Positions 1-64,000 of a stretch of 64,000 nucleotides of DNA are shown here, in pieces; positions within the stretch are counted from its first letter, which is position 1; each line of letters opens with the position of its first letter. The notes under the pieces were generated by a model. The model did no database searches. It had not been told where the DNA came from and worked only from the letters and a program-made list of their open reading frames with translations. The translations under genes were made by a program, and so were the position numbers. Location of the stretch: IMG/VR virus record IMGVR_UViG_2541047319_000002; one strand, written 5' to 3'. This DNA comes from an uncultured virus (IMG/VR IMGVR_UViG_2541047319_000002) (taxonomy: Duplodnaviria > Heunggongvirae > Uroviricota > Caudoviricetes).

Positions 1-367
1 AATAAAAACAAATATAAATATAAAAGTTGTTATACTATGAAACCTTTAAAAGTAATATTAGATGAAAATGAAGATTTAAAAGAACTATATAAAAGTATGC
101 AATAAATGTATGTAGGCGATGAATTAATGACAATGAATTTTATATAGATGAGGATTATATTTTATATAAAAGAGTGTCATATCTTTAATATAGGACATGA
201 AGTAATAAAAGAGTTTAAAATTATATTTTTAATAGGATATATGAGTTATCAAATCGCTATTATTATAGCTATATTATTATAATTCAAATGATAATGATAG
301 TGATTTGATAAAAGGATTTTAAAGATTATAAAAATCAAAAGGTATAAATACATTAAGATGATTTTCA

Positions 368-396
368 AACAGCTTATAGAGGCTTGTACGGGGTCA
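368..396 (-). repeat. Copy 1 of dispersed 29-bp intergenic element (TGACCCCGTACAAGCCTCTATAAGCTGTT on - strand)
   Basis: Aligns ungapped with copies at 39298-39326, 58787-58815 and 60251-60279. Confidence 0.6.
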
Positions 397-422
397 TAAT
401 CATAAACTAGGAGGGTGTAAAA

Positions 423-920
423 ATGAAATTCAAAAATATAGCTATGGGAATGTTATTAGGTTTAATTATTGTTGGAGTTGCAGGAGCAACAAAAGTTAAG
501 GCTGCCGAATTAGATAATTTTTATGTAGAAACTACAGACAGAGTTATTGAAGTTTTAGAAGATGAAAGTATAGTTTTATATGATACTAAAGAGCAAGTTT
601 ATAATTTCTATCCAGTTTGTCTAGGTGACTGGAACTATAGCTTTAAAAATAAAAAAGATTTAGATAGAGCAGTTGCAACTTACAAAGAGCTGTCAAACAA
701 TATAAGTCACTCAAAGGATGTATATGTGATTAATAAGTTAAATAACAATGGAAACATTAAAGTATTTTTAAATGATGGAAGTTCAATTGTTTATATAAAA
801 CAGGATAATAAATATTACTTTTATCCAGCCTGTATGGGTGATTGGTATTTAATATTAGATAATAAAATAAATTTAAAAAACTGTATAAACACTTATTTTA
901 ATATGGGAGGTGCAATATGA
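423..920 (+). CDS. Secreted hypothetical protein with signal peptide and duplicated ~65-aa domain
   Basis: Basic-hydrophobic N-terminus ending VKA-A; internal repeat FYPVCLGDWNY / FYPACMGDWYL; GGAGGG RBS. Confidence 0.75.
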   Translation: MKFKNIAMGMLLGLIIVGVAGATKVKAAELDNFYVETTDRVIEVLEDESIVLYDTKEQVYNFYPVCLGDWNYSFKNKKDLDRAVATYKELSNNISHSKDVYVINKLNNNGNIKVFLNDGSSIVYIKQDNKYYFYPACMGDWYLILDNKINLKNCINTYFNMGGAI

Positions 921-1051
921 TACGATATATAAAAGATATAAATAATATAAGCTTAGAAGATGCAAAAGAATTAAGTGAAAAGGGGGTTTATTTCATTATA
1001 AAAGATGGGAAAATAAAAGGTATTAAATTTGAAAATATAAAAAATATATGA
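917..1051 (+). CDS. Small hypothetical protein (44 aa, not in ORF track)
   Basis: ATGA overlap with upstream stop, GGAGG RBS; MIRYIKDINNISLEDAKELSEKGVYFIIKDGKIKGIKF... Confidence 0.6.
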   Translation: MIRYIKDINNISLEDAKELSEKGVYFIIKDGKIKGIKFENIKNI

Positions 1052-1072
1052 TGTCTATAAGATAAAATCTCA

Positions 1073-1109
1073 ATTGGTACAGATATAGTTCACTGAGTAT
1101 TGTTATAAT
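1073..1109 (+). promoter_or_regulatory. Promoter with 21-bp conserved box ATTGGTACAGATATAGTTCAC 10 bp upstream of TATAAT
   Basis: 20/21 identical copy at 2231-2251 with the same spacing to TATAAT. Confidence 0.7.
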
Positions 1110-1138
1110 TAACATATAGATTAAATGGAGGGGTAAAA

Positions 1139-2221
1139 ATGGAAACTTTATTGGAAAAAAATTTATTAAAAGAATATAAATTATGGCAAGGTGGAGAACA
1201 TAGACGAATTTACATAAATAAAGTTCCTTCTAAAATTAATTTCAAAGAGTTTATTAAAAATAATGATTTTGGAATTGGACTAGGAGAGGGACTAGGAATA
1301 ACTAAGATAGCACAGCGTGTTGAAAATTCTGGTAATATTTCTGAATTAAAAATTTATTATGATTGTAACAATAAAAATTTTTACTTCATAAAACAATACT
1401 CAGATGTGTTGAAAAAATTCATAGATTTGCTTACTGATGAAATAATTGAAATATATTCAAAAGAAATTTATAGAGAAGATAATGTCAGTCAAGAAATAAA
1501 AGAAAATTCATTTAATGTATTAACGTTAAATGGTTCTGAAAAACAAGTTGAATTGGCTAATGAAATAAGAGATAATGTTTTAAATTTTGTTGACGAACTA
1601 GAAAAGATTAAAATGAAAAAAATAGAAGACGGAGATTATAAAGTAAAAGACAAGAGCATAGAAGAAATGACAGAAAAATGTAAAAGAAAGTTTAAAAGAA
1701 TAAAAGAAGAAATGAGAAGTATAGAAAGTGCTAAATTCTTTATAGATAATTTCAAAGATATTTTAGAACATAATTCTTTAGAGCAAAAAGCATTTCATAT
1801 AAATCAGACATTAAAAGATTCTCAATTTGCAGAAGAAAGTAAAATATGGAGCTTACTGGAATATGAAACACAAGTACCACACAAATTAAAAAAGGTTAAA
1901 GATTATAACATAAGTTATGAAGAAGCTAAGAAGATAGCTAGAGAAATAAAATTTAACAACGCATGGGCTAATGAGATAAAAGAAAATGTACTTAAAATAG
2001 TTGAAATATTTGATGAAATAATAAAACAAGTTCCTAATGCAAGTACGGAAAAAACAAAAGAACTTATTATAGAGACATTAATACAAGAAAATCCAAGATA
2101 TTTCATAAATGGATTTAAAGAAATTAAAGAATCTAAAGTTGAAAGTATTAGAAAAATAGAAGAAATATCAAGAAAAATAGAATTAATATGGCATTTATTT
2201 TATAGAGGAGTAAATTGTTAA
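1139..2221 (+). CDS. Hypothetical protein with internal repeat
   Basis: GGAGGGG RBS; ANEIRDNVL...AKFFIDNFKDI repeated as ANEIKENVL...PRYFINGFKEI. Confidence 0.75.
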   Translation: METLLEKNLLKEYKLWQGGEHRRIYINKVPSKINFKEFIKNNDFGIGLGEGLGITKIAQRVENSGNISELKIYYDCNNKNFYFIKQYSDVLKKFIDLLTDEIIEIYSKEIYREDNVSQEIKENSFNVLTLNGSEKQVELANEIRDNVLNFVDELEKIKMKKIEDGDYKVKDKSIEEMTEKCKRKFKRIKEEMRSIESAKFFIDNFKDILEHNSLEQKAFHINQTLKDSQFAEESKIWSLLEYETQVPHKLKKVKDYNISYEEAKKIAREIKFNNAWANEIKENVLKIVEIFDEIIKQVPNASTEKTKELIIETLIQENPRYFINGFKEIKESKVESIRKIEEISRKIELIWHLFYRGVNC

Positions 2222-2230
2222 AAATTTTGG

Positions 2231-2267
2231 ATTGGTACAAATATAGTTCACCAACAGATATTATAAT
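2231..2267 (+). promoter_or_regulatory. Second copy of 21-bp box plus TATAAT promoter
   Basis: ATTGGTACAAATATAGTTCAC at 2231-2251, TATAAT at 2262-2267. Confidence 0.7.
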
Positions 2268-2297
2268 TAAAATAAAAAATAATTGGAGGTTTAAAAC

Positions 2298-2804
2298 ATG
2301 AATATAGATTTTAGTACAATATTAGATTTAAAAGTTAATAAAGAGAATGTTAAAATGATAGAAAAAGAGATTAATAAAATTAACAATGATATATTTGATA
2401 TAAGTCTTAAAGATTGTGCTAACTGTCACGTAGGATGCGTTAAAGAAACAGCTGGAAAGAGTTTAAAAATTGAAACATGGGGTCATGGTGAAATTAACAG
2501 TAAAATAGGAATAAGATTGAGATTTAATTTTTATTATTCAAAAAGCGACAAAGTAGACATAGAAAATATAGAAAACATTTTAATATATGTAAATAGCTTG
2601 TGTAGCAAAAATGTAGAAAGTGACCTTATAGCTAATGTAAGACCTAAATTTTATAAATTAGAAGGGAAATATTCTACACGTGTTGAAAAATGTGAAATTA
2701 GACACGAATTAACAGGCATAAACAAGCAGGAAATTAAAGAATTTTTAGAGTATCTTACAGAAATTGAAAAGAGCGAAAGAACTTTTATATATAAAAATAA
2801 TTAA
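2298..2804 (+). CDS. Hypothetical phage protein
   Basis: ORF with GGAGG RBS. Confidence 0.7.
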   Translation: MNIDFSTILDLKVNKENVKMIEKEINKINNDIFDISLKDCANCHVGCVKETAGKSLKIETWGHGEINSKIGIRLRFNFYYSKSDKVDIENIENILIYVNSLCSKNVESDLIANVRPKFYKLEGKYSTRVEKCEIRHELTGINKQEIKEFLEYLTEIEKSERTFIYKNN

Positions 2805-2807
2805 AAA

Positions 2808-3125
2808 ATGGAGATGGCTAAAATGGAAAATAAAATAATAGAATTTTTAGAAGAAATGGAAAATTTAAAAGGGCAAGAGTTTAATATAATAGAATTTGAC
2901 AATGAAATACAAGAATTATATGCTAGAGCAGTAGAAAGAACAAGTAGTTGGGACTTTTTTACATCTGGAGATATAAACGAATATTTAAATGTAGGAAGCT
3001 ATACATATTGCGGATTAGGCGAAGATTATGACTTAGACATAAATATTGAATTTGAAGTGGTAGAAAAAAACGAGGAAGATGTTTGTAGTTCTATAATAAA
3101 AATAATAAATATAGAGAAATTATAA
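2808..3125 (+). CDS. Hypothetical acidic phage protein (start possibly 2823)
   Basis: ORF in co-directional operon. Confidence 0.7.
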   Translation: MEMAKMENKIIEFLEEMENLKGQEFNIIEFDNEIQELYARAVERTSSWDFFTSGDINEYLNVGSYTYCGLGEDYDLDINIEFEVVEKNEEDVCSSIIKIINIEKL

Positions 3126-3139
3126 AGAGGTGAATTGAT

Positions 3140-3472
3140 ATGCAAAAATATTTTAAAGAAGAGTGGCATTATATACCTGATTTTAGATTTAAAATAGAAA
3201 ATATAGAAAATTGCACAATTAAAGTTAATGATTTAAAGGTAGATATGAAAATGAGTCAAGATTTTAGATTTAAAGGATATATAGAATATACTATATATAT
3301 ACCATATAACCATAAAATTTTTACAAGAGAGTATGATGAAATTTTAGACTTAGAGCAGCTTAGTGAATGTGAACAATTTTGTGACGAATTATCAGAACTT
3401 AGAGGTAAAGTTGAAGAAGGTATTGAGCAGTATCTAAAGGATAAAAATAAATTAGTAGAAATAGAATACTAG
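3140..3472 (+). CDS. Hypothetical phage protein
   Basis: GAGGTG RBS. Confidence 0.7.
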   Translation: MQKYFKEEWHYIPDFRFKIENIENCTIKVNDLKVDMKMSQDFRFKGYIEYTIYIPYNHKIFTREYDEILDLEQLSECEQFCDELSELRGKVEEGIEQYLKDKNKLVEIEY

Positions 3473-3532
3473 GTGTAATTAAATTTATTTTCAAAAACTA
3501 TAAAATAGAATTTAAAAATAGGAGGAATTAAG

Positions 3533-4081
3533 ATGAATTATAAAAAAATAAAAAGATTTTTAAAAATAATAGATAAGAATATAGATAAAATAGAAGAAGA
3601 AGCTATAAAAGTTTATAAGGAAAGTTTTTTAGCAGAAGATAATACTATAAGAATATATATAAATTTAGAAGGTAAAGTTGAAGCTATATCAGTTCATAAC
3701 TCGCTTAAATATGTAGAAGATATTTATGAAAGAGAAATTTTTATTTGTGAATTAAACAAAGAAAAAATAAGTGTTAATGAATTACTAGGAGAACCTTGTT
3801 ACTTAAATGATTATGAAGAATTTGAAAAATGGTGTAAAATTAAAAATGAAGATTTGGATTGGGAAAGTTATAAAAAATTCAACAAAGACAGCTTTGACGA
3901 ATTAATTGAAAGAAATCTAGAAGATAGTTTGTCAGATTTTTCAGAAGAAATAAAAAAGAATATTGAAAATCGTAAACAAGAATTGCAAGTAATAGTTGAA
4001 AGAAGTATAGAAAATTATTATTATCATGATATTATTCTTTTTAATAATTTGCTTAATAATAATTTGCTTAATAATAATTGA
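3533..4081 (+). CDS. Hypothetical phage protein
   Basis: AGGAGG RBS; C-terminus contains an 18-bp tandem duplication (NNLLNN x2). Confidence 0.7.
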   Translation: MNYKKIKRFLKIIDKNIDKIEEEAIKVYKESFLAEDNTIRIYINLEGKVEAISVHNSLKYVEDIYEREIFICELNKEKISVNELLGEPCYLNDYEEFEKWCKIKNEDLDWESYKKFNKDSFDELIERNLEDSLSDFSEEIKKNIENRKQELQVIVERSIENYYYHDIILFNNLLNNNLLNNN

Positions 4082-4210
4082 TTTAACTTGTGTATTAAAT
4101 CGCAATAAAATAATAAGAGAAGTATCAAAAGAAAATTAAATGATGAAAAATGTTATAAGACAAGCTATACTTATAATGTACAATATGAAAAATTGGAGGA
4201 ATAAATATAT

Positions 4211-4732
4211 ATGTTTAAAATAGAAGTAGGAAAGAAATTAGAAGCAGAAATACCAGTTGGCTTGAGTATTAATTTTAGTGAAACTGGATTTACAGCTATA
4301 TTTAAATTAGATAATTTATCAGACAAAGAAATAATTGAATTTCGAAAAGGTAATTTAAGAATAGATGTATCTTTTTTAGACAAAATTATTTTCTTCGTAT
4401 TTACAAATACAATGGGTATAGGAGATGCAGATATACCATTTACAATTCATTTATCTAAATGTAAAGAATTTCAAGAACTTGAAGAAAATGAAGGATATGC
4501 AATGGATTTAATGTTAGTAGAAGCTAACAACAATATTGTAAAAGGTTTCAGACGTGTTGGACTTAATACAAACACATCTAAATATTTAAAAAAATGTGCT
4601 ATGGAACAACTAGAATATGATTTTAATATGGATGAACATATGAGAAGGGTTAAAGAAATACAAAGAAAATACAACTCAAGAGAAATAAAAAAATTATCAG
4701 GAGCATATTCTAAGTTTGAAAGAAAGCAGTAA
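4211..4732 (+). CDS. Hypothetical protein
   Basis: GGAGG RBS. Confidence 0.7.
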   Translation: MFKIEVGKKLEAEIPVGLSINFSETGFTAIFKLDNLSDKEIIEFRKGNLRIDVSFLDKIIFFVFTNTMGIGDADIPFTIHLSKCKEFQELEENEGYAMDLMLVEANNNIVKGFRRVGLNTNTSKYLKKCAMEQLEYDFNMDEHMRRVKEIQRKYNSREIKKLSGAYSKFERKQ

Positions 4733-4791
4733 TCAAAGTATAAATTATATATTTTAATTAGTATAAACAACAATAAAATATGCTTTTATCA

Positions 4792-4819
4792 GGTCTGCAT
4801 TTAAATAATGCAGACTTTT
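4792..4819 (+). terminator. Probable intrinsic terminator
   Basis: GTCTGCATT-taaat-AATGCAGAC hairpin followed by TTTT. Confidence 0.6.
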
Positions 4820-4908
4820 AAACAGAAGGAGTTTATGAAGATAGTTAATATATAAAAAGTAATAAACATAGATAGTTATTATTACTTTAAAGTATTTTGG
4901 GGGTTAAT

Positions 4909-7263
4909 ATGAAAAAAGAATTATTGGCTGGTTCATGTAATTTAAATAAAAAGGAACAAACACTAGTCGGACATATTAAAGATTTATTTAAAGTATTAGA
5001 ATCTATATTAGATATAGATTTGTATTCAGGTAAAGATATAGAAATACTAAAGATATGTTGTGTTTTGCACGATTTAGGAAAGATTAATTTAATCACACAG
5101 CAAAAAATAGAAATTAACAATAAAATATCATCTAGTTCTTTAAAAGAAGAAATCAAAAAATTAGAATTTGAAAAAAAATCTTTAGAAAAGATAGCGAAAC
5201 ATAATGTGTTTTCTGGAGCATTTTTGAAATCAATATTAGAAAAAATGAACTTGTCAGAAGAAGATGAATTTTATATATATAAAAGCATAATGCTACATCA
5301 TGGAAATTATATAGATTATATGAAATTAACTACTAGTAAAGTACAAGAAGAAATTTATAAGTATATTGATGATGGAATTTTAGAAAACAAAGAATCATTT
5401 AATCTGAAAGATATAGAAGATTGTATAAGTGAAATTTTAAATATAGATTTTAAATTTAATGAGGATGTACTGGATTATGATTATTTAGATAAATTAAGTG
5501 AAAAAATGGTTATAGAGAGTGATTATGATAATGGTCAAATAGATGACTCAATTTTAAATCAAAGAAGAGCTAAATATATTTTGTATAAAGGTATGCTGAA
5601 TTTAATAGACCATGTTGCACAAGGCACAAATAAAGATATAAAATTTTATAATGATTTTACTGATAAAGAAATTGATGAAATGATTTTAAATGATATATAT
5701 AATAATCATGATAATTTAGAAAAAAATAATATAGAGTTCAATACTATACAAAAAAAGATGAGAAAATTTTCTGAAAAAAATGTTCTGACTGTTGCATTTA
5801 CTGGGTCAGGAAAAAAAGTTGCTGATTGTAGAAAGAATTTTAAAAGAAAATTATTTTTAGTTCCAAATCAATTTTCATCCGAAAGTTTTTACATAAAAAA
5901 TATATTTAAAAATGATTATCTTGGATTACTTAATGGAGATATAAATTTATATTCATATAGTGAAAATTATAATGAACAAGATTGTGAAGTAACTTTAAGA
6001 GATATAGATTTGAGTTTGAATCTTTGTAAACCATATTTAATTGCAACCATTGACCAATTATTATTAAGTATGTTTAAGTTTCCAGGGTATGAAAAGATAT
6101 TTGCAGCTGTAAAAAATGCATCTATAACTGTTGATGAAGTTCATTTATTGAATCCAAAGATGTTTTTAATTTTAATATATTTTATACAGTTTGCATGTAA
6201 GTATTTAAATGTTGATTTTCACTTAATGGCAACTATGCTTCCAAAATCATATAAAGAGCAAATGATAAGCAAGGGAATTATTTTTCAAGAAGAATGTAAT
6301 GAAAATATCACTGATAAAGGGGAGATAGTTTTTATTGAGAGCAACAAGGAAGAAGATATTTGTGAAGGTAAAAATGTAAAGGTTTCTTTTATAAAAGAAA
6401 AAGAAATCAAATCAATAGTTGAAAATGCTTTAGAAAAGAAACAGAGAATTTTAATAATAAAAAACACTATTGATTCAGCTAATAGCACATATAAGCTTTT
6501 AAAAGAAAACTTATCAAATAAATATAATGATGCAGATATAAATGTTTTGCATGATAGGTTTAAATTTAAAGATAAAGAAGAAAAATATAATAAAATATTT
6601 GATGAAAAGGGTGATGTTTGGATATCTACTCAAGAAATATCATTAGACATAGATTTTAATATAGTAATAAGTGATTTAGCAACTATGGATAGTTTAATAC
6701 AAAGAATGAGTAAATGTAATAGTAATGATAAATGTGAATATGGGAATTTTTATATTCTGCCTAGTAAAGATGAAATTTATGACGACAAACTTAAGAATAC
6801 AACTAAATCTATTTTAAATAAAATATTAAAGACAGAATCTATTTTTACGATGAGTATTAGAAAAAATATTTTGAATGAATATTATGATAATAGTGTAGTT
6901 AAAAAATATTTTGAAGATAGTTTTATAAATTGTGATAATGAAATTAAGAATATTTTTGGTATGTATAAAGCTGATTTCGATGGTTTGGATTTAATATTTA
7001 ATTTTGAACCTTATAAACATATTGTTGATAATGAGAGCGAAGCATCTAAGCTTTTTAAAGCTACTGATACAAACTGTAAAATTATTCTCGAGGAAGATTT
7101 TTATCGAGAAGATATAGATTTACAACGTGACTCAATTCAAGTGTCAGGATTTATATTTAATAGATTGTGTTACTTGAAATTAATAAATAAATTAGAAGGA
7201 TATATGGTACTAAAATCTAGTAATAAGTTAAAGTATAACAGCACTTTAGGGTTAATTTTGTAG
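4909..7263 (+). CDS. cas3: Stand-alone CRISPR-associated Cas3 (HD nuclease + SF2 helicase) with degenerate helicase motifs
   Basis: HD motifs TLVGH, LHDLGK, KHN, LHHG, LIDH; helicase AFTGSGKK, ATIDQLL, DEVH, LHDRF, STQEISLDIDF, LIQRMSKCN. Confidence 0.85.
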   Translation: MKKELLAGSCNLNKKEQTLVGHIKDLFKVLESILDIDLYSGKDIEILKICCVLHDLGKINLITQQKIEINNKISSSSLKEEIKKLEFEKKSLEKIAKHNVFSGAFLKSILEKMNLSEEDEFYIYKSIMLHHGNYIDYMKLTTSKVQEEIYKYIDDGILENKESFNLKDIEDCISEILNIDFKFNEDVLDYDYLDKLSEKMVIESDYDNGQIDDSILNQRRAKYILYKGMLNLIDHVAQGTNKDIKFYNDFTDKEIDEMILNDIYNNHDNLEKNNIEFNTIQKKMRKFSEKNVLTVAFTGSGKKVADCRKNFKRKLFLVPNQFSSESFYIKNIFKNDYLGLLNGDINLYSYSENYNEQDCEVTLRDIDLSLNLCKPYLIATIDQLLLSMFKFPGYEKIFAAVKNASITVDEVHLLNPKMFLILIYFIQFACKYLNVDFHLMATMLPKSYKEQMISKGIIFQEECNENITDKGEIVFIESNKEEDICEGKNVKVSFIKEKEIKSIVENALEKKQRILIIKNTIDSANSTYKLLKENLSNKYNDADINVLHDRFKFKDKEEKYNKIFDEKGDVWISTQEISLDIDFNIVISDLATMDSLIQRMSKCNSNDKCEYGNFYILPSKDEIYDDKLKNTTKSILNKILKTESIFTMSIRKNILNEYYDNSVVKKYFEDSFINCDNEIKNIFGMYKADFDGLDLIFNFEPYKHIVDNESEASKLFKATDTNCKIILEEDFYREDIDLQRDSIQVSGFIFNRLCYLKLINKLEGYMVLKSSNKLKYNSTLGLIL

Positions 7264-7270
7264 TAAGTAT

Positions 7271-7309
7271 ATAAAGTCAATATACTAAATTACAGCATAT
7301 TGACTTTAT
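7271..7309 (+). terminator. Hairpin/terminator after cas3
   Basis: ATAAAGTCAATAT...ATATTGACTTTAT inverted repeat. Confidence 0.6.
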
Positions 7310-7448
7310 CGTTTACTTATTAATAGATGTAATATTGTAAAAAAATGATATAGTTTAGAAAGATATGTAGATTAAACGTAGAATTAAAAGATTAACATAG
7401 TATGACAATCATAATCTCGTGTAGTATACTTAAATTAGAGGTGAGTAT

Positions 7449-8021
7449 ATGACTTGGAATGATTTAAAAAATAATGATATAACATATATAGTTGAATATA
7501 TTAATAGTAAGTTAAATGATAGTAAGAGTTTGACTAAAGTTGCTATAGAGCTTGGTGTATCTGAAAGTAGTATAAGAAAATATCTCACTAAAAGAGGTTA
7601 TAAACGTATAAATGATGAGTATGTGTTTATTGGTGACAATAGTATGACAAAGGTAGTAAACAACAGACAACAGAGTAATAATGATAATAGATTTAATATG
7701 ACAATAGAAGATGACAACAATCACAACATAGTAATTGACAACCAATTTAAAAATAATATAATCTCTTTAGCAAAAGACTATGATAAAATACAAGATGTAT
7801 TAAACTGGTTTGAGAATAAAGAAGATACAAATGTAATAGAAATTGTACAGGATGGTATTAAAATTGATTTACCTTCAAAAGATGCTATAAGGACTACAGT
7901 TAGGTTGAATAAGGATGCATGGAACTTATTTGATGAGTTTTGTGAAAAATTCAGAGAGTTTAATAAGTCTGATTTGATGAGCATGGCATTACTTGAATAC
8001 ATAAATAAGTATGATAAATAA
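7449..8021 (+). CDS. DNA-binding protein: N-terminal HTH, low-complexity linker, C-terminal ribbon-helix-helix-like domain
   Basis: LTKVAIELGVSESSIRKYL HTH; RTTVRLNKDAWNLF...KSDLMSMALLEYI CopG/RHH-like. Confidence 0.7.
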   Translation: MTWNDLKNNDITYIVEYINSKLNDSKSLTKVAIELGVSESSIRKYLTKRGYKRINDEYVFIGDNSMTKVVNNRQQSNNDNRFNMTIEDDNNHNIVIDNQFKNNIISLAKDYDKIQDVLNWFENKEDTNVIEIVQDGIKIDLPSKDAIRTTVRLNKDAWNLFDEFCEKFREFNKSDLMSMALLEYINKYDK

Positions 8022-8050
8022 AAATGACAATAAAATCGTAGTTTTAATTT

Positions 8051-8088
8051 AAATAACCTCATTATTTTGAGGTTATTTTTTTTATTTT
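8051..8088 (+). terminator. Intrinsic terminator
   Basis: AAATAACCTCA-ttattt-TGAGGTTATTT followed by a T-run. Confidence 0.75.
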
Positions 8089-8141
8089 CTATTTAAAACG
8101 GAGAAGGTAAATGTTATAATATATATATAATTAAAAAAAGG

Positions 8142-9080
8142 ATGTTTGAATTTATGAATTATAATTTAAAAAATGAAAATGTATTATCAGAGCTATTACA
8201 AAATGAGGATGAAAAAACAAGGATTGGTATACTCAAAGTTTATAAAGTGTTAATATTTTGGTTTGCTAAAGAAGGAAAGCTTGTTGAGGAAGAAAATGAC
8301 TATATTGTTGAGATAGTAGGTAATGATAAAGAAGAAATTGTGAGAGATATGAGCCAGAATAAAACATACAATGCCATAATGGCTATAATTTTTAAAATTA
8401 ATAAGATATTTAAAACTTTAAATTACGATATTCACTTTTCTAAACCAAAAAATTTAGTCGCTGAATTTGATTTATCAAAATATCTAAGACAAGATGAAGT
8501 ACTTCAGGTATGTAGTAAGCTAACTAATGCACAAGATAAGTTTATAATTTATGCAGCTTTTTGTGGTCTTATTGGTAAAGATGCTGAAGACCTAAGGGGT
8601 ATAAAAATAAAAGACATAGATTTAGAAAAAAGGTTAATAAAGTTAAAGGATACAGAATTTAAGCTGGACAAGTTCTTATTTGATTTTACAAAAGATACAT
8701 TAGAACAAAAAGAGTATAAACAATATTTGGAGCAAGACAGCAATGCTGCTGAGTTTTATCTATTTAATTCTAATTCTGAATATTTAATTAAAACTAAACC
8801 AGATGCTAGATATGGAAATGGATTAAAAGAGATGGGATACTCAACAATTCGCAAAAGATTACTTATTATTAATGATTATTTAGATAATAAAGTACAGTTG
8901 AATTTCACTAATTTAAAAATTTCTGGTATTATGCATCAAATGCATCTAAATGAAAAAAAATATACTCAATCTGGATATTGGACTAATAAAAGCTTGAAAG
9001 AGTTTAAGGAGGATAACAATTTAAACTTCAAAATACAAGAAGTTCTATCTATTTATAAGCAAAAATATATTAAGGAGTAA
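8142..9080 (+). CDS. Tyrosine-recombinase-fold protein, probably a catalytically inactive MrpR/YopR-like phage repressor
   Basis: NAQDKFIIYAAFCGLIGKDAEDLRGIKIKDID resembles integrase box I as in SPbeta YopR; the box I Arg and HxxR are absent (TNLKISG). Confidence 0.6.
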   Translation: MFEFMNYNLKNENVLSELLQNEDEKTRIGILKVYKVLIFWFAKEGKLVEEENDYIVEIVGNDKEEIVRDMSQNKTYNAIMAIIFKINKIFKTLNYDIHFSKPKNLVAEFDLSKYLRQDEVLQVCSKLTNAQDKFIIYAAFCGLIGKDAEDLRGIKIKDIDLEKRLIKLKDTEFKLDKFLFDFTKDTLEQKEYKQYLEQDSNAAEFYLFNSNSEYLIKTKPDARYGNGLKEMGYSTIRKRLLIINDYLDNKVQLNFTNLKISGIMHQMHLNEKKYTQSGYWTNKSLKEFKEDNNLNFKIQEVLSIYKQKYIKE

Positions 9081-9084
9081 CCTT

Positions 9085-10653
9085 ATGAGTAAAGATGTTA
9101 AAGAAAACATAAGTAATGAACAAAAAGATTTAAATAAAATAAATTTAATCTATCATATTATATATGACAATGATAGATTTAAAATGATAACAAGAAAATA
9201 TTTTGAAATTTTTAGATTAAAGGGTATGTCTGCTGAAGAAATAAGTTTAAAATTTGAAGAATTTCTATATTCTCTTATTTCAGATAAGTTTAAAAAGATA
9301 AATACAGTAAATGATGTTAAAAAATTAAGAAATCAAGAGAACTCATCATCATTAAAACTTAAGAAGAGATGGTCTGATATGACTTTAGATTCTCTAAGTG
9401 AAGATACTAAATCTTCAAGAAAAAAAAGCAGTAAATACCTAAAAAAAGAATTAGAAATTGTTGAAAGTGAATATTTAAAAAATGGAAGAATCATTAGTGC
9501 TGGAGTAAAAAATCCAAAAGAATTAAAGGAGCAAAGAAAAGATTTTTTAGATGAGTGGAAGTCAAGCTCTAGTTATAACATATGTGATTACCCATATTTA
9601 CAAGAGTTAAGTACTAGCAAAATAAATTCCGCATTTATACATGATATACTAATGTGTATAACAGAAGTACTAAAAGATGATTATGATTTTGATATTAATA
9701 AAATTGCAATCAAAACTCCACCACATATTTCACCTGGAATTTTTTTACCTTTCACAAAAGGTAAAAGATACTCGCACTTGAATGTTAAAAAAAATGAAAA
9801 TGAATACATGTCAGACGACTATAGTGCTAAGAATCTTTCAGGTAAACAAATGAATTTTTTCTATAAGTTTTCAATTGGGCAAGATGAAAATATTGAAAAT
9901 CTTAAACTAGAGCTAATAAATCCTGATACAGAAAAAAGGGCTTTGCCAAAAATATATTTAGATAAACAAGACCTTGAAATTATTAGATTTGTTTATACTT
10001 ATAGCCACATGAACTCTTTTTCATTTTATTTAGGCGATTTAGTAAAGTACTTAGGACTTTCAGATGGAAAAAAGAACTATATTAATATCAAAAATAGACT
10101 CTTAAAATTACCTTATTATACTTTTTATTCGAATCAAACTAATGATAAAGGCGAATTAAAGTATGAGATTAGTTTTAATTTGTTTTCTAGTACAACAATA
10201 GTAAATGATGAAAACAATAATAATAGAGAGTTGGTTAAAATCACAAAATCTTTTATTGAAGAAGTCGAAAGAGTTAATACAGATATAATGTATAGAAATG
10301 AACTTGAAAAATTACAATTAACACAGTCAATTAATCTAGCTTATTTCTTAGAGGGTAGAAGGTCTTTTCTTATATCTTGTGGTGAGGATATAAAAAATAA
10401 AAGTTTTAGATATGACATAGAAGATTTAAAATTTGATGTTCATCTTAATAAAAGTAAAACAGTAAAGCAAAATATGGAGTATTTAGAACTAGGTTTTAAT
10501 GAGATAAAAGAAAATCAATTTATAATTAAAGACTATAAAAGAGGAAATTCTTATTTTGATGTTTATTTCTATGAAGATTTTGAAAAAAGAAAACGTCTTA
10601 TAAATAATACTATACTTTCTTTACCTGACTACATGATAGAAAATAAATCTTAA
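9085..10653 (+). CDS. Putative plasmid replication initiator protein
   Basis: Winged-helix Rep-like segments (LDKQDLEIIRFV...LVKYLGLSDGKKNYINIKNRLLKL); iterons start immediately after the stop. Confidence 0.6.
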   Translation: MSKDVKENISNEQKDLNKINLIYHIIYDNDRFKMITRKYFEIFRLKGMSAEEISLKFEEFLYSLISDKFKKINTVNDVKKLRNQENSSSLKLKKRWSDMTLDSLSEDTKSSRKKSSKYLKKELEIVESEYLKNGRIISAGVKNPKELKEQRKDFLDEWKSSSSYNICDYPYLQELSTSKINSAFIHDILMCITEVLKDDYDFDINKIAIKTPPHISPGIFLPFTKGKRYSHLNVKKNENEYMSDDYSAKNLSGKQMNFFYKFSIGQDENIENLKLELINPDTEKRALPKIYLDKQDLEIIRFVYTYSHMNSFSFYLGDLVKYLGLSDGKKNYINIKNRLLKLPYYTFYSNQTNDKGELKYEISFNLFSSTTIVNDENNNNRELVKITKSFIEEVERVNTDIMYRNELEKLQLTQSINLAYFLEGRRSFLISCGEDIKNKSFRYDIEDLKFDVHLNKSKTVKQNMEYLELGFNEIKENQFIIKDYKRGNSYFDVYFYEDFEKRKRLINNTILSLPDYMIENKS

Positions 10654-11094
10654 AAATGGCCATATATTCTCCGTACTTAACAAAAAATGTCGAATTTATT
10701 TTAAATAAACTTAATAAAAAAAGTAAAATGACCGTATATTCTCCGTACTTAACAAAAAATAGATTTTTCAAAAAAACTAAATGACCGTATATCTTCCGTA
10801 CTTAACAAAAAATAGACCTTTTTTTAATTATTTCCTTGTCGAAAAATTTTTTTTGTAACATATTTTTTACTTTTCTTAGTAATTTCAAATCTCACGTCTT
10901 CTGAAATCACTATGTCTGAGCTAAATGACCGTATCAGCTCCGTACTTAACAGAAGACGTTGAAACCACTATGTCTGAGCTAAATGACCGTATCAGCTCCG
11001 TACTTAACAAATATAGACATAAATTTATTTTTTAGGTAAGATAAATTTGAGTAAAAGGAATCATCGCCAAAATGGCTATATCAGCTCCGTACTT
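10654..11094 (+). repeat. Iteron array / putative replication origin: six copies of AAATGRCYRTAT-N-CCGTACTT(AACA)
   Basis: Copies at ~10654, 10726, 10779, 10923, 10981, 11070; 10902-10951 and 10960-11009 form a near-exact 50-bp tandem duplication; AT-rich tract ~10815-10890. Confidence 0.85.
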
Positions 11095-11126
11095 CTGAAA
11101 TTATTGATTTTTCAAAGGAGAAAATT

Positions 11127-11393
11127 ATGAGTCTTAAATATAAAGATAAAGAATTTGTACTTGTAGAAAAAAAGAATATAAATGAATTAGATAACTCTAA
11201 TATAAAATATATTGACCTAAAGGACAAGCAGTATTATGTGGTTACACAAGGCAAAAAACCTAAAAGATTTAACCTAGAAGATATTAAAAATATAAAAAAA
11301 GATTTAGATAATGGCATAAGTTTAAGAAAGTGTGCAACAAAATGGAACTGTAGCACTAGGACTATACAGGATATAAAAAATAATATTTATTAA
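11127..11393 (+). CDS. Small HTH DNA-binding protein
   Basis: C-terminal GISLRKCATKWNCSTRTIQDIK HTH. Confidence 0.75.
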   Translation: MSLKYKDKEFVLVEKKNINELDNSNIKYIDLKDKQYYVVTQGKKPKRFNLEDIKNIKKDLDNGISLRKCATKWNCSTRTIQDIKNNIY

Positions 11394-11468
11394 TATACAG
11401 AGGTATTTATTTACTTTATACCTCATTAAGATTATAATAATCATATATAGAGAAAGGAGGATTATAAA

Positions 11469-12647
11469 ATGCAAGAATTAAAACCAGTTGCTAGAATATC
11501 AAAGTCAAAACTAAAAGATATATTAGATGTTTTTAAAACTTCTATAAGAAAAGTAGAAAAAATAGATTATTCTGCTTGTAATTCTTGTGCAATAAAAAAT
11601 AATCCTTCTTTTGATAGTCATAAATTAAATGAATTTTGTTCAAATTGTCCTAAATTAAAAACTATATTAGAGTTTTCTTATGTTACAGAAAAGGAAACAG
11701 AACTAGGTACAATAGAAATTGTAACTAATGAAAGTAAATGTATGGCTTTAAGTAAAAGTGCTATAAAACAGTATTTAGCATATCATTTTATAGTATCTAA
11801 TAAAAATTATGTTAGAAAAGCAGTATCCTTCCAAAATATAGCCGATATATGCAATGTTTCCATTGTTACAGCCAGACATAACCATAATGTATTACTACGA
11901 GTTGGATTAGTTTATTCTACAGAAATAAAAAGAGGTAAATTTGATATAGTCATAGATGAAGAGTACAAAAACCATCTTAAAAAAGAAGATGGTGGAAAAG
12001 GTTACTTAACTATGTCATTAGATACTTTAAATCACTTATTAAGTTTTGAAAATGTAAATGAGTTAAAACTTGAAATTAAAAAATTAATTTGGGCTGATGC
12101 TAAAGGAAGTAAGTTAGGTAAAAGAATACGATTTAAAAAAGACAATCTTATTTCTATACTTCCAGAATACATAAAGAAATCAAACAAGCGTACAGAAGCC
12201 TTTTTAAGAAGTTCTAAAACTTTATTTGATGTAAGTAATGACACAATAGATACAAAGCGTTATGAGACGAAAGAAACTATCTCAGAGAAATATACAGAAC
12301 CAATTAGAATACAAATATCGAAATTCTTTGATAATACTGGTTGTTCTTTGAGTTCTAATTATAGTAAAGTGTTATCTCAGATAAATTTAGATAGATATAA
12401 TTTATTTGAAGAAGATTTAAGAAGTAAATTAGACATGGAAAAAGATATTATTATAAATGACTTAGTTGGATTGTCGGTGCAGTATGGAGTTACTAGAGTT
12501 TTAGCAGCATTAGATTATATGTTTAATAAATATACATTTGATGAAGAAGATATAAATTATAATGAAATACGTAATCCTGGTGCATTTATAAGAACATTGA
12601 TTGTTCAGAGCATAAATAAAAATGGAAGTTTAGCAATAGCAATTTAA
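11469..12647 (+). CDS. Second Rep-like/wHTH protein with CxxC...CxxC motif and DnaD-like C-terminus
   Basis: SFQNIADICNVSIVTARHN wHTH; C-terminal IRNPGAFIRTLI motif typical of replication initiators. Confidence 0.5.
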   Translation: MQELKPVARISKSKLKDILDVFKTSIRKVEKIDYSACNSCAIKNNPSFDSHKLNEFCSNCPKLKTILEFSYVTEKETELGTIEIVTNESKCMALSKSAIKQYLAYHFIVSNKNYVRKAVSFQNIADICNVSIVTARHNHNVLLRVGLVYSTEIKRGKFDIVIDEEYKNHLKKEDGGKGYLTMSLDTLNHLLSFENVNELKLEIKKLIWADAKGSKLGKRIRFKKDNLISILPEYIKKSNKRTEAFLRSSKTLFDVSNDTIDTKRYETKETISEKYTEPIRIQISKFFDNTGCSLSSNYSKVLSQINLDRYNLFEEDLRSKLDMEKDIIINDLVGLSVQYGVTRVLAALDYMFNKYTFDEEDINYNEIRNPGAFIRTLIVQSINKNGSLAIAI

Positions 12648-13070
12648 TATATGGAGTAGTTCAAAAAAAATGATTTTGGCTACTCCTATTAGTGTTTGTA
12701 TTCAAATTATAAAATACTTAAATAGAGCTATAAAGAGCGTGAAATCTCTATTAGCTCTATTTTTTTATGCCTATTTTAATGAAATTATATACACAATAGA
12801 AAGTTTTTTATACATATTACTAATTTAATTTTACAATAATAATATATATTTATTCAATTTATTAAGAAACTTATTAAAAAAAAATACTAATGCATCAACA
12901 AGATGTTAATATTGAAATTTATATTTTATTTTATTCCTTACAATCACTTCGATTTATAGTTTTTTCTGACTTTCTAATTATTGGTTTTAATTATTACTTT
13001 TAATTTTTGTTTTAAATTCTGAAAAACATTTATTATTTATACTTTAATAAATTAAAAGATAAATAATATC

Positions 13071-13169
13071 GAATATATGTTCTTGAAATATCGAACAAAA
13101 AGAGTTATAATAATAATGTGCTAAAAATAATTGGTATATATCTTGTACACATAACAAGAACATATGTTT
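13071..13169 (+). promoter_or_regulatory. SigA promoter flanked by LexA (Cheo)-like boxes
   Basis: TTGAAA 13083-13088, 17 bp, TATAAT 13106-13111; GAATATATGTTC 13071-13082 and GAACATATGTTT 13158-13169. Confidence 0.6.
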
Positions 13170-13409
13170 GCAAAACGGTTAATTGTTTATATTTCTATCT
13201 ATTTTTTATGTCTTATACTATAAAGTTAAATATAAAATTAAGATAAATATTATTAATAATAAATAGTTTGAAAATTACAAAAATATGTCGATAGCTGGTA
13301 AAAAATGGAAGAACTACTTGGATAGAATGTATGTTACAATGTAATTAATTAAGTGTAAAGGGGAAGTATTTATAATAGGTATACTTTATTTTTCTAAGGG
13401 GGAAAGTTT

Positions 13410-13550
13410 ATGTCAGAAGGAAAAATTAACAAAGAAAAATTAATGAAGCTAGGTAATATGCTGTCAGAATTAAAAAGGAATAATAAAGATAAATTTACAA
13501 ATTATAAATCTGAAGTTGAGAAATATGAAAATAAAAAAAGAGGAGCATAA
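13410..13550 (+). CDS. Small 46-aa protein (not in ORF track), paralog of 14062-14217
   Basis: AAGGGGGA RBS; MSEGKINKEKLMKLGNMLSELKRNNKDKFTNYKSEVEKYENKKRGA. Confidence 0.65.
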   Translation: MSEGKINKEKLMKLGNMLSELKRNNKDKFTNYKSEVEKYENKKRGA

Positions 13551-13560
13551 CATCCTCTTT

Positions 13561-13908
13561 TTACTTCTTATTTTCTTCCTCTAAAAAAACCTCAGCTACA
13601 TTGTATAATCTTTTTTGTGCTTCTGGACTTAATTTACTTATCATTCTTAACATTTCTTTAATATCATCATCAAAATCCATATCTAAAGTTGGGTCTTGAA
13701 ATATATCCCCTTCTCCCGTTCTTAACCAATTTTCGTTTACATTAAATTCTTTGCATATATCATTGATTATTCTATCTGTTAAATCTCTCCTACCTGTTTC
13801 TAGAGAGGAAATGTGGTCTTGAGATAGAAATAATTTATTTCCCATCTGTGTTTGATTCAGCCCTAATTCTTTTCTTAAAGTTTTCAATCTTTTATTCAAT
13901 ATTATCAC
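13561..13908 (-). CDS. XRE-family HTH repressor (likely TTG start at 13899)
   Basis: LKTLRKELGLNQTQMGNKL...ISSLETGRR...FNVNENWLRTGEG. Confidence 0.9.
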   Translation of the reverse strand: MIILNKRLKTLRKELGLNQTQMGNKLFLSQDHISSLETGRRDLTDRIINDICKEFNVNENWLRTGEGDIFQDPTLDMDFDDDIKEMLRMISKLSPEAQKRLYNVAEVFLEEENKK

Positions 13909-13940
13909 CTCCCTCTTTAAAATATATTATCATATAAAAT

Positions 13941-14043
13941 ATGTCTTTGCAATAAAATTGATATAAAATATGTCAAAAACATATTACCTGTTGACAATAT
14001 GCTAATGACATAATATAATTTAAATATGGAATGTCAAAGACAT
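13941..14043. promoter_or_regulatory. Divergent promoter region with four ATGTC-N3-GACAT-like operators
   Basis: Operators at 13941, 13970, 13999, 14031 (perfect); TTGACA 13991, 17 bp, TATAAT 14014. Confidence 0.75.
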
Positions 14044-14061
14044 AAAAAGGAGTGATAATAT

Positions 14062-14217
14062 TTGCATAAAAAAAAGATGAATCAAAAAGAGCTTGAGTTA
14101 TTAGGGAAAATGTTTTTAAAAATTAAAAAAATAGATAAACAAAAATTTGGAGAGTTAAAAGGCTCTGTTAAAACATCGCTTGAATATGAATATATTTTAG
14201 TTAATAAAATTAGATAA
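14062..14217 (+). CDS. Small 51-aa protein divergent from XRE repressor 1 (not in ORF track)
   Basis: AAGGAGTGA RBS, TTG start, consensus promoter; MHKKKMNQKELELLGKMFLKIKKIDKQKFGELKGSV... Confidence 0.7.
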   Translation: MHKKKMNQKELELLGKMFLKIKKIDKQKFGELKGSVKTSLEYEYILVNKIR

Positions 14218-14339
14218 GTATACATACGTACATTGAAAACTGAATATTCACACAAATAAAAAGTGCAACCATAAATTAACAAATTTTATAATTGCACTTC
14301 TTCATTTATTTAAAACATGGATATACTTAGTTTCTTTTT

Positions 14340-14370
14340 TATAAAAGAGTAGCTTAGCTACTCTTTTATA
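14340..14370. terminator. Bidirectional terminator
   Basis: TATAAAAGAGTAGC-tta-GCTACTCTTTTATA perfect hairpin between convergent genes. Confidence 0.8.
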
Positions 14371-14372
14371 AA

Positions 14373-14705
14373 TTATTTTTTAGAATTCAGTAACTTATTT
14401 TGAGTTTTAAGCAACTCTTTTGCCATTAATAAAAGGTATTCTTTTGTATCAGAAGTTAAAGAGTCAAAAATGTTAAGAAATTCTTTTTCGTATGGAGAGG
14501 AAGCAAACATATCTCCCTCTCCTGTTCTTAACCAATTTTCACTGACACCAAATTCAGAACAAATTAATTTTATATGTTTGTCACTGAAAGTTCTTTTATT
14601 AACTTCTATCATTGCTAATGTTGATTGACTTAAGCCTATCTTTTTTGCAAATTCTGCTTGATTAAGTTTCAATTTTTCTCTGATTTGTTTTACTCTAGTA
14701 TACAC
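14373..14705 (-). CDS. XRE-family HTH repressor, paralog of 13561-13908
   Basis: RVKQIREKLKLNQAEFAKKIGLSQSTLAMIE...FGVSENWLRTGEG; GTG start after GAAAGGGG RBS. Confidence 0.9.
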   Translation of the reverse strand: MYTRVKQIREKLKLNQAEFAKKIGLSQSTLAMIEVNKRTFSDKHIKLICSEFGVSENWLRTGEGDMFASSPYEKEFLNIFDSLTSDTKEYLLLMAKELLKTQNKLLNSKK

Positions 14706-14720
14706 ATGTTTGCCCCTTTC

Positions 14721-14854
14721 ACTTATTTTGTAATTAAATAATATCACAATAATATTACAAATGCAATTAAAATATAAAAAATAATATTACAAATAAAATA
14801 TAAAAGTATTGACTTTAACTTAATTTGTAATTATAATTAAATTACAAATGAAGT
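14721..14854. promoter_or_regulatory. Divergent promoter region with five ATTACAAAT-type operators
   Basis: Sites at 14721(-), 14754, 14786, 14818(-), 14841; TTGACT 14809, 17 bp, TATAAT 14832. Confidence 0.7.
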
Positions 14855-14868
14855 TGAGAGGTGATGTA

Positions 14869-15012
14869 ATGGAAGATATAATCACAACTGAAATGAAGAA
14901 TACATTTTTAAATTTATCAGTAAATAATCAATTAGAAATTCTTAATCTTGCTAAGACTATTAAAAAAATAGAAGATGCTTTAAATATTGAAGACAATGAG
15001 AATTATAATTAA
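14869..15012 (+). CDS. Small 47-aa protein resembling the C-terminal domain of the adjacent XRE repressor (not in ORF track)
   Basis: GAGGTGA RBS; MEDIITTEMKNTFLNLSVNNQLEILNLAKTIKKIEDALNIEDNENYN. Confidence 0.7.
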   Translation: MEDIITTEMKNTFLNLSVNNQLEILNLAKTIKKIEDALNIEDNENYN

Positions 15013-15042
15013 AAAATGAAATGATTAAGGAGAGGATTTGAA

Positions 15043-15837
15043 TTGAATAATTTAAGAATCAAGGGAAAACAAAAATTTATAGATTTAGAAATTCCTATTA
15101 TAGAAGGAGGATTTGGAGAAAGTAAAAAATGTATGACAGACAAAACTATATCTGAAATACATAATATGAGAAATGCTGATATAAGAAGGAGAATATCTGA
15201 TAATTTAAAAAGGTTTAAAAATAATATTGATTATATAGATTTGAAACGTGTGCATGAGACGCACACGTTGATAGAATTAGGTTATTCCAAGCAATCTATA
15301 ACTCAAGCTGATAATATATTTTTATTATCTGAAAGAGGTTACTCAAAACTAATTAAGATAATGGATACTGATTTAGCTTGGGAAATACACGATAAAATAA
15401 TGGATGAATATTTCAATATGAGAGAACAGCTTACAGATAGTTATATGATTCAAGATTCTATTGAAAGAGCTAAAAGATGGATAGAAGAAGAAAAAGAAAG
15501 ATTATTACTTAAAGAAACAATTCAAGTTCAACAACCTAAAGTAGAATATCATGATAAAGTATTAAATCCTGACAAATTAGTTACGACAACAGATATTGCG
15601 AAAGATTTAGGAATGACAGCACAAGCATTAAATAAATTACTACATTTAAACAGAATTATATATCCAGAAAGAATAAATGGGCGAATAAAATGTTGGAAAC
15701 CATATAAAAATTATTTATGGTTGATACCTGAATATGCAGATTTTAAAATAACAGAACATGATACGCAGCTTAAATGGACTGAGATAGGTAGAAAATGGTT
15801 AATAGAATTTGTAGAGAACATTAAAAAAATAAGTTAA
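15043..15837 (+). CDS. Phage antirepressor (ORF6N-like N-terminus + KilAC/ANT C-terminus)
   Basis: IFLLSERGYSKLIKIMDTDLAW; QPKVEYHDKVL...TTTDIAKDLGMTAQALNKLL. Confidence 0.85.
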   Translation: MNNLRIKGKQKFIDLEIPIIEGGFGESKKCMTDKTISEIHNMRNADIRRRISDNLKRFKNNIDYIDLKRVHETHTLIELGYSKQSITQADNIFLLSERGYSKLIKIMDTDLAWEIHDKIMDEYFNMREQLTDSYMIQDSIERAKRWIEEEKERLLLKETIQVQQPKVEYHDKVLNPDKLVTTTDIAKDLGMTAQALNKLLHLNRIIYPERINGRIKCWKPYKNYLWLIPEYADFKITEHDTQLKWTEIGRKWLIEFVENIKKIS

Positions 15838-15900
15838 ATCAAGAAGTTAAAATGTACCTTGAAAAGTAGATATTTAAAAATATAAAAGATAGGTGATTAA

Positions 15901-16125
15901 ATGATAAAACAAATACTAAATAAAAGAGGTAGTCTATTAAATCTAGCAAGTGAGTATTTGACAGAACAAGACTACCTCAAGTTTCAAGGATGGTATACAC
16001 ATAGATATAGTAAGATGGATGCTTATGACGCTTCTATAAATGAATATTTAAATTATAAAAACGACAAAAAATTAATAACGTATGTATTTAATTTAAAATT
16101 TCAAGAAGCTCTCATAGAAATATAA
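15901..16125 (+). CDS. Hypothetical protein
   Basis: AGGTGA RBS. Confidence 0.6.
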   Translation: MIKQILNKRGSLLNLASEYLTEQDYLKFQGWYTHRYSKMDAYDASINEYLNYKNDKKLITYVFNLKFQEALIEI

Positions 16126-16136
16126 TATTACTAAAC

Positions 16137-16685
16137 ATGGTGATTGAAATGAATTATAATTATGTAACTAAAATTGACTTGAAATATGGAAATACACAAT
16201 TTGGGTTTGAGAAATATAGCGATGCTTTAGATAAGTATAGAGAACTTAAAGAAGAATTTAAGTATGTTCCATGTATTATAAAACTTCATTCATATGTAGC
16301 GCACCAAGATTTATATGTGAAAGAAATTAAAGCTGATGGTTTTGAAAAGAAATATTTAGATATTAAAAATTTAATAAAATTGTTTAAAGAACATAAACAA
16401 AATATATCAGATGAACTAAGTCTTTGTGATAAGAAAAAGGAAGAAGTATTACATGTAATAGAAGAAATGAATTTAGACACAGCTTCTTTAAATGATAAGA
16501 TTGATACCATTAAAGAATTAAAAAACACTTTAGCTAAGAGAAGGTTGGTTAAATATGAACTAAATAAATACTTTGCCTTTTGTAATACATTATATGAAAT
16601 TGAAGAAGAGTTAAAAAAATATGAATCTAAATATAAACAAAAAGAAAATCAAGGAAAAAGCAGATTCAAAAAAAATAAAAAATAG
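16137..16685 (+). CDS. Hypothetical coiled-coil phage protein
   Basis: ORF in operon. Confidence 0.65.
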   Translation: MVIEMNYNYVTKIDLKYGNTQFGFEKYSDALDKYRELKEEFKYVPCIIKLHSYVAHQDLYVKEIKADGFEKKYLDIKNLIKLFKEHKQNISDELSLCDKKKEEVLHVIEEMNLDTASLNDKIDTIKELKNTLAKRRLVKYELNKYFAFCNTLYEIEEELKKYESKYKQKENQGKSRFKKNKK

Positions 16686-16693
16686 GTGATTAG

Positions 16694-16834
16694 ATGGAAG
16701 AATATCATTTTAACTTAATAAAAAAGCTTTGTGCTGAAAGAAAAATACACAAAGGCTGGTTTAGAAATATTGAAAAATGTGGTTGTGGAGGTAAATGTAA
16801 TAAGAAAAATTGTAAGATGTTAGAAAAATTATAG
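16694..16834 (+). CDS. Small Cys-rich protein (46 aa, not in ORF track)
   Basis: AGGTGA RBS; ...EKCGCGGKCNKKNCKML. Confidence 0.55.
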   Translation: MEEYHFNLIKKLCAERKIHKGWFRNIEKCGCGGKCNKKNCKMLEKL

Positions 16835-16844
16835 GGAGGTACAT

Positions 16845-17084
16845 ATGGAAAATCAAACTGAATTAACAGAAAAAGATATAGAGAAAACTTTAAATGCTTT
16901 AAATATTATTAAATATATTTGTATAGAATCTAAATATTGCAAAAATTGTCCTCTTGGATATATGAAAAATCTTGATGAACATAATTGTATGCTATATGAA
17001 TTAATAGACAGAGGGTTACTACCATGTGATTGGAATGCAAAGAAAGTTACAAGATTGTTAGATGCAATAGTTGAACAAAATTAA
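16845..17084 (+). CDS. Hypothetical Cys-containing phage protein
   Basis: GGGAGG RBS; CKNCPL. Confidence 0.65.
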   Translation: MENQTELTEKDIEKTLNALNIIKYICIESKYCKNCPLGYMKNLDEHNCMLYELIDRGLLPCDWNAKKVTRLLDAIVEQN

Positions 17085-17101
17085 CAAAGAGGAGAAGATA
17101 T

Positions 17102-17524
17102 ATGATACATGAACTTAAGATATTACCTAAATATTATGAAGCTGTTTCAAATGGTTCTAAATCATTTGAAATAAGATTTAATGATAGAGATTTTAAAATA
17201 GGAGACACTTTAAAATTACAGGAATATATAGATGGTGTTTATACAGGAAGGAGTTTACAAAGAGAAGTATCTTATATACTTAATGATTCAAATTATATTA
17301 AAAATGGGTACATAATTTTAGGGTTAATAAATAACACAAATCATTATATGTTTAAAGTTGTAAGAGATTATAAAAAAGAAAATTATTTAATATGTAGACA
17401 AGGGAAAGTATTCATAGGGTATATTCTTGGGAACTTTGCTTGTTGCAAGGAGTCTTTAGAACAATTTACTATACCATTAGAATATATAGAAAAAATAAGT
17501 AGAGTAGAATTTAAACCATTGTAA
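17102..17524 (+). CDS. ASCH/PUA-like (DUF3850) domain protein
   Basis: MIHELKILPKYYEAVSNGSKSFEIRFNDRDFKIGD signature. Confidence 0.85.
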   Translation: MIHELKILPKYYEAVSNGSKSFEIRFNDRDFKIGDTLKLQEYIDGVYTGRSLQREVSYILNDSNYIKNGYIILGLINNTNHYMFKVVRDYKKENYLICRQGKVFIGYILGNFACCKESLEQFTIPLEYIEKISRVEFKPL

Positions 17525-17562
17525 TTAAAATCAAGATTTTAATAGAAAAGGAGTGATTAAAA

Positions 17563-17679
17563 ATGAAGAAAAATCCAATAAGAATTAAAAAATGTGACTG
17601 TGGTGGAGATATATATGAACTTAATACACAATTAGGTACTATGTATCAATGTAAAAGCTGCGGGGAGATGTATAGATAG
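17563..17679 (+). CDS. Tiny zinc-ribbon protein (38 aa, not in ORF track)
   Basis: AAGGAGTGA RBS; KCDCGG...YQCKSCGE. Confidence 0.6.
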   Translation: MKKNPIRIKKCDCGGDIYELNTQLGTMYQCKSCGEMYR

Positions 17680-17707
17680 TGCTGAAATATTAGCTAAAGA
17701 AGATGAG

Positions 17708-18259
17708 GTGAAGTCAATGAGTAAAAAAGATAAGTTATCTATTTTTATAAGTTTAATATTAAGACATAAACCAGAAACTATTGGAATTAAATTAGATGAC
17801 TATGGATATGCAGATGTTAATGAATTGATTGAAAAAATAAATAATACTGGTAGAAATATTAATATAGAAATCCTTGAGCAAATAGTTAAAGAAGATAATA
17901 AGCAAAGGTACAGTTTTAATGATGATAGAAGCAAGATTAGAGCAAATCAAGGACATTCAATTAATGTTAATGTGGAATTGAGGGAATTAGAACCACCAAA
18001 ATATCTTTATCATGGAACAGCTACTAGATTTTTAGACAATATTAAAAATGAAGGTATTATTAAACAAAGTAGACTGTATGTACATTTATCAAGGGATATA
18101 GATATTGCTGTTAAAGTTGGTAAAAGACATGGTACGCCTGTAATTTTAAAAATTAATACAGGCAAAATGTATGAAAATGGTTATAAGTTTTACTTATCTG
18201 AAAACAATGTTTGGTTATGTGAGTATATACCATTTAAATATGTAGAGATTTTTGAGTAG
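17708..18259 (+). CDS. kptA: RNA 2'-phosphotransferase (Tpt1/KptA)
   Basis: SLILRHKP, DNKQRY, IRANQGHS, LYHGT, VHLS motifs. Confidence 0.95.
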   Translation: MKSMSKKDKLSIFISLILRHKPETIGIKLDDYGYADVNELIEKINNTGRNINIEILEQIVKEDNKQRYSFNDDRSKIRANQGHSINVNVELRELEPPKYLYHGTATRFLDNIKNEGIIKQSRLYVHLSRDIDIAVKVGKRHGTPVILKINTGKMYENGYKFYLSENNVWLCEYIPFKYVEIFE

Positions 18260-18308
18260 TTAAATAAAATTATTCAGTGAAATAAAAAATGAATGAAGGT
18301 GTAATGAA

Positions 18309-18677
18309 ATGAGCAGGTGTAAAGATTGTTTTTACTTTGAAAAAAACAAGATAGAAGAGAGTGGTATATGCAATAAGAAAGAAAAAGAAGTGTATAAAGA
18401 GAATAGAAAATGTGAATTTTATGAAAGTAAAAAATGGAAATCAATGAATATAGATGAATTTTGGATTGAAATGGAAAGATGGACAAATGAAAAAGTAAAT
18501 AGGTATATAATATATTTTTCTGAACATGACAGTATTCAGATTGATATTGTCCAAGATATTAATAGACCTAATAATCCTACTGATGATGAAGTTATAGAAG
18601 AATATGTTGAAAATAACTACGGTTATGTAAAATATGAAGTTATTGATTTAGGTACTGTAGAGAACGTTAAGTTGTAA
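18309..18677 (+). CDS. Hypothetical protein
   Basis: N-terminal CxxC. Confidence 0.65.
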   Translation: MSRCKDCFYFEKNKIEESGICNKKEKEVYKENRKCEFYESKKWKSMNIDEFWIEMERWTNEKVNRYIIYFSEHDSIQIDIVQDINRPNNPTDDEVIEEYVENNYGYVKYEVIDLGTVENVKL

Positions 18678-18696
18678 AATTAGGAGGGAATTAAAT

Positions 18697-19473
18697 ATGG
18701 AGAATATAGAATTAACACCTAGAGATTATTTTGAAGATATTAAAAATAGAAAGCAAAAAAATACAAATGAAAAGCTTGATATAATATATGAAAACTCTTT
18801 GATTCTTTTAAACAAATATATTGTAACTGGTCAAAAAAAGGGTGCTAAGAAATTAATGTTTTTACTTGAATGTATTGAAAAAGAAAGAAATGTAATAGAG
18901 CTGGGAATAGATACATTTGTGTATAAAGAAGATATAGAAAAATATATTGATGATATATCTAAAAATACAGTAAAAATAATAGAACTTGAAAATTATGAAA
19001 GAGAAATACCAGATGAAATAGTAGAAATAATAGAGAAAACAAAAGATATATTTGATAAAATGTATGTTTTGTTTACTGATTATACAGGTAAAATTACAAA
19101 GGAAATAAGCAAAGAGAGAAGAGATAAAGACCCAATACTATTTGGTGTTTTTTCAGATGAGAAAAGCAGAGCTATTGTAGATAGATTCTATTATCTTGGA
19201 GATTGGGAAGATGAGTATTGTGATTTAACATTAGAGAAAATGATAAATGATTATAAGAAAAAAGGAAGACAAGACATATTAAAACATATAATTACACCTA
19301 AATCATTAGATGAGTTAAAAAAAGAATTAGATTCTTTAGAAAAAAATAATGATACATATAAGCAACTTGCCAATATAAAGCCATTACCTACTACAAAAAA
19401 CTCTAGTGTAGAACCACCTAAATTAAATATATTTAAAAAAATAAAAAATAGAGTATTTAAAAATGAAAAGTAA
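18697..19473 (+). CDS. Hypothetical phage protein
   Basis: AGGAGGG RBS; DPILFG...FYYLGDWEDEYCDLT. Confidence 0.75.
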   Translation: MENIELTPRDYFEDIKNRKQKNTNEKLDIIYENSLILLNKYIVTGQKKGAKKLMFLLECIEKERNVIELGIDTFVYKEDIEKYIDDISKNTVKIIELENYEREIPDEIVEIIEKTKDIFDKMYVLFTDYTGKITKEISKERRDKDPILFGVFSDEKSRAIVDRFYYLGDWEDEYCDLTLEKMINDYKKKGRQDILKHIITPKSLDELKKELDSLEKNNDTYKQLANIKPLPTTKNSSVEPPKLNIFKKIKNRVFKNEK

Positions 19474-19867
19474 TGTTGATTTAACAGAGAATAGGGATTT
19501 TAGAGCTGTAAGAGGAAGAGGCATCAATATTTTAGGTATCGAAGATGCACCAAATAGAATGTTGAATGGTTTTAGTGATTTTGGAATTGGACGTCTTTAT
19601 GGTAAAAATTTAGAATTTGAATTTAATAAAAATGAAGTATTTTTAACTGGAAATGCGAATGATAGAGAGGAAAAAAAGTTTCTTATACTTTGTGAAGAAA
19701 ATAAGGTGTGTGTCAGATGTGGAGATGAATTAAAAGAGAGATGGGATAAAGTAAGCATAGAACTATGTAATAAATGTTATGAAATGTTAGATGTTGAGTA
19801 TAAAAATAAAAAGATAATTAGAGAATTATTTTTTAGAGATAGAGATGTAAATATAGAGTTACTTTAA
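19463..19867 (+). CDS. Hypothetical Zn-finger protein
   Basis: CVRCG...LCNKC; overlaps upstream gene. Confidence 0.65.
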   Translation: MKSNVDLTENRDFRAVRGRGINILGIEDAPNRMLNGFSDFGIGRLYGKNLEFEFNKNEVFLTGNANDREEKKFLILCEENKVCVRCGDELKERWDKVSIELCNKCYEMLDVEYKNKKIIRELFFRDRDVNIELL

Positions 19868-19904
19868 GAGGTATATAAGAAAAATAAGTAGAGGAGGAAT
19901 TTAT

Positions 19905-20294
19905 ATGAAAGATGTTTGGTTATATAGTTGGGATGATGAATGTTTTAGAAGTGATGAATACGAAAGTAAAGAAGAAGCTGTCGAGGCAGCTAAGGAAGAA
20001 CTTAAGAGGCTCGGAGAAATTAAACGATGGGTTTATATTGAAAAAAAAGAAGAAGCTGATATTCCCGACATAGATGCAAAAGATGCTTTAGAATGTATTC
20101 AAAATAGAATTGATGACGAATACGGAGAATATGGAGAAGATTGGTTTGAAAATATACGTGCTGAAGACATATTGATACTAGAGAGTAGAATAAGCGAAGT
20201 ATTTAAAAAATGGATAGATGACTTTAAATATAAACCATATTGGTTTGCTGTTAGAGATATAGAAGAAATAGAACTAAAAAATGTTGTTAATTAA
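19905..20294 (+). CDS. Hypothetical phage protein
   Basis: GAGGAGG RBS. Confidence 0.7.
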   Translation: MKDVWLYSWDDECFRSDEYESKEEAVEAAKEELKRLGEIKRWVYIEKKEEADIPDIDAKDALECIQNRIDDEYGEYGEDWFENIRAEDILILESRISEVFKKWIDDFKYKPYWFAVRDIEEIELKNVVN

Positions 20295-20350
20295 AACTAG
20301 TATTTTCAATGATGACAACAGTATGACAAGAATAATGAGTATATAAAGGA

Positions 20351-20674
20351 GTGATGTTTATTAAAGGTTTTAGATGTATATGCAGACATAAGTTTTCAAG
20401 GATAAAAGATTGTTATTTGATTACAACAAAAAGTCAGCAGCATACTTGTAAGATTTGGGTGTGTAAATATTGTGGACAAATTGTAGCTGGTTCAACTCCT
20501 GTTTATCATCCTAATATGAAAGTCAATGAGTATTGTGTAAAGTGTGAGCTTTTAGCATGTTCAAATAATTATGAGGGATATTGTAACTCTAAAGATAAAG
20601 AAATTGAATTTAAGTCTATTTGCTTAGAAGATAATAAAGAGATTTTGCAGTGTAAAAATTTTGATTTGGAATAA
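20351..20674 (+). CDS. Hypothetical Cys-rich protein
   Basis: Multiple CxxC; AAGGAG RBS. Confidence 0.6.
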   Translation: MMFIKGFRCICRHKFSRIKDCYLITTKSQQHTCKIWVCKYCGQIVAGSTPVYHPNMKVNEYCVKCELLACSNNYEGYCNSKDKEIEFKSICLEDNKEILQCKNFDLE

Positions 20675-20704
20675 AATTTAGCTTAAGTAGGAGAATTTTA
20701 GAAT

Positions 20705-20888
20705 ATGAAAATAAATGTACATGTTAAAACTAATAAAATTGGTTCAGACTGTAAGCTGGAGTTTGAAATAGATGATGATGATTTAAAAGATATGTCTGAT
20801 GAAGAGAGAGGATTATATAGATAAAATTGCATGGGATTATGTTTTTGAAAATTTTATAGATTGGAATTGGTATGAGGTTGAAGATTAA
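20705..20888 (+). pseudogene. Small acidic phage gene frameshifted in a GA repeat at ~20803-20810
   Basis: Adding one GA gives ...MSDEEREDYIDKIAWDYVFENFIDWNWYEVED*. Confidence 0.6.
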
Positions 20889-20942
20889 GTTAAAACAAAT
20901 GTTTTAATGTGATTTTACCTAGTAGGTACAAGGAGGTTTTTA

Positions 20943-21344
20943 ATGAAAGAGCTTTTAGAAGTAAAAAAAATATTTGATAGTTTAGCATCTACATCTAGTA
21001 GAAAAGAAAAAGAGAGAATATTAGAAAAATATAAAAATAAGAGAATGTTTGTTGAATGTTTACAATTTCTGCTAGATTCAAATATTCTCACTGGAATATC
21101 TAAGAATAAAATATGTAAGAATCTAAATAATACTAGTCATAATGAATTAGAGAACATATATGATATGCTTGACTATTTAATTAAGAATAATACTGGCAGA
21201 AATATAGATGTAAAAACAATACAAGTATTTGCCAGTAAAGATGAAAAATTAAAAGATTTTATTTTTAACTTAGCTACAAAATCAATTAAATTAGGAATAA
21301 CATATAAGACTGTAGACAAAATAATGCCAGGTTTAATTATCTAA
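20943..21344 (+). pseudogene. N-terminal DNA-binding domain of an ATP-dependent DNA ligase, truncated before the catalytic domain
   Basis: LASTSSRKEKERIL...TGIS...NNTGR...IKLGITYKTVDKIMPGLI then stop; no KxDG adenylation motif follows. Confidence 0.65.
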
Positions 21345-21364
21345 TAAATTTTGTGTTTTTTACA

Positions 21365-21425
21365 AAAAACTATTGAGAACATAGAGGTTATATGATATAA
21401 TAAAAATATATTGAGAACAGAGAAG
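21365..21425 (+). promoter_or_regulatory. Strong SigA promoter with duplicated GAGAACA(T/G)AGA boxes
   Basis: TTGAGA 21373, 17 bp, TGnTATAAT 21396; near-identical promoter at 39955-40018. Confidence 0.75.
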
Positions 21426-21446
21426 TTAAAAAGGGGGGGCAATGAG

Positions 21447-21950
21447 ATGACTGACAAAATAATAATAGCAAGTGTAGATGGAGAGGAAATGATATTTAGA
21501 ACTGAAATGAAAAAGTTAGAAAAAGGAGATAGTCTTATAGTTTCTGTAAATGGTGTAAAAAGATTAGCTCTATTCATTAGGTATATAAGTACTTGTGAAG
21601 AATATATAGAAGATATAGCATTTCAAAAAGTAGATGATATATTATATGAAAACACAATTGCCAAAGAAAAAGAAAGAGTTAAAAAGGTATTTAAAGATAA
21701 GTGTATGAAAAATTATAAACCTATTGTTAATACAGAAATAGACTCTTATTTGAGGGAATGTGGTTTCAATTGTGATGGTAGACAATTTTTCAAAAGTATA
21801 GACAATACACAAATTTTAATTAGCAGGGATTGTGATAAAGATGTTTTGACTGTATCGAAAGGTTTGACAATAACTAAAACAGATATAACAAATAAAAATT
21901 TAATTACAGTTATTAAAATAATAAATAATAGTCTATTAATAGTTAGGTAA
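21447..21950 (+). CDS. Hypothetical protein
   Basis: GGGGGG RBS before in-frame ATG. Confidence 0.65.
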   Translation: MTDKIIIASVDGEEMIFRTEMKKLEKGDSLIVSVNGVKRLALFIRYISTCEEYIEDIAFQKVDDILYENTIAKEKERVKKVFKDKCMKNYKPIVNTEIDSYLRECGFNCDGRQFFKSIDNTQILISRDCDKDVLTVSKGLTITKTDITNKNLITVIKIINNSLLIVR

Positions 21951-22009
21951 TAGAAATAAATATTGAACTTTTAATAAGAAAAAAGATTTTAAATAAAAGG
22001 AGTGATTTA

Positions 22010-24235
22010 ATGAAGAATGTTGTTAAAAGAGATGGGAGGATAGTTCCCTTTGATGAAAAGAAAATAATAAATGCAATAGAAAAAAGCTTTTTATCATTAA
22101 GGAACAAAGGAAAAAGTGAAGTATTTGATAGAGAATTAGCAACACTAATAGCTAAAAAAATAAAAAATAAACCATGTGAAAAAATGCATATAGAAGATAT
22201 ACAAGATATAATCGAATTTAGCTTAATGGCTAGTAAAAAGAAAGATGTCGCTAAAGAATATATAACATACAGAGAGAAAAGAAATATAGCAAGAGGAAGA
22301 AAAACTTATAATGATTATATGTCTATTGTAAATACTGAAAGTAATGATATAACTAAAGAAAATGCAAATATGAACGCAGATACTCCAGCAGGTATGATGA
22401 TGAAGTTTGCAAGTGAAACTACTAAAACTTTTACTGACCATGTACTTTTATCTGAAGAAGCAAAAGAAGCAATGATGGATAATTATATACATATACATGA
22501 TAAAGACTATTATCCTACGAAATCATTGACTTGTATCCAACATCCTTTAGATAAAATTTTTAATAATGGTTTTAGAGCGGGACATGGCTCTAGTAGACCT
22601 ACTAAAAGAATAGAGACTTCAAGTATATTAGGATGTATTAGTTTAGAGACTGTACAAAATGAAATGCATGGAGGACAGGCGATACCAGCTTTTGATTTTT
22701 ATAATGCTCAGAGTGTAAGAAAAACATTTATAGAAGAAATAAAAAATATAGAAATAAAGGATGATATTGATTTATCTCATTTATACAATATAGAAATAGA
22801 GGATTATATAATTAAGGACTTAAAAGAATTAGACAGCGAAAAAAGAAATGTTCAACATGCTATAAACAGAACTGTATGGAGAGTTCATCAATCAATGGAG
22901 TCATTTATACATAATATGAACACAATTCATTCAAGGGGTGGAAATCAGGTCGTGTTTAGTTCTATAAATTATGGTACAGATACTTCAGCAGAAGGTAGAT
23001 GTATAATAAGAGAAATACTAAAATCTACTTATGAAGGAGTCGGAAATGGAGAAACACCAATTTTCCCAATTCAAATCTGGAAAGTGAAAGAAGGTGTGAA
23101 CTATAATCCTACTGATAGAAATTATGACTTATATGAATTAGCATGTAAAGTATCAGCTAAAAGATTTTTCCCTAATTTTTTAAATTTAGATGCAACCTTC
23201 AATAAGCATGTAAAATGGAAAATGTGCGACCCAAACAGATATATTTATGAAGTAGCAACAATGGGGTGTCGTACAAGGGTATTTGAAGATTTGCATGGAG
23301 AAAAAACAAGTATAGGAAGAGGAAATCTATCTTTTACGACTCTTAATTTAGTAAAAATGGCATTAGAGGCTAAAGAAAAATATCCAAATAATGAAGCTAA
23401 TAGAGTTGCAGAGTTTATTTTTCTTCTTGATAAATATTCAGATGTAGTAGCAAGACAATTATATGATAGATACTTATTTCAATGTACTGCTAAAGCAAAA
23501 CAGTTTCCACTATTAATGAGTGGGTTATGGAAAAACTCAGAAAATTTAAATCCAAATGATGATGTAAGCGAAGTTTTAAAGCATGGAACACTTGGGGTAG
23601 GATTTATAGGTCTAGCAGAATGTTTAATAGCTCTTATAGGTGAACATCATGGTGAAAGCGAAAAGGCACAAAAATTAGGTTTAGAAATCATATCACTTCT
23701 AAAGTCTAAAGTAGAAAAATATAAAAAGAAATATAACCTCAATTATTCTGTATTAGGCACACCCGCAGAAGGTCTTTCTGGAAAATTTACTCAAAAAGAT
23801 AAAAAAATATTTGGAGAAATAAAAAATATTACAGACAAAGATTATTATACTAATAGTTCTCATGTTCCAGTTTGGTATAACTGCAATGTTGAACATAAAG
23901 CGAAAATAGAAGCACCTTACCATGAATTAGAAGGTGGTGGCCACATATTTTATGTTGAATTAGATGGGGATGCAACACATAATCCTAAAGCTATAATGAA
24001 AGTTGTGGATTTAATGAAAAAGTACAATATGGGATATGGTTCTGTAAATCATACAAGAAGTAGATGTATGAATTGTGGTTTTGAAAACGCAGATTCAGAG
24101 TTAAAAGAATGTCCTAAATGTGGCAGCAATAGTATAAATATTATCCAAAGAATTACAGGTTATTTAGTTGGAACTACGGATAGCTGGAATAATGCAAAAT
24201 TAGCTGAGTTAAAGGATAGAGTCACACATGGATAA
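22010..24235 (+). CDS. nrdD: Anaerobic (class III) ribonucleoside-triphosphate reductase
   Basis: ATP cone VVKRDG; MGCRT; YYTNSSHVP; CxxC...CxxC; glycyl radical RITGYL. Confidence 0.97.
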   Translation: MKNVVKRDGRIVPFDEKKIINAIEKSFLSLRNKGKSEVFDRELATLIAKKIKNKPCEKMHIEDIQDIIEFSLMASKKKDVAKEYITYREKRNIARGRKTYNDYMSIVNTESNDITKENANMNADTPAGMMMKFASETTKTFTDHVLLSEEAKEAMMDNYIHIHDKDYYPTKSLTCIQHPLDKIFNNGFRAGHGSSRPTKRIETSSILGCISLETVQNEMHGGQAIPAFDFYNAQSVRKTFIEEIKNIEIKDDIDLSHLYNIEIEDYIIKDLKELDSEKRNVQHAINRTVWRVHQSMESFIHNMNTIHSRGGNQVVFSSINYGTDTSAEGRCIIREILKSTYEGVGNGETPIFPIQIWKVKEGVNYNPTDRNYDLYELACKVSAKRFFPNFLNLDATFNKHVKWKMCDPNRYIYEVATMGCRTRVFEDLHGEKTSIGRGNLSFTTLNLVKMALEAKEKYPNNEANRVAEFIFLLDKYSDVVARQLYDRYLFQCTAKAKQFPLLMSGLWKNSENLNPNDDVSEVLKHGTLGVGFIGLAECLIALIGEHHGESEKAQKLGLEIISLLKSKVEKYKKKYNLNYSVLGTPAEGLSGKFTQKDKKIFGEIKNITDKDYYTNSSHVPVWYNCNVEHKAKIEAPYHELEGGGHIFYVELDGDATHNPKAIMKVVDLMKKYNMGYGSVNHTRSRCMNCGFENADSELKECPKCGSNSINIIQRITGYLVGTTDSWNNAKLAELKDRVTHG

Positions 24236-24725
24236 AGACTATATTTATATTTTAGATATAAAACATGACACAATTGTTGATGGAGAAGGGTTTAGAACAT
24301 CTATTTATTGTTCTGGATGTAATCATATGTGTAGAGGCTGCCACAATCCTCAATCTTGGGATATAAAAAATGGAACTTTAACTAAAGTATTAGATATTTA
24401 TAAGGAAATCATTTCAAATAAATTTTCAGATGTAACATTTTCAGGAGGAGACCCACTTCTACAACTGCAAGGATTTGTTCATTTAGCTAAATTAATTAAA
24501 AAGAATACAAACAAAACAATATGGTGTTATACAGGTTTTAAGTTTGAGGAACTCATAACAGACAATGAAAAGCTAGAATTGTTAAAATTAATAGATGTTC
24601 TTGTGGATGGAAAATTTGAAGAAGATAAAAAATCTTTAGAGTTGATTTTTAAAGGTTCGTCAAATCAAAGGATAATTGATGTTCAAAAAACATTATATGA
24701 AAAACAAATAGTATTATATGAATAA
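24228..24725 (+). CDS. nrdG: Class III RNR activating radical-SAM enzyme
   Basis: DGEGFR, CNHMCRGCHNP, SGGDP, GSSNQR. Confidence 0.97.
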   Translation: MDKDYIYILDIKHDTIVDGEGFRTSIYCSGCNHMCRGCHNPQSWDIKNGTLTKVLDIYKEIISNKFSDVTFSGGDPLLQLQGFVHLAKLIKKNTNKTIWCYTGFKFEELITDNEKLELLKLIDVLVDGKFEEDKKSLELIFKGSSNQRIIDVQKTLYEKQIVLYE

Positions 24726-24925
24726 GAGAGGCTTAGCCCTCTCTTTGGAGGTAAGTGTTATGACCAAAGAAGAATTTATTACTAAATTTCTTAAAGAACA
24801 GCAGAGAAGAATAAAGGTTTTATATTATGAAGTTGAAAATTTCAAGATGGATAGAAGGTTTAATGAGAGGAAAAAGTCTAGGAGACATTAAAATGTTTCT
24901 TTTAATATAAGGAGGAAGTAGCTAT

Positions 24926-25333
24926 ATGTATTTTGAAACGGACATTATAAAAAATAAGAATACTGTAAATAAAATAATAAAATATTGTGGTGGAAATACT
25001 GAAAAATTGAAAGATTGGCTAAAAGAAATAGAAAATAAAAGTATCAGTAGTTTAGAAGAATTAAAAGAATATCCATTAAAAAGAAATTATAAATTTGTAT
25101 TTTCCAAAGAAGAAGCTCCTAATTTAGATAAGCTTATAAAAATGAAACTAAGAGATAATTGTTTAGAAAAATGTGAGATTTGTAGTTTAGAAAATCTCTT
25201 AAGTATGCTAAATGATGAGATTTTAGATTTAAATAAAGAAGATATCTCTTATGAAGATAATATTGAATGGATTGAAAATTGTAAAGAAGAACTAATTAAA
25301 TTAAAGGTAGGAAGTATTTGCATAGATTGGTAG
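24926..25333 (+). CDS. Hypothetical protein
   Basis: AAGGAGG RBS. Confidence 0.7.
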   Translation: MYFETDIIKNKNTVNKIIKYCGGNTEKLKDWLKEIENKSISSLEELKEYPLKRNYKFVFSKEEAPNLDKLIKMKLRDNCLEKCEICSLENLLSMLNDEILDLNKEDISYEDNIEWIENCKEELIKLKVGSICIDW

Positions 25334-25345
25334 AAAAATAAAGGA

Positions 25346-25882
25346 GTGAGATTTTGGTGTGAGAATTGTAATAAATACTTCAATGCGGAAGAAACATTAC
25401 AGGAATATAATTATTTTTTAAATGAAGAGATACTTATATGCCCTAGTTGCAAAAAAGATTTAATACCTATAGCTAGGGAAACAGAATTATCATTAGGTTT
25501 TGATAGTGATACAAACCAATTAACTTATGTTGAATATGATTCTAGTGATTATAGTTTACTTAGAAAGGTAAATGCAGATGTTGAAGATGTAGTAAAACCT
25601 ATAATACATTACATAAGAAATTTAAATAAAAATAGTTTAGATTTAAATGGAATTACAATAACAATGAATGGTAATAGAGAAGGAAAAAGACTTGATGGAT
25701 TAAATTATGAAGAAGGAGTGGTTATGGATAATTTGATAAATGCATGGAATGGATTTTGCAAATTAAAAAGACAGCATCCTTCTGAGTTAGGAGATTTTCA
25801 AAATGCTATACATCAAGCTCAACAAGTATTAGGGTTAAGAGTTTTAAGAAATGATTATCCAAAAGGTTGGATTAAAAAATAA
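25346..25882 (+). CDS. Hypothetical protein, Zn-ribbon N-terminus (possibly a fusion of two small genes)
   Basis: CENC...CPSC; C-terminal NAWN...QHPSELGDFQNAIHQAQ module. Confidence 0.65.
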   Translation: MRFWCENCNKYFNAEETLQEYNYFLNEEILICPSCKKDLIPIARETELSLGFDSDTNQLTYVEYDSSDYSLLRKVNADVEDVVKPIIHYIRNLNKNSLDLNGITITMNGNREGKRLDGLNYEEGVVMDNLINAWNGFCKLKRQHPSELGDFQNAIHQAQQVLGLRVLRNDYPKGWIKK

Positions 25883-25902
25883 ATATAATAAGGAGAGAAA
25901 CC

Positions 25903-26301
25903 ATGTCTACAAAAACTATATTAAAAAATATAGATATAAAAGATGATAAAGCAGCAGAAAGACTAATATCAGCTTTGGAAGAGTCGGAAAATAAACAAGA
26001 TTCAGATTTAGATATTAAAAAGATATTTGAATTAATAGACAATTCTATTTCCTCTTATATTATATATGGAACTCCAAAAGCATTAAGTAAATTTGAAAGT
26101 ATCTTAAATATCTTTAAAATAGACAAAGCAAATTCTCAACATGTCCAAAAATTTATAAAAGTACCAGCAATAGATTTAGGTAAATACTGTGATTATAAAA
26201 ATAATAAAGCCCTTTTTGATGATAATACAGTGTACATTATTCCAAAAGATACAAAATTAAAAATATATAAAGACGAATATAAGTATGTTGTTTTGAAATA
26301 G
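25903..26301 (+). CDS. Hypothetical protein
   Basis: AAGGAG RBS. Confidence 0.65.
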   Translation: MSTKTILKNIDIKDDKAAERLISALEESENKQDSDLDIKKIFELIDNSISSYIIYGTPKALSKFESILNIFKIDKANSQHVQKFIKVPAIDLGKYCDYKNNKALFDDNTVYIIPKDTKLKIYKDEYKYVVLK

Positions 26302-26330
26302 ATGATGATATATATAAAAAGGAGGTTTTA

Positions 26331-26610
26331 ATGACCAAATATAAAATAGAAGATAGAACTAATCTTATAATTCATCAATCTAAAAAACATAATATTACCT
26401 TTACTTTAATTCTAGAAAATGAAGATAAAAGAGAAATGCTTAAAAAAGTTTTAAGATGCTTAAAGAAGGAACGTATTGTGTTTCTATTGAAGGTAAATTA
26501 AGCAGTGAGGAAGTAGAATTAGGAAATGTTACAATAACAATGTTTGTAGATGGAAATATTATTTTAAAAATGGATGTGTTGAAATATCTGGTGAGTATAA
26601 AGTTGAATAG
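26331..26610 (+). pseudogene. Probable frameshifted hypothetical gene
   Basis: AAGGAGG RBS + ATG at 26331; the frame breaks near a duplicated ATGCTTAAA (~26436-26464) and coding-like sequence continues in another frame. Confidence 0.4.
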
Positions 26611-26632
26611 ATAAATAAAATTAGAGGGGAGA

Positions 26633-28681
26633 ATGAATATGGAATTTAATAATTTTAAAAAACAAGTTCAAGAGAGATTTAATAAAATGACAACTGGAAT
26701 CTCTTATATATATGAAGTAGATTTAGATAAAGATAGGCTGTGGAATTTATATTTAGATAGTTTTCCAGAAGGTACAAACGAAATATTTAGAGAGAGAAGA
26801 GAATATGATTGCTCTTGTTGTAGGCAATTTATTAAAAATATAGGAAATGTAGTAACTATAAAGGATAATAAAATATCATCAATCTGGGACATAGACACAG
26901 ATTGTCCTACATTTAAACCTGTTGTAAAAGCACTATCTGAATATGTTAAATCTCATAATATAAATGATATATATGTAAGTAAATTTAAGAAAATAGGAAC
27001 TGATAAAAATTTTGAAAACACATCTGAAAAAGTATATGAATGGAATCATTTATATATAGAATTACCTGATAGATTTGTGGATGAAACTAATAAATCTGTA
27101 GGAGATATTAAAGGAAGAATTAGAGATGTTAAGAATGTATTTAAACGTTCATTGGATGAAATAAGCGAAGATAGTGTATCTATAGTGCTAGACTTAATAA
27201 ATCAAAAGTCTCTCTATAAGGGGGAGGAATGGCAAAACCCATTGATAGAATTTCTAAAATATAAAAGAAATTATATTAAATTACAAACTGAAACTGATAA
27301 GCAAAATTTCGCATGGGAACAATCTGTAAAAGCTGGAGTTGTTATAGGTAAAATAAGAAATCATAGTATTGGTACTTTATTACTTGATATATCAGAAGGA
27401 GTTGAATTAGATAAAGCTGTAAGTAGATATGAAAAAATAGTAGCTCCATCTAACTATAAAAGACCAAAGGCGATATATACTAAAAAAATGTTAGACGAAG
27501 CAAAGAAAACTATAACTGAACTAGGATATATGGATTCACTTCAAAGAAGACACGCTACAATAGATGATATTACTGTAAATAACATATTATTTGTTAATAA
27601 GGATTCAGCAAAACAAATGGGAGAATTTGATATATTTGATGAAATGTCTAAAGGCATAGGTATAGATTCTAAGAAGTTTTCAAAAGTAGAAGAATTAAAT
27701 ATAGAAGAGTTTATTCAAAATGTTCTACCCACATCAAAAGAAGTTGAACTGTTATTAGAAAATAGACATATAGACAATTTTGTATCATTAATAGCACCAG
27801 TTAATAAGGAGGCCAAATCAATGTTGAAATGGGATAATAACTTTGGATGGGCTTACGCTGGAAATATGACAGATAGTAGCATGAAGGAGAATGTTAAAAA
27901 TGCAGGTGGAAAAGTAGATGGCGTATTAAGATTTAGTATTCAATGGAATGATACCGAATTCGATAACAACGATTTAGATGCTCATTGTATAGAACCAAAT
28001 GGAAATCATATATATTTTGGTAATAAAACGAATTACTCTACAACTGGTATGTTAGATATAGATATAATGCATCCAAAAAGAGGTAATGTTGCAGTTGAAA
28101 ATATAACTTGGTCTGATATAAACAAAATGAGATTAGGTACATATAAGTTTTATGTAAATAATTACTCGAAGAGAAGTGGAATATCTGGATTTAGAGCTGA
28201 AATAGAGTTTAATGGTGAAATTTATTCATTTGATTATAACAAACCTTTAAGAGATGGAGAAAATGTAATGGTTGCTGAAGTAACGTTAGATATAGGTAAT
28301 AGATTTAAAATTAAGCCATTGTTACCTTCTAATGTTTCAAATAAAGAAATATGGGGATTAACTACAAATCAATTTATACCTGTAAGTGTAATAATGAACT
28401 CTCCTAATTATTGGGATGGGCAACAAGGAATAGGAAATAAACATTATTTCTTTATGTTGAAAGATTGTATAAATGAAGAAACAGTAAATGGTTTTTATAA
28501 TGAATATCTAAAAAATGATTTAAATGTACATAGAAAAGTTTTTGAAGCACTAGGAAGTAAAATGTATGTTCCTTTTAGTGAAAATCAAATGAGTGGATTA
28601 GGGTTTAGCTCTACCAGAAGAAATGAAGTAATTGTAAAAGTTAGAGGAAGTTATGAAAGAATATTAAAAATAAAATTCTAA
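26633..28681 (+). CDS. Large phage protein with C-terminal YfaP/DUF2135-like beta domain
   Basis: LRFSIQWND...DLDAHCIEP...GMLDIDI...AVENITW; N-terminal CSCCRQF. Confidence 0.7.
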   Translation: MNMEFNNFKKQVQERFNKMTTGISYIYEVDLDKDRLWNLYLDSFPEGTNEIFRERREYDCSCCRQFIKNIGNVVTIKDNKISSIWDIDTDCPTFKPVVKALSEYVKSHNINDIYVSKFKKIGTDKNFENTSEKVYEWNHLYIELPDRFVDETNKSVGDIKGRIRDVKNVFKRSLDEISEDSVSIVLDLINQKSLYKGEEWQNPLIEFLKYKRNYIKLQTETDKQNFAWEQSVKAGVVIGKIRNHSIGTLLLDISEGVELDKAVSRYEKIVAPSNYKRPKAIYTKKMLDEAKKTITELGYMDSLQRRHATIDDITVNNILFVNKDSAKQMGEFDIFDEMSKGIGIDSKKFSKVEELNIEEFIQNVLPTSKEVELLLENRHIDNFVSLIAPVNKEAKSMLKWDNNFGWAYAGNMTDSSMKENVKNAGGKVDGVLRFSIQWNDTEFDNNDLDAHCIEPNGNHIYFGNKTNYSTTGMLDIDIMHPKRGNVAVENITWSDINKMRLGTYKFYVNNYSKRSGISGFRAEIEFNGEIYSFDYNKPLRDGENVMVAEVTLDIGNRFKIKPLLPSNVSNKEIWGLTTNQFIPVSVIMNSPNYWDGQQGIGNKHYFFMLKDCINEETVNGFYNEYLKNDLNVHRKVFEALGSKMYVPFSENQMSGLGFSSTRRNEVIVKVRGSYERILKIKF

Positions 28682-28705
28682 AGAGAGAGAGAGGTAAATA
28701 ATAGT

Positions 28706-29086
28706 ATGGAAAATGTATTTGAGATGGCAACAAGAAATAAATTTAGATTTGAATTTAGAGGATTAATTTCAGTTGAGGATTTATGGGATTTAAAATTGGA
28801 GCAGTTAGACGAAGTATATAAAACCTTAACAACAGATATGAAAAAAGCTAATGAGGAGAGCTTATTAAAGATAAAAACAAAAGACCAAAAGGAAGTAGAA
28901 TTAAAAATAAAAATAGTTAAATATATAGTAGAGTTAAGACTTGCAGAAATAGAAAATAGAAATAAAGAAAAGAAGAAAAAAGAACAAAAGCAACATATAT
29001 TAGAGCTAATAAATAAGAAGGAAAATCAAGAATTGGAAAATAAATCAATAGAAGAATTAAAATCAATGATTAATAGTTTAGAGTAG
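28706..29086 (+). CDS. Hypothetical coiled-coil protein
   Basis: FRGLISVEDLWDL; GAGGT RBS. Confidence 0.7.
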   Translation: MENVFEMATRNKFRFEFRGLISVEDLWDLKLEQLDEVYKTLTTDMKKANEESLLKIKTKDQKEVELKIKIVKYIVELRLAEIENRNKEKKKKEQKQHILELINKKENQELENKSIEELKSMINSLE

Positions 29087-29094
29087 TTCTAGTA

Positions 29095-29124
29095 AAAGAT
29101 GCTCTTGTTTAATAGAGCATCTTT
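29095..29124 (+). terminator. Intrinsic terminator
   Basis: AAAGATGCTCT-tgtttaat-AGAGCATCTTT. Confidence 0.7.
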
Positions 29125-29163
29125 GAATAAAAAACAGATTCTAATAAGAAAGGGTATTAGAAT

Positions 29164-29385
29164 GTGGATAGTAAAATAGAAGTTGGAAGCATATGGGGAT
29201 TAGAAGATGGGATAGCACAACCTCAATATGTAGGAACAAAAGTTAAAGTGGTTTCTATTTCATATATAGAAGAATTTAATAAAAGACTTATAACGTTTAT
29301 GGAAATTGAAGAAAAAGAAGAAGATACTTGGATAGATGCAGATTGGGAAGATGTTTTTTTAAATGTTTTCTTTAAATTAGACTAA
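29164..29385 (+). CDS. Hypothetical protein bounded by two junction palindromes
   Basis: ORF between sites at 29127 and 29386. Confidence 0.6.
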   Translation: MDSKIEVGSIWGLEDGIAQPQYVGTKVKVVSISYIEEFNKRLITFMEIEEKEEDTWIDADWEDVFLNVFFKLD

Positions 29386-29680
29386 TTAAAACAACAGTTT
29401 TAAGATGAATAAAATTTAAAAGGAGGATTAATAAATATGGATAACAAAGTATTGATACAGTTAACGAATGGAGCAATTATTAAGGAGAAAGATACTAAAT
29501 GTATTCTAAAGGCAATGTAGTAAAAGTGTGGTGCTATCAGTGTGAAAAAATAGAATATCAAGAATTTGTAGGATATTTTAATTGTTATTTTGATAATTAT
29601 AAATTAAAGAAACGATGGAAATGCTCTAAGTGTGGTGTTATCAATAATTTTTAACAATTTAATTAATGGAGGAGTGAGTT

Positions 29681-30127
29681 ATGAAAATAAAGAAAATAAT
29701 TTTAGGATTAGATAACTTAGAGAATGTAGAGTTGGGTATTGGAGATGTAGGGGCTTTTTATTTAGATAATATACATGAAATTATTGGAGGATTTACTTTG
29801 AGTTATATAGGTAAATGCAAACAGGCAGATTATTTACATATACAAATACATAAACGTGTTGATGAAATTCAAAGATTGCATGATTATAAGGATATTACAA
29901 ATGTAAAGATAGAATACGAAGACGGAAGTGTGGAGGATATATATGTACCTTATAAACAAGAAGGGGATTTCTTGGGTTTAGATAATCTTTATCAAACTTC
30001 TTTTATTAGTAAACAAGGTTATTTACATATAGTTATCTCTAAGGATAAAACAGTAGAAGAAGTCTTCAATGAAGAATTTGAGGATGATGAAGGGGTAGAA
30101 TTTAGTTTTAATATGTATGGAATATAA
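29681..30127 (+). CDS. Hypothetical phage protein
   Basis: GGAGGAG RBS. Confidence 0.7.
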   Translation: MKIKKIILGLDNLENVELGIGDVGAFYLDNIHEIIGGFTLSYIGKCKQADYLHIQIHKRVDEIQRLHDYKDITNVKIEYEDGSVEDIYVPYKQEGDFLGLDNLYQTSFISKQGYLHIVISKDKTVEEVFNEEFEDDEGVEFSFNMYGI

Positions 30128-30287
30128 AACTTAAAATGGAAGGAGATGAGCAAATATAATTAACTCTTTTAAGAAATTAATAAAGTCAAAATATATAAAA
30201 AATAACGAATCAATAAAACCATTAGAAAGAATTTTTGAATATGAAATAAAAATCAAAGAAAAAAGAATATATTTTAATTTAGAATTA

Positions 30288-30569
30288 TTGATTTATGAAA
30301 AAAGAATTAAGATAATTAAAAAAATATTTTTAAAAGATATACTATGCCATTATCGAAGAGATATAGAACAACTCGTCATTTATGACCTGGATAAATATCT
30401 TAATATGACAGATAAAGAAATGGAGGAATATATTATAAATTTAATAAAAGATAAAATAAAAGAAGAGTATGGGGAGAATATACTTCCTGAAATACTAATG
30501 GAAAAATTTATAAAACTCGAAAGAAAAGGTTCGGTGACTGTAGACGTACGGGATTTAATAGAGGGATAA
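30288..30569 (+). CDS. Hypothetical protein (start uncertain)
   Basis: ORF track; no clear RBS. Confidence 0.45.
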   Translation: MIYEKRIKIIKKIFLKDILCHYRRDIEQLVIYDLDKYLNMTDKEMEEYIINLIKDKIKEEYGENILPEILMEKFIKLERKGSVTVDVRDLIEG

Positions 30570-30612
30570 TAAATAACAAGTTAAAATACAGGTTTTAAAA
30601 GGAGAATAATAA

Positions 30613-31866
30613 ATGGAAGTTCAAGGGAAATATAACAAAGCAAAAATATTTACAGATAATGTAGATAGTACAACAATAAGTCAAATAATAAATTTATGTA
30701 ATCAAAAGGAATTTAAAGAATCTAGTATAAGAATTATGCCTGATTGTCATGCTGGTAAAGGATGTACAATAGGAACGACAATGACTATAAGTAATAAAGT
30801 AGTGCCAAATCTGGTAGGGGTGGATATAGGTTGTGGAATGGCTACTATTCCATTAGAAAAATATATTAATAATATAAATTATACAAAATTAGATAAGATT
30901 ATAAGAGATTATATTCCTCATGGATTTAAAATACATAATAAGTCAAGAGAAAAACTATTAAAGAATTTATTTAATATAGACATAAATAATCTTAGATGCG
31001 AGGTGAATAAAAATAGAGCATATATGTCGTTAGGAACTTTAGGTGGAGGCAATCACTTTATAGAAGTTGATAAAAGTGAAAAAGGTCAAATGTATCTTAC
31101 TGTTCATACAGGTTCAAGAAATTTAGGAAAACAAATAGCTGATTATTACCAAGACAAAGCTATAAAATATTGTATTGAAAAATATAAAAAGTCATATGAT
31201 GATGCAAAAGAGTTTTTAATATCTACTCTAAAAAAAGACAATAAAGAACATTTGATAAATAAATATTTGAAAGACCTTAGTGATAGAAAATTGAATAAGC
31301 CACATGATGATTTATGTTATTTAGAAAATGATTTAATGGAAGATTATTTACATGATATGAGTATAGCTCAAAAATACGCTGCTGCAAATAGAATGGTTAT
31401 AATTGCGGATATATTGTTTAAATATAACAGCCTAGATGTAAATTATGACCATTTTATAAGAGATATTAAATGTGATGTTATAGAATGTATTCATAACTAT
31501 ATAGATATGGATAGTAAAATACTTAGAAAAGGAGCAATTTCTGCAAATAAAGATGAAACAGTAATAATTCCAGTAAACATGAGAGATGGGATTATATTAG
31601 GAAAAGGTAAAGGTAATTCTGAGTGGAATTATTCAGCACCACATGGAGCAGGAAGAATTTTATCAAGAGGAAAAGCTAAAGAAAAAATATCTTTAGATGA
31701 ATTTGAAGAATCTATGAAAGAAATATTTACAACTTGTGTAGGTCAATCAACACTAGATGAAGCACCACAAGCATACAAACCTATAGAGGACATATTAAAC
31801 AATATAGGAGATACTATTGAGATAATGGAGGTGTTAAAACCAGTTTATAATTTTAAAAGTAATTAA
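30613..31866 (+). CDS. rtcB: RtcB-family RNA ligase
   Basis: MPDCHAG, GVDIGCG, LGTLGGGNHF, HTGSR, HNY, SAPHGAGR, DEAPQAYK. Confidence 0.95.
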   Translation: MEVQGKYNKAKIFTDNVDSTTISQIINLCNQKEFKESSIRIMPDCHAGKGCTIGTTMTISNKVVPNLVGVDIGCGMATIPLEKYINNINYTKLDKIIRDYIPHGFKIHNKSREKLLKNLFNIDINNLRCEVNKNRAYMSLGTLGGGNHFIEVDKSEKGQMYLTVHTGSRNLGKQIADYYQDKAIKYCIEKYKKSYDDAKEFLISTLKKDNKEHLINKYLKDLSDRKLNKPHDDLCYLENDLMEDYLHDMSIAQKYAAANRMVIIADILFKYNSLDVNYDHFIRDIKCDVIECIHNYIDMDSKILRKGAISANKDETVIIPVNMRDGIILGKGKGNSEWNYSAPHGAGRILSRGKAKEKISLDEFEESMKEIFTTCVGQSTLDEAPQAYKPIEDILNNIGDTIEIMEVLKPVYNFKSN

Positions 31867-31905
31867 AATGAAAAATTTAATAGATGAATTTAGGAGGAAA
31901 TACTA

Positions 31906-32307
31906 ATGGGAATGTATACAGAATTTGTATGTGCGATTGAATTAAAAAAGGATACGCCAAAAGAAGTTATTAATATATTAAATAACATGATAGAAGGAGA
32001 AGATAGATATGATATTACACCACCTCACCCATTCTTTGAATGTCGTAGATGGAGATGGTTATTTATAATGGATAGTTATTCTTTCTCAGGTAGGAGCAAT
32101 ACGATGTTTGAGTATGACGATATAGCAAAAACATATTATTTAACTATTAGAAGTAACTTAAAAAATTATGATGATGAAATAAATAAATTTTTAAATTGGA
32201 TAAAACCATATATACAAATACATTGTGAAGACGATGAATTTTTAGGATATAGTCGATATGAAGAATGTCGTAATCCAGAATTAATTTATTATAATGAAAT
32301 ACAATAA
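31906..32307 (+). CDS. Hypothetical phage protein
   Basis: AGGAGG RBS; flanked by junction palindromes. Confidence 0.7.
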   Translation: MGMYTEFVCAIELKKDTPKEVINILNNMIEGEDRYDITPPHPFFECRRWRWLFIMDSYSFSGRSNTMFEYDDIAKTYYLTIRSNLKNYDDEINKFLNWIKPYIQIHCEDDEFLGYSRYEECRNPELIYYNEIQ

Positions 32308-32333
32308 AATCTTAATTTTAAATGGAGGTACAT

Positions 32334-32567
32334 ATGAAATTTGAAGATAACATGATTAAATCTTTTAGAGAGGTTAGAGTTGGAGACATTATACTTGCAG
32401 GTAATAACAAGTATTTAATAATATCAATATTAAATTATTTTGGATATGTGAACTTAGATACTGGTGATTGTAGTTCTGGCTTTAGATCAATTGAAGAATT
32501 AATGAAACAATTCGATAAACAAACACGATTTATTCAAAATGATAGATTTAAATTAATACTAGATTAA
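32334..32567 (+). CDS. Hypothetical protein
   Basis: GGAGG RBS directly after palindrome 32304. Confidence 0.65.
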   Translation: MKFEDNMIKSFREVRVGDIILAGNNKYLIISILNYFGYVNLDTGDCSSGFRSIEELMKQFDKQTRFIQNDRFKLILD

Positions 32568-32603
32568 TATAACATAAAATTTTATTTTTATAAGAAAGGT
32601 AAA

Positions 32604-33020
32604 TTGAATATGTGTAAGTTTTGTGAAAGTATAATTGATAATACAAAAGATATACTTTTAACCTCAAGAAGTAGATTATTAGAAGACAATACATGTGAAA
32701 TTATAGCAGAAGATAATTGTAATAATTGTTATGATGGATGTTATGAATATTTCAAACTAAACGGATATAAAATCAGGGGAAATACATATGTTAATGTCGA
32801 CTACTACAAAAAAATTAGAAAAATAATAATTGCTCCATGTTCAGAATCAGTACATATAAACTATTGTCCATATTGTGGTAAACAAGTTTCTAAAGATATA
32901 AAAGATTTTAATTGTATTCCTGAGCATATAGTAGATGTTAGATATAAAAATGGTGATGTATATGATTATGATATGGAAAAGTCTGTACAAGAAGTCATGG
33001 ATAATGCAAATAATAATTAA
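32604..33020 (+). CDS. Hypothetical Zn-ribbon phage protein
   Basis: MCKFC...INYCPYCGKQ. Confidence 0.7.
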   Translation: MNMCKFCESIIDNTKDILLTSRSRLLEDNTCEIIAEDNCNNCYDGCYEYFKLNGYKIRGNTYVNVDYYKKIRKIIIAPCSESVHINYCPYCGKQVSKDIKDFNCIPEHIVDVRYKNGDVYDYDMEKSVQEVMDNANNN

Positions 33021-33050
33021 ATAAAATGATACTTTTAATAGGGGATAAAT

Positions 33051-33318
33051 ATGAATCTTTGGTCTAAAATTGAAGAACCAGTGATGAGAGCAGTAAGTGG
33101 AATAGTATTTAATATATGGGGAAATGTTTGTTTTTCCATATATTACATAGAAGAAAATAAACAAATAGAGTTAGAAATATATGATAGACCTTATAGATAT
33201 GAAGGTAAAAAAAATAGTTGTTGAGAAGTTATTTGATTACAAGTTAATAAATGCAGATTATAAAGAAATACATGATATTGTTTCTATGATAGAAAGATTT
33301 TTACTAGAAAATTATTAA
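33051..33318 (+). pseudogene. Hypothetical gene frameshifted in an A8 run (33207-33214)
   Basis: Removing one A restores an open frame to TAA at 33316-33318. Confidence 0.6.
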
Positions 33319-33460
33319 AAGGAGATATTTAAAATGAATAAAGGAATTAAAAACTATATAACAGCAGTGAATTACTTACTTGATAATTTAGAGTATATGA
33401 TGGAGGATGACGAATTTAATAATGAAAAGTTACAGAAAAGAATTGATGTAATTAGAAAAT

Positions 33461-33784
33461 TTGAAAGAGAATTATAAGATGGGAAAAATAAAAAATGGAG
33501 AAATAGATACTGAAGATTATAGGCTTTTTAAAAACATTCAAAAAGAAAAAGATAGAGTATATAGTAAGTACATTAATGAAGAATACATAATGGAAGAATT
33601 CATAAACTACTTAAGATTGGAAGATAAAGATTATACTACAGAAATATTAGAAAGATATGCACGATATATTGATGAAAATTTAGACAATCGTTGTCCATAT
33701 TGTGTATATAATATTTGTAGTGAACATGATAATTGTTTTGATGGAATACTTGAAAATTTAAAAGAAAAAATTAAAATAAAATAA
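33461..33784 (+). CDS. Hypothetical protein (start possibly 33479)
   Basis: ORF; CPYC. Confidence 0.6.
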   Translation: MKENYKMGKIKNGEIDTEDYRLFKNIQKEKDRVYSKYINEEYIMEEFINYLRLEDKDYTTEILERYARYIDENLDNRCPYCVYNICSEHDNCFDGILENLKEKIKIK

Positions 33785-33809
33785 ATATTTTAACAGGAGA
33801 AAAATAATT

Positions 33810-34163
33810 ATGAAATTAATAAATGGGGATAGATGTAGTGGAAAAACTACTACATTAATAAAGTATGCTTATGAAAATAATGCACTTATATTATGTTATT
33901 CGTGTGGAAATTTGAACTATATAATTGAAAAAGCAAAGGAATTGAAACTAGATATAATTATACCAAGAGTATTTAAAACTTATATAGAGTCTAATCATAA
34001 AATAGAATATATGAAAACTATAAATGGAAATATTATCAACGATACTTCTAATATAAGATTAGTTATAGATGAAATAGATTGTTGTTTGGAATCTATTATT
34101 AGAGAAGGTATAGATTGCGTCACTGGAACAATTCAAATAGAAAATTTAAATAATCATATCTAA
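33810..34163 (+). CDS. Small P-loop NTPase-like protein
   Basis: GDRCSGKTT Walker A; LVIDEID Walker B. Confidence 0.65.
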   Translation: MKLINGDRCSGKTTTLIKYAYENNALILCYSCGNLNYIIEKAKELKLDIIIPRVFKTYIESNHKIEYMKTINGNIINDTSNIRLVIDEIDCCLESIIREGIDCVTGTIQIENLNNHI

Positions 34164-34242
34164 TAAATTTGTTTATTACATATCAAAAAATTCTAAGTGT
34201 TCTTATTTACAATTCAATTAAAACTAAAGGAGTGAAATTATA

Positions 34243-34527
34243 TTGAAAAAAATTTTATTAATAGGTGCATTAGGAACAATGTTAATAGGAATGTCTGGAT
34301 GTACAGGAATACAAAGCTCAATGAAAGATGCTGAAAGTGATGTATCAGGTCTTAATAGAGTTGTAAATGTATATTCAGATAATGGCGAGGTATTAAAAAC
34401 ATATACAAGTAAAAGTATGAGAGTCAAAGATGGAGATGGTGGCACTATAACACTAGATTTTGATGGTAAGAGGGTGATTATATGTAATGCTCATGTAGTA
34501 ATAGAAGAAAATCAATCTAACAAATAA
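34243..34527 (+). CDS. Putative lipoprotein
   Basis: Signal peptide with lipobox MSGC. Confidence 0.75.
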   Translation: MKKILLIGALGTMLIGMSGCTGIQSSMKDAESDVSGLNRVVNVYSDNGEVLKTYTSKSMRVKDGDGGTITLDFDGKRVIICNAHVVIEENQSNK

Positions 34528-35075
34528 AGGAGAACTAAATGTTTAAAGTCTTAAAAACAATTCTTATAATAATTTGGGTAGTAGATATTTTAAACTTCCC
34601 ACAATTTCAATTCTTAGATACAACATATCCAATCAATACCTTAGCATGGTTGCTAATCTGGATTCTTATACCATCAAGTAGTATATATATTGATAAAAAA
34701 GAATAAAGAAGGGAGTATTAGTTTGATTTTAAATATTGGTGCAATTTTTAATTTATGGTGTATGTTAGCTAATTATTTATGGGGAAGTACTAGTGGAATG
34801 ATACTTAATGGATTTTGTCTTATAGCATTACTATTATTGGATAATAACTTAGATTAAAAGTATTATTTTAAGGAGATTAAAAGATGAAAATAACAATATC
34901 AATTGAAGAAGCAATGGATATTATTAAACAACACTATGAGAATAAAGGAATTGAAATCAAAGACTTAAGTTTTAATTTAGAAAAAACTGGAATGGTTAGA
35001 AATATTAAATTTAAGGGAGAAATAATACTTAAGTAGGAGATATTTATATTTGTTAAAAAAAAGGGGAAGATATTT

Positions 35076-35669
35076 ATAAGTAGTACAAATAGAAGTGATG
35101 CTAGAAGTTTCCATATAAGTGATTATTATAGAACTCCAATTACTAAAATCAAAGAGTTTTTAACTGAGTTCAGTAGATATGAAAATATACTCAATTTAAA
35201 TATAAAAATATTAGACCCATGTGCAGGTGGAGATAATACAAATCCAATGAGCTATCCAACTGCAATCCAAGAATTTTCAAATCAAGAAATTTCAATAGAT
35301 ACAGTAGATATAAGAGATGATTCAAGAGCAAATATAAAGCAAGATTATTTAAAGTTTCAGCCAAAAGAAAAATACGATGTAATTATTACTAATCCTCCCT
35401 TTAATTTAAGCTTGGATATAATTAATAAAGCTTTAAATGATGTAAGAGAAGGTGGTTTCGTTATTATGCTGCTAAGATTAAATTATCTTGGAGGAAAAGT
35501 AAGACAAAGACTGTGGGGAAATAATATGCCTAAATACATATTTGTTCACAACAAAAGAATGAGTTTTACAGATGATAAAAAGACAGATAGCATAGAATAT
35601 GCTCATTTTGTATGGCAGAAGGGGTATAATCCAAAATTTTCTCAGTTAAAAGTATTAATAAGTCAATGA
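35076..35669 (+). CDS. DNA N6-adenine methyltransferase (NPPF type) with apparent ATA start
   Basis: Frame open from ATA 35076 after AAGGGGAAG RBS: SSTNRS...DYYRTP...ILDPCAGG...IITNPPF. Confidence 0.8.
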   Translation: MSSTNRSDARSFHISDYYRTPITKIKEFLTEFSRYENILNLNIKILDPCAGGDNTNPMSYPTAIQEFSNQEISIDTVDIRDDSRANIKQDYLKFQPKEKYDVIITNPPFNLSLDIINKALNDVREGGFVIMLLRLNYLGGKVRQRLWGNNMPKYIFVHNKRMSFTDDKKTDSIEYAHFVWQKGYNPKFSQLKVLISQ

Positions 35670-35683
35670 AATAGAGGTGTAAA

Positions 35684-35893
35684 GTGAAAGTTAAATACGT
35701 TGTATTTGAATGGGAGATTACATCAAAAAATGATGGCCAAAAACATTTTATAAATTTTAGAGATTTAATTAAATTATATGGAGTGCCGCTAAGAGAATGT
35801 ATAAGAGCAAAGGATTATTACGAGAGAGATGGTTTAGACCTTAAAGATATAAAATTTCTATATCCAAGGGATGATGGAAAATATAAACTATAA
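35684..35893 (+). CDS. Hypothetical protein
   Basis: GAGGTG RBS. Confidence 0.65.
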   Translation: MKVKYVVFEWEITSKNDGQKHFINFRDLIKLYGVPLRECIRAKDYYERDGLDLKDIKFLYPRDDGKYKL

Positions 35894-35947
35894 AATCATG
35901 GTTTTAAATGATTATAAAATGTCAGTTTTAAAGGGGGCTAATCATAT

Positions 35948-36193
35948 ATGGATATTAAGATAGATATGTGTTTATTAGAGATGGAAATAAATAGAAGAAG
36001 ATGTGAGTATGCTGCCAGAACAGGAAGATATCCTAATTCTCTTATTTTGTGGGAAGGTTACTATAGCCTTCTTAATATCCAATATATAGAGGATAAAACA
36101 AGAGGATATATTACTAAATTTAATGACATGGATGTTATAAAATGTAATGACTTTTTAAAAATAGAATTATTTGAAAAGAATATTAATAATTAA
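35948..36193 (+). CDS. Hypothetical protein bounded by junction palindromes
   Basis: Sites at 35914 and 36190. Confidence 0.6.
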   Translation: MDIKIDMCLLEMEINRRRCEYAARTGRYPNSLILWEGYYSLLNIQYIEDKTRGYITKFNDMDVIKCNDFLKIELFEKNINN

Positions 36194-36221
36194 AATTTGT
36201 TTTTTAAGTTGAGGTGATGAG

Positions 36222-39200
36222 TTGAGATATAATAATTATCATAGTCATAAAATTTATTCAAATATAAGGTCGTTAGATGTAATTACTAAACCACAACAAT
36301 ATATAGATAGAGCAATAAAACTAGGTCAAAATACATATTTTACGACAGAACATGGATATCAAGGAAATGTATATGAGGCAAAAACTTTATGTGATGAATA
36401 TAAATTAAAAATGATTATTGGAGCAGAATTTTACTATGTAAATGATATAAATGAGAAAGATAGAGGAAATTATCATTTAATAGTAATCGCTAAAAATAAT
36501 GATGGTTACAAGCAAATAAATAAAGCTTTAAGTTTAGCTAATAAAAATGGATATTACTATAAACCAAGAATAGATGAAAAAATATTATTTGAGATATTTA
36601 AACCAGGGGATGTAGTTATTACTACTGCATGTGTAGCTGGAATATTAAAACTTGAGAATAGAGAAGAATTAATACTAAAACTAAAGAATTATTTTAAAAA
36701 TAATTTCTTTCTTGAAGTACAATCTCATCCTCATAAAACTCAAGCTTTGCACAATAAGGATGTTTTAGAATTAAGCAACAAATATAATATAGATATAATA
36801 CACGCCAATGACAGTCATTATATTTATCCAGAAGAATCAAAATATAGAACTAAATTTCTTAAAGCTAAAGGTATAAATTATCCTGAAGAAGACGGTTTTA
36901 TTTTAGATTATCCAAATTCAGAGGATATATTTAAAAGATATGAAAAACAAAATGTATTAACAAAGCAAGAAGTTGAAAGAGCATTAAAAAATACTCTAAT
37001 ATTTGATGAGTGTGAAGAAATCACCTTAATAAATGATGATATAAAATTACCATCAATATCTAAAAATCCAAATAAAGAACTGAAAGAAATATTAAATAAA
37101 GAATGGTTAGAGAAAAGAAAAAATATCCCTAAAAATAGATGGAATGAATACTTAGATGCTATAAGGTATGATTTGATATTATAGAGAAAACTCATATGGA
37201 GGATTACTTTATTATAGATTATAAAATAGTTCAAAGAGCAAAACAAGAATATAATGGTCTTCTTACTAAAACAGGGAGAGGTTCAGCACCTTCATTTATA
37301 ATAACTAATCTTTTAGGGCTTACTGAAATAGATAGATTAAATGCTCCGGTACCATTATTCCCTACTAGATTTATGAGTGTTGAAAGAATACTATCAGCAA
37401 AATCTTTGCCAGATATAGATTTAAATGCTGAAGATGCTGAACCATTTATACAAGCAACTAGAGATTTATTAGGAGAAGAAAATTGTGCATGGATGATAAG
37501 TTATAAGCCATTACAAGATGCTTCAGCTTTTAGGCTATGGTGTAAAGCAAATGATATGAAACTATCTGAGTATGATGAAGTAGCTAAAAACTTAGATAAA
37601 TACACAAATGATGTTTTTTGGAAAGATGTAATAAAGGAATCAAAGGTATTTGTAGGAGTAGTAGAAAGTGTTTCTTTCTCACCATGCTCTATGCTTATAT
37701 ATGATAGACCAATTGATGAAGAAGTAGGATTATTAAAAACTAAGGATGGGGTATGTTGTAATATAGATGGATATTATTGTGATAAGTATAAATATTTAAA
37801 AAATGATTATTTAACAGTGAAAGTATGGTCATTAATAAGAAAAACTTGTGAATTAGCAAATATTAGTATTCCTACAATTGAAGAACTAAACATCTTATTA
37901 GATGCTAAAACCTATGATATATATAAGGACAAATTAACTTGCACTATAAATCAGGTAGATTCAGACTATGCTACAAACCTGGCATCTAAATACAAAATAT
38001 CTAGTGTGGCGGAAACAAGTGCATTTGTAGCTAGTATCAGACCAGGATTTGCATCTTTATTAGACAATTTTATTAACAGAGAGTCATATACAACTAACGT
38101 TAAAGAACTAGATATATTATTAGAAGATAGTTATCATTATCTTATGTATCAAGAATCAATAATGAAATATTTAATATGGTTAGGAATAGAGGAATCTGAG
38201 AGTTATGATATTATAAATAAGATTAAAAAAAAGAGATTTAAGGAAAAAGAGTTGAAAGAATTTCATATCAAACTAAAAAATAACTGGATTAAAAAAGTCG
38301 GAACTGAAAATAATTTTGAAGATACATGGCAAGTTGTAAACGATGCTGCCTCATATTCCTTTAATGCTTCACATAGTCTTTCATATGCATATGACAGCTT
38401 ATACTGTGCATACCTTAAGTCACATTATCCATTGGAATATTATACTGTAGCATTCAATTTATATAATGAAGATACAGAGAGAACAAGAAAATTAACAGAT
38501 GAAATAGAGTATTTTAGTATTAAATTAGAAAATCCTAAATTTAGATTTTCAAAATCTGAATACTTCTTTAATAGAGACACAAATAGTATTTACAAGGGCA
38601 TTGAATCTATTAAATTTTTAAATTCTGATATAGGAGAGTATCTATATTCTCTTAAAGATAATAAATATGATTCATTTTTAGAGCTATTAATAGATTTGCA
38701 GGGGCATATAAACTCTAAACAATTATCTATACTGATTAAGCTAGATTTCTTTGAGGAATTTGGAAAGTCCAACAAACTTTTAGAGACTTATGATATCTAT
38801 AACTCAATCTATAGTAAAAAACAATTTAAAAGAGATAATTTACCATGCAATATAAATACCATGAGAAAATACTCTAATAAAGAAACAGAAAAAATATTTA
38901 AAGAAGTTGATACAAAAGAATTATGTTCTTATCTTGAAAGTCAAATTGAAAATACAGATATACCAACCAATGAAAAAATACAAGCTCATTTTGAGTTTGT
39001 GGGTTCATGTAACATAAAAGATAGCAATTCAAATCCAAGGTATTGTTTAGTAATAGATATAGATACTAAATATTCTCCTAAAGTCACATTGTATAATATA
39101 AGTTCAGGAAATATAAAGATTTTCAAAGTAAGTAAACCTATTTTTGAGGATAATAAAATTGATGTTTATGATTTAGTTTATTTAAAATCAATTAAAGAAA

Positions 39201-39292
39201 AAGCTAAAAGTAAAAAAGTAGATGGAAAATGGATTAGGAGCAATACAGAAACAGAATGGTGGATACAAGAATATTGGAAAATAGAAAATTAA
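36222..39292 (+). pseudogene. dnaE: DNA polymerase III alpha subunit (DnaE/SPbeta YorL-like), split by a 1-nt frameshift at ~37171
   Basis: PHP motifs HSH, TEHG, ANDSHY in 36222-37184; GRGSA, LPDIDLN, YQE, YSFNASH in 37196-39292; one extra base gives RYEFDIIEKTHMEDYF. Confidence 0.9.
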
Positions 39293-39297
39293 GAATA

Positions 39298-39388
39298 TGA
39301 CCTCGTATATGCGTTTCTAAGACTTTACATAAGAGTCTGCTTGTGTTTATTACATTGATTTCTTAAAATGGCATATACGAAGTTCGTG
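39298..39388. repeat. Copy 2 of 29-bp element plus inverted partner (imperfect palindrome)
   Basis: TGACCTCGTATATGCGTTTCTAAGACTTT ... TCTTAAAATGGCATATACGAAG. Confidence 0.65.
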
Positions 39389-39395
39389 AAAGGTA

Positions 39396-39647
39396 GTGAT
39401 TTCAATACTTATAGATGAACAAAGATATTATAGCTTATTGGAAGAAAAAAAAGACCTAAGTATGAGAATCGATGAATTAAAAGAGGAAAATGCTTTTTTA
39501 AAACAAGAAAATGAAGAGTATGAAGAAATTCTTAATGAGTGGGAATGTGTAAGAAAAGAAATTGTAGCAACTTGTAAAAAAAAAGAAATATTAGGTGAAA
39601 AACCAAGTGAATTAGAAATGGTTCTTCAAAAAATAGAGGATATATAA
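39396..39647 (+). CDS. Hypothetical coiled-coil protein
   Basis: ORF. Confidence 0.55.
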   Translation: MISILIDEQRYYSLLEEKKDLSMRIDELKEENAFLKQENEEYEEILNEWECVRKEIVATCKKKEILGEKPSELEMVLQKIEDI

Positions 39648-39967
39648 TGAGTGTAAATAAAATTTATGAGAAAAAAGAATACATTATTATCAAATCAAAA
39701 TCTGGATATATAGTTTATAATACAAATAAAGAGTTTAAAGAAGGCCACACTCACTTAAAAAGTTATAATGCTGCTAAAACAGCTATAGATTTAGTTATTA
39801 AGAGAAGGCTTCCTAAAAGTTATTCTATTTATTTTCTTACAAGTTTGATGAGAATATCTAATGATGTACAATATATAAAACATATAAGCGATATTGTATA
39901 TATAAGAAATAATAAAGGACTAAAAGAAAAATATATAAATTCTAAAAATATTAAAAAAAACTATTGA
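39647..39967 (+). CDS. Hypothetical phage protein
   Basis: GYIVYNTNKEFKEGHTHL; translationally coupled. Confidence 0.7.
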   Translation: MSVNKIYEKKEYIIIKSKSGYIVYNTNKEFKEGHTHLKSYNAAKTAIDLVIKRRLPKSYSIYFLTSLMRISNDVQYIKHISDIVYIRNNKGLKEKYINSKNIKKNY

Positions 39968-40018
39968 GAACATAGAAGGTATATGATATACTATGAATAT
40001 AACAAGAACATAGAAGGT
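39955..40018 (+). promoter_or_regulatory. SigA promoter with duplicated AGAACATAGAAGG boxes
   Basis: TTGAGA 39964, 17 bp, TGnTATACT 39987; matches promoter at 21365. Confidence 0.75.
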
Positions 40019-40041
40019 AAAAAGGAGGTAGTGATTAATAT

Positions 40042-41163
40042 TTGAAATCTTATAAAGAAAAACAGTTTTTAGTATTTGAATTTGAAGATGGGAAGAATGT
40101 AAAGTATAATTTGGCAACAGGAGAATACGTTGGTAAATCTGGAAGGATTGTAAAAGATGTGTGTACTCAACTTAGAGGATATAATTTACATGAGGTAATA
40201 AATTCTTTTGAAGATGAAAATTATAAGTGTTTTTTAAATTTTGTAGATGGAAGAGTAAATAGAAGTAAGAGTAGCAGAGCTTGGGGAAGGAGGGTTGAAA
40301 GAATAAGAAATATAGGAAGTTTTTTAAATGAAATAAATAATTATTCTGAGTATGAACAATTATTCTCAGCAGGATTAAAAAAAATAATTTATCCGATACA
40401 TTGTGATATTAAGAGTATACCTAAAGGTCTTATTTCTATCTGTAGGAATTATAGTATTACTTTGAGTGACCGATTGATACAAGGGTATAGTAAAAACCCA
40501 AATTTGTATAATAATTTATTAAGTTTAGAATTGAATTCAATAAGAAAAACTAATTTAATTTCAATTCTTGATTCTGGTTATGATAGAATGATATTTGATA
40601 GATTAATAGACATATATAAATATAAACCTCAATCACTTATAAATTATATAGATAATCTGATGACATATGAAGCATTAAATGGGCTTGAAAGCACTCTAAA
40701 CGAATTATATGACTATGTTGTTATGATGAGTGTAATAAGTGATAAATATGAAAAATATCCAAGACATTTCTTAACAACTCATAAAATAGCATCTCGAAAT
40801 TATAATCGTCTTAAAACTCAATTTGAAGAAGAAGTATTTAATAAAAGAATAGACAAGTCACTAGAATATTCATATCAAGATTATAAATTTATATACCCTA
40901 AAAATACAAATGAAATTAAAGATGAAGCAGTACAACAAAATAATTGTGTAAGTAGTTATATTCAAAATGTTATAGATGGAAAATGTCATATATTATTTAT
41001 GAGAAAAAAGGATAATCCAAGTAAAAGTTTAGTAACAATTGAAGTTAGAAATGGCAAAATAGTCCAAGCTAAAGGTAAATATAATAGAGATGTCAATGAA
41101 AGAGAGCAAGAAGCAATTGATAAATATAATAATAGAATAGAAAGGATGAAGAAAATATGTTAA
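40042..41163 (+). CDS. PcfJ-like domain protein
   Basis: C-terminal EAVQQNNCVSSY...ILFMRKKDNPSKSLVTIEV...QAKGKYN. Confidence 0.75.
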   Translation: MKSYKEKQFLVFEFEDGKNVKYNLATGEYVGKSGRIVKDVCTQLRGYNLHEVINSFEDENYKCFLNFVDGRVNRSKSSRAWGRRVERIRNIGSFLNEINNYSEYEQLFSAGLKKIIYPIHCDIKSIPKGLISICRNYSITLSDRLIQGYSKNPNLYNNLLSLELNSIRKTNLISILDSGYDRMIFDRLIDIYKYKPQSLINYIDNLMTYEALNGLESTLNELYDYVVMMSVISDKYEKYPRHFLTTHKIASRNYNRLKTQFEEEVFNKRIDKSLEYSYQDYKFIYPKNTNEIKDEAVQQNNCVSSYIQNVIDGKCHILFMRKKDNPSKSLVTIEVRNGKIVQAKGKYNRDVNEREQEAIDKYNNRIERMKKIC

Positions 41164-41582
41164 TAGAAGGAACTAAAATAAGATTAATGAAAGAAATACA
41201 AGGTTTTGAGATGTTAAAAATAGGAGATATATTTATTATTACATCTGTGGGAAATAATGGAACTATACATTTTAAAACAGATTATGGAATAGGTTTTATG
41301 AACTATAGTGAATTTGAAGCATATTTTGAAATTGTTCAACAAAAGAAAAAATATGAATGGGGTGCATGGTCTATAAGAGGAGATTTCTCTGGAGCATATC
41401 TATATAGAACAAATGGGAAAAAAGTAGAAGTTAGAAAAGGAAATTTTAAAGCATCCTCTACTTGCCATGATACAGATGAATTTAATTTAAATAAAGGTAT
41501 TAAGTTATGTCTGGCAAGAATTGAAGTTAAAAAAGCAAAGAAACAAGTAAATTTAGTATTAGATGAAATAAATAATAAATAA
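41157..41582 (+). CDS. Hypothetical phage protein
   Basis: STCHDTDEFNLNKGIKLCLAR. Confidence 0.7.
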   Translation: MLIEGTKIRLMKEIQGFEMLKIGDIFIITSVGNNGTIHFKTDYGIGFMNYSEFEAYFEIVQQKKKYEWGAWSIRGDFSGAYLYRTNGKKVEVRKGNFKASSTCHDTDEFNLNKGIKLCLARIEVKKAKKQVNLVLDEINNK

Positions 41583-41613
41583 ATTTATCATTTTAATATG
41601 ATTGGAGGTCTTT

Positions 41614-42174
41614 ATGAGGTGGAGAAATATATTAGTAACAAGTGTTTTAGTAATGGGTAGTAGCATACATATATTTGCTAATACTAAAGAAATGAGTACT
41701 AGCAGGATGGATAAAAATATTGTAGCAGATACAGCTAAAAATATTAACTTAATGTATAAATATGAGTGGGAGCAACACAAAAATAGTTCTGAATATAAAT
41801 TAGAAATCAAGAGAATTAATTTAGAAAAGGACTTAGGAATAAAAATAGAAAAATTAATTCCTGTAACATGGGAAGTAAGTTACTATACTTCTTTAAACTG
41901 TGAAAATAGTGAATATGGAGCTATTACAGCTACAGGAGAAAAATTACAATATGGGTTTGTGGCCAATAATCATCTTAAATTCGGAACTAAAATATTAGTT
42001 GATGGAAATTTAAAGGTGGTTAAAGATAGAGGTTCTAATAAATATTTTGGTAATTCTAATGCTATAGATGTATTTGTACCAAAATTAGAGGGGGAGAGTG
42101 ATTATAAATATTATAAGAGAGTAAACAACATGGGAAGACATTATAAAGAAGGATATATTATAGTTGAAGGTTAG
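41614..42174 (+). CDS. Secreted 3D-domain (MltA-like) cell-wall protein
   Basis: Signal peptide; GAITATG...FGTKILV...VKDRG...AIDVF. Confidence 0.8.
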   Translation: MRWRNILVTSVLVMGSSIHIFANTKEMSTSRMDKNIVADTAKNINLMYKYEWEQHKNSSEYKLEIKRINLEKDLGIKIEKLIPVTWEVSYYTSLNCENSEYGAITATGEKLQYGFVANNHLKFGTKILVDGNLKVVKDRGSNKYFGNSNAIDVFVPKLEGESDYKYYKRVNNMGRHYKEGYIIVEG

Positions 42175-42185
42175 GAGTTGATAAA

Positions 42186-42854
42186 TTGAATGTAAATGGA
42201 ATAAAAATACCAGGAATTATTGATGTGTCAAATGTGTATGTTTATGGAATCAAAGAAAGTATAATTGCAAGTGGTTATCCGATGTATGAACAACAGGTAA
42301 TAGATATGAAAAAAATAAACATTTCAGAAAAAGATTTAAAACGAGCAAATCAATTAGGCAAATCAAAACAAGGTTCAGGTCATGATTGCTTTTCTAAAGG
42401 AATTATCATTCAAATGGATTTACAATGGTCAGAATATATGTGGAGACAATGGGACAGATATCATCATAATGATTATGTGTCTAGTCAAAGTAAAATGCAT
42501 AGATTATCTAAATTTAATCTTGATGATATGTGTAATAAATATGTTGATAAAAATACAATAAATTTTCTAAATGAGTTAATTCATGAGTACAATAACTTTG
42601 AAGAATTGAAATTGAATAATTCTAATAATATTATTCTTAGAAATGGAGAAAAAGTTGAAGTCACAAAAGAAACTCTTTGGAAAATCATAATATCAAATTG
42701 CCCGTCAGGATTGATGCTAACTGCAAGAGTTACATTAAATTATCTACAAATAAAATCTATGATAAATCAAAGAGAAAATCATAAAATGGAGGAATGGAGA
42801 ATTCTGTGTGACTTTTTTAAAACACTACCAAAATATAAAGAATTAATGATGTAA
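42186..42854 (+). CDS. ThyX-like phage protein
   Basis: GHDCF...QWDRYH...SSQSKMHR...LNYLQIKSMINQRENHKMEEW. Confidence 0.5.
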   Translation: MNVNGIKIPGIIDVSNVYVYGIKESIIASGYPMYEQQVIDMKKINISEKDLKRANQLGKSKQGSGHDCFSKGIIIQMDLQWSEYMWRQWDRYHHNDYVSSQSKMHRLSKFNLDDMCNKYVDKNTINFLNELIHEYNNFEELKLNNSNNIILRNGEKVEVTKETLWKIIISNCPSGLMLTARVTLNYLQIKSMINQRENHKMEEWRILCDFFKTLPKYKELMM

Positions 42855-42899
42855 TAGTTTTGTTAGCAATTAAATTTTAAATATAAAGGAGAAGTGGGT

Positions 42900-43793
42900 A
42901 TGGCAGAAAAAAGAATAAATTATAATCAAGTATTTGTATCAGGAGAAGTTTTAGACATTTTAAATATAGCTAGAATGAATCAAGGAACTGGCCAAGAAGC
43001 TATAAGATTTACCTTAAAGGTTGAAACAGCACCAAACGAATCAGTAAATGTAGATTACTTTACATCAATGTTTAAGTCAGATGGTTCACCAAATCAAATG
43101 TTTTTAGGAATAGAGACAATAGCTAATGAAATAAAAACTAGAGCAGAAGATGGAAAAGGTGATATTGTTAGATGTGTTTGTTCATTAGACAATAACTTAT
43201 ATTATAAAGATGGTGAAAAGAAAGAGCGATTCCAAATATCAGGAACTTTTTGCAATAGAGAAAAATATGATGACAAAGGTAATCCTATTGATGACAAAGG
43301 CGAAGTAGTAAAGTCAATAAAAGCGAGTCAGGTCTGGAGAGTATATACATTAATTGAAAATATAGAAGAAAAAGAAGATGATTTAGGTAAGTATTTAGAG
43401 ATTAAGGGTTTAATTAATAAATATGGTAAGCAAGGTTGTAATATGACATTTAGAATACATAATGAAGATATGATAGAAGGATTTAAAAGTTTATATAAAA
43501 TAGGAGATGTTGGCCTTCTTGAAGGTACAGTAAAATCTATGGTTGTTAGTAAATCAGCAGGATTTGGTTCAAGAATTAAAAAAAGTGCTTTTACATTTTT
43601 AGAAATAGAAGGTGGCGATGAACCTTTGAAAGATGGAGACAAAATATTTAGTGATAAAAATTATCCTTTCACAGATAAGAATATAGAGGCAATGAGAGAA
43701 AAAATAAAAGAAAAAGATGAAAAAGAAAAACAAAGAGATATTGATAAAAATGGTAAGACAATTGAGATAAGTGATGATGATGTACCATTTTAA
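42900..43793 (+). CDS. ssb: Phage single-stranded DNA-binding protein
   Basis: NQVFVSGEV OB-fold start; acidic tail ISDDDVPF. Confidence 0.75.
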   Translation: MAEKRINYNQVFVSGEVLDILNIARMNQGTGQEAIRFTLKVETAPNESVNVDYFTSMFKSDGSPNQMFLGIETIANEIKTRAEDGKGDIVRCVCSLDNNLYYKDGEKKERFQISGTFCNREKYDDKGNPIDDKGEVVKSIKASQVWRVYTLIENIEEKEDDLGKYLEIKGLINKYGKQGCNMTFRIHNEDMIEGFKSLYKIGDVGLLEGTVKSMVVSKSAGFGSRIKKSAFTFLEIEGGDEPLKDGDKIFSDKNYPFTDKNIEAMREKIKEKDEKEKQRDIDKNGKTIEISDDDVPF

Positions 43794-43832
43794 ATTATAA
43801 ATTAAATAATCTATTAAAAAGGAGAGATGTGA

Positions 43833-44390
43833 ATGGAAGTTAAAGAAAAAACAATGAATGATGGTTTCAAGAAAGTGGTAAATGAGGAAATAAAGACGTA
43901 TATATCAAATTTATATTCAGATAGAATAGACGGATTAAAAGAGAGTGATAGTCAAATTGAGATAACAAAAGCATTAATAGCCTTTCATTTAGATATAGAA
44001 TCAATTCCAAAGGATAATACAAACCCATTTTTCAGGTCTAAATATGCAAACCTTGATACAATTCTTAAAGCAGTAAATCCATTATTAGCAAAACATGATT
44101 TAATACTAATGCAATCAGCAGAAGATGCAGGTAATGATAAAGTATATATAAAAACTAAACTAAAGCATTCATCAGGCGAATACATAGAGTCAAATTCTGC
44201 ACCATTTAAACCAGCTAAAACTAATGATATACAAGCTAGAGGAGCATTGGAAACTTATTTGAGAAGATATGCAGTTCAATCAGTATTAGCATTATCATTC
44301 GAGGAAGACGATGATGGAAATTCTTTAACAAACAAATCAAAGGGTAAATCAGAGGAAGAAAATTCAACTATTAAGAAAAGTAGAGTGTAA
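43833..44390 (+). CDS. ERF-family ssDNA annealing protein
   Basis: NPFFRSKYANL, HSSGE, TYLRRY, EDDDGN. Confidence 0.9.
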   Translation: MEVKEKTMNDGFKKVVNEEIKTYISNLYSDRIDGLKESDSQIEITKALIAFHLDIESIPKDNTNPFFRSKYANLDTILKAVNPLLAKHDLILMQSAEDAGNDKVYIKTKLKHSSGEYIESNSAPFKPAKTNDIQARGALETYLRRYAVQSVLALSFEEDDDGNSLTNKSKGKSEEENSTIKKSRV

Positions 44391-44395
44391 ATAAA

Positions 44396-44424
44396 ATTGC
44401 TACCTCTTAAATGAGGTAGCAATA
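44396..44424 (+). terminator. Hairpin/terminator
   Basis: ATTGCTACCTC-ttaaat-GAGGTAGCAAT. Confidence 0.6.
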
Positions 44425-44450
44425 AATACATAACATAAGGAGGGGAAATC

Positions 44451-45002
44451 TTGAATTGTAAGTGTAGGTTTTGTAAAAAGAAATTAAATACAAATGATGC
44501 TTATAAAGTAGAGCATATTACATCTGGAGGAAATAAGCAGAATAGATATTATTGCAATGAACAGGAATATAGAAAAGAGCAACAGGATATATATTTCTGG
44601 AAACAATGTCAACTTGGAATAGATTATATTATGGGATATACAGTTATAAATAATCAAAAAAATAAGATGTTACAAGAGATAATAAAAGGTGGTTATACGA
44701 GAGAAGAATTATATGATTGCATCATTGAGAAGAAAGATGAAGTTATAGAATTACTTAACTATAGAAAAGATATAGAAGAAGAATATCCTAAATTATGTTA
44801 TGTGTTTACAATATTGAAAGGAAGTATTAGAGATATAACAATTAAAAACAAGCAAATGAAATATGAAAAAGAAAATGAAAGGATATACAAAGAAGTAGAG
44901 AAAAGTGAAGAATATTATGAAATAATTGCTCCTAAAAAAGTAATTTATAATAAAAGACAAAGTTTATTTGACAAAGTGAAAGGAGTGTATCAAGACGAGT
45001 AG
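44451..45002 (+). CDS. Hypothetical Zn-binding protein upstream of helicase (possible loader)
   Basis: CKCRFC...YYC; position before DnaB-like gene. Confidence 0.6.
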   Translation: MNCKCRFCKKKLNTNDAYKVEHITSGGNKQNRYYCNEQEYRKEQQDIYFWKQCQLGIDYIMGYTVINNQKNKMLQEIIKGGYTREELYDCIIEKKDEVIELLNYRKDIEEEYPKLCYVFTILKGSIRDITIKNKQMKYEKENERIYKEVEKSEEYYEIIAPKKVIYNKRQSLFDKVKGVYQDE

Positions 45003-46569
45003 TTATGAAAAAATAATAGAGGATAGGGGTATTATAGAAACATTGGTTTTAGGCACAATGTTAAAATCATTAACTCTTTTTAGTGAATATAAAATTAGCG
45101 AAAGTGACTTTATAATAGATAAGGTAAAATTCTTTTTCTCGTTAGGAAGAATAATGTCTAAAACACATAACGAGCTTGATGAAATAAGTGTAGCTAAATT
45201 TGTATCTTCAAATAAACTCAAATCTGAATATGAAAGATATGGTGGTTGGAATAGCTTATCATCTGCTATGGAGTATGGAAAAGAAACTAATATAGCAGCA
45301 TATATTGATGATTTAGCTAAGAATAATTTACTAATTGCTTTAGATAAAAGAGGTTTTAATGTAATAAAAGAAATGGAGCATAATGGGTTAAAATTTATTC
45401 CATTTGAAATATTTCAATCTATGAAATGTAGAGAAGTGGAAGAATTTTATGAGGGGTTAATATCTTCATGTAGTGTAAATTCTATAAAAAATAATATGAA
45501 AGTTGAAAATCTTTTACTTACTAAAGATGATAGAGAAAAATTAAAGCAAAAAACTGAAGCAGGAACACCTTATAATATTATATTTGAATACACTGAAAAA
45601 GAAATAGGATTGAGTAATAATGAAGAATCTAAGTATATATATAGCTTACCAATATTATCAAATAGGACTAATGGGATTGGTAAGGGTGGTGGTATAAATA
45701 TAATAGCAGGGTTTTCAGGCATAGGAAAAACTACTTTACTATTTTTTAATTACATATTAGCTATGATATATAGAGGAGAGAAGATAGTCATATTTGCGAA
45801 TGAACAAAAATCTCAATATTTTAAGAGTATGTTAGTATCGTTTATAGCATATAACATATTTAATTATCATGATTTAGATAGAAATAAAATAGATAATGGA
45901 GATTTTACAGACTTTGAAGAAGACTTAATGGAAAAAATAGAAAAATTTTTAAGAGATAGATGTTTTGCAGAGAATCTAAAATTTATCTATATGGAAGAAT
46001 TTGAAATATCTGAAATACTAAGGAAAAGTAAAGAACTTGTTACACATCAGGGATTTACTGGAATAGCAGTGGATACATTTAAATCAGAAGATTCGTCAGA
46101 TGCACATTATACAGGAAAATTAATTGAAAATTCTAAATTACTCGATAGTTTTGGGAACAAATATAATGTAATAACTATGTTATCTATGCAATTACTTACA
46201 GCTCAAGAAAATAAAAGCTCATATCTTTCGGCAGGAGATTTGTCAGAAGCGAAAGCTGTCAAAAATGTATGTGGTTTATTAAAACTTATGAGAAAAGTAG
46301 TAAATGAGTTAGAATTAGATTCTACTAACAAGAAATTCTTTTTAAAACCATATAAATTAAAATATAATAAATTAAAAAAGACTACTGAAAGAGAATATAT
46401 CCAGTTTGATGCAAAAGATTTGCAAAAAGAATATAGATTATTATTTTTAAATAAGTCAAGAAGAGGTCAAGATGGAGATGTAATTTTACTAAGATTTTAT
46501 GGTAAGACTGGTAGATTAGAAGAGATAGGAAGGTGTGAGAAGGTCTACAGAGGACAATTGTCATACTAG
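44995..46569 (+). CDS. DnaB-like replicative helicase (apparent ACG start at 44995)
   Basis: AGFSGIGKTT, FANEQ, VDTFK, SMQL, LNKSRRG; AGGAGTG RBS 7 nt before in-frame ACG. Confidence 0.85.
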   Translation, partial: TSSYEKIIEDRGIIETLVLGTMLKSLTLFSEYKISESDFIIDKVKFFFSLGRIMSKTHNELDEISVAKFVSSNKLKSEYERYGGWNSLSSAMEYGKETNIAAYIDDLAKNNLLIALDKRGFNVIKEMEHNGLKFIPFEIFQSMKCREVEEFYEGLISSCSVNSIKNNMKVENLLLTKDDREKLKQKTEAGTPYNIIFEYTEKEIGLSNNEESKYIYSLPILSNRTNGIGKGGGINIIAGFSGIGKTTLLFFNYILAMIYRGEKIVIFANEQKSQYFKSMLVSFIAYNIFNYHDLDRNKIDNGDFTDFEEDLMEKIEKFLRDRCFAENLKFIYMEEFEISEILRKSKELVTHQGFTGIAVDTFKSEDSSDAHYTGKLIENSKLLDSFGNKYNVITMLSMQLLTAQENKSSYLSAGDLSEAKAVKNVCGLLKLMRKVVNELELDSTNKKFFLKPYKLKYNKLKKTTEREYIQFDAKDLQKEYRLLFLNKSRRGQDGDVILLRFYGKTGRLEEIGRCEKVYRGQLSY

Positions 46570-47640
46570 GTGATGACTATGGAAATAAAGGATTTGACTA
46601 ATGAACAGGTGATAAATTTTATGGAATATTTAGGTTCGGACTTATCTCCTAAAAGCAATGATAGACAGTTAATATTCAATACTTGTTTATGTCATAATGG
46701 TGATTCATACAAATTATTTTATTATACAGAAAGCAAAACGTTTCATTGCTATAGTTCTTGTGGCCATATAGGTAGCTTAATAGATTTATTAATACACATA
46801 AATAAATATGAGTTTAAAGATGCTATTAATGAAATAAAAGATTTCTTTGGTATTTCAAATCAACCAATGCTAAGAAAAGGATTTAGAATAAAGAAAAAAG
46901 TAGAACAGATACATGATATTAAAGATATACAAATAGAGTTACTTCCTACCCCTAAAAAGCCATATGTATATAAAACTTTTCAGCAAGTCCCAATTGAAGA
47001 GTGGGAAAATGAAAACATATCTTTTGAAGTCCTTAAAACATATCAAGTATATTATAATCTATATGAAAATCAAATAGTAATTCCACATTTCTGTTGGCAT
47101 GATAGAGCTAGGCCTGTTGGTATTAGAGTTAGAAACTTAGATGAAGATAAGGCTAAAAGTTTTGGCAAATATATTCCATTATGGTACGACAATAGGTGCT
47201 ATAATCATAGATTAAGTCTTAATCTATATGGATTAAATGTAAATAAAAAATCTATCAAAAATTCCAAAAAAGTTATTGTATTTGAAGGTGAAAAATCGGT
47301 GTTACAAATGGCTACTATGTATAAAAATAATCCCTCTGTAGCTATATGTGGGAGTAATTTTAGTAGAGAGCAAAAAAAGATATTAATAGATTTAGGTATT
47401 GAAGAATTAATCATAGCTTTTGATAGACAATTTAAAGTTAAAGATGATGAAGAATATGTTATATGGAGAGATAAGATATATAAATTAGTTCAAGATATTA
47501 AAGATGTAGTGAATATAAGTGTAATATGGGATAAATATAATTTATTGGGCTACAAAGATAGTCCTAGCGATAAAGGAAAGACAATATTTGAAAAACTATT
47601 AAAAAACAGAATTAATATAGAGAACTTTGTTAAACAATAA
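46570..47640 (+). CDS. DNA primase (Zn finger + TOPRIM)
   Basis: CLCHN...FHCYSSCG; FEGEKS; IAFD; KDSPSD. Confidence 0.9.
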   Translation: MMTMEIKDLTNEQVINFMEYLGSDLSPKSNDRQLIFNTCLCHNGDSYKLFYYTESKTFHCYSSCGHIGSLIDLLIHINKYEFKDAINEIKDFFGISNQPMLRKGFRIKKKVEQIHDIKDIQIELLPTPKKPYVYKTFQQVPIEEWENENISFEVLKTYQVYYNLYENQIVIPHFCWHDRARPVGIRVRNLDEDKAKSFGKYIPLWYDNRCYNHRLSLNLYGLNVNKKSIKNSKKVIVFEGEKSVLQMATMYKNNPSVAICGSNFSREQKKILIDLGIEELIIAFDRQFKVKDDEEYVIWRDKIYKLVQDIKDVVNISVIWDKYNLLGYKDSPSDKGKTIFEKLLKNRINIENFVKQ

Positions 47641-47757
47641 AAAAGTAAAGAAATTAATTTTATGAGAAAATTTTTATTGTTTAGGGATTTATTAGCAGAT
47701 GCTAAATAAAATATGTGTTTTAATATGAGTCAGAATAACAAATAGAGGAGAGATAAG

Positions 47758-48210
47758 ATGAAAATAATGAGCATAAGTATAGATTTACTATTAAAGAATA
47801 TGTGTATTTGTATTCTTGATAATGGACACATTCGAGAGTTATCCAATAGAGATATAATAGCTGATAAATTTATCTTTGAAATTTATAAAATTTTTAATAA
47901 TCATAATTGCGATAAACTAGTGTTAGATACATCAGGAATTGGAATTGCCTATTATCAAGATTTAGAGAAATATATAGATAAAAATAAATTAATTGGTATT
48001 TACTTAACAGAAAAGAATAATTCTAATAAAATACTAATGAATTTCCTTAATGATGAGTCATTTTATAATCTAGGACTAGAGATTTGTGTGAAAAATAATG
48101 GAGGTAGAATATACCCAGATATGTCTAAATACGATGAAATAGAAAGGGGGATTATTGAGTGTATTATGTTAGCAAATTATTATAGTAACCCATCAATAGA
48201 AAGTGAGTAA
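47758..48210 (+). CDS. Hypothetical RNase H-fold-like protein
   Basis: MSISIDL...LVLDTSGIG. Confidence 0.55.
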   Translation: MKIMSISIDLLLKNMCICILDNGHIRELSNRDIIADKFIFEIYKIFNNHNCDKLVLDTSGIGIAYYQDLEKYIDKNKLIGIYLTEKNNSNKILMNFLNDESFYNLGLEICVKNNGGRIYPDMSKYDEIERGIIECIMLANYYSNPSIESE

Positions 48211-48241
48211 TATATTTTAATATGAATTGGAGGTAGGTTGC

Positions 48242-48515
48242 ATGATAAATTTTTCAATAAAGGACGTACATATGGGAGATAGATTATATTGTATGAATAA
48301 TATAGGAAATTATAAAAAAGGTGAAATTTATACAGTTAGTGATACTAGTTTTTTTCAACTCTTCCATAAGATTAAAGGAGAAAATTGCTTACCAATTGAT
48401 TATTATTTTATACACTTACCAAAAAAAAGAAGAATTAGAAAGTAATCCTAAGTCAATGACTAAAGAAGAAATAGAAGATGAATTAGGATATAAAATTAAA
48501 ATAACGTCTAAATAA
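48242..48515 (+). pseudogene. Hypothetical gene frameshifted in an A8 run (48421-48428)
   Basis: Track ORFs 48227-48445 and 48321-48515 join to end in KSMTKEEIEDELGYKIKI. Confidence 0.6.
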
Positions 48516-48535
48516 TAAAGTGAGGTGATATTACA

Positions 48536-49342
48536 TTGAATATCTTCAATAAAAAATATGGTAGAAATGTAAAAATAACAGAGGCAGAACCTCCTTCTCC
48601 TCCTCCCAAACAACCAAACTTCGATATGGATAATATACAATATGATAAAGAAATGAAAAGAAAGCTATTAGAAATGGAAAAAATAAAAATAGACTCAGAA
48701 ATGAAAAAAAATAGTGAAGAATGGATTTGGATTGAAGGATATAAGGGTACAGATAGAGATATGAAATGTAGAAACTTTCAGTATGAACTAAATAAAACTT
48801 ATAGTGTTGAAGAAATACATAGAGGAAATATAAATATATATGACTATGGATTCCATTTGTGTTTAGATTTAAAAGATGTTTTCAGATGTTATAATTTAAA
48901 TTTAAGTAATAGATTTTTCAAAGTAAAAGCCTTAGTTAGAAGAGAGGATAAATATAAGTATGAGATGAAAAAATCTTTTTCATCAACACGTCCAGGAGCA
49001 GAATGGAGCATAGGTGCTAAAGAAATAATATTTTTTAGAGAATTAACTTTTGAAGAATTAAAACAAGATATCCAAGACAAGTTTCCTAAAATAAACAATG
49101 AACTGGAATGGAATCTTATCAAAAAATTAGGTGTTTATAAATATTACAATAAAATATTTATAAATAAAATGAAAGAAATTGGTTATTCAGATATTTTTTC
49201 ACAGGTTTTATTTGATGAATATCATCCATTAATAAATCCACATAGAACTATGAATATACTTGACAAGGCAATTGCATATTCAAAAGAAAATTTATCTAAA
49301 GATATGATAATATATTTGCTTATGAAAGATATAAGAAAGTAA
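48536..49342 (+). CDS. Hypothetical phage protein
   Basis: GYKGTDRDMKCRNFQYE...GFHLCLDL motif; Pro-rich N-terminus. Confidence 0.7.
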   Translation: MNIFNKKYGRNVKITEAEPPSPPPKQPNFDMDNIQYDKEMKRKLLEMEKIKIDSEMKKNSEEWIWIEGYKGTDRDMKCRNFQYELNKTYSVEEIHRGNINIYDYGFHLCLDLKDVFRCYNLNLSNRFFKVKALVRREDKYKYEMKKSFSSTRPGAEWSIGAKEIIFFRELTFEELKQDIQDKFPKINNELEWNLIKKLGVYKYYNKIFINKMKEIGYSDIFSQVLFDEYHPLINPHRTMNILDKAIAYSKENLSKDMIIYLLMKDIRK

Positions 49343-49365
49343 CATATAAAAAGAAGGGAGATAAT

Positions 49366-49809
49366 GTGGACAAAATAAATAAGATAGATTTGATTAAGTT
49401 AAAAGAAATGAACATATATGATAATTATCAATTAAAAAAAATAGCAAGTAAAATGATATTACATCTAAGATATGAAATAATGGATTTTTGTGGTTGTGGT
49501 TCTCCTGATGATATATCTTTTATGATAAAAGGAGTATTGACTTCCATACAAAATAAAGAAAAAAATTGTAATTTAGAATACACAGAAAGATGTTACATAT
49601 TTGAAATAGAATTTAATAATGTTTGTGGAATAATTGGTAGTAAAAATGATTTGATACAAGAATTTATATTAAATGCTTTAAATTCATATGGGTTATTAGA
49701 ACATGGTAGTAGCATTTGGGGGTCATGGCTATCTGATTATGGTAAACAAATATTATGTGCTTTTGAAATAGTTGGTGACTGTATTTTAGATGTTAGCTAT
49801 TTAGATTAA
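49366..49809 (+). CDS. Hypothetical phage protein
   Basis: CGCGSPD...LEHGSSIWGSWL. Confidence 0.7.
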   Translation: MDKINKIDLIKLKEMNIYDNYQLKKIASKMILHLRYEIMDFCGCGSPDDISFMIKGVLTSIQNKEKNCNLEYTERCYIFEIEFNNVCGIIGSKNDLIQEFILNALNSYGLLEHGSSIWGSWLSDYGKQILCAFEIVGDCILDVSYLD

Positions 49810-49836
49810 AAAGTTAGTTTTAATAGGAGGTGTTCT

Positions 49837-50364
49837 ATGGATATATTAAAAATCAGTTACAACAATCTAAACGCTGTATCAAAAATATCTGATGTACTAA
49901 GGGATATTGTAAATGAGGATACTTTAATAGTATGTATAGGTAGTGATAGAGTTTTAGCTGACTCATTAGCTCCCATGATTGGAACTATAATGGAAAAATC
50001 TAATATTAAAAATAAAATATTTGGAGTACTAGGAGATTCAATAGATGCTTTAAATTTAGAACAAAAAATACAAGCAATAAAAAATAATTATACAAATTCA
50101 AATATAATAGCCATTGATGCTGGTATAAGTAAAATTTCAGATAAAGGAACAATTATAATTAGCAATAAACCTGTTAAACCAGGTTTAGGGGTAGATAAGA
50201 AATTACTAGAAGTTGGTGATTATTCAATAGTTGGGATTATAGGTAGAAATAAATATGATATATATGATACTTCAGACCCTGAACTTATACTTGATTTAGC
50301 TGATGTTATATCGAAATCTTTAATATCTATATTATTAGAAAAAGAAGAAAGGATGATTGTATGA
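49837..50364 (+). CDS. yyaC: Spore protease YyaC family protein
   Basis: VCIGSDR, DSLAP, IIAIDA, PVKPGLGVDKKLLEVGDYSIVGI. Confidence 0.85.
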   Translation: MDILKISYNNLNAVSKISDVLRDIVNEDTLIVCIGSDRVLADSLAPMIGTIMEKSNIKNKIFGVLGDSIDALNLEQKIQAIKNNYTNSNIIAIDAGISKISDKGTIIISNKPVKPGLGVDKKLLEVGDYSIVGIIGRNKYDIYDTSDPELILDLADVISKSLISILLEKEERMIV

Positions 50365-50615
50365 TACAGGAAGTCAGACAAGAAATACTATTAAAAAATG
50401 GTTTGATTTTATATACAGGTGATTTAGTAGAAATAAAATACAAATCAGATGAAGATGTAATAGAACATACTTGTAAAGGTAAAATTAAAGAAGCAAAAGA
50501 ATTATTTATTAAATTAGATACAAGTAAGAAATATAAAACTTCTGAAAGAATGATTTATTCTTGGGAATTAAAAGAAATAAAAAAGGTGGATGATGAAGAT
50601 GAAAAAGATAATTAA
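50361..50615 (+). CDS. Hypothetical protein
   Basis: Coupled ORF. Confidence 0.6.
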   Translation: MIQEVRQEILLKNGLILYTGDLVEIKYKSDEDVIEHTCKGKIKEAKELFIKLDTSKKYKTSERMIYSWELKEIKKVDDEDEKDN

Positions 50616-50856
50616 TAGTAAATATAGAGCATTATATTTATTTATATTTTTTCTAATTTTCAATTTAATATATAGTTTATATTTTGGAAGGAATACGGAG
50701 ATTGGATTTTATTCTAGTACATCTTGCATAGAAGAATATATACTGGATATTATAACCTCTATAGGACTATTTTTCTCAATGATGTTAGCTGGGTTTGATG
50801 TTACAGAAAACTTTATAAACAGTTTAAGGGATTATTGTGAAGAAGATGCAAAGTGA
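50590..50856 (+). CDS. Small two-TM membrane protein
   Basis: Two hydrophobic segments. Confidence 0.6.
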   Translation: MMKMKKIINSKYRALYLFIFFLIFNLIYSLYFGRNTEIGFYSSTSCIEEYILDIITSIGLFFSMMLAGFDVTENFINSLRDYCEEDAK

Positions 50857-51149
50857 GGTGAATAAATTGGAATTAAAGGATTAATAAGTAAAGTAGAATT
50901 AAATGACATGCCACTAACTTTAGATAATCAGTACATGTTAAATGAAATAAGCATATCTGAATATGGTAAAATATTTGCTGTAAAAGACACATCAGGAAGA
51001 ACATCTTATTATACTGAAATAGAATTTAATAAACTATTTAGAGGAATTAATAGCATCCTAGAGAATATTATCTAATATATATTTTTAAGGAACTGAGGGT
51101 TGAGAGCTATTAATTAATAGCTCTCTATTTTTTTGAAAGGGGAGAATCA

Positions 51150-51956
51150 ATGGAAAAGGAACTATACAGCTTTAGTAAATTAAATGCATTTCACACATGT
51201 CCATTTCAGTACTATCTTACATATGTAAAAAATTTAAATCGAGAACAAAATTGTTATGGTTATTATGGCAATGAATTACATAGTTTACTAGAACAATTAC
51301 AACAAAGAAAAATAACAAATCAAGAAGCTATTCAAAAATACAATGAAGTTATAGAATATGCAAATCTAATGGATTACAACTTTCCTACACCAAATTCAAG
51401 AATTAATTATTTAGAATGTATATTACATTATATAGAAAATTTTGTACCAATTGAATGTGATAGATACTATATAGAAGAATATTTTGAGTTTGATATTAAT
51501 GGAATTACAATGAGGGGATACATAGATTTATATTATATAATAGGTAATAAAATTTATGTTATAGATTACAAATCAAGTAGTAAATTTTCTAAAAAAGACC
51601 TACCTAAAAAATCAATGCAACTTATCTTATATGCAATGTATCTTAAAGAAAAATATCCAGATAAATCAATTAAATATGTAGCTTTCGATATGTGCAAGTA
51701 TATGAAGAATGAAAAAGGGGTGTTAGTTGAAAGAAATAAGATTGATAATATAAACAATTATGAAAGAGCTATAGTAAAAATTAAATATACTAAAGAACTA
51801 GAGAAACAATTAATTGATTTTGTTGTTGATACAGTTACTCAAATAAAACAGTTAGATTCCAACGATGAGAGCGTTTGGTGCAAAAGTGATGACAAAAGTA
51901 ATCAGTTTTTTTGTAAAACTCTATGTTCTCATTACAGGGTAAATTGTAAGATATGA
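51150..51956 (+). CDS. PD-(D/E)XK (RecB/Cas4-like) nuclease
   Basis: YSFSKL...CP, GNELH, GYIDL, IDYKS, QLILYA, C-terminal Cys cluster. Confidence 0.9.
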   Translation: MEKELYSFSKLNAFHTCPFQYYLTYVKNLNREQNCYGYYGNELHSLLEQLQQRKITNQEAIQKYNEVIEYANLMDYNFPTPNSRINYLECILHYIENFVPIECDRYYIEEYFEFDINGITMRGYIDLYYIIGNKIYVIDYKSSSKFSKKDLPKKSMQLILYAMYLKEKYPDKSIKYVAFDMCKYMKNEKGVLVERNKIDNINNYERAIVKIKYTKELEKQLIDFVVDTVTQIKQLDSNDESVWCKSDDKSNQFFCKTLCSHYRVNCKI

Positions 51957-51994
51957 GTCAGTTCTAATTTAAAAAGTTTATAAGAGGTGATAAC

Positions 51995-52804
51995 TTGCTT
52001 AAAACAACCAGATATGAGTTATACAATGATGAATGTTTAAAAATAATGGATACATTAATTGAAAAAAATGTAAAAGTAGATGCAATAATTGCTGATATAC
52101 CACAGGGGATAACTAAAAATAATTGGGATAAACCTTTAGCATTTAATGCTATGTGGGATAGATTATATAAATTAAGAAGGAATAAAAATACTCCAATTAT
52201 ACTATTTACCAATCAACCATTTACATCTAAATTAATATGCAGTAATGATAAGCACTTCAAAATAATGAAATATTGGGAAAAAGACAGACCAAGTGGTTTT
52301 TTAAATGCTAAAAGAATGCCTTTAAAAAATGTTGAAGAGATAGCAATATTTTATGAAAAACCACCAGTATATAACCCACAAATGATAGTTGGAAAGCCTA
52401 GTCACAGTATAGGTAAGGTTAATGGAGAAAGTAAATGTAAAAACAATAACAATTATGGCAATTTTGCAAGAGTTGAGAGAGAAGGGAACTTAAAATATCC
52501 TAAACAAATCCTAAAATATTCTAGACCTCACCCACCAATACATCCAACCGAAAAACCTGTACCACTTTTAAAAGATTTAATAATGACATATTCAAATGAG
52601 GGAGATGTAATTTTAGATTTTACTGCTGGTGTAATTTCAACAGGAGTAGCAGCATTAGAAACAAATAGAAGGTTTATTGGAATAGAATTAAACGAAGAAA
52701 GTTTTAATAAGGGGGTAAAAAGGATGAGAAATACAGAAAGTTTAATAATGAAAGGTTGCAAACATAAGGAAAACAAGAGTTTTAGAAAATCAAAATCACA
52801 ATAA
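51995..52804 (+). CDS. Beta-class N4-C/N6-A DNA methyltransferase with degenerate motifs
   Basis: DAIIADIPQG (vs DPPYG), HPTEKP, LDFTAGVISTG (vs GSGST). Confidence 0.75.
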   Translation: MLKTTRYELYNDECLKIMDTLIEKNVKVDAIIADIPQGITKNNWDKPLAFNAMWDRLYKLRRNKNTPIILFTNQPFTSKLICSNDKHFKIMKYWEKDRPSGFLNAKRMPLKNVEEIAIFYEKPPVYNPQMIVGKPSHSIGKVNGESKCKNNNNYGNFARVEREGNLKYPKQILKYSRPHPPIHPTEKPVPLLKDLIMTYSNEGDVILDFTAGVISTGVAALETNRRFIGIELNEESFNKGVKRMRNTESLIMKGCKHKENKSFRKSKSQ

Positions 52805-52808
52805 AATT

Positions 52809-53691
52809 TGAATTTTAATAAGATTGGAGAGTGATGAGTATTAAATTTCAACCTGTAATAAAATGGAGTGGAAGTAAAAGAAGTCAATCTGAAGAAATAG
52901 TAAACAAATTTCCTGATATAATTGACACCTATTATGAACCATTTATAGGTGGAGGAAGTGTGATGTTTCAATTATTAAATAGCAATAAAAAAGTAAAAAG
53001 ATATATATGTAGTGATATAAATGAGGATTTAATTTCTTTATGGAACGCAATTAAATCAGATACCGAATCATTATGCTTAAAATATGAAAAGCTGTGGAAT
53101 GAATTAAATAAAGATGAAGATATAGAAAGAAAGAAAAAGTATTATTATTCAATAAGAAATAGTTATAATAGTACAAGAAAACCAGAATTATTCTTATTTT
53201 TAAGTAGAACATGTGTAAATGGGCTAATTAGATATAACTCCAAAAATGAATTTAATACATCTCTTCATTTTTCTAGGAATGGTATAAATCCAAAAAAATT
53301 AAAAGAAATAATATATCAATGGTCAAAGATTTTAAATGATAAAAACGTTGTATTTTTAAAACAAAGTTACGAAAAAGTATATCCTAAAAGTAATGATTTT
53401 ATATATTTAGACCCACCCTATGCAAATACAAAAGGAATGTATCAAGGAACTATAGATTATGAGTATTTTTGGGATTGGATTAGAACTTTAGAATGTAAAT
53501 TAGCGTTGAGTTTTGATGGAAAGCTTGGAAATAAAGATAAAACATATGATGTACCAAAAGATATATATAAAATTCATAATTATCTTTATAGTGGAATAAG
53601 TGTTTTTAAAAAAATAAAACAAAAACAGGAGCCTGTGTATGAAAGTTTATATCTAAATTATTGATATGAATTTTAATAAGATTGGAGAGTG
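52809..53691. repeat. 25-bp exact direct repeat flanking the Dam-type methyltransferase gene
   Basis: TGAATTTTAATAAGATTGGAGAGTG at 52809-52833 and 53667-53691. Confidence 0.9.
52831..53664 (+). CDS. Dam/D12-class DNA adenine methyltransferase
   Basis: KWSGSK, YYEPFIGGGSV, SDIN, YLDPPY. Confidence 0.92.
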   Translation: MMSIKFQPVIKWSGSKRSQSEEIVNKFPDIIDTYYEPFIGGGSVMFQLLNSNKKVKRYICSDINEDLISLWNAIKSDTESLCLKYEKLWNELNKDEDIERKKKYYYSIRNSYNSTRKPELFLFLSRTCVNGLIRYNSKNEFNTSLHFSRNGINPKKLKEIIYQWSKILNDKNVVFLKQSYEKVYPKSNDFIYLDPPYANTKGMYQGTIDYEYFWDWIRTLECKLALSFDGKLGNKDKTYDVPKDIYKIHNYLYSGISVFKKIKQKQEPVYESLYLNY

Positions 53692-53696
53692 TTTAA

Positions 53697-54080
53697 ATGA
53701 ATATACCAAAGCAAGTAAAAGTAGGAGGTTTATTCTATAAAATAGAAGAGACAGAAGAACCCATTCTAGTAAATAATCAATTATGTTATGGATTAGCTGA
53801 TTATGGAACTGAAACAATGAAATTATCTAATAATTTACAATCACAAAGAGTAAAAGAAGCTACATTTTTACATGAGCTATTTCATTGTATATTTAGAGAT
53901 AGATGCATAGAGAGTGAAGATGAGGAATATTTAGTGGATGTATTAGCTAAAGGGCTTCATCAAGTAATTATAGATAATCCAAAAATATTTGAATGTAAAA
54001 AAAAGGTGAATTGTAATCCAATCACTTATCCTTCAATCCCGCCTGATAAACTAGAATCTATAGAATTAAGAGGAATGTAA
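53697..54080 (+). CDS. HExxH zinc metallopeptidase-like (ImmA/IrrE-like) phage protein
   Basis: TFLHELFHCI...DEEYLV. Confidence 0.7.
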   Translation: MNIPKQVKVGGLFYKIEETEEPILVNNQLCYGLADYGTETMKLSNNLQSQRVKEATFLHELFHCIFRDRCIESEDEEYLVDVLAKGLHQVIIDNPKIFECKKKVNCNPITYPSIPPDKLESIELRGM

Positions 54081-54652
54081 TGAATAAAATATTTGTATTT
54101 TTAGGATATTCAGGTTCAGGTAAAGATAGTATAGTAACAGAAATTTCAAAGCAATTCAATATTCCAATTCTAATATCACATACAACAAGACCTCCTCGTG
54201 GCCAATCAGAAATCATCAATAAAACATATTATTTTGTAGATAATAAATTTTTTAAGAAAGAAAAAAATAATTTTATTGAAATGAGAAAATATATAGTTCA
54301 TGATGGCAGCACTTGGCTATATGGTATACATAAATCTGAATTAGAAAATAAAAAATATGCTTTGACTATAGTAGATGCATGTGGATATAAGGCGTTAGAA
54401 AAATATTTTATGGGAACAAAAACTAAGTTAATACCATTTTTTATAAATACAGATGAGAATATATTAAGAAAAAGACTTATTAATAGGGGTGATAATGCTA
54501 AAGAAATAGAGAGAAGATTAGCAGATGATAAACTTAAATTTAATGATTTTCTAAATAATGAAAGTTATATTGCAATACCAAATAACACTAATCTAATTAA
54601 TGCAGTGGAGCAAGTCAAAATACATATGAAAGAAGGGATTGAATGGTATTAG
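54080..54652 (+). CDS. gmk: Guanylate kinase-like nucleoside monophosphate kinase
   Basis: GYSGSGKD, SHTTRPPR, YYFV, YG, RGD. Confidence 0.85.
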   Translation: MNKIFVFLGYSGSGKDSIVTEISKQFNIPILISHTTRPPRGQSEIINKTYYFVDNKFFKKEKNNFIEMRKYIVHDGSTWLYGIHKSELENKKYALTIVDACGYKALEKYFMGTKTKLIPFFINTDENILRKRLINRGDNAKEIERRLADDKLKFNDFLNNESYIAIPNNTNLINAVEQVKIHMKEGIEWY

Positions 54653-55137
54653 CCCTAGATATATCCATGTCCTCAACTGGATGGGCAGTTATAAATAGAA
54701 ATAAAAAGGTATTAAAATATGGAAAAATAGTAACTAAAAAAGATAAATTTAAGTCTGAAGATGAGAGAATGTGCTATATCTGTAATACAATTCAAGAGAT
54801 AATTACAACTCATAATATTCAAATAGTCTTAGTTGAAGACCAATTCACTTCAAGAAATTCTAAAACAATTCTTAGTTTAAGAAAACTCTTAGGAGCAATA
54901 ATGAGGACTGTAAAATTAAATAATATAGAGATTGAATATATGTATCCAGTTTCTATTAGAAAATATCTCATGAATAATGGTAAAGCTAAAAAGGAAGAAG
55001 TAGCTGCATATGTAAGAGAAAACATTATTGATATTGGAGAATATATTGATAGGACTTGTAAGGCTAAAACAAGTGATATATATGATGCTATAGCACTTGG
55101 AATAGCTTATTTAAACAAACTTGATACTAACAGATAA
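54643..55137 (+). CDS. ruvC: RuvC-like Holliday junction resolvase
   Basis: LALDISMSSTGWA, VED, GKAKKEEV, DIYDAIAL. Confidence 0.85.
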   Translation: MVLALDISMSSTGWAVINRNKKVLKYGKIVTKKDKFKSEDERMCYICNTIQEIITTHNIQIVLVEDQFTSRNSKTILSLRKLLGAIMRTVKLNNIEIEYMYPVSIRKYLMNNGKAKKEEVAAYVRENIIDIGEYIDRTCKAKTSDIYDAIALGIAYLNKLDTNR

Positions 55138-55160
55138 TTTTAAAAAGGGAGATTAAATTA

Positions 55161-55709
55161 ATGAGTATAAATGTTAAAATAAAGAAATTAAGTCAAGACA
55201 CAATAATGCCATCTTATGCAAAAGAAGGTGATAGTGGAATAGATTTATATACACTAAAAGATACGGTGATTCCAGCCAAATCAGCAGTAGCAGTCTCTAC
55301 AGGTATAGCGTTGGAAATTCCGTTTGGATATGAAATGCAAATTAGACCTAGAAGCGGTATAAGCTTAAAAGGAATGTTATTTACAAGAGATGTAGAAGTC
55401 CTTTATGTAGACAGAGATAAATCATTTAAAGATGTAATTGTATGTGATAGAATAAAACCTAAAAAGCAAATGAGAAAAAGTTTTGTAGTATATCCAACTG
55501 TGCGACTAGGTACGATAGATTCGGGATATAGAGGTGAAATTAAAATAATTACATATAATGAAGAGGATTTTGATATTTTAATTCCTAAACATACTAAACT
55601 TGCACAAGGTGTGTTTCAACAAGTTCCAAGAGCTATTTTAAAAGTTGTAGATGAATTGACTAGCTCTGAAAGAGGTAATAATGGATTTGGAAGCACTGGT
55701 ATAAGATAG
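55161..55709 (+). CDS. dut: Trimeric dUTPase with a ~35-aa insertion
   Basis: SGIDL, RPRSG, GTIDSGYRGE, AQ, RGNNGFGSTG. Confidence 0.95.
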   Translation: MSINVKIKKLSQDTIMPSYAKEGDSGIDLYTLKDTVIPAKSAVAVSTGIALEIPFGYEMQIRPRSGISLKGMLFTRDVEVLYVDRDKSFKDVIVCDRIKPKKQMRKSFVVYPTVRLGTIDSGYRGEIKIITYNEEDFDILIPKHTKLAQGVFQQVPRAILKVVDELTSSERGNNGFGSTGIR

Positions 55710-55717
55710 GAGGCTAT

Positions 55718-56377
55718 ATGTATACTATTAAAGATGTGATAGATGTATTGAAATCTACTAGAAACTGCAATCTAAAATGTAATGATTGTATATTAAATAA
55801 AAGTATAGTTACAAATAAAATAGAAAAAACATTATGTTGGTGGCTAGAAGAAACAAGAAAATCTCTTAAGCTATCACATTCAAATATTGAATTTGATAAA
55901 CAAATTGAAATACTAAAAGAAGTGAATGACATTATATTTGAATGTGAGGACAAAACTTGCAATAAGTGTATATTTGGCGAAGAAGTGAGTAATCTATATA
56001 GTTCTTGTGATATATTAGAAAAGATATGTGATGAATTGAGCAAAAAAACATGTAAACTAATAGAAAAAATTAATTATTATCATGATTATACTTATGAAAA
56101 ATTATATTGTTTAGAAAATGTTAAAACTGGAGAGAAATTTGCTGTTGAAGAAAATCAAATAAAGAGATATAATATCCTCAATACTAATTTTGGAGGTGCT
56201 AATATGTTTAAATATGATGATTATGTTAATTTGACAAATAGTTTAGAGTTACCAGAAGAAATTAGAAATAAATGTGTTAGAGTTGTAATGACATTGGAAA
56301 ATATGCAAGATATTATGATAGTACATAAGTTCAAGACTTATGTTGTTAATGAAAAATACATTGAAAAAGTATCATAA
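55718..56377 (+). CDS. Hypothetical Cys-rich protein
   Basis: AGGAGG RBS; repeated CxxCI. Confidence 0.65.
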   Translation: MYTIKDVIDVLKSTRNCNLKCNDCILNKSIVTNKIEKTLCWWLEETRKSLKLSHSNIEFDKQIEILKEVNDIIFECEDKTCNKCIFGEEVSNLYSSCDILEKICDELSKKTCKLIEKINYYHDYTYEKLYCLENVKTGEKFAVEENQIKRYNILNTNFGGANMFKYDDYVNLTNSLELPEEIRNKCVRVVMTLENMQDIMIVHKFKTYVVNEKYIEKVS

Positions 56378-56380
56378 AAA

Positions 56381-56416
56381 TAAAAAAGTCATCTATTAAT
56401 TTAGATGACTTTTTTA
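56381..56416. terminator. Bidirectional terminator
   Basis: AAAAAAGTCATCTA-ttaatt-TAGATGACTTTTTT. Confidence 0.85.
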
Positions 56417-56464
56417 TCTGTTAATAATATAATAGAAGTATTATTGAAAAAATAAAAGAACAAA

Positions 56465-57775
56465 TTAAAATCTATCACTTTTGAAAACTTCAAGTAATTG
56501 TGGAATATTAACTCCGAATCCCTCTATTAATTTTTCTTTATTATATGAATCATCCCAACTAAAAGGCTTGATGGTATTTACAATTTTAGTTGAGGTTAAT
56601 TTGTTATATTTAGGTTTATTAGTTGCTATTGTTTCAAATAATATCTTAGCTCTAAAAATTTCAAATCTATAACCTTTTCCAGCTTTTTCAATATATTTAA
56701 TTAAATTATTTACGCTTTCAGTAGAAGTATTTGCTGTTCTATATCCAAAATAGTTAAATATCTCTAAGTACCAACTATCAACTGTTTTTATCACCTCTTG
56801 GTAATATTTCATATTTTTAGGAACTGACAATTTCCATTTCTCATATATTTTAAAAGCATCTTCTTTATTTTGACATCCATAAATATCTCTAAATTGTTCC
56901 TTAAGCTCATATACTAATTTTAAATGTGGAAATTCATTGAATATCGTTTGCATATTCTGTATTTGTTCATCTTTTAATTCCTCTCTATTTTTTGATAGTA
57001 AAATTTTATCTTTTAATAGTTTTTTGCGTTGCTTAATTGTTAAAGTATCTTTAAAAGACTTTCTTTCTTTTTCTAGGGCATTTGTAATTAATTGTAAAAC
57101 ATGAAATCTATCTATAATAATTTTTACCTTTGGTAATTCCTCATAAATTGCTTCTTTACAATGTTTGCACATATCAATTATTATGACTTCGATTTGTTTT
57201 TTATTAGGAAATTTATTTAAAAATGCTTTGATATCAGTTTTATTTCTAGTTGCTTGAATATCAAGAATTTTATGATGGACTACATCTATATATATAGCTC
57301 TTACTGAGTTCTTAAGATATAGTCCATTTATACTCAACACTATCGGGGTAGTGTAAACTATATTTTTTTCAAGTTCCTTCATATAAACTTCAAACACTCT
57401 TTTTACTGTGGTTGGTGAAACACTATATTCATCTGCAATACTGGAAAATGGTTTCTTAAGAGATTCTTTTTCTATCTGTTTTCTTAATCTAATAGTAATT
57501 TTACCTCTTTCATCAATGCTTTTATATTTTTGATTGAATGTAGAATTACAATGTTTACATTTATATCTATAACTATGTATTTCTATTACTACATGTTTGT
57601 CAAAAATATTTAAATCCTTAACAGAACGTGTAGACTTTCCATGCTTATAATATTCAGTGCAACCACATTCATAACATATGGTGGGTTCTTTTTTAGGTTT
57701 AACAATTACAGTCATATCGTGTTCATTTATTATTGTATCAATAACTTCAAAATCTGGTAAATTTAATACATCCAT
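56465..57775 (-). CDS. ISL3-family transposase, degenerate DDE
   Basis: Zn finger CYEC...CKHC; IIDM; IDRFHV; TESVNNLIK; first catalytic IDE replaced by ING. Confidence 0.85.
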   Translation of the reverse strand: MDVLNLPDFEVIDTIINEHDMTVIVKPKKEPTICYECGCTEYYKHGKSTRSVKDLNIFDKHVVIEIHSYRYKCKHCNSTFNQKYKSIDERGKITIRLRKQIEKESLKKPFSSIADEYSVSPTTVKRVFEVYMKELEKNIVYTTPIVLSINGLYLKNSVRAIYIDVVHHKILDIQATRNKTDIKAFLNKFPNKKQIEVIIIDMCKHCKEAIYEELPKVKIIIDRFHVLQLITNALEKERKSFKDTLTIKQRKKLLKDKILLSKNREELKDEQIQNMQTIFNEFPHLKLVYELKEQFRDIYGCQNKEDAFKIYEKWKLSVPKNMKYYQEVIKTVDSWYLEIFNYFGYRTANTSTESVNNLIKYIEKAGKGYRFEIFRAKILFETIATNKPKYNKLTSTKIVNTIKPFSWDDSYNKEKLIEGFGVNIPQLLEVFKSDRF

Positions 57776-57777
57776 TT

Positions 57778-58620
57778 TTATTCACATTCTTTAATTAGAT
57801 TAATAGCTGTTATCATTCTAATATTATATATAGTTTTTTTTGTATTTTGTAAATACCATTCTAAATAACTTCTATTTTCTTTATAAACATCATATGCTGT
57901 TTTACCTTTGTATTTTCCACTTGTAAAAATAATTTTTTTTGCATCATCAAGACTTATATCTTTAAAATAAGCTAATAAATTTTTTGATATATGAGGATAA
58001 AATGTATCTAATAAATATTTTATGCAATTATAACTTTTAGTTCTTTCTGATGATGGATTGTAATTTAACTGATTAACACCAACACTTGAAAAGTTAAATT
58101 CTTTACTGTTTAAATTTCCTGCATAATATGCAACACAATGCTCTAAATCAGTTTGCATTACATCATATATATATTCACCTGAGTATTTTGAGAAACAAGG
58201 AAATTTAACAGTTTTAGCCTTCTCTAGGGTGTCAACATTTTCTTCTTCTAATATTTTGGATTGTCTCTTTTCTTTAATATCCCAAATTAATGAATTTAAA
58301 TATTCAAAGTCACTTAAGTGCTTATCAGCCCAAATATTAGCTTTTTCAAATCCTATTTCAAAAGATTCAACTTCTTCTTTTAAAATAGTCTCTTTTAAAT
58401 ATTCGATATATAAGTAATATTTTTCATTCAGTTCTTTTTTACCATTATCTAAAAATTTAACAAATATATCTTCTTTTTTTACTCTAAAAGTAACTCTATT
58501 TTTAGTAATCTTATAATGAGTATCACTATTTTTTGTACCTATTCTGTTTAGATAATTTATACCTGCTGCATCCTGTATTTCAATTTCAGGTACTTTTGTT
58601 GGTTTAAAATCAAGTTTCAT
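57778..58620 (-). CDS. Hypothetical protein with two F-x-KYxG repeats, co-oriented with the transposase
   Basis: FPCFSKYSGEYIYDV and FTSGKYKGKTAYDV...YLEW; AAGGAGG RBS. Confidence 0.7.
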   Translation of the reverse strand: MKLDFKPTKVPEIEIQDAAGINYLNRIGTKNSDTHYKITKNRVTFRVKKEDIFVKFLDNGKKELNEKYYLYIEYLKETILKEEVESFEIGFEKANIWADKHLSDFEYLNSLIWDIKEKRQSKILEEENVDTLEKAKTVKFPCFSKYSGEYIYDVMQTDLEHCVAYYAGNLNSKEFNFSSVGVNQLNYNPSSERTKSYNCIKYLLDTFYPHISKNLLAYFKDISLDDAKKIIFTSGKYKGKTAYDVYKENRSYLEWYLQNTKKTIYNIRMITAINLIKECE

Positions 58621-58786
58621 AGATATATCAACCTCCTTTTTATAATTTATTATATAAAATATTATACCACATTTAAAGTTATATTTTCCACTATTAAAGT
58701 TGTTTTATATAATAAATTCCAGATTAACTCTTTACTATCTAATTATCCTAATACTTAATTAGAATTTAAAACTTATCAAAACGAAA

Positions 58787-58815
58787 TGACCTTCTAAATT
58801 CGATTTTAAGGCTTT
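58787..58815 (+). repeat. Copy 3 of 29-bp element
   Basis: TGACCTTCTAAATTCGATTTTAAGGCTTT. Confidence 0.55.
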
Positions 58816-58898
58816 ATAAAAATCAATGCTTATAATTAGTCCTATTCAGAAATTCGATTGCTTAAAACGCAAAATATAAAAAATAATAAATTACTAGT

Positions 58899-58933
58899 AT
58901 AAGACATAGAATTGTGTATTCTATGTCTTATTT
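58899..58933. terminator. Hairpin/terminator
   Basis: ATAAGACATAGAAT-tgtgt-ATTCTATGTCTTAT. Confidence 0.6.
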
Positions 58934-59069
58934 CTTTACAACTAAGTAATTTCAATAATTATATAAATAAAAGAATTAAAAAAGTCAGTTGAAAGTCAGC
59001 TAAAATGACTATTTTTTGCCTCCTCTGTATGGTATAATAAGTATATGAATTTTCATAGGAGGGATAACC

Positions 59070-60182
59070 ATGAACGCTTTTATAAGAAAAAGAAATAAAA
59101 ATTATGTAGTGTACTTAGAATTTAGAGATGATGAATCAGGAAAAAGAAAACAAAAAAATATGGGAGCATTTGATAAAAAAAGAGATGCTAATAAAAGATT
59201 GGCTGAAGTTAAGGACAGTATATATAAAGATAGTTTTCTTGTGCCAAATGAAATCACTCTAGCTGGATTTTTATTAGACTTTCTTGAAAAATATAAAGAT
59301 AATATTTCAGCATCTACATATAAAAGCTATATTGCTATTTGTAAAAATCATATTAATCCTTCTATTGGAAAATATCGTCTTCAAGAGTTGAGAAATATTC
59401 ATATACAGAATTATATAGATGATTTAGCTGGTAACTTAAACCCTCAAACTATTAAAGTACATATAAATGTATTGAGACTTGCAATAAAGAGAGCTTATAG
59501 AATTAAATTAATAAAAGAAAATATTATAGATGGAATAGAAAGTCCAAGAATTAAAAAATTTAAAAATGAAATTTATGATAAAGAGCAGATGCTAAAATTA
59601 TTAGAAGTAGCTAAAGGAACTAATCTTGAGCTTCCTATTAGTTTGGCTATAGGTCTAGGATTGAGACTTTCAGAAGTTTTGGGATTAACTTGGGATAATA
59701 TTGATTTTGATGAAAATACAATAACAGTAAATAAGATAACTAGTAGATTAGATGGTTCTGTTATACTTAAAGAGCCAAAGACAGAAAGCTCTGTTAGAAA
59801 AATATTTGCACCAATAGAGCTTATGAATTTACTAAAAAATTATAGGCTGGAGCAGAATAAGAAGTTATTGAGAAGTATTGTTAGAAATGAATATAACTTA
59901 CTATTTTTTGATAGAAAAGGGAATCCAATTGCTGAAGATGTAATGAGTAAGAAATTTAGAAAATTCTTAGAGAATAATGACTTGCCTCATATTAGATTTC
60001 ATGACTTAAGACATTCGCACGTTACTTTACTTATAAATTCTAAAGTACCTATAAAAGTTATATCTGAAAGGGTAGGACATTCAAATATTAATACTACTCT
60101 TAATGTATATTCTCATGTACTTAAAGAAATGGACAAAGAAGCTTCTGATAGAATATCTGAAAACTTATTTAAGGCTAATTAA
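59070..60182 (+). CDS. int: Tyrosine integrase (ICEBs1/phage type with N-terminal arm-binding domain)
   Basis: GLRLSEV, PKT, FHDLRHSH, GHS, VYSH: complete R-K-H-R-H-Y set. Confidence 0.95.
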   Translation: MNAFIRKRNKNYVVYLEFRDDESGKRKQKNMGAFDKKRDANKRLAEVKDSIYKDSFLVPNEITLAGFLLDFLEKYKDNISASTYKSYIAICKNHINPSIGKYRLQELRNIHIQNYIDDLAGNLNPQTIKVHINVLRLAIKRAYRIKLIKENIIDGIESPRIKKFKNEIYDKEQMLKLLEVAKGTNLELPISLAIGLGLRLSEVLGLTWDNIDFDENTITVNKITSRLDGSVILKEPKTESSVRKIFAPIELMNLLKNYRLEQNKKLLRSIVRNEYNLLFFDRKGNPIAEDVMSKKFRKFLENNDLPHIRFHDLRHSHVTLLINSKVPIKVISERVGHSNINTTLNVYSHVLKEMDKEASDRISENLFKAN

Positions 60183-60250
60183 TAATTATCATCAATAAAT
60201 ACAAAATTAATAATAAAAGCAAAGGTATAAACATAAAGGGGAATTTTTAC

Positions 60251-60279
60251 AAAGCCTTAGAATGGCATATAGAGCGTCA
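60251..60279 (-). repeat. Copy 4 of 29-bp element
   Basis: Reverse complement TGACGCTCTATATGCCATTCTAAGGCTTT. Confidence 0.6.
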
Positions 60280-60418
60280 GATTTTAGAAGATATTAAAAT
60301 TTTATATTTCCAATATTTATGATATAATAAACATAGCAAGGAATAAATATTTGAAAAAAGCTGTGAGTGGTGTTTCCATAGAAATTTCCTCACTTTCTTA
60401 TGAAAGGAGGTGAAAACT

Positions 60419-60553
60419 ATGGAAAATCTAATGATGAGTATTATAGCTGGTGTTATAGCTAGTTATATCTACGATAAATTAAAATGCCACTCTGAGCGAC
60501 CAACTAAGAGTGGCTGGGAACTTAATATTAAGTTCCATAAAAACAAACATTAA
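60419..60553 (+). CDS. Type I toxin, small hydrophobic protein of the C. difficile prophage/CRISPR-associated TA family (44 aa, not in ORF track)
   Basis: GAAAGGAGGTGA RBS; MENLMMSIIAGVIASYIYDKLKCHSERPTKSGWELNIKFHKNKH; 5' UTR complementary to 3' UTR. Confidence 0.8.
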   Translation: MENLMMSIIAGVIASYIYDKLKCHSERPTKSGWELNIKFHKNKH

Positions 60554-60605
60554 TAACTAATTAATGGAAACATCACTCAAAGTTAAGTAAAATATGTTTC
60601 CTTGC
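60480..60605 (-). ncRNA. Putative antisense antitoxin RNA (boundaries approximate)
   Basis: Convergent TGgTATAAT extended -10 at ~60610-60619 on - strand; hairpins CCACTCT..AGAGTGG and GGAACTTAAT-ATTAAGTTCC. Confidence 0.55.
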
Positions 60606-60758
60606 TTTTATTATACCACAAATTAAGAATATTAAAACAAAATTTTGTAAATACATACTTAATTATCAATTTAATCATTTGGAAAAAATTGGATTTGATT
60701 GTATGAAATTATTGCTGTAATATTTAAATTAAATAAACAAATGATGGGAGAGATAATT

Positions 60759-61136
60759 ATGTATTTAAGAAAATTATCAAAGTCAGAATTAATTGTAATG
60801 AAATTTATATGGAATTTAGATACAAAAGTAAAATCATATCAAATCATTAATTATATGAAAGAAAAATATAGTTGGTCAGAAAAAACAACATTAAAAACTT
60901 TATCTAAGTTATCAAATAAAAGGTTCATATATGTTCAAGAAACAAGTCAATGTACATACTATACAATTTCAATTAAAGAAGATAAGTATCATGAATTTAT
61001 ATCACAAAAAATACATAAGCTCTTAGGGTGCAATTCTATAAAAAGCCTTTTAGCATCATTGTTTCAAGAAGAATTAACAGATGAAAAAATAACTTCATTG
61101 GAAGAATGGGTAAAAAACTGGGAAGAAGAGGAATAA
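60759..61136 (+). CDS. BlaI/MecI/CopY-family transcriptional regulator
   Basis: LSKSELIVMKFIW...WSEKTTLKTLSKL...KSLLASL. Confidence 0.85.
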   Translation: MYLRKLSKSELIVMKFIWNLDTKVKSYQIINYMKEKYSWSEKTTLKTLSKLSNKRFIYVQETSQCTYYTISIKEDKYHEFISQKIHKLLGCNSIKSLLASLFQEELTDEKITSLEEWVKNWEEEE

Positions 61137-61276
61137 AGATAATATATACTATTCCTTAAAAATCTATTTAAAGAATAATTGAAATTTTGATTTTAATATA
61201 ATTTCTTTAATCAACTCTAACATACAAAAATAAGACTCTTTTCAATATTAACTAAAGAGCCTTATTTTATAATTGA

Positions 61277-62539
61277 TTATATTTTAGTTAACTTTTGTGT
61301 ATCAAAACTATACTCATATACTTCTAATGTTTCAGAATTTACAATTAGAGTTCCTACTGTTTTAATGCTATCTTCTTTATCAGTATAAGTATCAGAACCA
61401 TCAGTGCTAGATTCATCTTGTTTAACATTTTTAACACTGATTATTTCAAACTCATAGTGTGGAAAATCTATATTTTCAGCTTTTTTATATCTTGAGTTAC
61501 CATAATTATATGTATAACAATATTCATGTGCTTTTGAACCTTTTGCTTTATATATAGCATCTAAAGCTTTTGAGATGTCACTTCTTTTAGTATTACCAGT
61601 TAACATATAATCTGGAGTTAAGCATTGGTCTAAAATTTCATTTTTTATATCACCTATTATTATTGGGAAATTAGCACTAGTAACTAATGATTTGTCATTA
61701 GTTTCATTTACTAAAAATACAGGATATTCTTTGTGTATTGTAGAAGATAATAGTGCATCTATTAAATTATCAGAACTTACAATACATATTTGATTTGGAT
61801 GTTTTAATTCATCTTTATAAAAATGCTTAATTATTTTTTCATTAGTGTCAAGTCTATCAACACCACCAATTCTAGTTGCTTTTGTACTGTTCACTAAAGA
61901 GTCGTTTATTGATGCTGTTCCTCCAATAGCATATGTTTTTACCCCATCTGTTTTAAATGGTATATTCTTTCCATTTGTTAATACAACTGGATTTTTATAT
62001 TTAGCAGCAACTGGAGATATACTTATAGAATCAGCTTCTCCTTGATAAGCATTTGTAAAATATACTTCATCAACCTTTTTTAGATAACTTATCTCTTTTG
62101 CAACATTGTAACTTGTGTCGATTCTGTCTTTGCCTTCTATCCTAATAACCTTTATTTTTTTGTTTTTTAGTATATTTTCTACATTTTTGCTTATAGAATT
62201 AACTCCGCCTATTAAATAGATTTTTTTAAATTTATCTAATCTTTTAAGAGTAGAATTTGGTATAGAATTTTGTTTAGTAAGTAATATCGGCGAGTTAGAA
62301 GCTCCAGCTAAACCACTTGCACTTAATCCATCTGCAAGACTTTTATCTGTATTTATAATTATTGCTTGAGTGTACTTTCTTCTGTCAGCTATTAAACCTG
62401 CTGTTTCATACTTATTTGCTCCTTGTATTCTATGAGCTGGACGTCTAAATTTTAGTTCTTTAGCTGAAACTAATAATGTACTAGACATGACAATAGAAAA
62501 TATTATAGCTAAGGTTAATACTTTTCTTTTGAATTTCAT
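61277..62539 (-). CDS. Cell wall protein with three CWB2 (cell wall binding repeat 2) domains
   Basis: Signal peptide; RIQGANKYETA, ADGLSASGLA, PILL, RIEGKDRIDTS, RIGGVDRLDTN. Confidence 0.92.
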   Translation of the reverse strand: MKFKRKVLTLAIIFSIVMSSTLLVSAKELKFRRPAHRIQGANKYETAGLIADRRKYTQAIIINTDKSLADGLSASGLAGASNSPILLTKQNSIPNSTLKRLDKFKKIYLIGGVNSISKNVENILKNKKIKVIRIEGKDRIDTSYNVAKEISYLKKVDEVYFTNAYQGEADSISISPVAAKYKNPVVLTNGKNIPFKTDGVKTYAIGGTASINDSLVNSTKATRIGGVDRLDTNEKIIKHFYKDELKHPNQICIVSSDNLIDALLSSTIHKEYPVFLVNETNDKSLVTSANFPIIIGDIKNEILDQCLTPDYMLTGNTKRSDISKALDAIYKAKGSKAHEYCYTYNYGNSRYKKAENIDFPHYEFEIISVKNVKQDESSTDGSDTYTDKEDSIKTVGTLIVNSETLEVYEYSFDTQKLTKI

Positions 62540-62709
62540 ATTGTAAAATCCTCCCATCCTTTTATACTATAAATGGTAGTGTATATTGTTTTAGTTGTCA
62601 ACTCTCTCTACATACTTTGTTGTATTATAATTTATAAGTTGATATTTTGTAAAAATAAGGATATTATTTAAGTAGAATATAATTACTATTTTTACAAGGA
62701 GGTTGTGAT

Positions 62710-63480
62710 TTGAGTAGGTATTCTCCTCAAACAAAATATTTTGAAATAGCAGTTAAGTTTAAAAAAGTTAACACATTTTTATTTTGGGTATTTTTTATTT
62801 TATCAATAATATTCACCTTTCAAAATAATAATAATTTAATAACTTGTTTTAGTATTATCTCTCTTATAATACTAAACATGCTTGATATCTTTATTTGTAA
62901 CTATCAAGAAAAAGGAGAATCTAAGAGAAGGAATGATTTTATTGACAACTCATTTGATTGTAAATATTCTACACATAACTCAATAGAATATTATGATAAT
63001 GATGAAATACATTATGGATTATATAAAGCTCTTGTCAATGTATATCAAAATGCTTTTTTCTCTAAAGAAATTTTATCTTATACAAGAAAATTTATAATAA
63101 TAAAAAATGTAATACCATGTATGATAATAGTTATATTTTCATTTATAGGATTCTCAAATAGTAATTTTGCTTTGCCTATATTGCAATTATTTTTCTCAAA
63201 ATATTTTATATTAGACTTAATAAATACTTCTGGATATTTAAAAAATGTAGAATCGGTATTTGATAGCATAACAGATATGTTTGAGACTGGTCTGGTTGCA
63301 AAAAAAGATAACAAGGTAGAATCTAAAATAATAAAAGTTTTAATAAACTATGAAACTAATATCTCTAGTTCAAAGATATTTTTAAATTCTAAAGTATATA
63401 AAAAAATGAACCCTGAATTAACAGGAGAATGGGATAAAATAAAAAAAAGATATAATATAAAAGAGGTGTCAAATATTTGA
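62710..63480 (+). CDS. Four-TM membrane protein, probable CBASS (SMODS-associated 4TM-like) effector
   Basis: Two pairs of hydrophobic helices; stop overlaps the start of the nucleotidyltransferase gene. Confidence 0.6.
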   Translation: MSRYSPQTKYFEIAVKFKKVNTFLFWVFFILSIIFTFQNNNNLITCFSIISLIILNMLDIFICNYQEKGESKRRNDFIDNSFDCKYSTHNSIEYYDNDEIHYGLYKALVNVYQNAFFSKEILSYTRKFIIIKNVIPCMIIVIFSFIGFSNSNFALPILQLFFSKYFILDLINTSGYLKNVESVFDSITDMFETGLVAKKDNKVESKIIKVLINYETNISSSKIFLNSKVYKKMNPELTGEWDKIKKRYNIKEVSNI

Positions 63481-64000
63481 GTGTAAATAGTTATTTAGAA
63501 AATCTATCTCATGAATTAATAATAAGAGATAATGAAAAGGAAAATATAAAAAAATCAATAGAAGTTATTAAGAGTAGGTTAAAATCATATTTTGGAAACA
63601 ATATTGTAGAAACATTTTGTTTTGGCTCTTATACCAGAGGAACTATGCTGCCTAGAAAAGTAAATGAAAATTCGGATGTAGATTACATGGTAGTTTTTTC
63701 AAATAGTTTTTTATATGCTCCACAGACTTTACTAAATAAACTTAGAGATTTTGTGAGAACATATTACTCTAAGTCTGAAATATACCAGTCTAATCCAACA
63801 ATAGTCTTAGAGTTGAATCATATAAAATTTGAATTAGTTCCAGCATATTCTAATAATATGTATCTTTGGCAAGAAAATCACTATAGAATACCTGCAAAAG
63901 CCTCTAATTATAACGACTGGATAGATACATGTCCAGATGATATTAATAGTAGATTGACTAGACTAAATGTTGAATCAAATAATAAATTAAAACCTGCAAT
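63477..64000 (+). CDS. SMODS/cGAS-DncV-like nucleotidyltransferase (CD-NTase), partial at window end; not in ORF track
   Basis: TTG start after GAGGTG: MSVNSYLENL...FGSYTRGTMLPRK...SDVDYMVVF...PTIVLELNHIKFELVPA. Confidence 0.85.
   Translation, partial: MSVNSYLENLSHELIIRDNEKENIKKSIEVIKSRLKSYFGNNIVETFCFGSYTRGTMLPRKVNENSDVDYMVVFSNSFLYAPQTLLNKLRDFVRTYYSKSEIYQSNPTIVLELNHIKFELVPAYSNNMYLWQENHYRIPAKASNYNDWIDTCPDDINSRLTRLNVESNNKLKPA

Follow-up and report, generated by a model that had tools for sequence, protein, structure and literature searches.

A strictly spaced gene-junction palindrome in a phiCD211-like phage and its distant relatives: a putative docking site for a dimeric phage protein

The window analysed here, a stretch of 64,000 nt taken as a whole, comes from a phiCD211-like phage of Clostridioides difficile and constitutes its non-structural arm. 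Its genes are arranged as short units of an RBS and an ORF in co-directional arrays, with promoter-like repeats occurring internally, and many of the junctions between them carry the palindrome WTAAAA-N6-TTTTAW. Several genes of the window bear on the interpretation of this motif.

8142..9080, + strand: MrpR/YopR-like protein with a tyrosine-recombinase fold, a candidate master repressor
43833..44390, + strand: Erf-family single-strand annealing protein, a possible agent of short-homology exchange
51150..51956, + strand: PD-(D/E)XK nuclease of the recombination module
52809..53691, + strand: dam gene unit (gene 52834-53661) with a 25-nt direct repeat at 52809-52833 and 53667-53691
54643..55137, + strand: RuvC-like resolvase
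59070..60182, + strand: classical phage tyrosine integrase with arm-binding, SAM-like and catalytic domains, outside the motif-bearing arm

The copies of the motif are given below, together with what was seen at the same sites in the relatives that we compared, namely phiCD211, AR1086-1, LIBA6276, ES-S-0107-01 and pCD1602_4.

215..232, + strand: exact dyad TTAAAA-ttatat-TTTTAA; the same spacer is kept in 5/5 relatives
8030..8047, + strand: exact dyad ATAAAA-tcgtag-TTTTAA, 9 nt past the stop of gene 7449-8021; a terminator-like hairpin comes next, and the MrpR-like gene lies ~95 nt downstream
17525..17542, + strand: exact dyad; AR1086-1 and LIBA6276 homology begins at its base 1
20890..20907, + strand: exact dyad; AR1086-1 has a 4.4-kb insert between two copies (spacers caatag and caaatg), and the phiCD211 orthologue has an inverted spacer (catttg)
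24888..24905, + strand: exact dyad whose left-arm TAA is the stop of the upstream gene
26314..26331, + strand: exact match with the SD AGGAGG as spacer; the right arm shares bases with the ATG, and the match may have arisen by chance from the composition of the ribosome-binding site
29386..29403, + strand: exact dyad immediately following a TAA stop
30316..30333, + strand: exact match in the 5' part of ORF 30288-30569, probably due to chance; phiCD211 and LIBA6276 have lost it by a single change in an arm
30581..30598, + strand: exact dyad upstream of rtcB; homology begins at base 1 in ES-S-0107-01 and pCD1602_4, and ends at the last base in LIBA6276
32304..32321, + strand: exact dyad, spacer tcttaa; the relatives show 4 different left flanks and 3 different downstream genes
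32574..32591, + strand: exact dyad, the sole window copy with the right arm TTTTAT
33021..33038, + strand: exact dyad, spacer tgatac; ES-S-0107-01 and pCD1602_4 differ on both flanks
33776..33793, + strand: exact dyad, spacer taaata including the stop codon; pCD1602_4 has it joined to the left flank, LIBA6276 to the right one
34854..34871, + strand: exact dyad; downstream gene replaced in AR1086-1, LIBA6276 and ES-S-0107-01
35890..35931, + strand: pair of exact dyads (35890-35907 and 35914-35931), 6 nt apart
36190..36207, + strand: exact dyad upstream of dnaE
41581..41598, + strand: decayed copy with one arm change, at a hot spot of breakpoints where 5 relatives give 9 HSP ends; individual near copies can still be decayed orthologues, and the one called at 41582 matches exact copies with a TTATCA spacer at the orthologous sites of phiCD211, AR1086-1 and LIBA6276
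47706..47723, + strand: exact dyad; phiCD211 and AR1086-1 homology stops 5 nt beyond it
49806..49823, + strand: exact dyad, spacer agttag; LIBA6276 and ES-S-0107-01 differ on both flanks
52801..52818, + strand: exact dyad upstream of the dam-type methyltransferase gene

In the window as a whole, exact copies number 20, of which 19 fall inside 8030-53676 and one is at 215. The initial annotation had counted 17; the ten that it listed all exist, one of them (49806) with the spacer AGTTAG in place of the GTTAGT it had read. Dinucleotide shuffles of the window, a control along the lines it had suggested, gave a mean of 1.53 copies with a maximum of 6, and 0/100 reached the observed 20. The 6-bp spacing is as strict as had been claimed, since a scan from N0 to N20 returned 20 copies for N6 and 0-4 for any other spacing, and no two of the 20 spacers are alike. 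In a window that is 85% coding, 19/20 copies are centred outside gene calls; thus the statement that every copy sits at a gene junction holds with the exception of 30316. The gene-proximal arm is TTTTAA in 19/20 copies, while the distal arm begins with A in 10 and with T in 10, an asymmetry that follows gene direction. As had been noted, the upstream stop is often the TAA of the left arm (7 exact copies: 24888, 32304, 34854, 35890, 36190, 49806 and 52801); it lies inside the spacer at 33776 and immediately before the arm at 17525, 29386 and 33021. The gap to the next start is 12-16 nt at 10/17 motif junctions. The ~10 near copies that had been added do not stand up as a class, as one-mismatch N6 matches in the window (42 in total, 13 intergenic) fall within or below the range of the other spacings (51-87 and 6-46) and are not enriched. 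Altogether, the gene-junction palindrome is real and stronger than first stated.

The core TAAAA-N6-TTTTA was also counted elsewhere, with the following N6 counts (other spacings in brackets): phiCD211 26 (2-12), SPbeta 34 (0-4), Mammaliicoccus phi6255 36 (1-3), Tsamsa 23 (1-5), a Staphylococcus SPbeta-like phage 17 (1-4), and the uncultivated 130-kb phages G002 and G003 44 (0-3) and 60 (2-10). Seven genomes, some of them with 34% G+C, are enriched for N6 alone, by a factor of 5 to 40. Four unrelated C. difficile phages showed no enrichment, with 11 copies in 188.7 kb versus 10 for the reversed control. The motif thus belongs to the phage family and not to the host, and spans distant SPbeta-like phages of Bacillus, Staphylococcaceae and Clostridioides. 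In phiCD211, the non-structural arm has 21/25 copies, and the 4 on the structural side are all in or on coding sequence. In the clostridial lineages the motif stands 2 nt ahead of the SD, and phiCD211, G002 and G003 each show 2 nt as the modal gap to the SD core. In SPbeta the motif comes after the stop codon with the SD 10-30 nt further on, and at aimR and yorE it stands between a terminator and SPBRE plus promoter; in G002 it directly abuts the -35-like hexamers of a repeated promoter.

At syntenic junctions of the relatives, identical 18-mers are kept, spacer included, and the neighbouring genes vary; homology edges coincide with the motif in two lineages. Several inserts sit between two copies where a relative has one copy. 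Bracketed examples are the 4.4-kb insert of AR1086-1 (20890), the small gene found between the 35890 and 35914 copies in ES-S-0107-01 (171 bp) and pCD1602_4, and the dam unit, which is missing from LIBA6276, AR1086-1 and ES-S-0107-01 and whose 25-nt repeat comprises the right arm along with the SD region and some of the spacer. In LIBA6276 the left flank of the 35890 copy is joined to the spacer of the 35914 copy. The initial annotation had expected breakpoints at the sites, and boundaries of exchanged genes do coincide with them, but motif-less junctions break as often: in the window lineage breakpoints were found at 14/17 motif junctions and 43/68 motif-less ones, an excess that is not significant (Fisher p=0.16). 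Both flanks were changed at 12/17 motif junctions versus 15/48 others (Fisher p=0.009). About 5 of ~40 distinct simple indels use motif arms, and the remainder use SD sequences, repeats of 20-39 nt at gene 5' ends or microhomology of 5-7 nt. When SPbeta was compared with two phi3Ts-SPbeta hybrids, 6/18 edges of perfect-identity tracts fell <=7 nt from a copy, and 4/7 edges at called junctions were at motif junctions, against a baseline of 25/206 (binomial p=0.006). On these alignments, the motif marks places of gene swapping.

One reading of these edges, which we consider rather unlikely, is that the copies are dedicated crossover joints, at which a phage protein of tyrosine-recombinase fold (YopP-like, YomM-like or an MrpR relative) would synapse two sites and exchange strands across the 6-bp centre. 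Since the centres are site-specific, a productive exchange would need corresponding sites from two related genomes, and in-register module swapping without internal deletions would result. The core sites dif, lox and FRT have inverted arms of 11-13 bp, a centre of 6-8 bp and a known catalytic recombinase, and heterospecific lox or FRT sites with unlike centres do not recombine together, which would give in-register exchange. The motif shares this geometry, with inverted arms around a 6-bp centre; its distinct centres (20/20) are kept at syntenic positions even where flanks differ, edges fall on its first or last base and are enriched at motif junctions between SPbeta and the hybrids, and tyrosine-recombinase-fold genes are among the few families common to all lineages. 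However, conservation covers just 5 bp per arm, extended arm conservation is absent in every lineage, and the sites have no recombinase tied to them; recombinase-fold genes occur equally in Sundance and Lactococcus 949, which lack the motif, and the characterised member, MrpR, is described as catalytically dead (PMC10516654). Besides, some inserts are bracketed by unlike centres (caatag/caaatg; gcttaa/tcttaa), crossovers also occur in the SD region outside the core, as at the dam repeat, few of the indels involve the arms, and both the one-arm restriction and the fixed 2-nt SD distance would be needless for a recombination site.

Action at the RNA level is quite improbable in our estimation. 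UAAAA-N6-UUUUA before the SD of a polycistronic mRNA would then be either a processing site or a translation-initiation or coupling signal, the latter for instance an enhancer of the SAS/ESAS or A/U-rich kind or a site recognised by a translational regulator. The 2-nt modal SD distance fits such a role, as do the asymmetry that tracks gene direction and a non-structural-arm restriction like that described for Cluster K SAS/ESAS (PMC3203893). In four genomes, though, neither compensatory arm pairs nor one-sided (G-U type) variants were enriched, and the RNA folds of six sites were insignificant (z-scores -1.34 to +0.81), the arm-arm hairpin being the predicted fold at about half of them; the motif matches no Rfam family. 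The absence of compensatory or G-U arm variants together with the insignificant folding favours a dimeric protein on double-stranded DNA, and the dyad would be meaningless for a dimer bound to single-stranded RNA. The more remote SD of SPbeta, the copies before promoters or after terminators, and the lack of the motif in the structural genes, which share phage and host with the motif-bearing ones, also speak against an RNA element. Among 7 orthologous site pairs of the two most divergent relatives, changes were found at 0/70 arm, 43/420 flank and 2/42 spacer positions; the arms are under purifying selection.

The integron-like system proposed in the initial annotation, in which the 59070 integrase or the 8142 protein would capture and excise promoterless single-gene cassettes, is very improbable. 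Single genes between two copies where relatives carry one, and the arrays of short RBS and ORF units, agree with it, but the site is a 16-bp dyad without any attC feature, most indels bypass it, promoter-like repeats lie inside the arm, and the 59070 protein is a standard integrase encoded outside the array. SPbeta keeps the motif yet integrates by a serine recombinase (PMC8270828). The recombinase fold seen in the 8142 protein is confirmed, while its membership of the MrpR/YopR family speaks against a role as cassette recombinase: SPbeta MrpR is reported to have lost its catalytic residues and to act as a repressor that binds the palindromic SPBRE (PMC10516654). Finally, an origin from composition, with a stop joined to an A-run and the SD preceded by a U-rich tract at 25% G+C, may explain the matches at 26314 and 30316 but is refuted for the family as a whole by the N6-only enrichment up to 34% G+C, by the lack of the motif in other C. 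difficile phages and in the structural arm of the same phage, and by arms kept where flanks diverge.

The explanation that we prefer, with a probability of roughly 45%, is that TAAAA-N6-TTTTA is a cis-element conserved in SPbeta-related large siphoviruses, a putative double-stranded DNA site on which a dimeric phage-encoded protein would dock, mainly regulatory and also serving as an exchange joint. It builds on the observed enrichment, strict spacing, arm selection, family-wide conservation, one-arm restriction and coincidence with mosaic edges. In the non-structural arm, which covers early and replication genes, the dyad would mark the boundaries of units, on or just past a stop and before the next SD or promoter, and its main role would most likely be the control of expression there, as a roadblock or insulator-type operator. 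Operators for an element-encoded DNA-binding protein, the alternative named in the initial annotation, are better supported than integron-like cassettes. A purely regulatory site does not alone account for mosaic edges exactly on the arms; as all units share identical exact arms, the sites would double as portable joints, on which exchange among related phages would tend to start or stop, and the probable agents would be the recombination functions that the phage itself encodes (Erf, nuclease and RuvC), working on the short common sequence.

Across 12 genomes no protein family tracks the presence or absence of the motif: YopP-like, YomM-like and YopR-like proteins are also present in Sundance, which has 0 copies, and in G003, with its 60 copies, no YopR was detected. 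Identity with SPBRE, the MrpR operator, was rejected, since SPBRE, derived from 7 MrpR-bound promoter regions, differs in sequence (about CAAATACAAAWAATATGTATA, core TACA-N7-TGTA). The ChAP-seq of SPbeta MrpR, as reported, comprises 10 peaks, all of them SPBRE sites, with none of the 34 dyads among them (PMC10516654). SPBRE is nevertheless close in kind and sets a precedent for the preferred explanation, being a repeated intergenic palindrome of the same phage family with a tyrosine-recombinase-fold regulator as binder (PMC10516654), present in ~10 copies at promoters versus 34 dyads in SPbeta; the window encodes an MrpR-like protein (8142-9080), and the dyad adjoins SPBRE at aimR and yorE.

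The suggested regulatory role would be comparable with that of stoperators, Cluster O palindromes and ESAS. Cluster A stoperators are likewise dozens of repressor-type sites in short intergenic gaps of long operons, thought to halt elongation and silence the prophage, but they are asymmetric, oriented with transcription and bound by a monomeric immunity repressor, where the present site is a dyad, and they share the sequence of the early-promoter operator (PMC9283540, PMC4351075). The lysogeny switch of the window (13.4-15 kb) has no motif copy and uses other operators, so the site is not a stoperator in the strict sense. The T4-type PeSLs are likewise short and conserved and stand in plastic regions, between early genes that are not essential; recombination of one copy with another accounts for the insertions, deletions and replacements among relatives, and mini-circles have been demonstrated (PMC2839356, PMC4122927); unlike the dyad, which has neither promoter nor stable hairpin, they combine a strong sigma-70 promoter with a terminator stem-loop (PMC2839356). 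Cluster K SAS/ESAS, whose function is given as unknown, are confined to the non-structural half of the genome, directly before gene starts of different families, and sometimes include the upstream stop; the variants of ESAS, an inverted repeat, give no support to pairing in RNA (PMC3203893). In contrast to the dyad, SAS is asymmetric and includes the SD itself, and ESAS has imperfect 17-bp arms 4-13 bp apart (PMC3203893) where ours are exact, of 5 bp and always 6 bp apart; the SPbeta site is moreover tied to the stop codon, not the start. The 17-bp palindrome TGTTCGG-N3-CCGAACA of Cluster O mycobacteriophages, with function and binder described as unknown, resembles the motif in that each genome has >30 invariant dyads whose centre varies and whose orientation carries no meaning, most of them between genes and at higher density in one arm, and in that one gene is flanked by a direct repeat that is present once in relatives (PMC4351075). 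It differs in sequence, in geometry (7-3-7 versus 5-6-5) and in having about a third of its copies inside genes, and is limited to one cluster of close relatives (PMC4351075), whereas the motif described here spans host groups.

The palindrome WTAAAA-N6-TTTTAW (the junction dyad; core form TAAAA-N6-TTTTA, with the outer 5-mers as arms and the N6 as centre or spacer) occurs 20 times in the window; shuffles that preserve dinucleotides average 1.53 matches and never exceed 6. In a scan of spacings from N0 to N20, N6 accounts for these 20 copies and every other spacing for 0–4. The initial annotation had described the palindrome as a mark of gene junctions, and both its excess over a shuffled background and its placement were borne out: of the 20 copies, 19 are intergenic when judged by a rough in-house set of 97 called genes that covers 85% of the window. 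Read in gene direction the element is WTAAAA-N6-TTTTAA, TTTTAA being the gene-proximal arm in 19/20 copies; the distal arm opens with A in 10 copies and with T in 10, and all 20 spacers differ from each other. In seven copies the left arm supplies its TAA as stop codon to the upstream gene; in one copy that stop lies in the spacer and in three directly 5' of the arm. The next start codon follows the right arm by 12–16 nt at 10 of the 17 motif junctions, and at most window sites the Shine-Dalgarno (SD) sequence stands directly behind that arm, at 0–6 nt. As a class, the near copies of the same annotation did not hold up: one-mismatch copies in the window show no enrichment at N6 (42, against 51–87 at other spacings). 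One of them, 41582, is nevertheless orthologous to exact dyads in three relatives and has decayed here. The junction element is all-or-none.

In phiCD211-type phages the window corresponds, in reverse complement, to about 57–125 kb, with 97–99% identity to phiCD211 and phiCDIF1296T, and its gene content (replication, nucleotide metabolism, RNA repair and many small unknown genes) is that of the non-structural arm. When sequencing runs were compared over 24001–38000, only contigs of one RNA-library run spanned the stretch, and contig ends were not counted as evidence; from two raw-read runs the phage was absent, with few reads, fitting short parts only. The dnaE gene (PolIII alpha, 36222–39292), a single 3,072-nt gene in phiCD211, is split here into 36222–37184 and 37196–39292, and the RNA-library contig has one extra A after 37170, which suggests that the window has either a frameshift in a homopolymer or a sequencing error. 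The 784-aa product of 4909–7263 has a Cas3-like HD domain and a C-terminal helicase domain (Pfam, 1e-17 and 2e-4), and a CRISPR array is annotated in phiCD211 near its counterpart. A 682-aa protein (26633–28681; phrog_1735, no Pfam match) is present in pCD1602_4, while phiCD211 and AR1086-1 are without it and carry transposase genes instead.

Whole phiCD211 has 25 dyads, 21 of them in the non-structural arm, upstream of ribosome-binding sites; the four in the structural arm overlap coding sequence or lie within it. Scanning viral contigs for the pattern turned up two large uncultivated phages, neither with DNA similarity to the window: G002 (127 kb, 34% G+C), with 44 core copies at N6 and 0–3 elsewhere in the spacing scan, and G003 (137 kb, complete), with 60 core copies at N6 and 2–10 at other spacings. 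In terminase, portal, DnaE and primase both phages share 25–42% identity with phiCD211, and YonF of Bacillus phage SPbeta shares 53.6% identity with the G002 terminase. SPbeta itself carries 34 dyads (0–4 at other spacings). Enrichment is also seen in Mammaliicoccus phi6255 (36 copies), Tsamsa (23) and a Staphylococcus SPbeta-like phage (17), is marginal in Lactococcus 949 (7) and is not found in the relatives Sundance (0), PMBT24 (0), TR-TP1 (4), Slash (1) and Phass-1 (1). As host-side controls we took further C. difficile phages and the phage's own structural arm, leaving aside the gut Clostridia MAGs that alone came back from a contig scan with NrdD. Four unrelated C. difficile phages (188.7 kb) showed no enrichment, with 11 copies against 10 for the reversed control. 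As relatives are enriched and unrelated C. difficile phages are not, the dyad is a trait of a deep SPbeta-related siphovirus lineage and not a host signal. Enterocloster phage PMBT24, which has no N6 copy, holds 10 copies of TAAAA-N5-TTTTA, with 0–5 at other spacings (L172–L176), and is possibly a lineage with shifted dyad spacing.

The immediate context of the dyad varies between lineages. Most often the SD core begins 2 nt past the motif in phiCD211, G002 and G003, while in SPbeta the dyad comes directly after the stop codon (often as TGA-A-TAAAA or TAG-A-TAAAA), with the SD 10–30 nt beyond; at aimR and yorE of SPbeta a terminator hairpin is followed by the dyad, then by SPBRE (the operator of MrpR) and the promoter. 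Five G002 copies adjoin -35-like hexamers of a repeated promoter. A second palindrome, TTGAAATTTCAA, has 15 copies in G003 (e.g. L049:14182 and L050:4918), 12 of them adjoining a junction dyad; seven copies lie exactly 24 nt downstream of the dyad, between it and the SD, and the two palindromes together are a composite cassette. The common denominator of these contexts is the boundary between successive expression units, not the ribosome-binding site as such.

We favor, with a probability of roughly 0.45, the reading of the dyad as the docking site of a putative dimeric phage protein, which would dock there and act on expression at unit boundaries. The evidence points to both arms being read sequence-specifically on duplex DNA by a putative two-fold symmetric protein. 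When all 5-mer dyads with N6 spacing were tested in four genomes, TAAAA was the only enriched one. Across seven orthologous site pairs of the two most divergent relatives, changes fell on 0 of 70 arm, 43 of 420 flank and 2 of 42 spacer positions, the spacer figure being drawn from few divergent pairs. A distance of 11 bp separates the centres of the two half-sites, a geometry common to many dimeric operators.

Breakpoints among relatives speak both for and against a special role of the dyads. BLAST of the window against phiCD211, AR1086-1, LIBA6276, ES-S-0107-01 and pCD1602_4 gave 184 homology breakpoints in 1–56,400, 147 of them at gene junctions. In many cases homology starts at the first base of a dyad or stops at its last, and clear examples of gene gain or loss at dyads are 20890, 35890/35914, 32304 and the dam unit (a dam-type methyltransferase gene flanked by a 25-nt direct repeat). 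However, motif-less junctions are broken as often: at least one breakpoint falls on 14/17 motif and 43/68 motif-less junctions (Fisher p 0.16), or, for gaps of 18 nt or more, on 35/48 of the latter (Fisher p 0.53). Likewise, arms lie at the ends of only about 5 of some 40 distinct simple indels among the six genomes, the remainder ending at SD sequences, at 20–39-nt repeats at gene 5' ends or at 5–7-nt matches (the repeat finder took exact runs only, and these class counts are rough).

The six genomes hold 113 exact dyads with 40 distinct spacers, and the same 18-mer, spacer included, is met at a fixed syntenic position with its left, right or both flanks changed, as for the spacers TAAATA, TGTCAG, TCTTAA, TGATAC and AGTTAG. 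With a flank counted as changed below 60% ungapped 30-nt identity, both flanks are changed at 12/17 motif junctions versus 15/48 others (p=0.009). Aligned with two phi3Ts-SPbeta hybrids made in the laboratory, SPbeta shows tracts of perfect identity with 18 edges, 6 of which lie at most 7 nt from a dyad. Seven edges coincide with called junctions, and 4 of these junctions carry the motif, for which the baseline is 25/206 (p=0.006); the comparison covers SPbeta and the hybrids and pools laboratory junctions with natural identity edges. In our reading, dyads are preferred module boundaries, among others, and the crossover position is wider than the 6-bp centre. At dyad 20890 the centre is inverted relative to the phiCD211 orthologue (caaatg versus catttg; L003 ~10694) with unchanged flanks; the centre could have flipped between its arms or taken two substitutions.

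If the dyad is a docking site, exchange there would follow from the exact sequence that the sites have in common, possibly also from protein-induced stalling, and would be carried out by the phage's own Erf, PD-(D/E)XK and RuvC functions. A dedicated site-specific exchange addressed by the centre would account for the conserved unique centres but is unlikely, given arms of 5 bp only, no recombinase linked to the dyads, and crossovers that occur between differing centres. It is more doubtful still that a recombinase-fold protein pairs same-numbered dyads of co-infecting SPbeta-like relatives, with the 6-bp centre as address, and swaps everything downstream; if true, cassettes would be reshuffled between phages in register with gene order kept, so that nature would have its own version of heterospecific lox/FRT cassette exchange and the phages an inbuilt driver of mosaicism. 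We also hold an RNA-level start or coupling element to be improbable. Neither compensatory-pair variants nor one-sided G-U type variants of the arms are enriched in the four genomes, RNA folding of six sites is no better than shuffles (z -1.34 to +0.81) with the arm-arm hairpin often absent from the predicted folds, and an Rfam search matched no family. A promoter reading was rejected, as the arms fit -35/-10 hexamers poorly and are separated by 6 bp and not 17 bp. Nor is the dyad a YonO promoter, since YonO transcribes the late genes from a single promoter (PMC5467207).

The integron-like single-gene cassette system first proposed for these sites is very improbable. Integron attC sites are imperfect palindromes of 57–141 bp with R''-L''/L'-R' boxes and extrahelical bases, whereas the dyad has 16 bp, 5-bp arms and nothing conserved beyond. 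An integron array is headed by an integron-type integrase beside attI and by a cassette promoter. Here the sole intact integrase, encoded at 59070–60182, lies beyond the array and combines three domains of phage integrases (Arm-DNA-bind_4, SAM-like and Phage_integrase), while the other candidate of that proposal, the product of 8142–9080, is MrpR-like. Composition alone is next to impossible, as the N6 excess over both shuffles and other spacings indicates that the fixed 6-base spacing is real and no effect of A/T-richness.

In phyletic profiling (2,196 ORFs, 12 genomes) no protein family is distributed as the motif is; Sundance, which has no dyad, likewise encodes YopP-like, YomM-like and YopR-like proteins. 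MrpR/YopR of SPbeta has a tyrosine-recombinase fold with the catalytic residues missing (PMC10516654). Seven MrpR-bound SPbeta promoter regions yielded an SPBRE-type element of about CAAATACAAAWAATATGTATA; as this differs from TAAAA-N6-TTTTA, identity of the dyad with SPBRE, the 15-bp MrpR operator, was rejected. MrpR was also ruled out as the SPbeta dyad binder because its ChAP-seq peaks, as reported in PMC10516654, are restricted to SPBRE. The protein encoded at 8142–9080 had been put forward as a recombinase-fold protein, and its sequence relationships indeed identify it as an MrpR-family member: homologues at 89–90% identity have PF22823 (MrpR_C_cat), phmmer connects it to the YopR orthologues of Tsamsa and Sundance, and phrog_5830 'integrase' matches at 1e-16; searches with the protein itself against a local copy of Pfam and against solved structures gave no match. 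Adjoining the MrpR-like gene and gene 9085 is a 473-nt non-coding stretch (10653–11127) with several short direct repeats of GGCCATAT..CTCCGTACTT type, possibly iterons of a plasmid-type origin. The window also has repeated promoter-like cassettes of two families, one with GAGAACATAGARG boxes around a TATAAT-like hexamer and one of the form TTGGTACA..TATAAT, which are candidate operators of the MrpR-like protein, the SPBRE counterpart in the phiCD211-type lineage. The lysogeny-switch region (12.8–15.1 kb) contains no dyad copy, and its operators, of ATTACAAAT/ATTTGTAAT type and ATGTC..GACAT type, differ from the dyad.

Promoter-like cassettes and lysogeny-switch region of the window
21344–21447, repeated promoter-like cassette
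39967–40042, repeated promoter-like cassette
1051–1139, repeated promoter-like cassette
2221–2298, repeated promoter-like cassette
12828–15043, lysogeny-switch region, two divergent Xre-type HTH genes with their own repeated operators

None of the texts searched describes the dyad: a term search of the SPbeta review PMC8270828 found no mention, the MrpR paper (PMC10516654) deals with SPBRE alone, and the phiCD211-group papers searched are silent on it. With 34 copies in the genetically tractable SPbeta, the reader protein and the role of the dyad are directly testable in Bacillus subtilis; the question there is which protein reads it, and whether it serves gene-by-gene expression, recombination joints, or both. 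If dyads guide exchange, they would provide a mechanistic basis for gene-boundary mosaicism across a large phage family.

Dispersed intergenic repeats of unknown function are already known from a few phage clusters, and analogues of the dyad are the Cluster O 17-bp palindromes, Cluster K SAS/ESAS, stoperators, PeSLs and SPBRE. Tyrosine-recombinase core sites resemble it in their inverted arms around a 6–8-bp centre, the dyad being 5-6-5 with strictly 6 bp; however, their recombinase-recognised arms span about 9–13 bp, whereas the dyad conserves 5 bp per arm and one W position, and recombinase-fold genes are not distributed according to dyad presence or absence. With SPBRE/MrpR the window shares an MrpR-family protein (8142–9080) but the dyad does not share the operator sequence. 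Stoperators are asymmetric, oriented and identical in sequence to the operator used by the immunity repressor at the early lytic promoter, while the dyad is symmetric and absent from the switch. PeSLs likewise flank variable non-essential genes, with inter-copy recombination explaining differences among relatives, but combine a strong sigma-70-like early promoter with a terminator stem-loop, whereas the dyad lies near the SD and folds no better than shuffled sequence. SAS/ESAS share the restriction to the non-structural arm and the position just upstream of starts, though not in SPbeta, with its more distant SD. The dyad is unusually strict, with 10 invariant bases at an exact spacing, and unusually old, being common to Bacillus, Mammaliicoccus/Staphylococcus and Clostridioides phages that share no more than 25–55% identity in their core proteins. 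Altogether, the junction dyad is stricter and far more widely conserved than these analogues.
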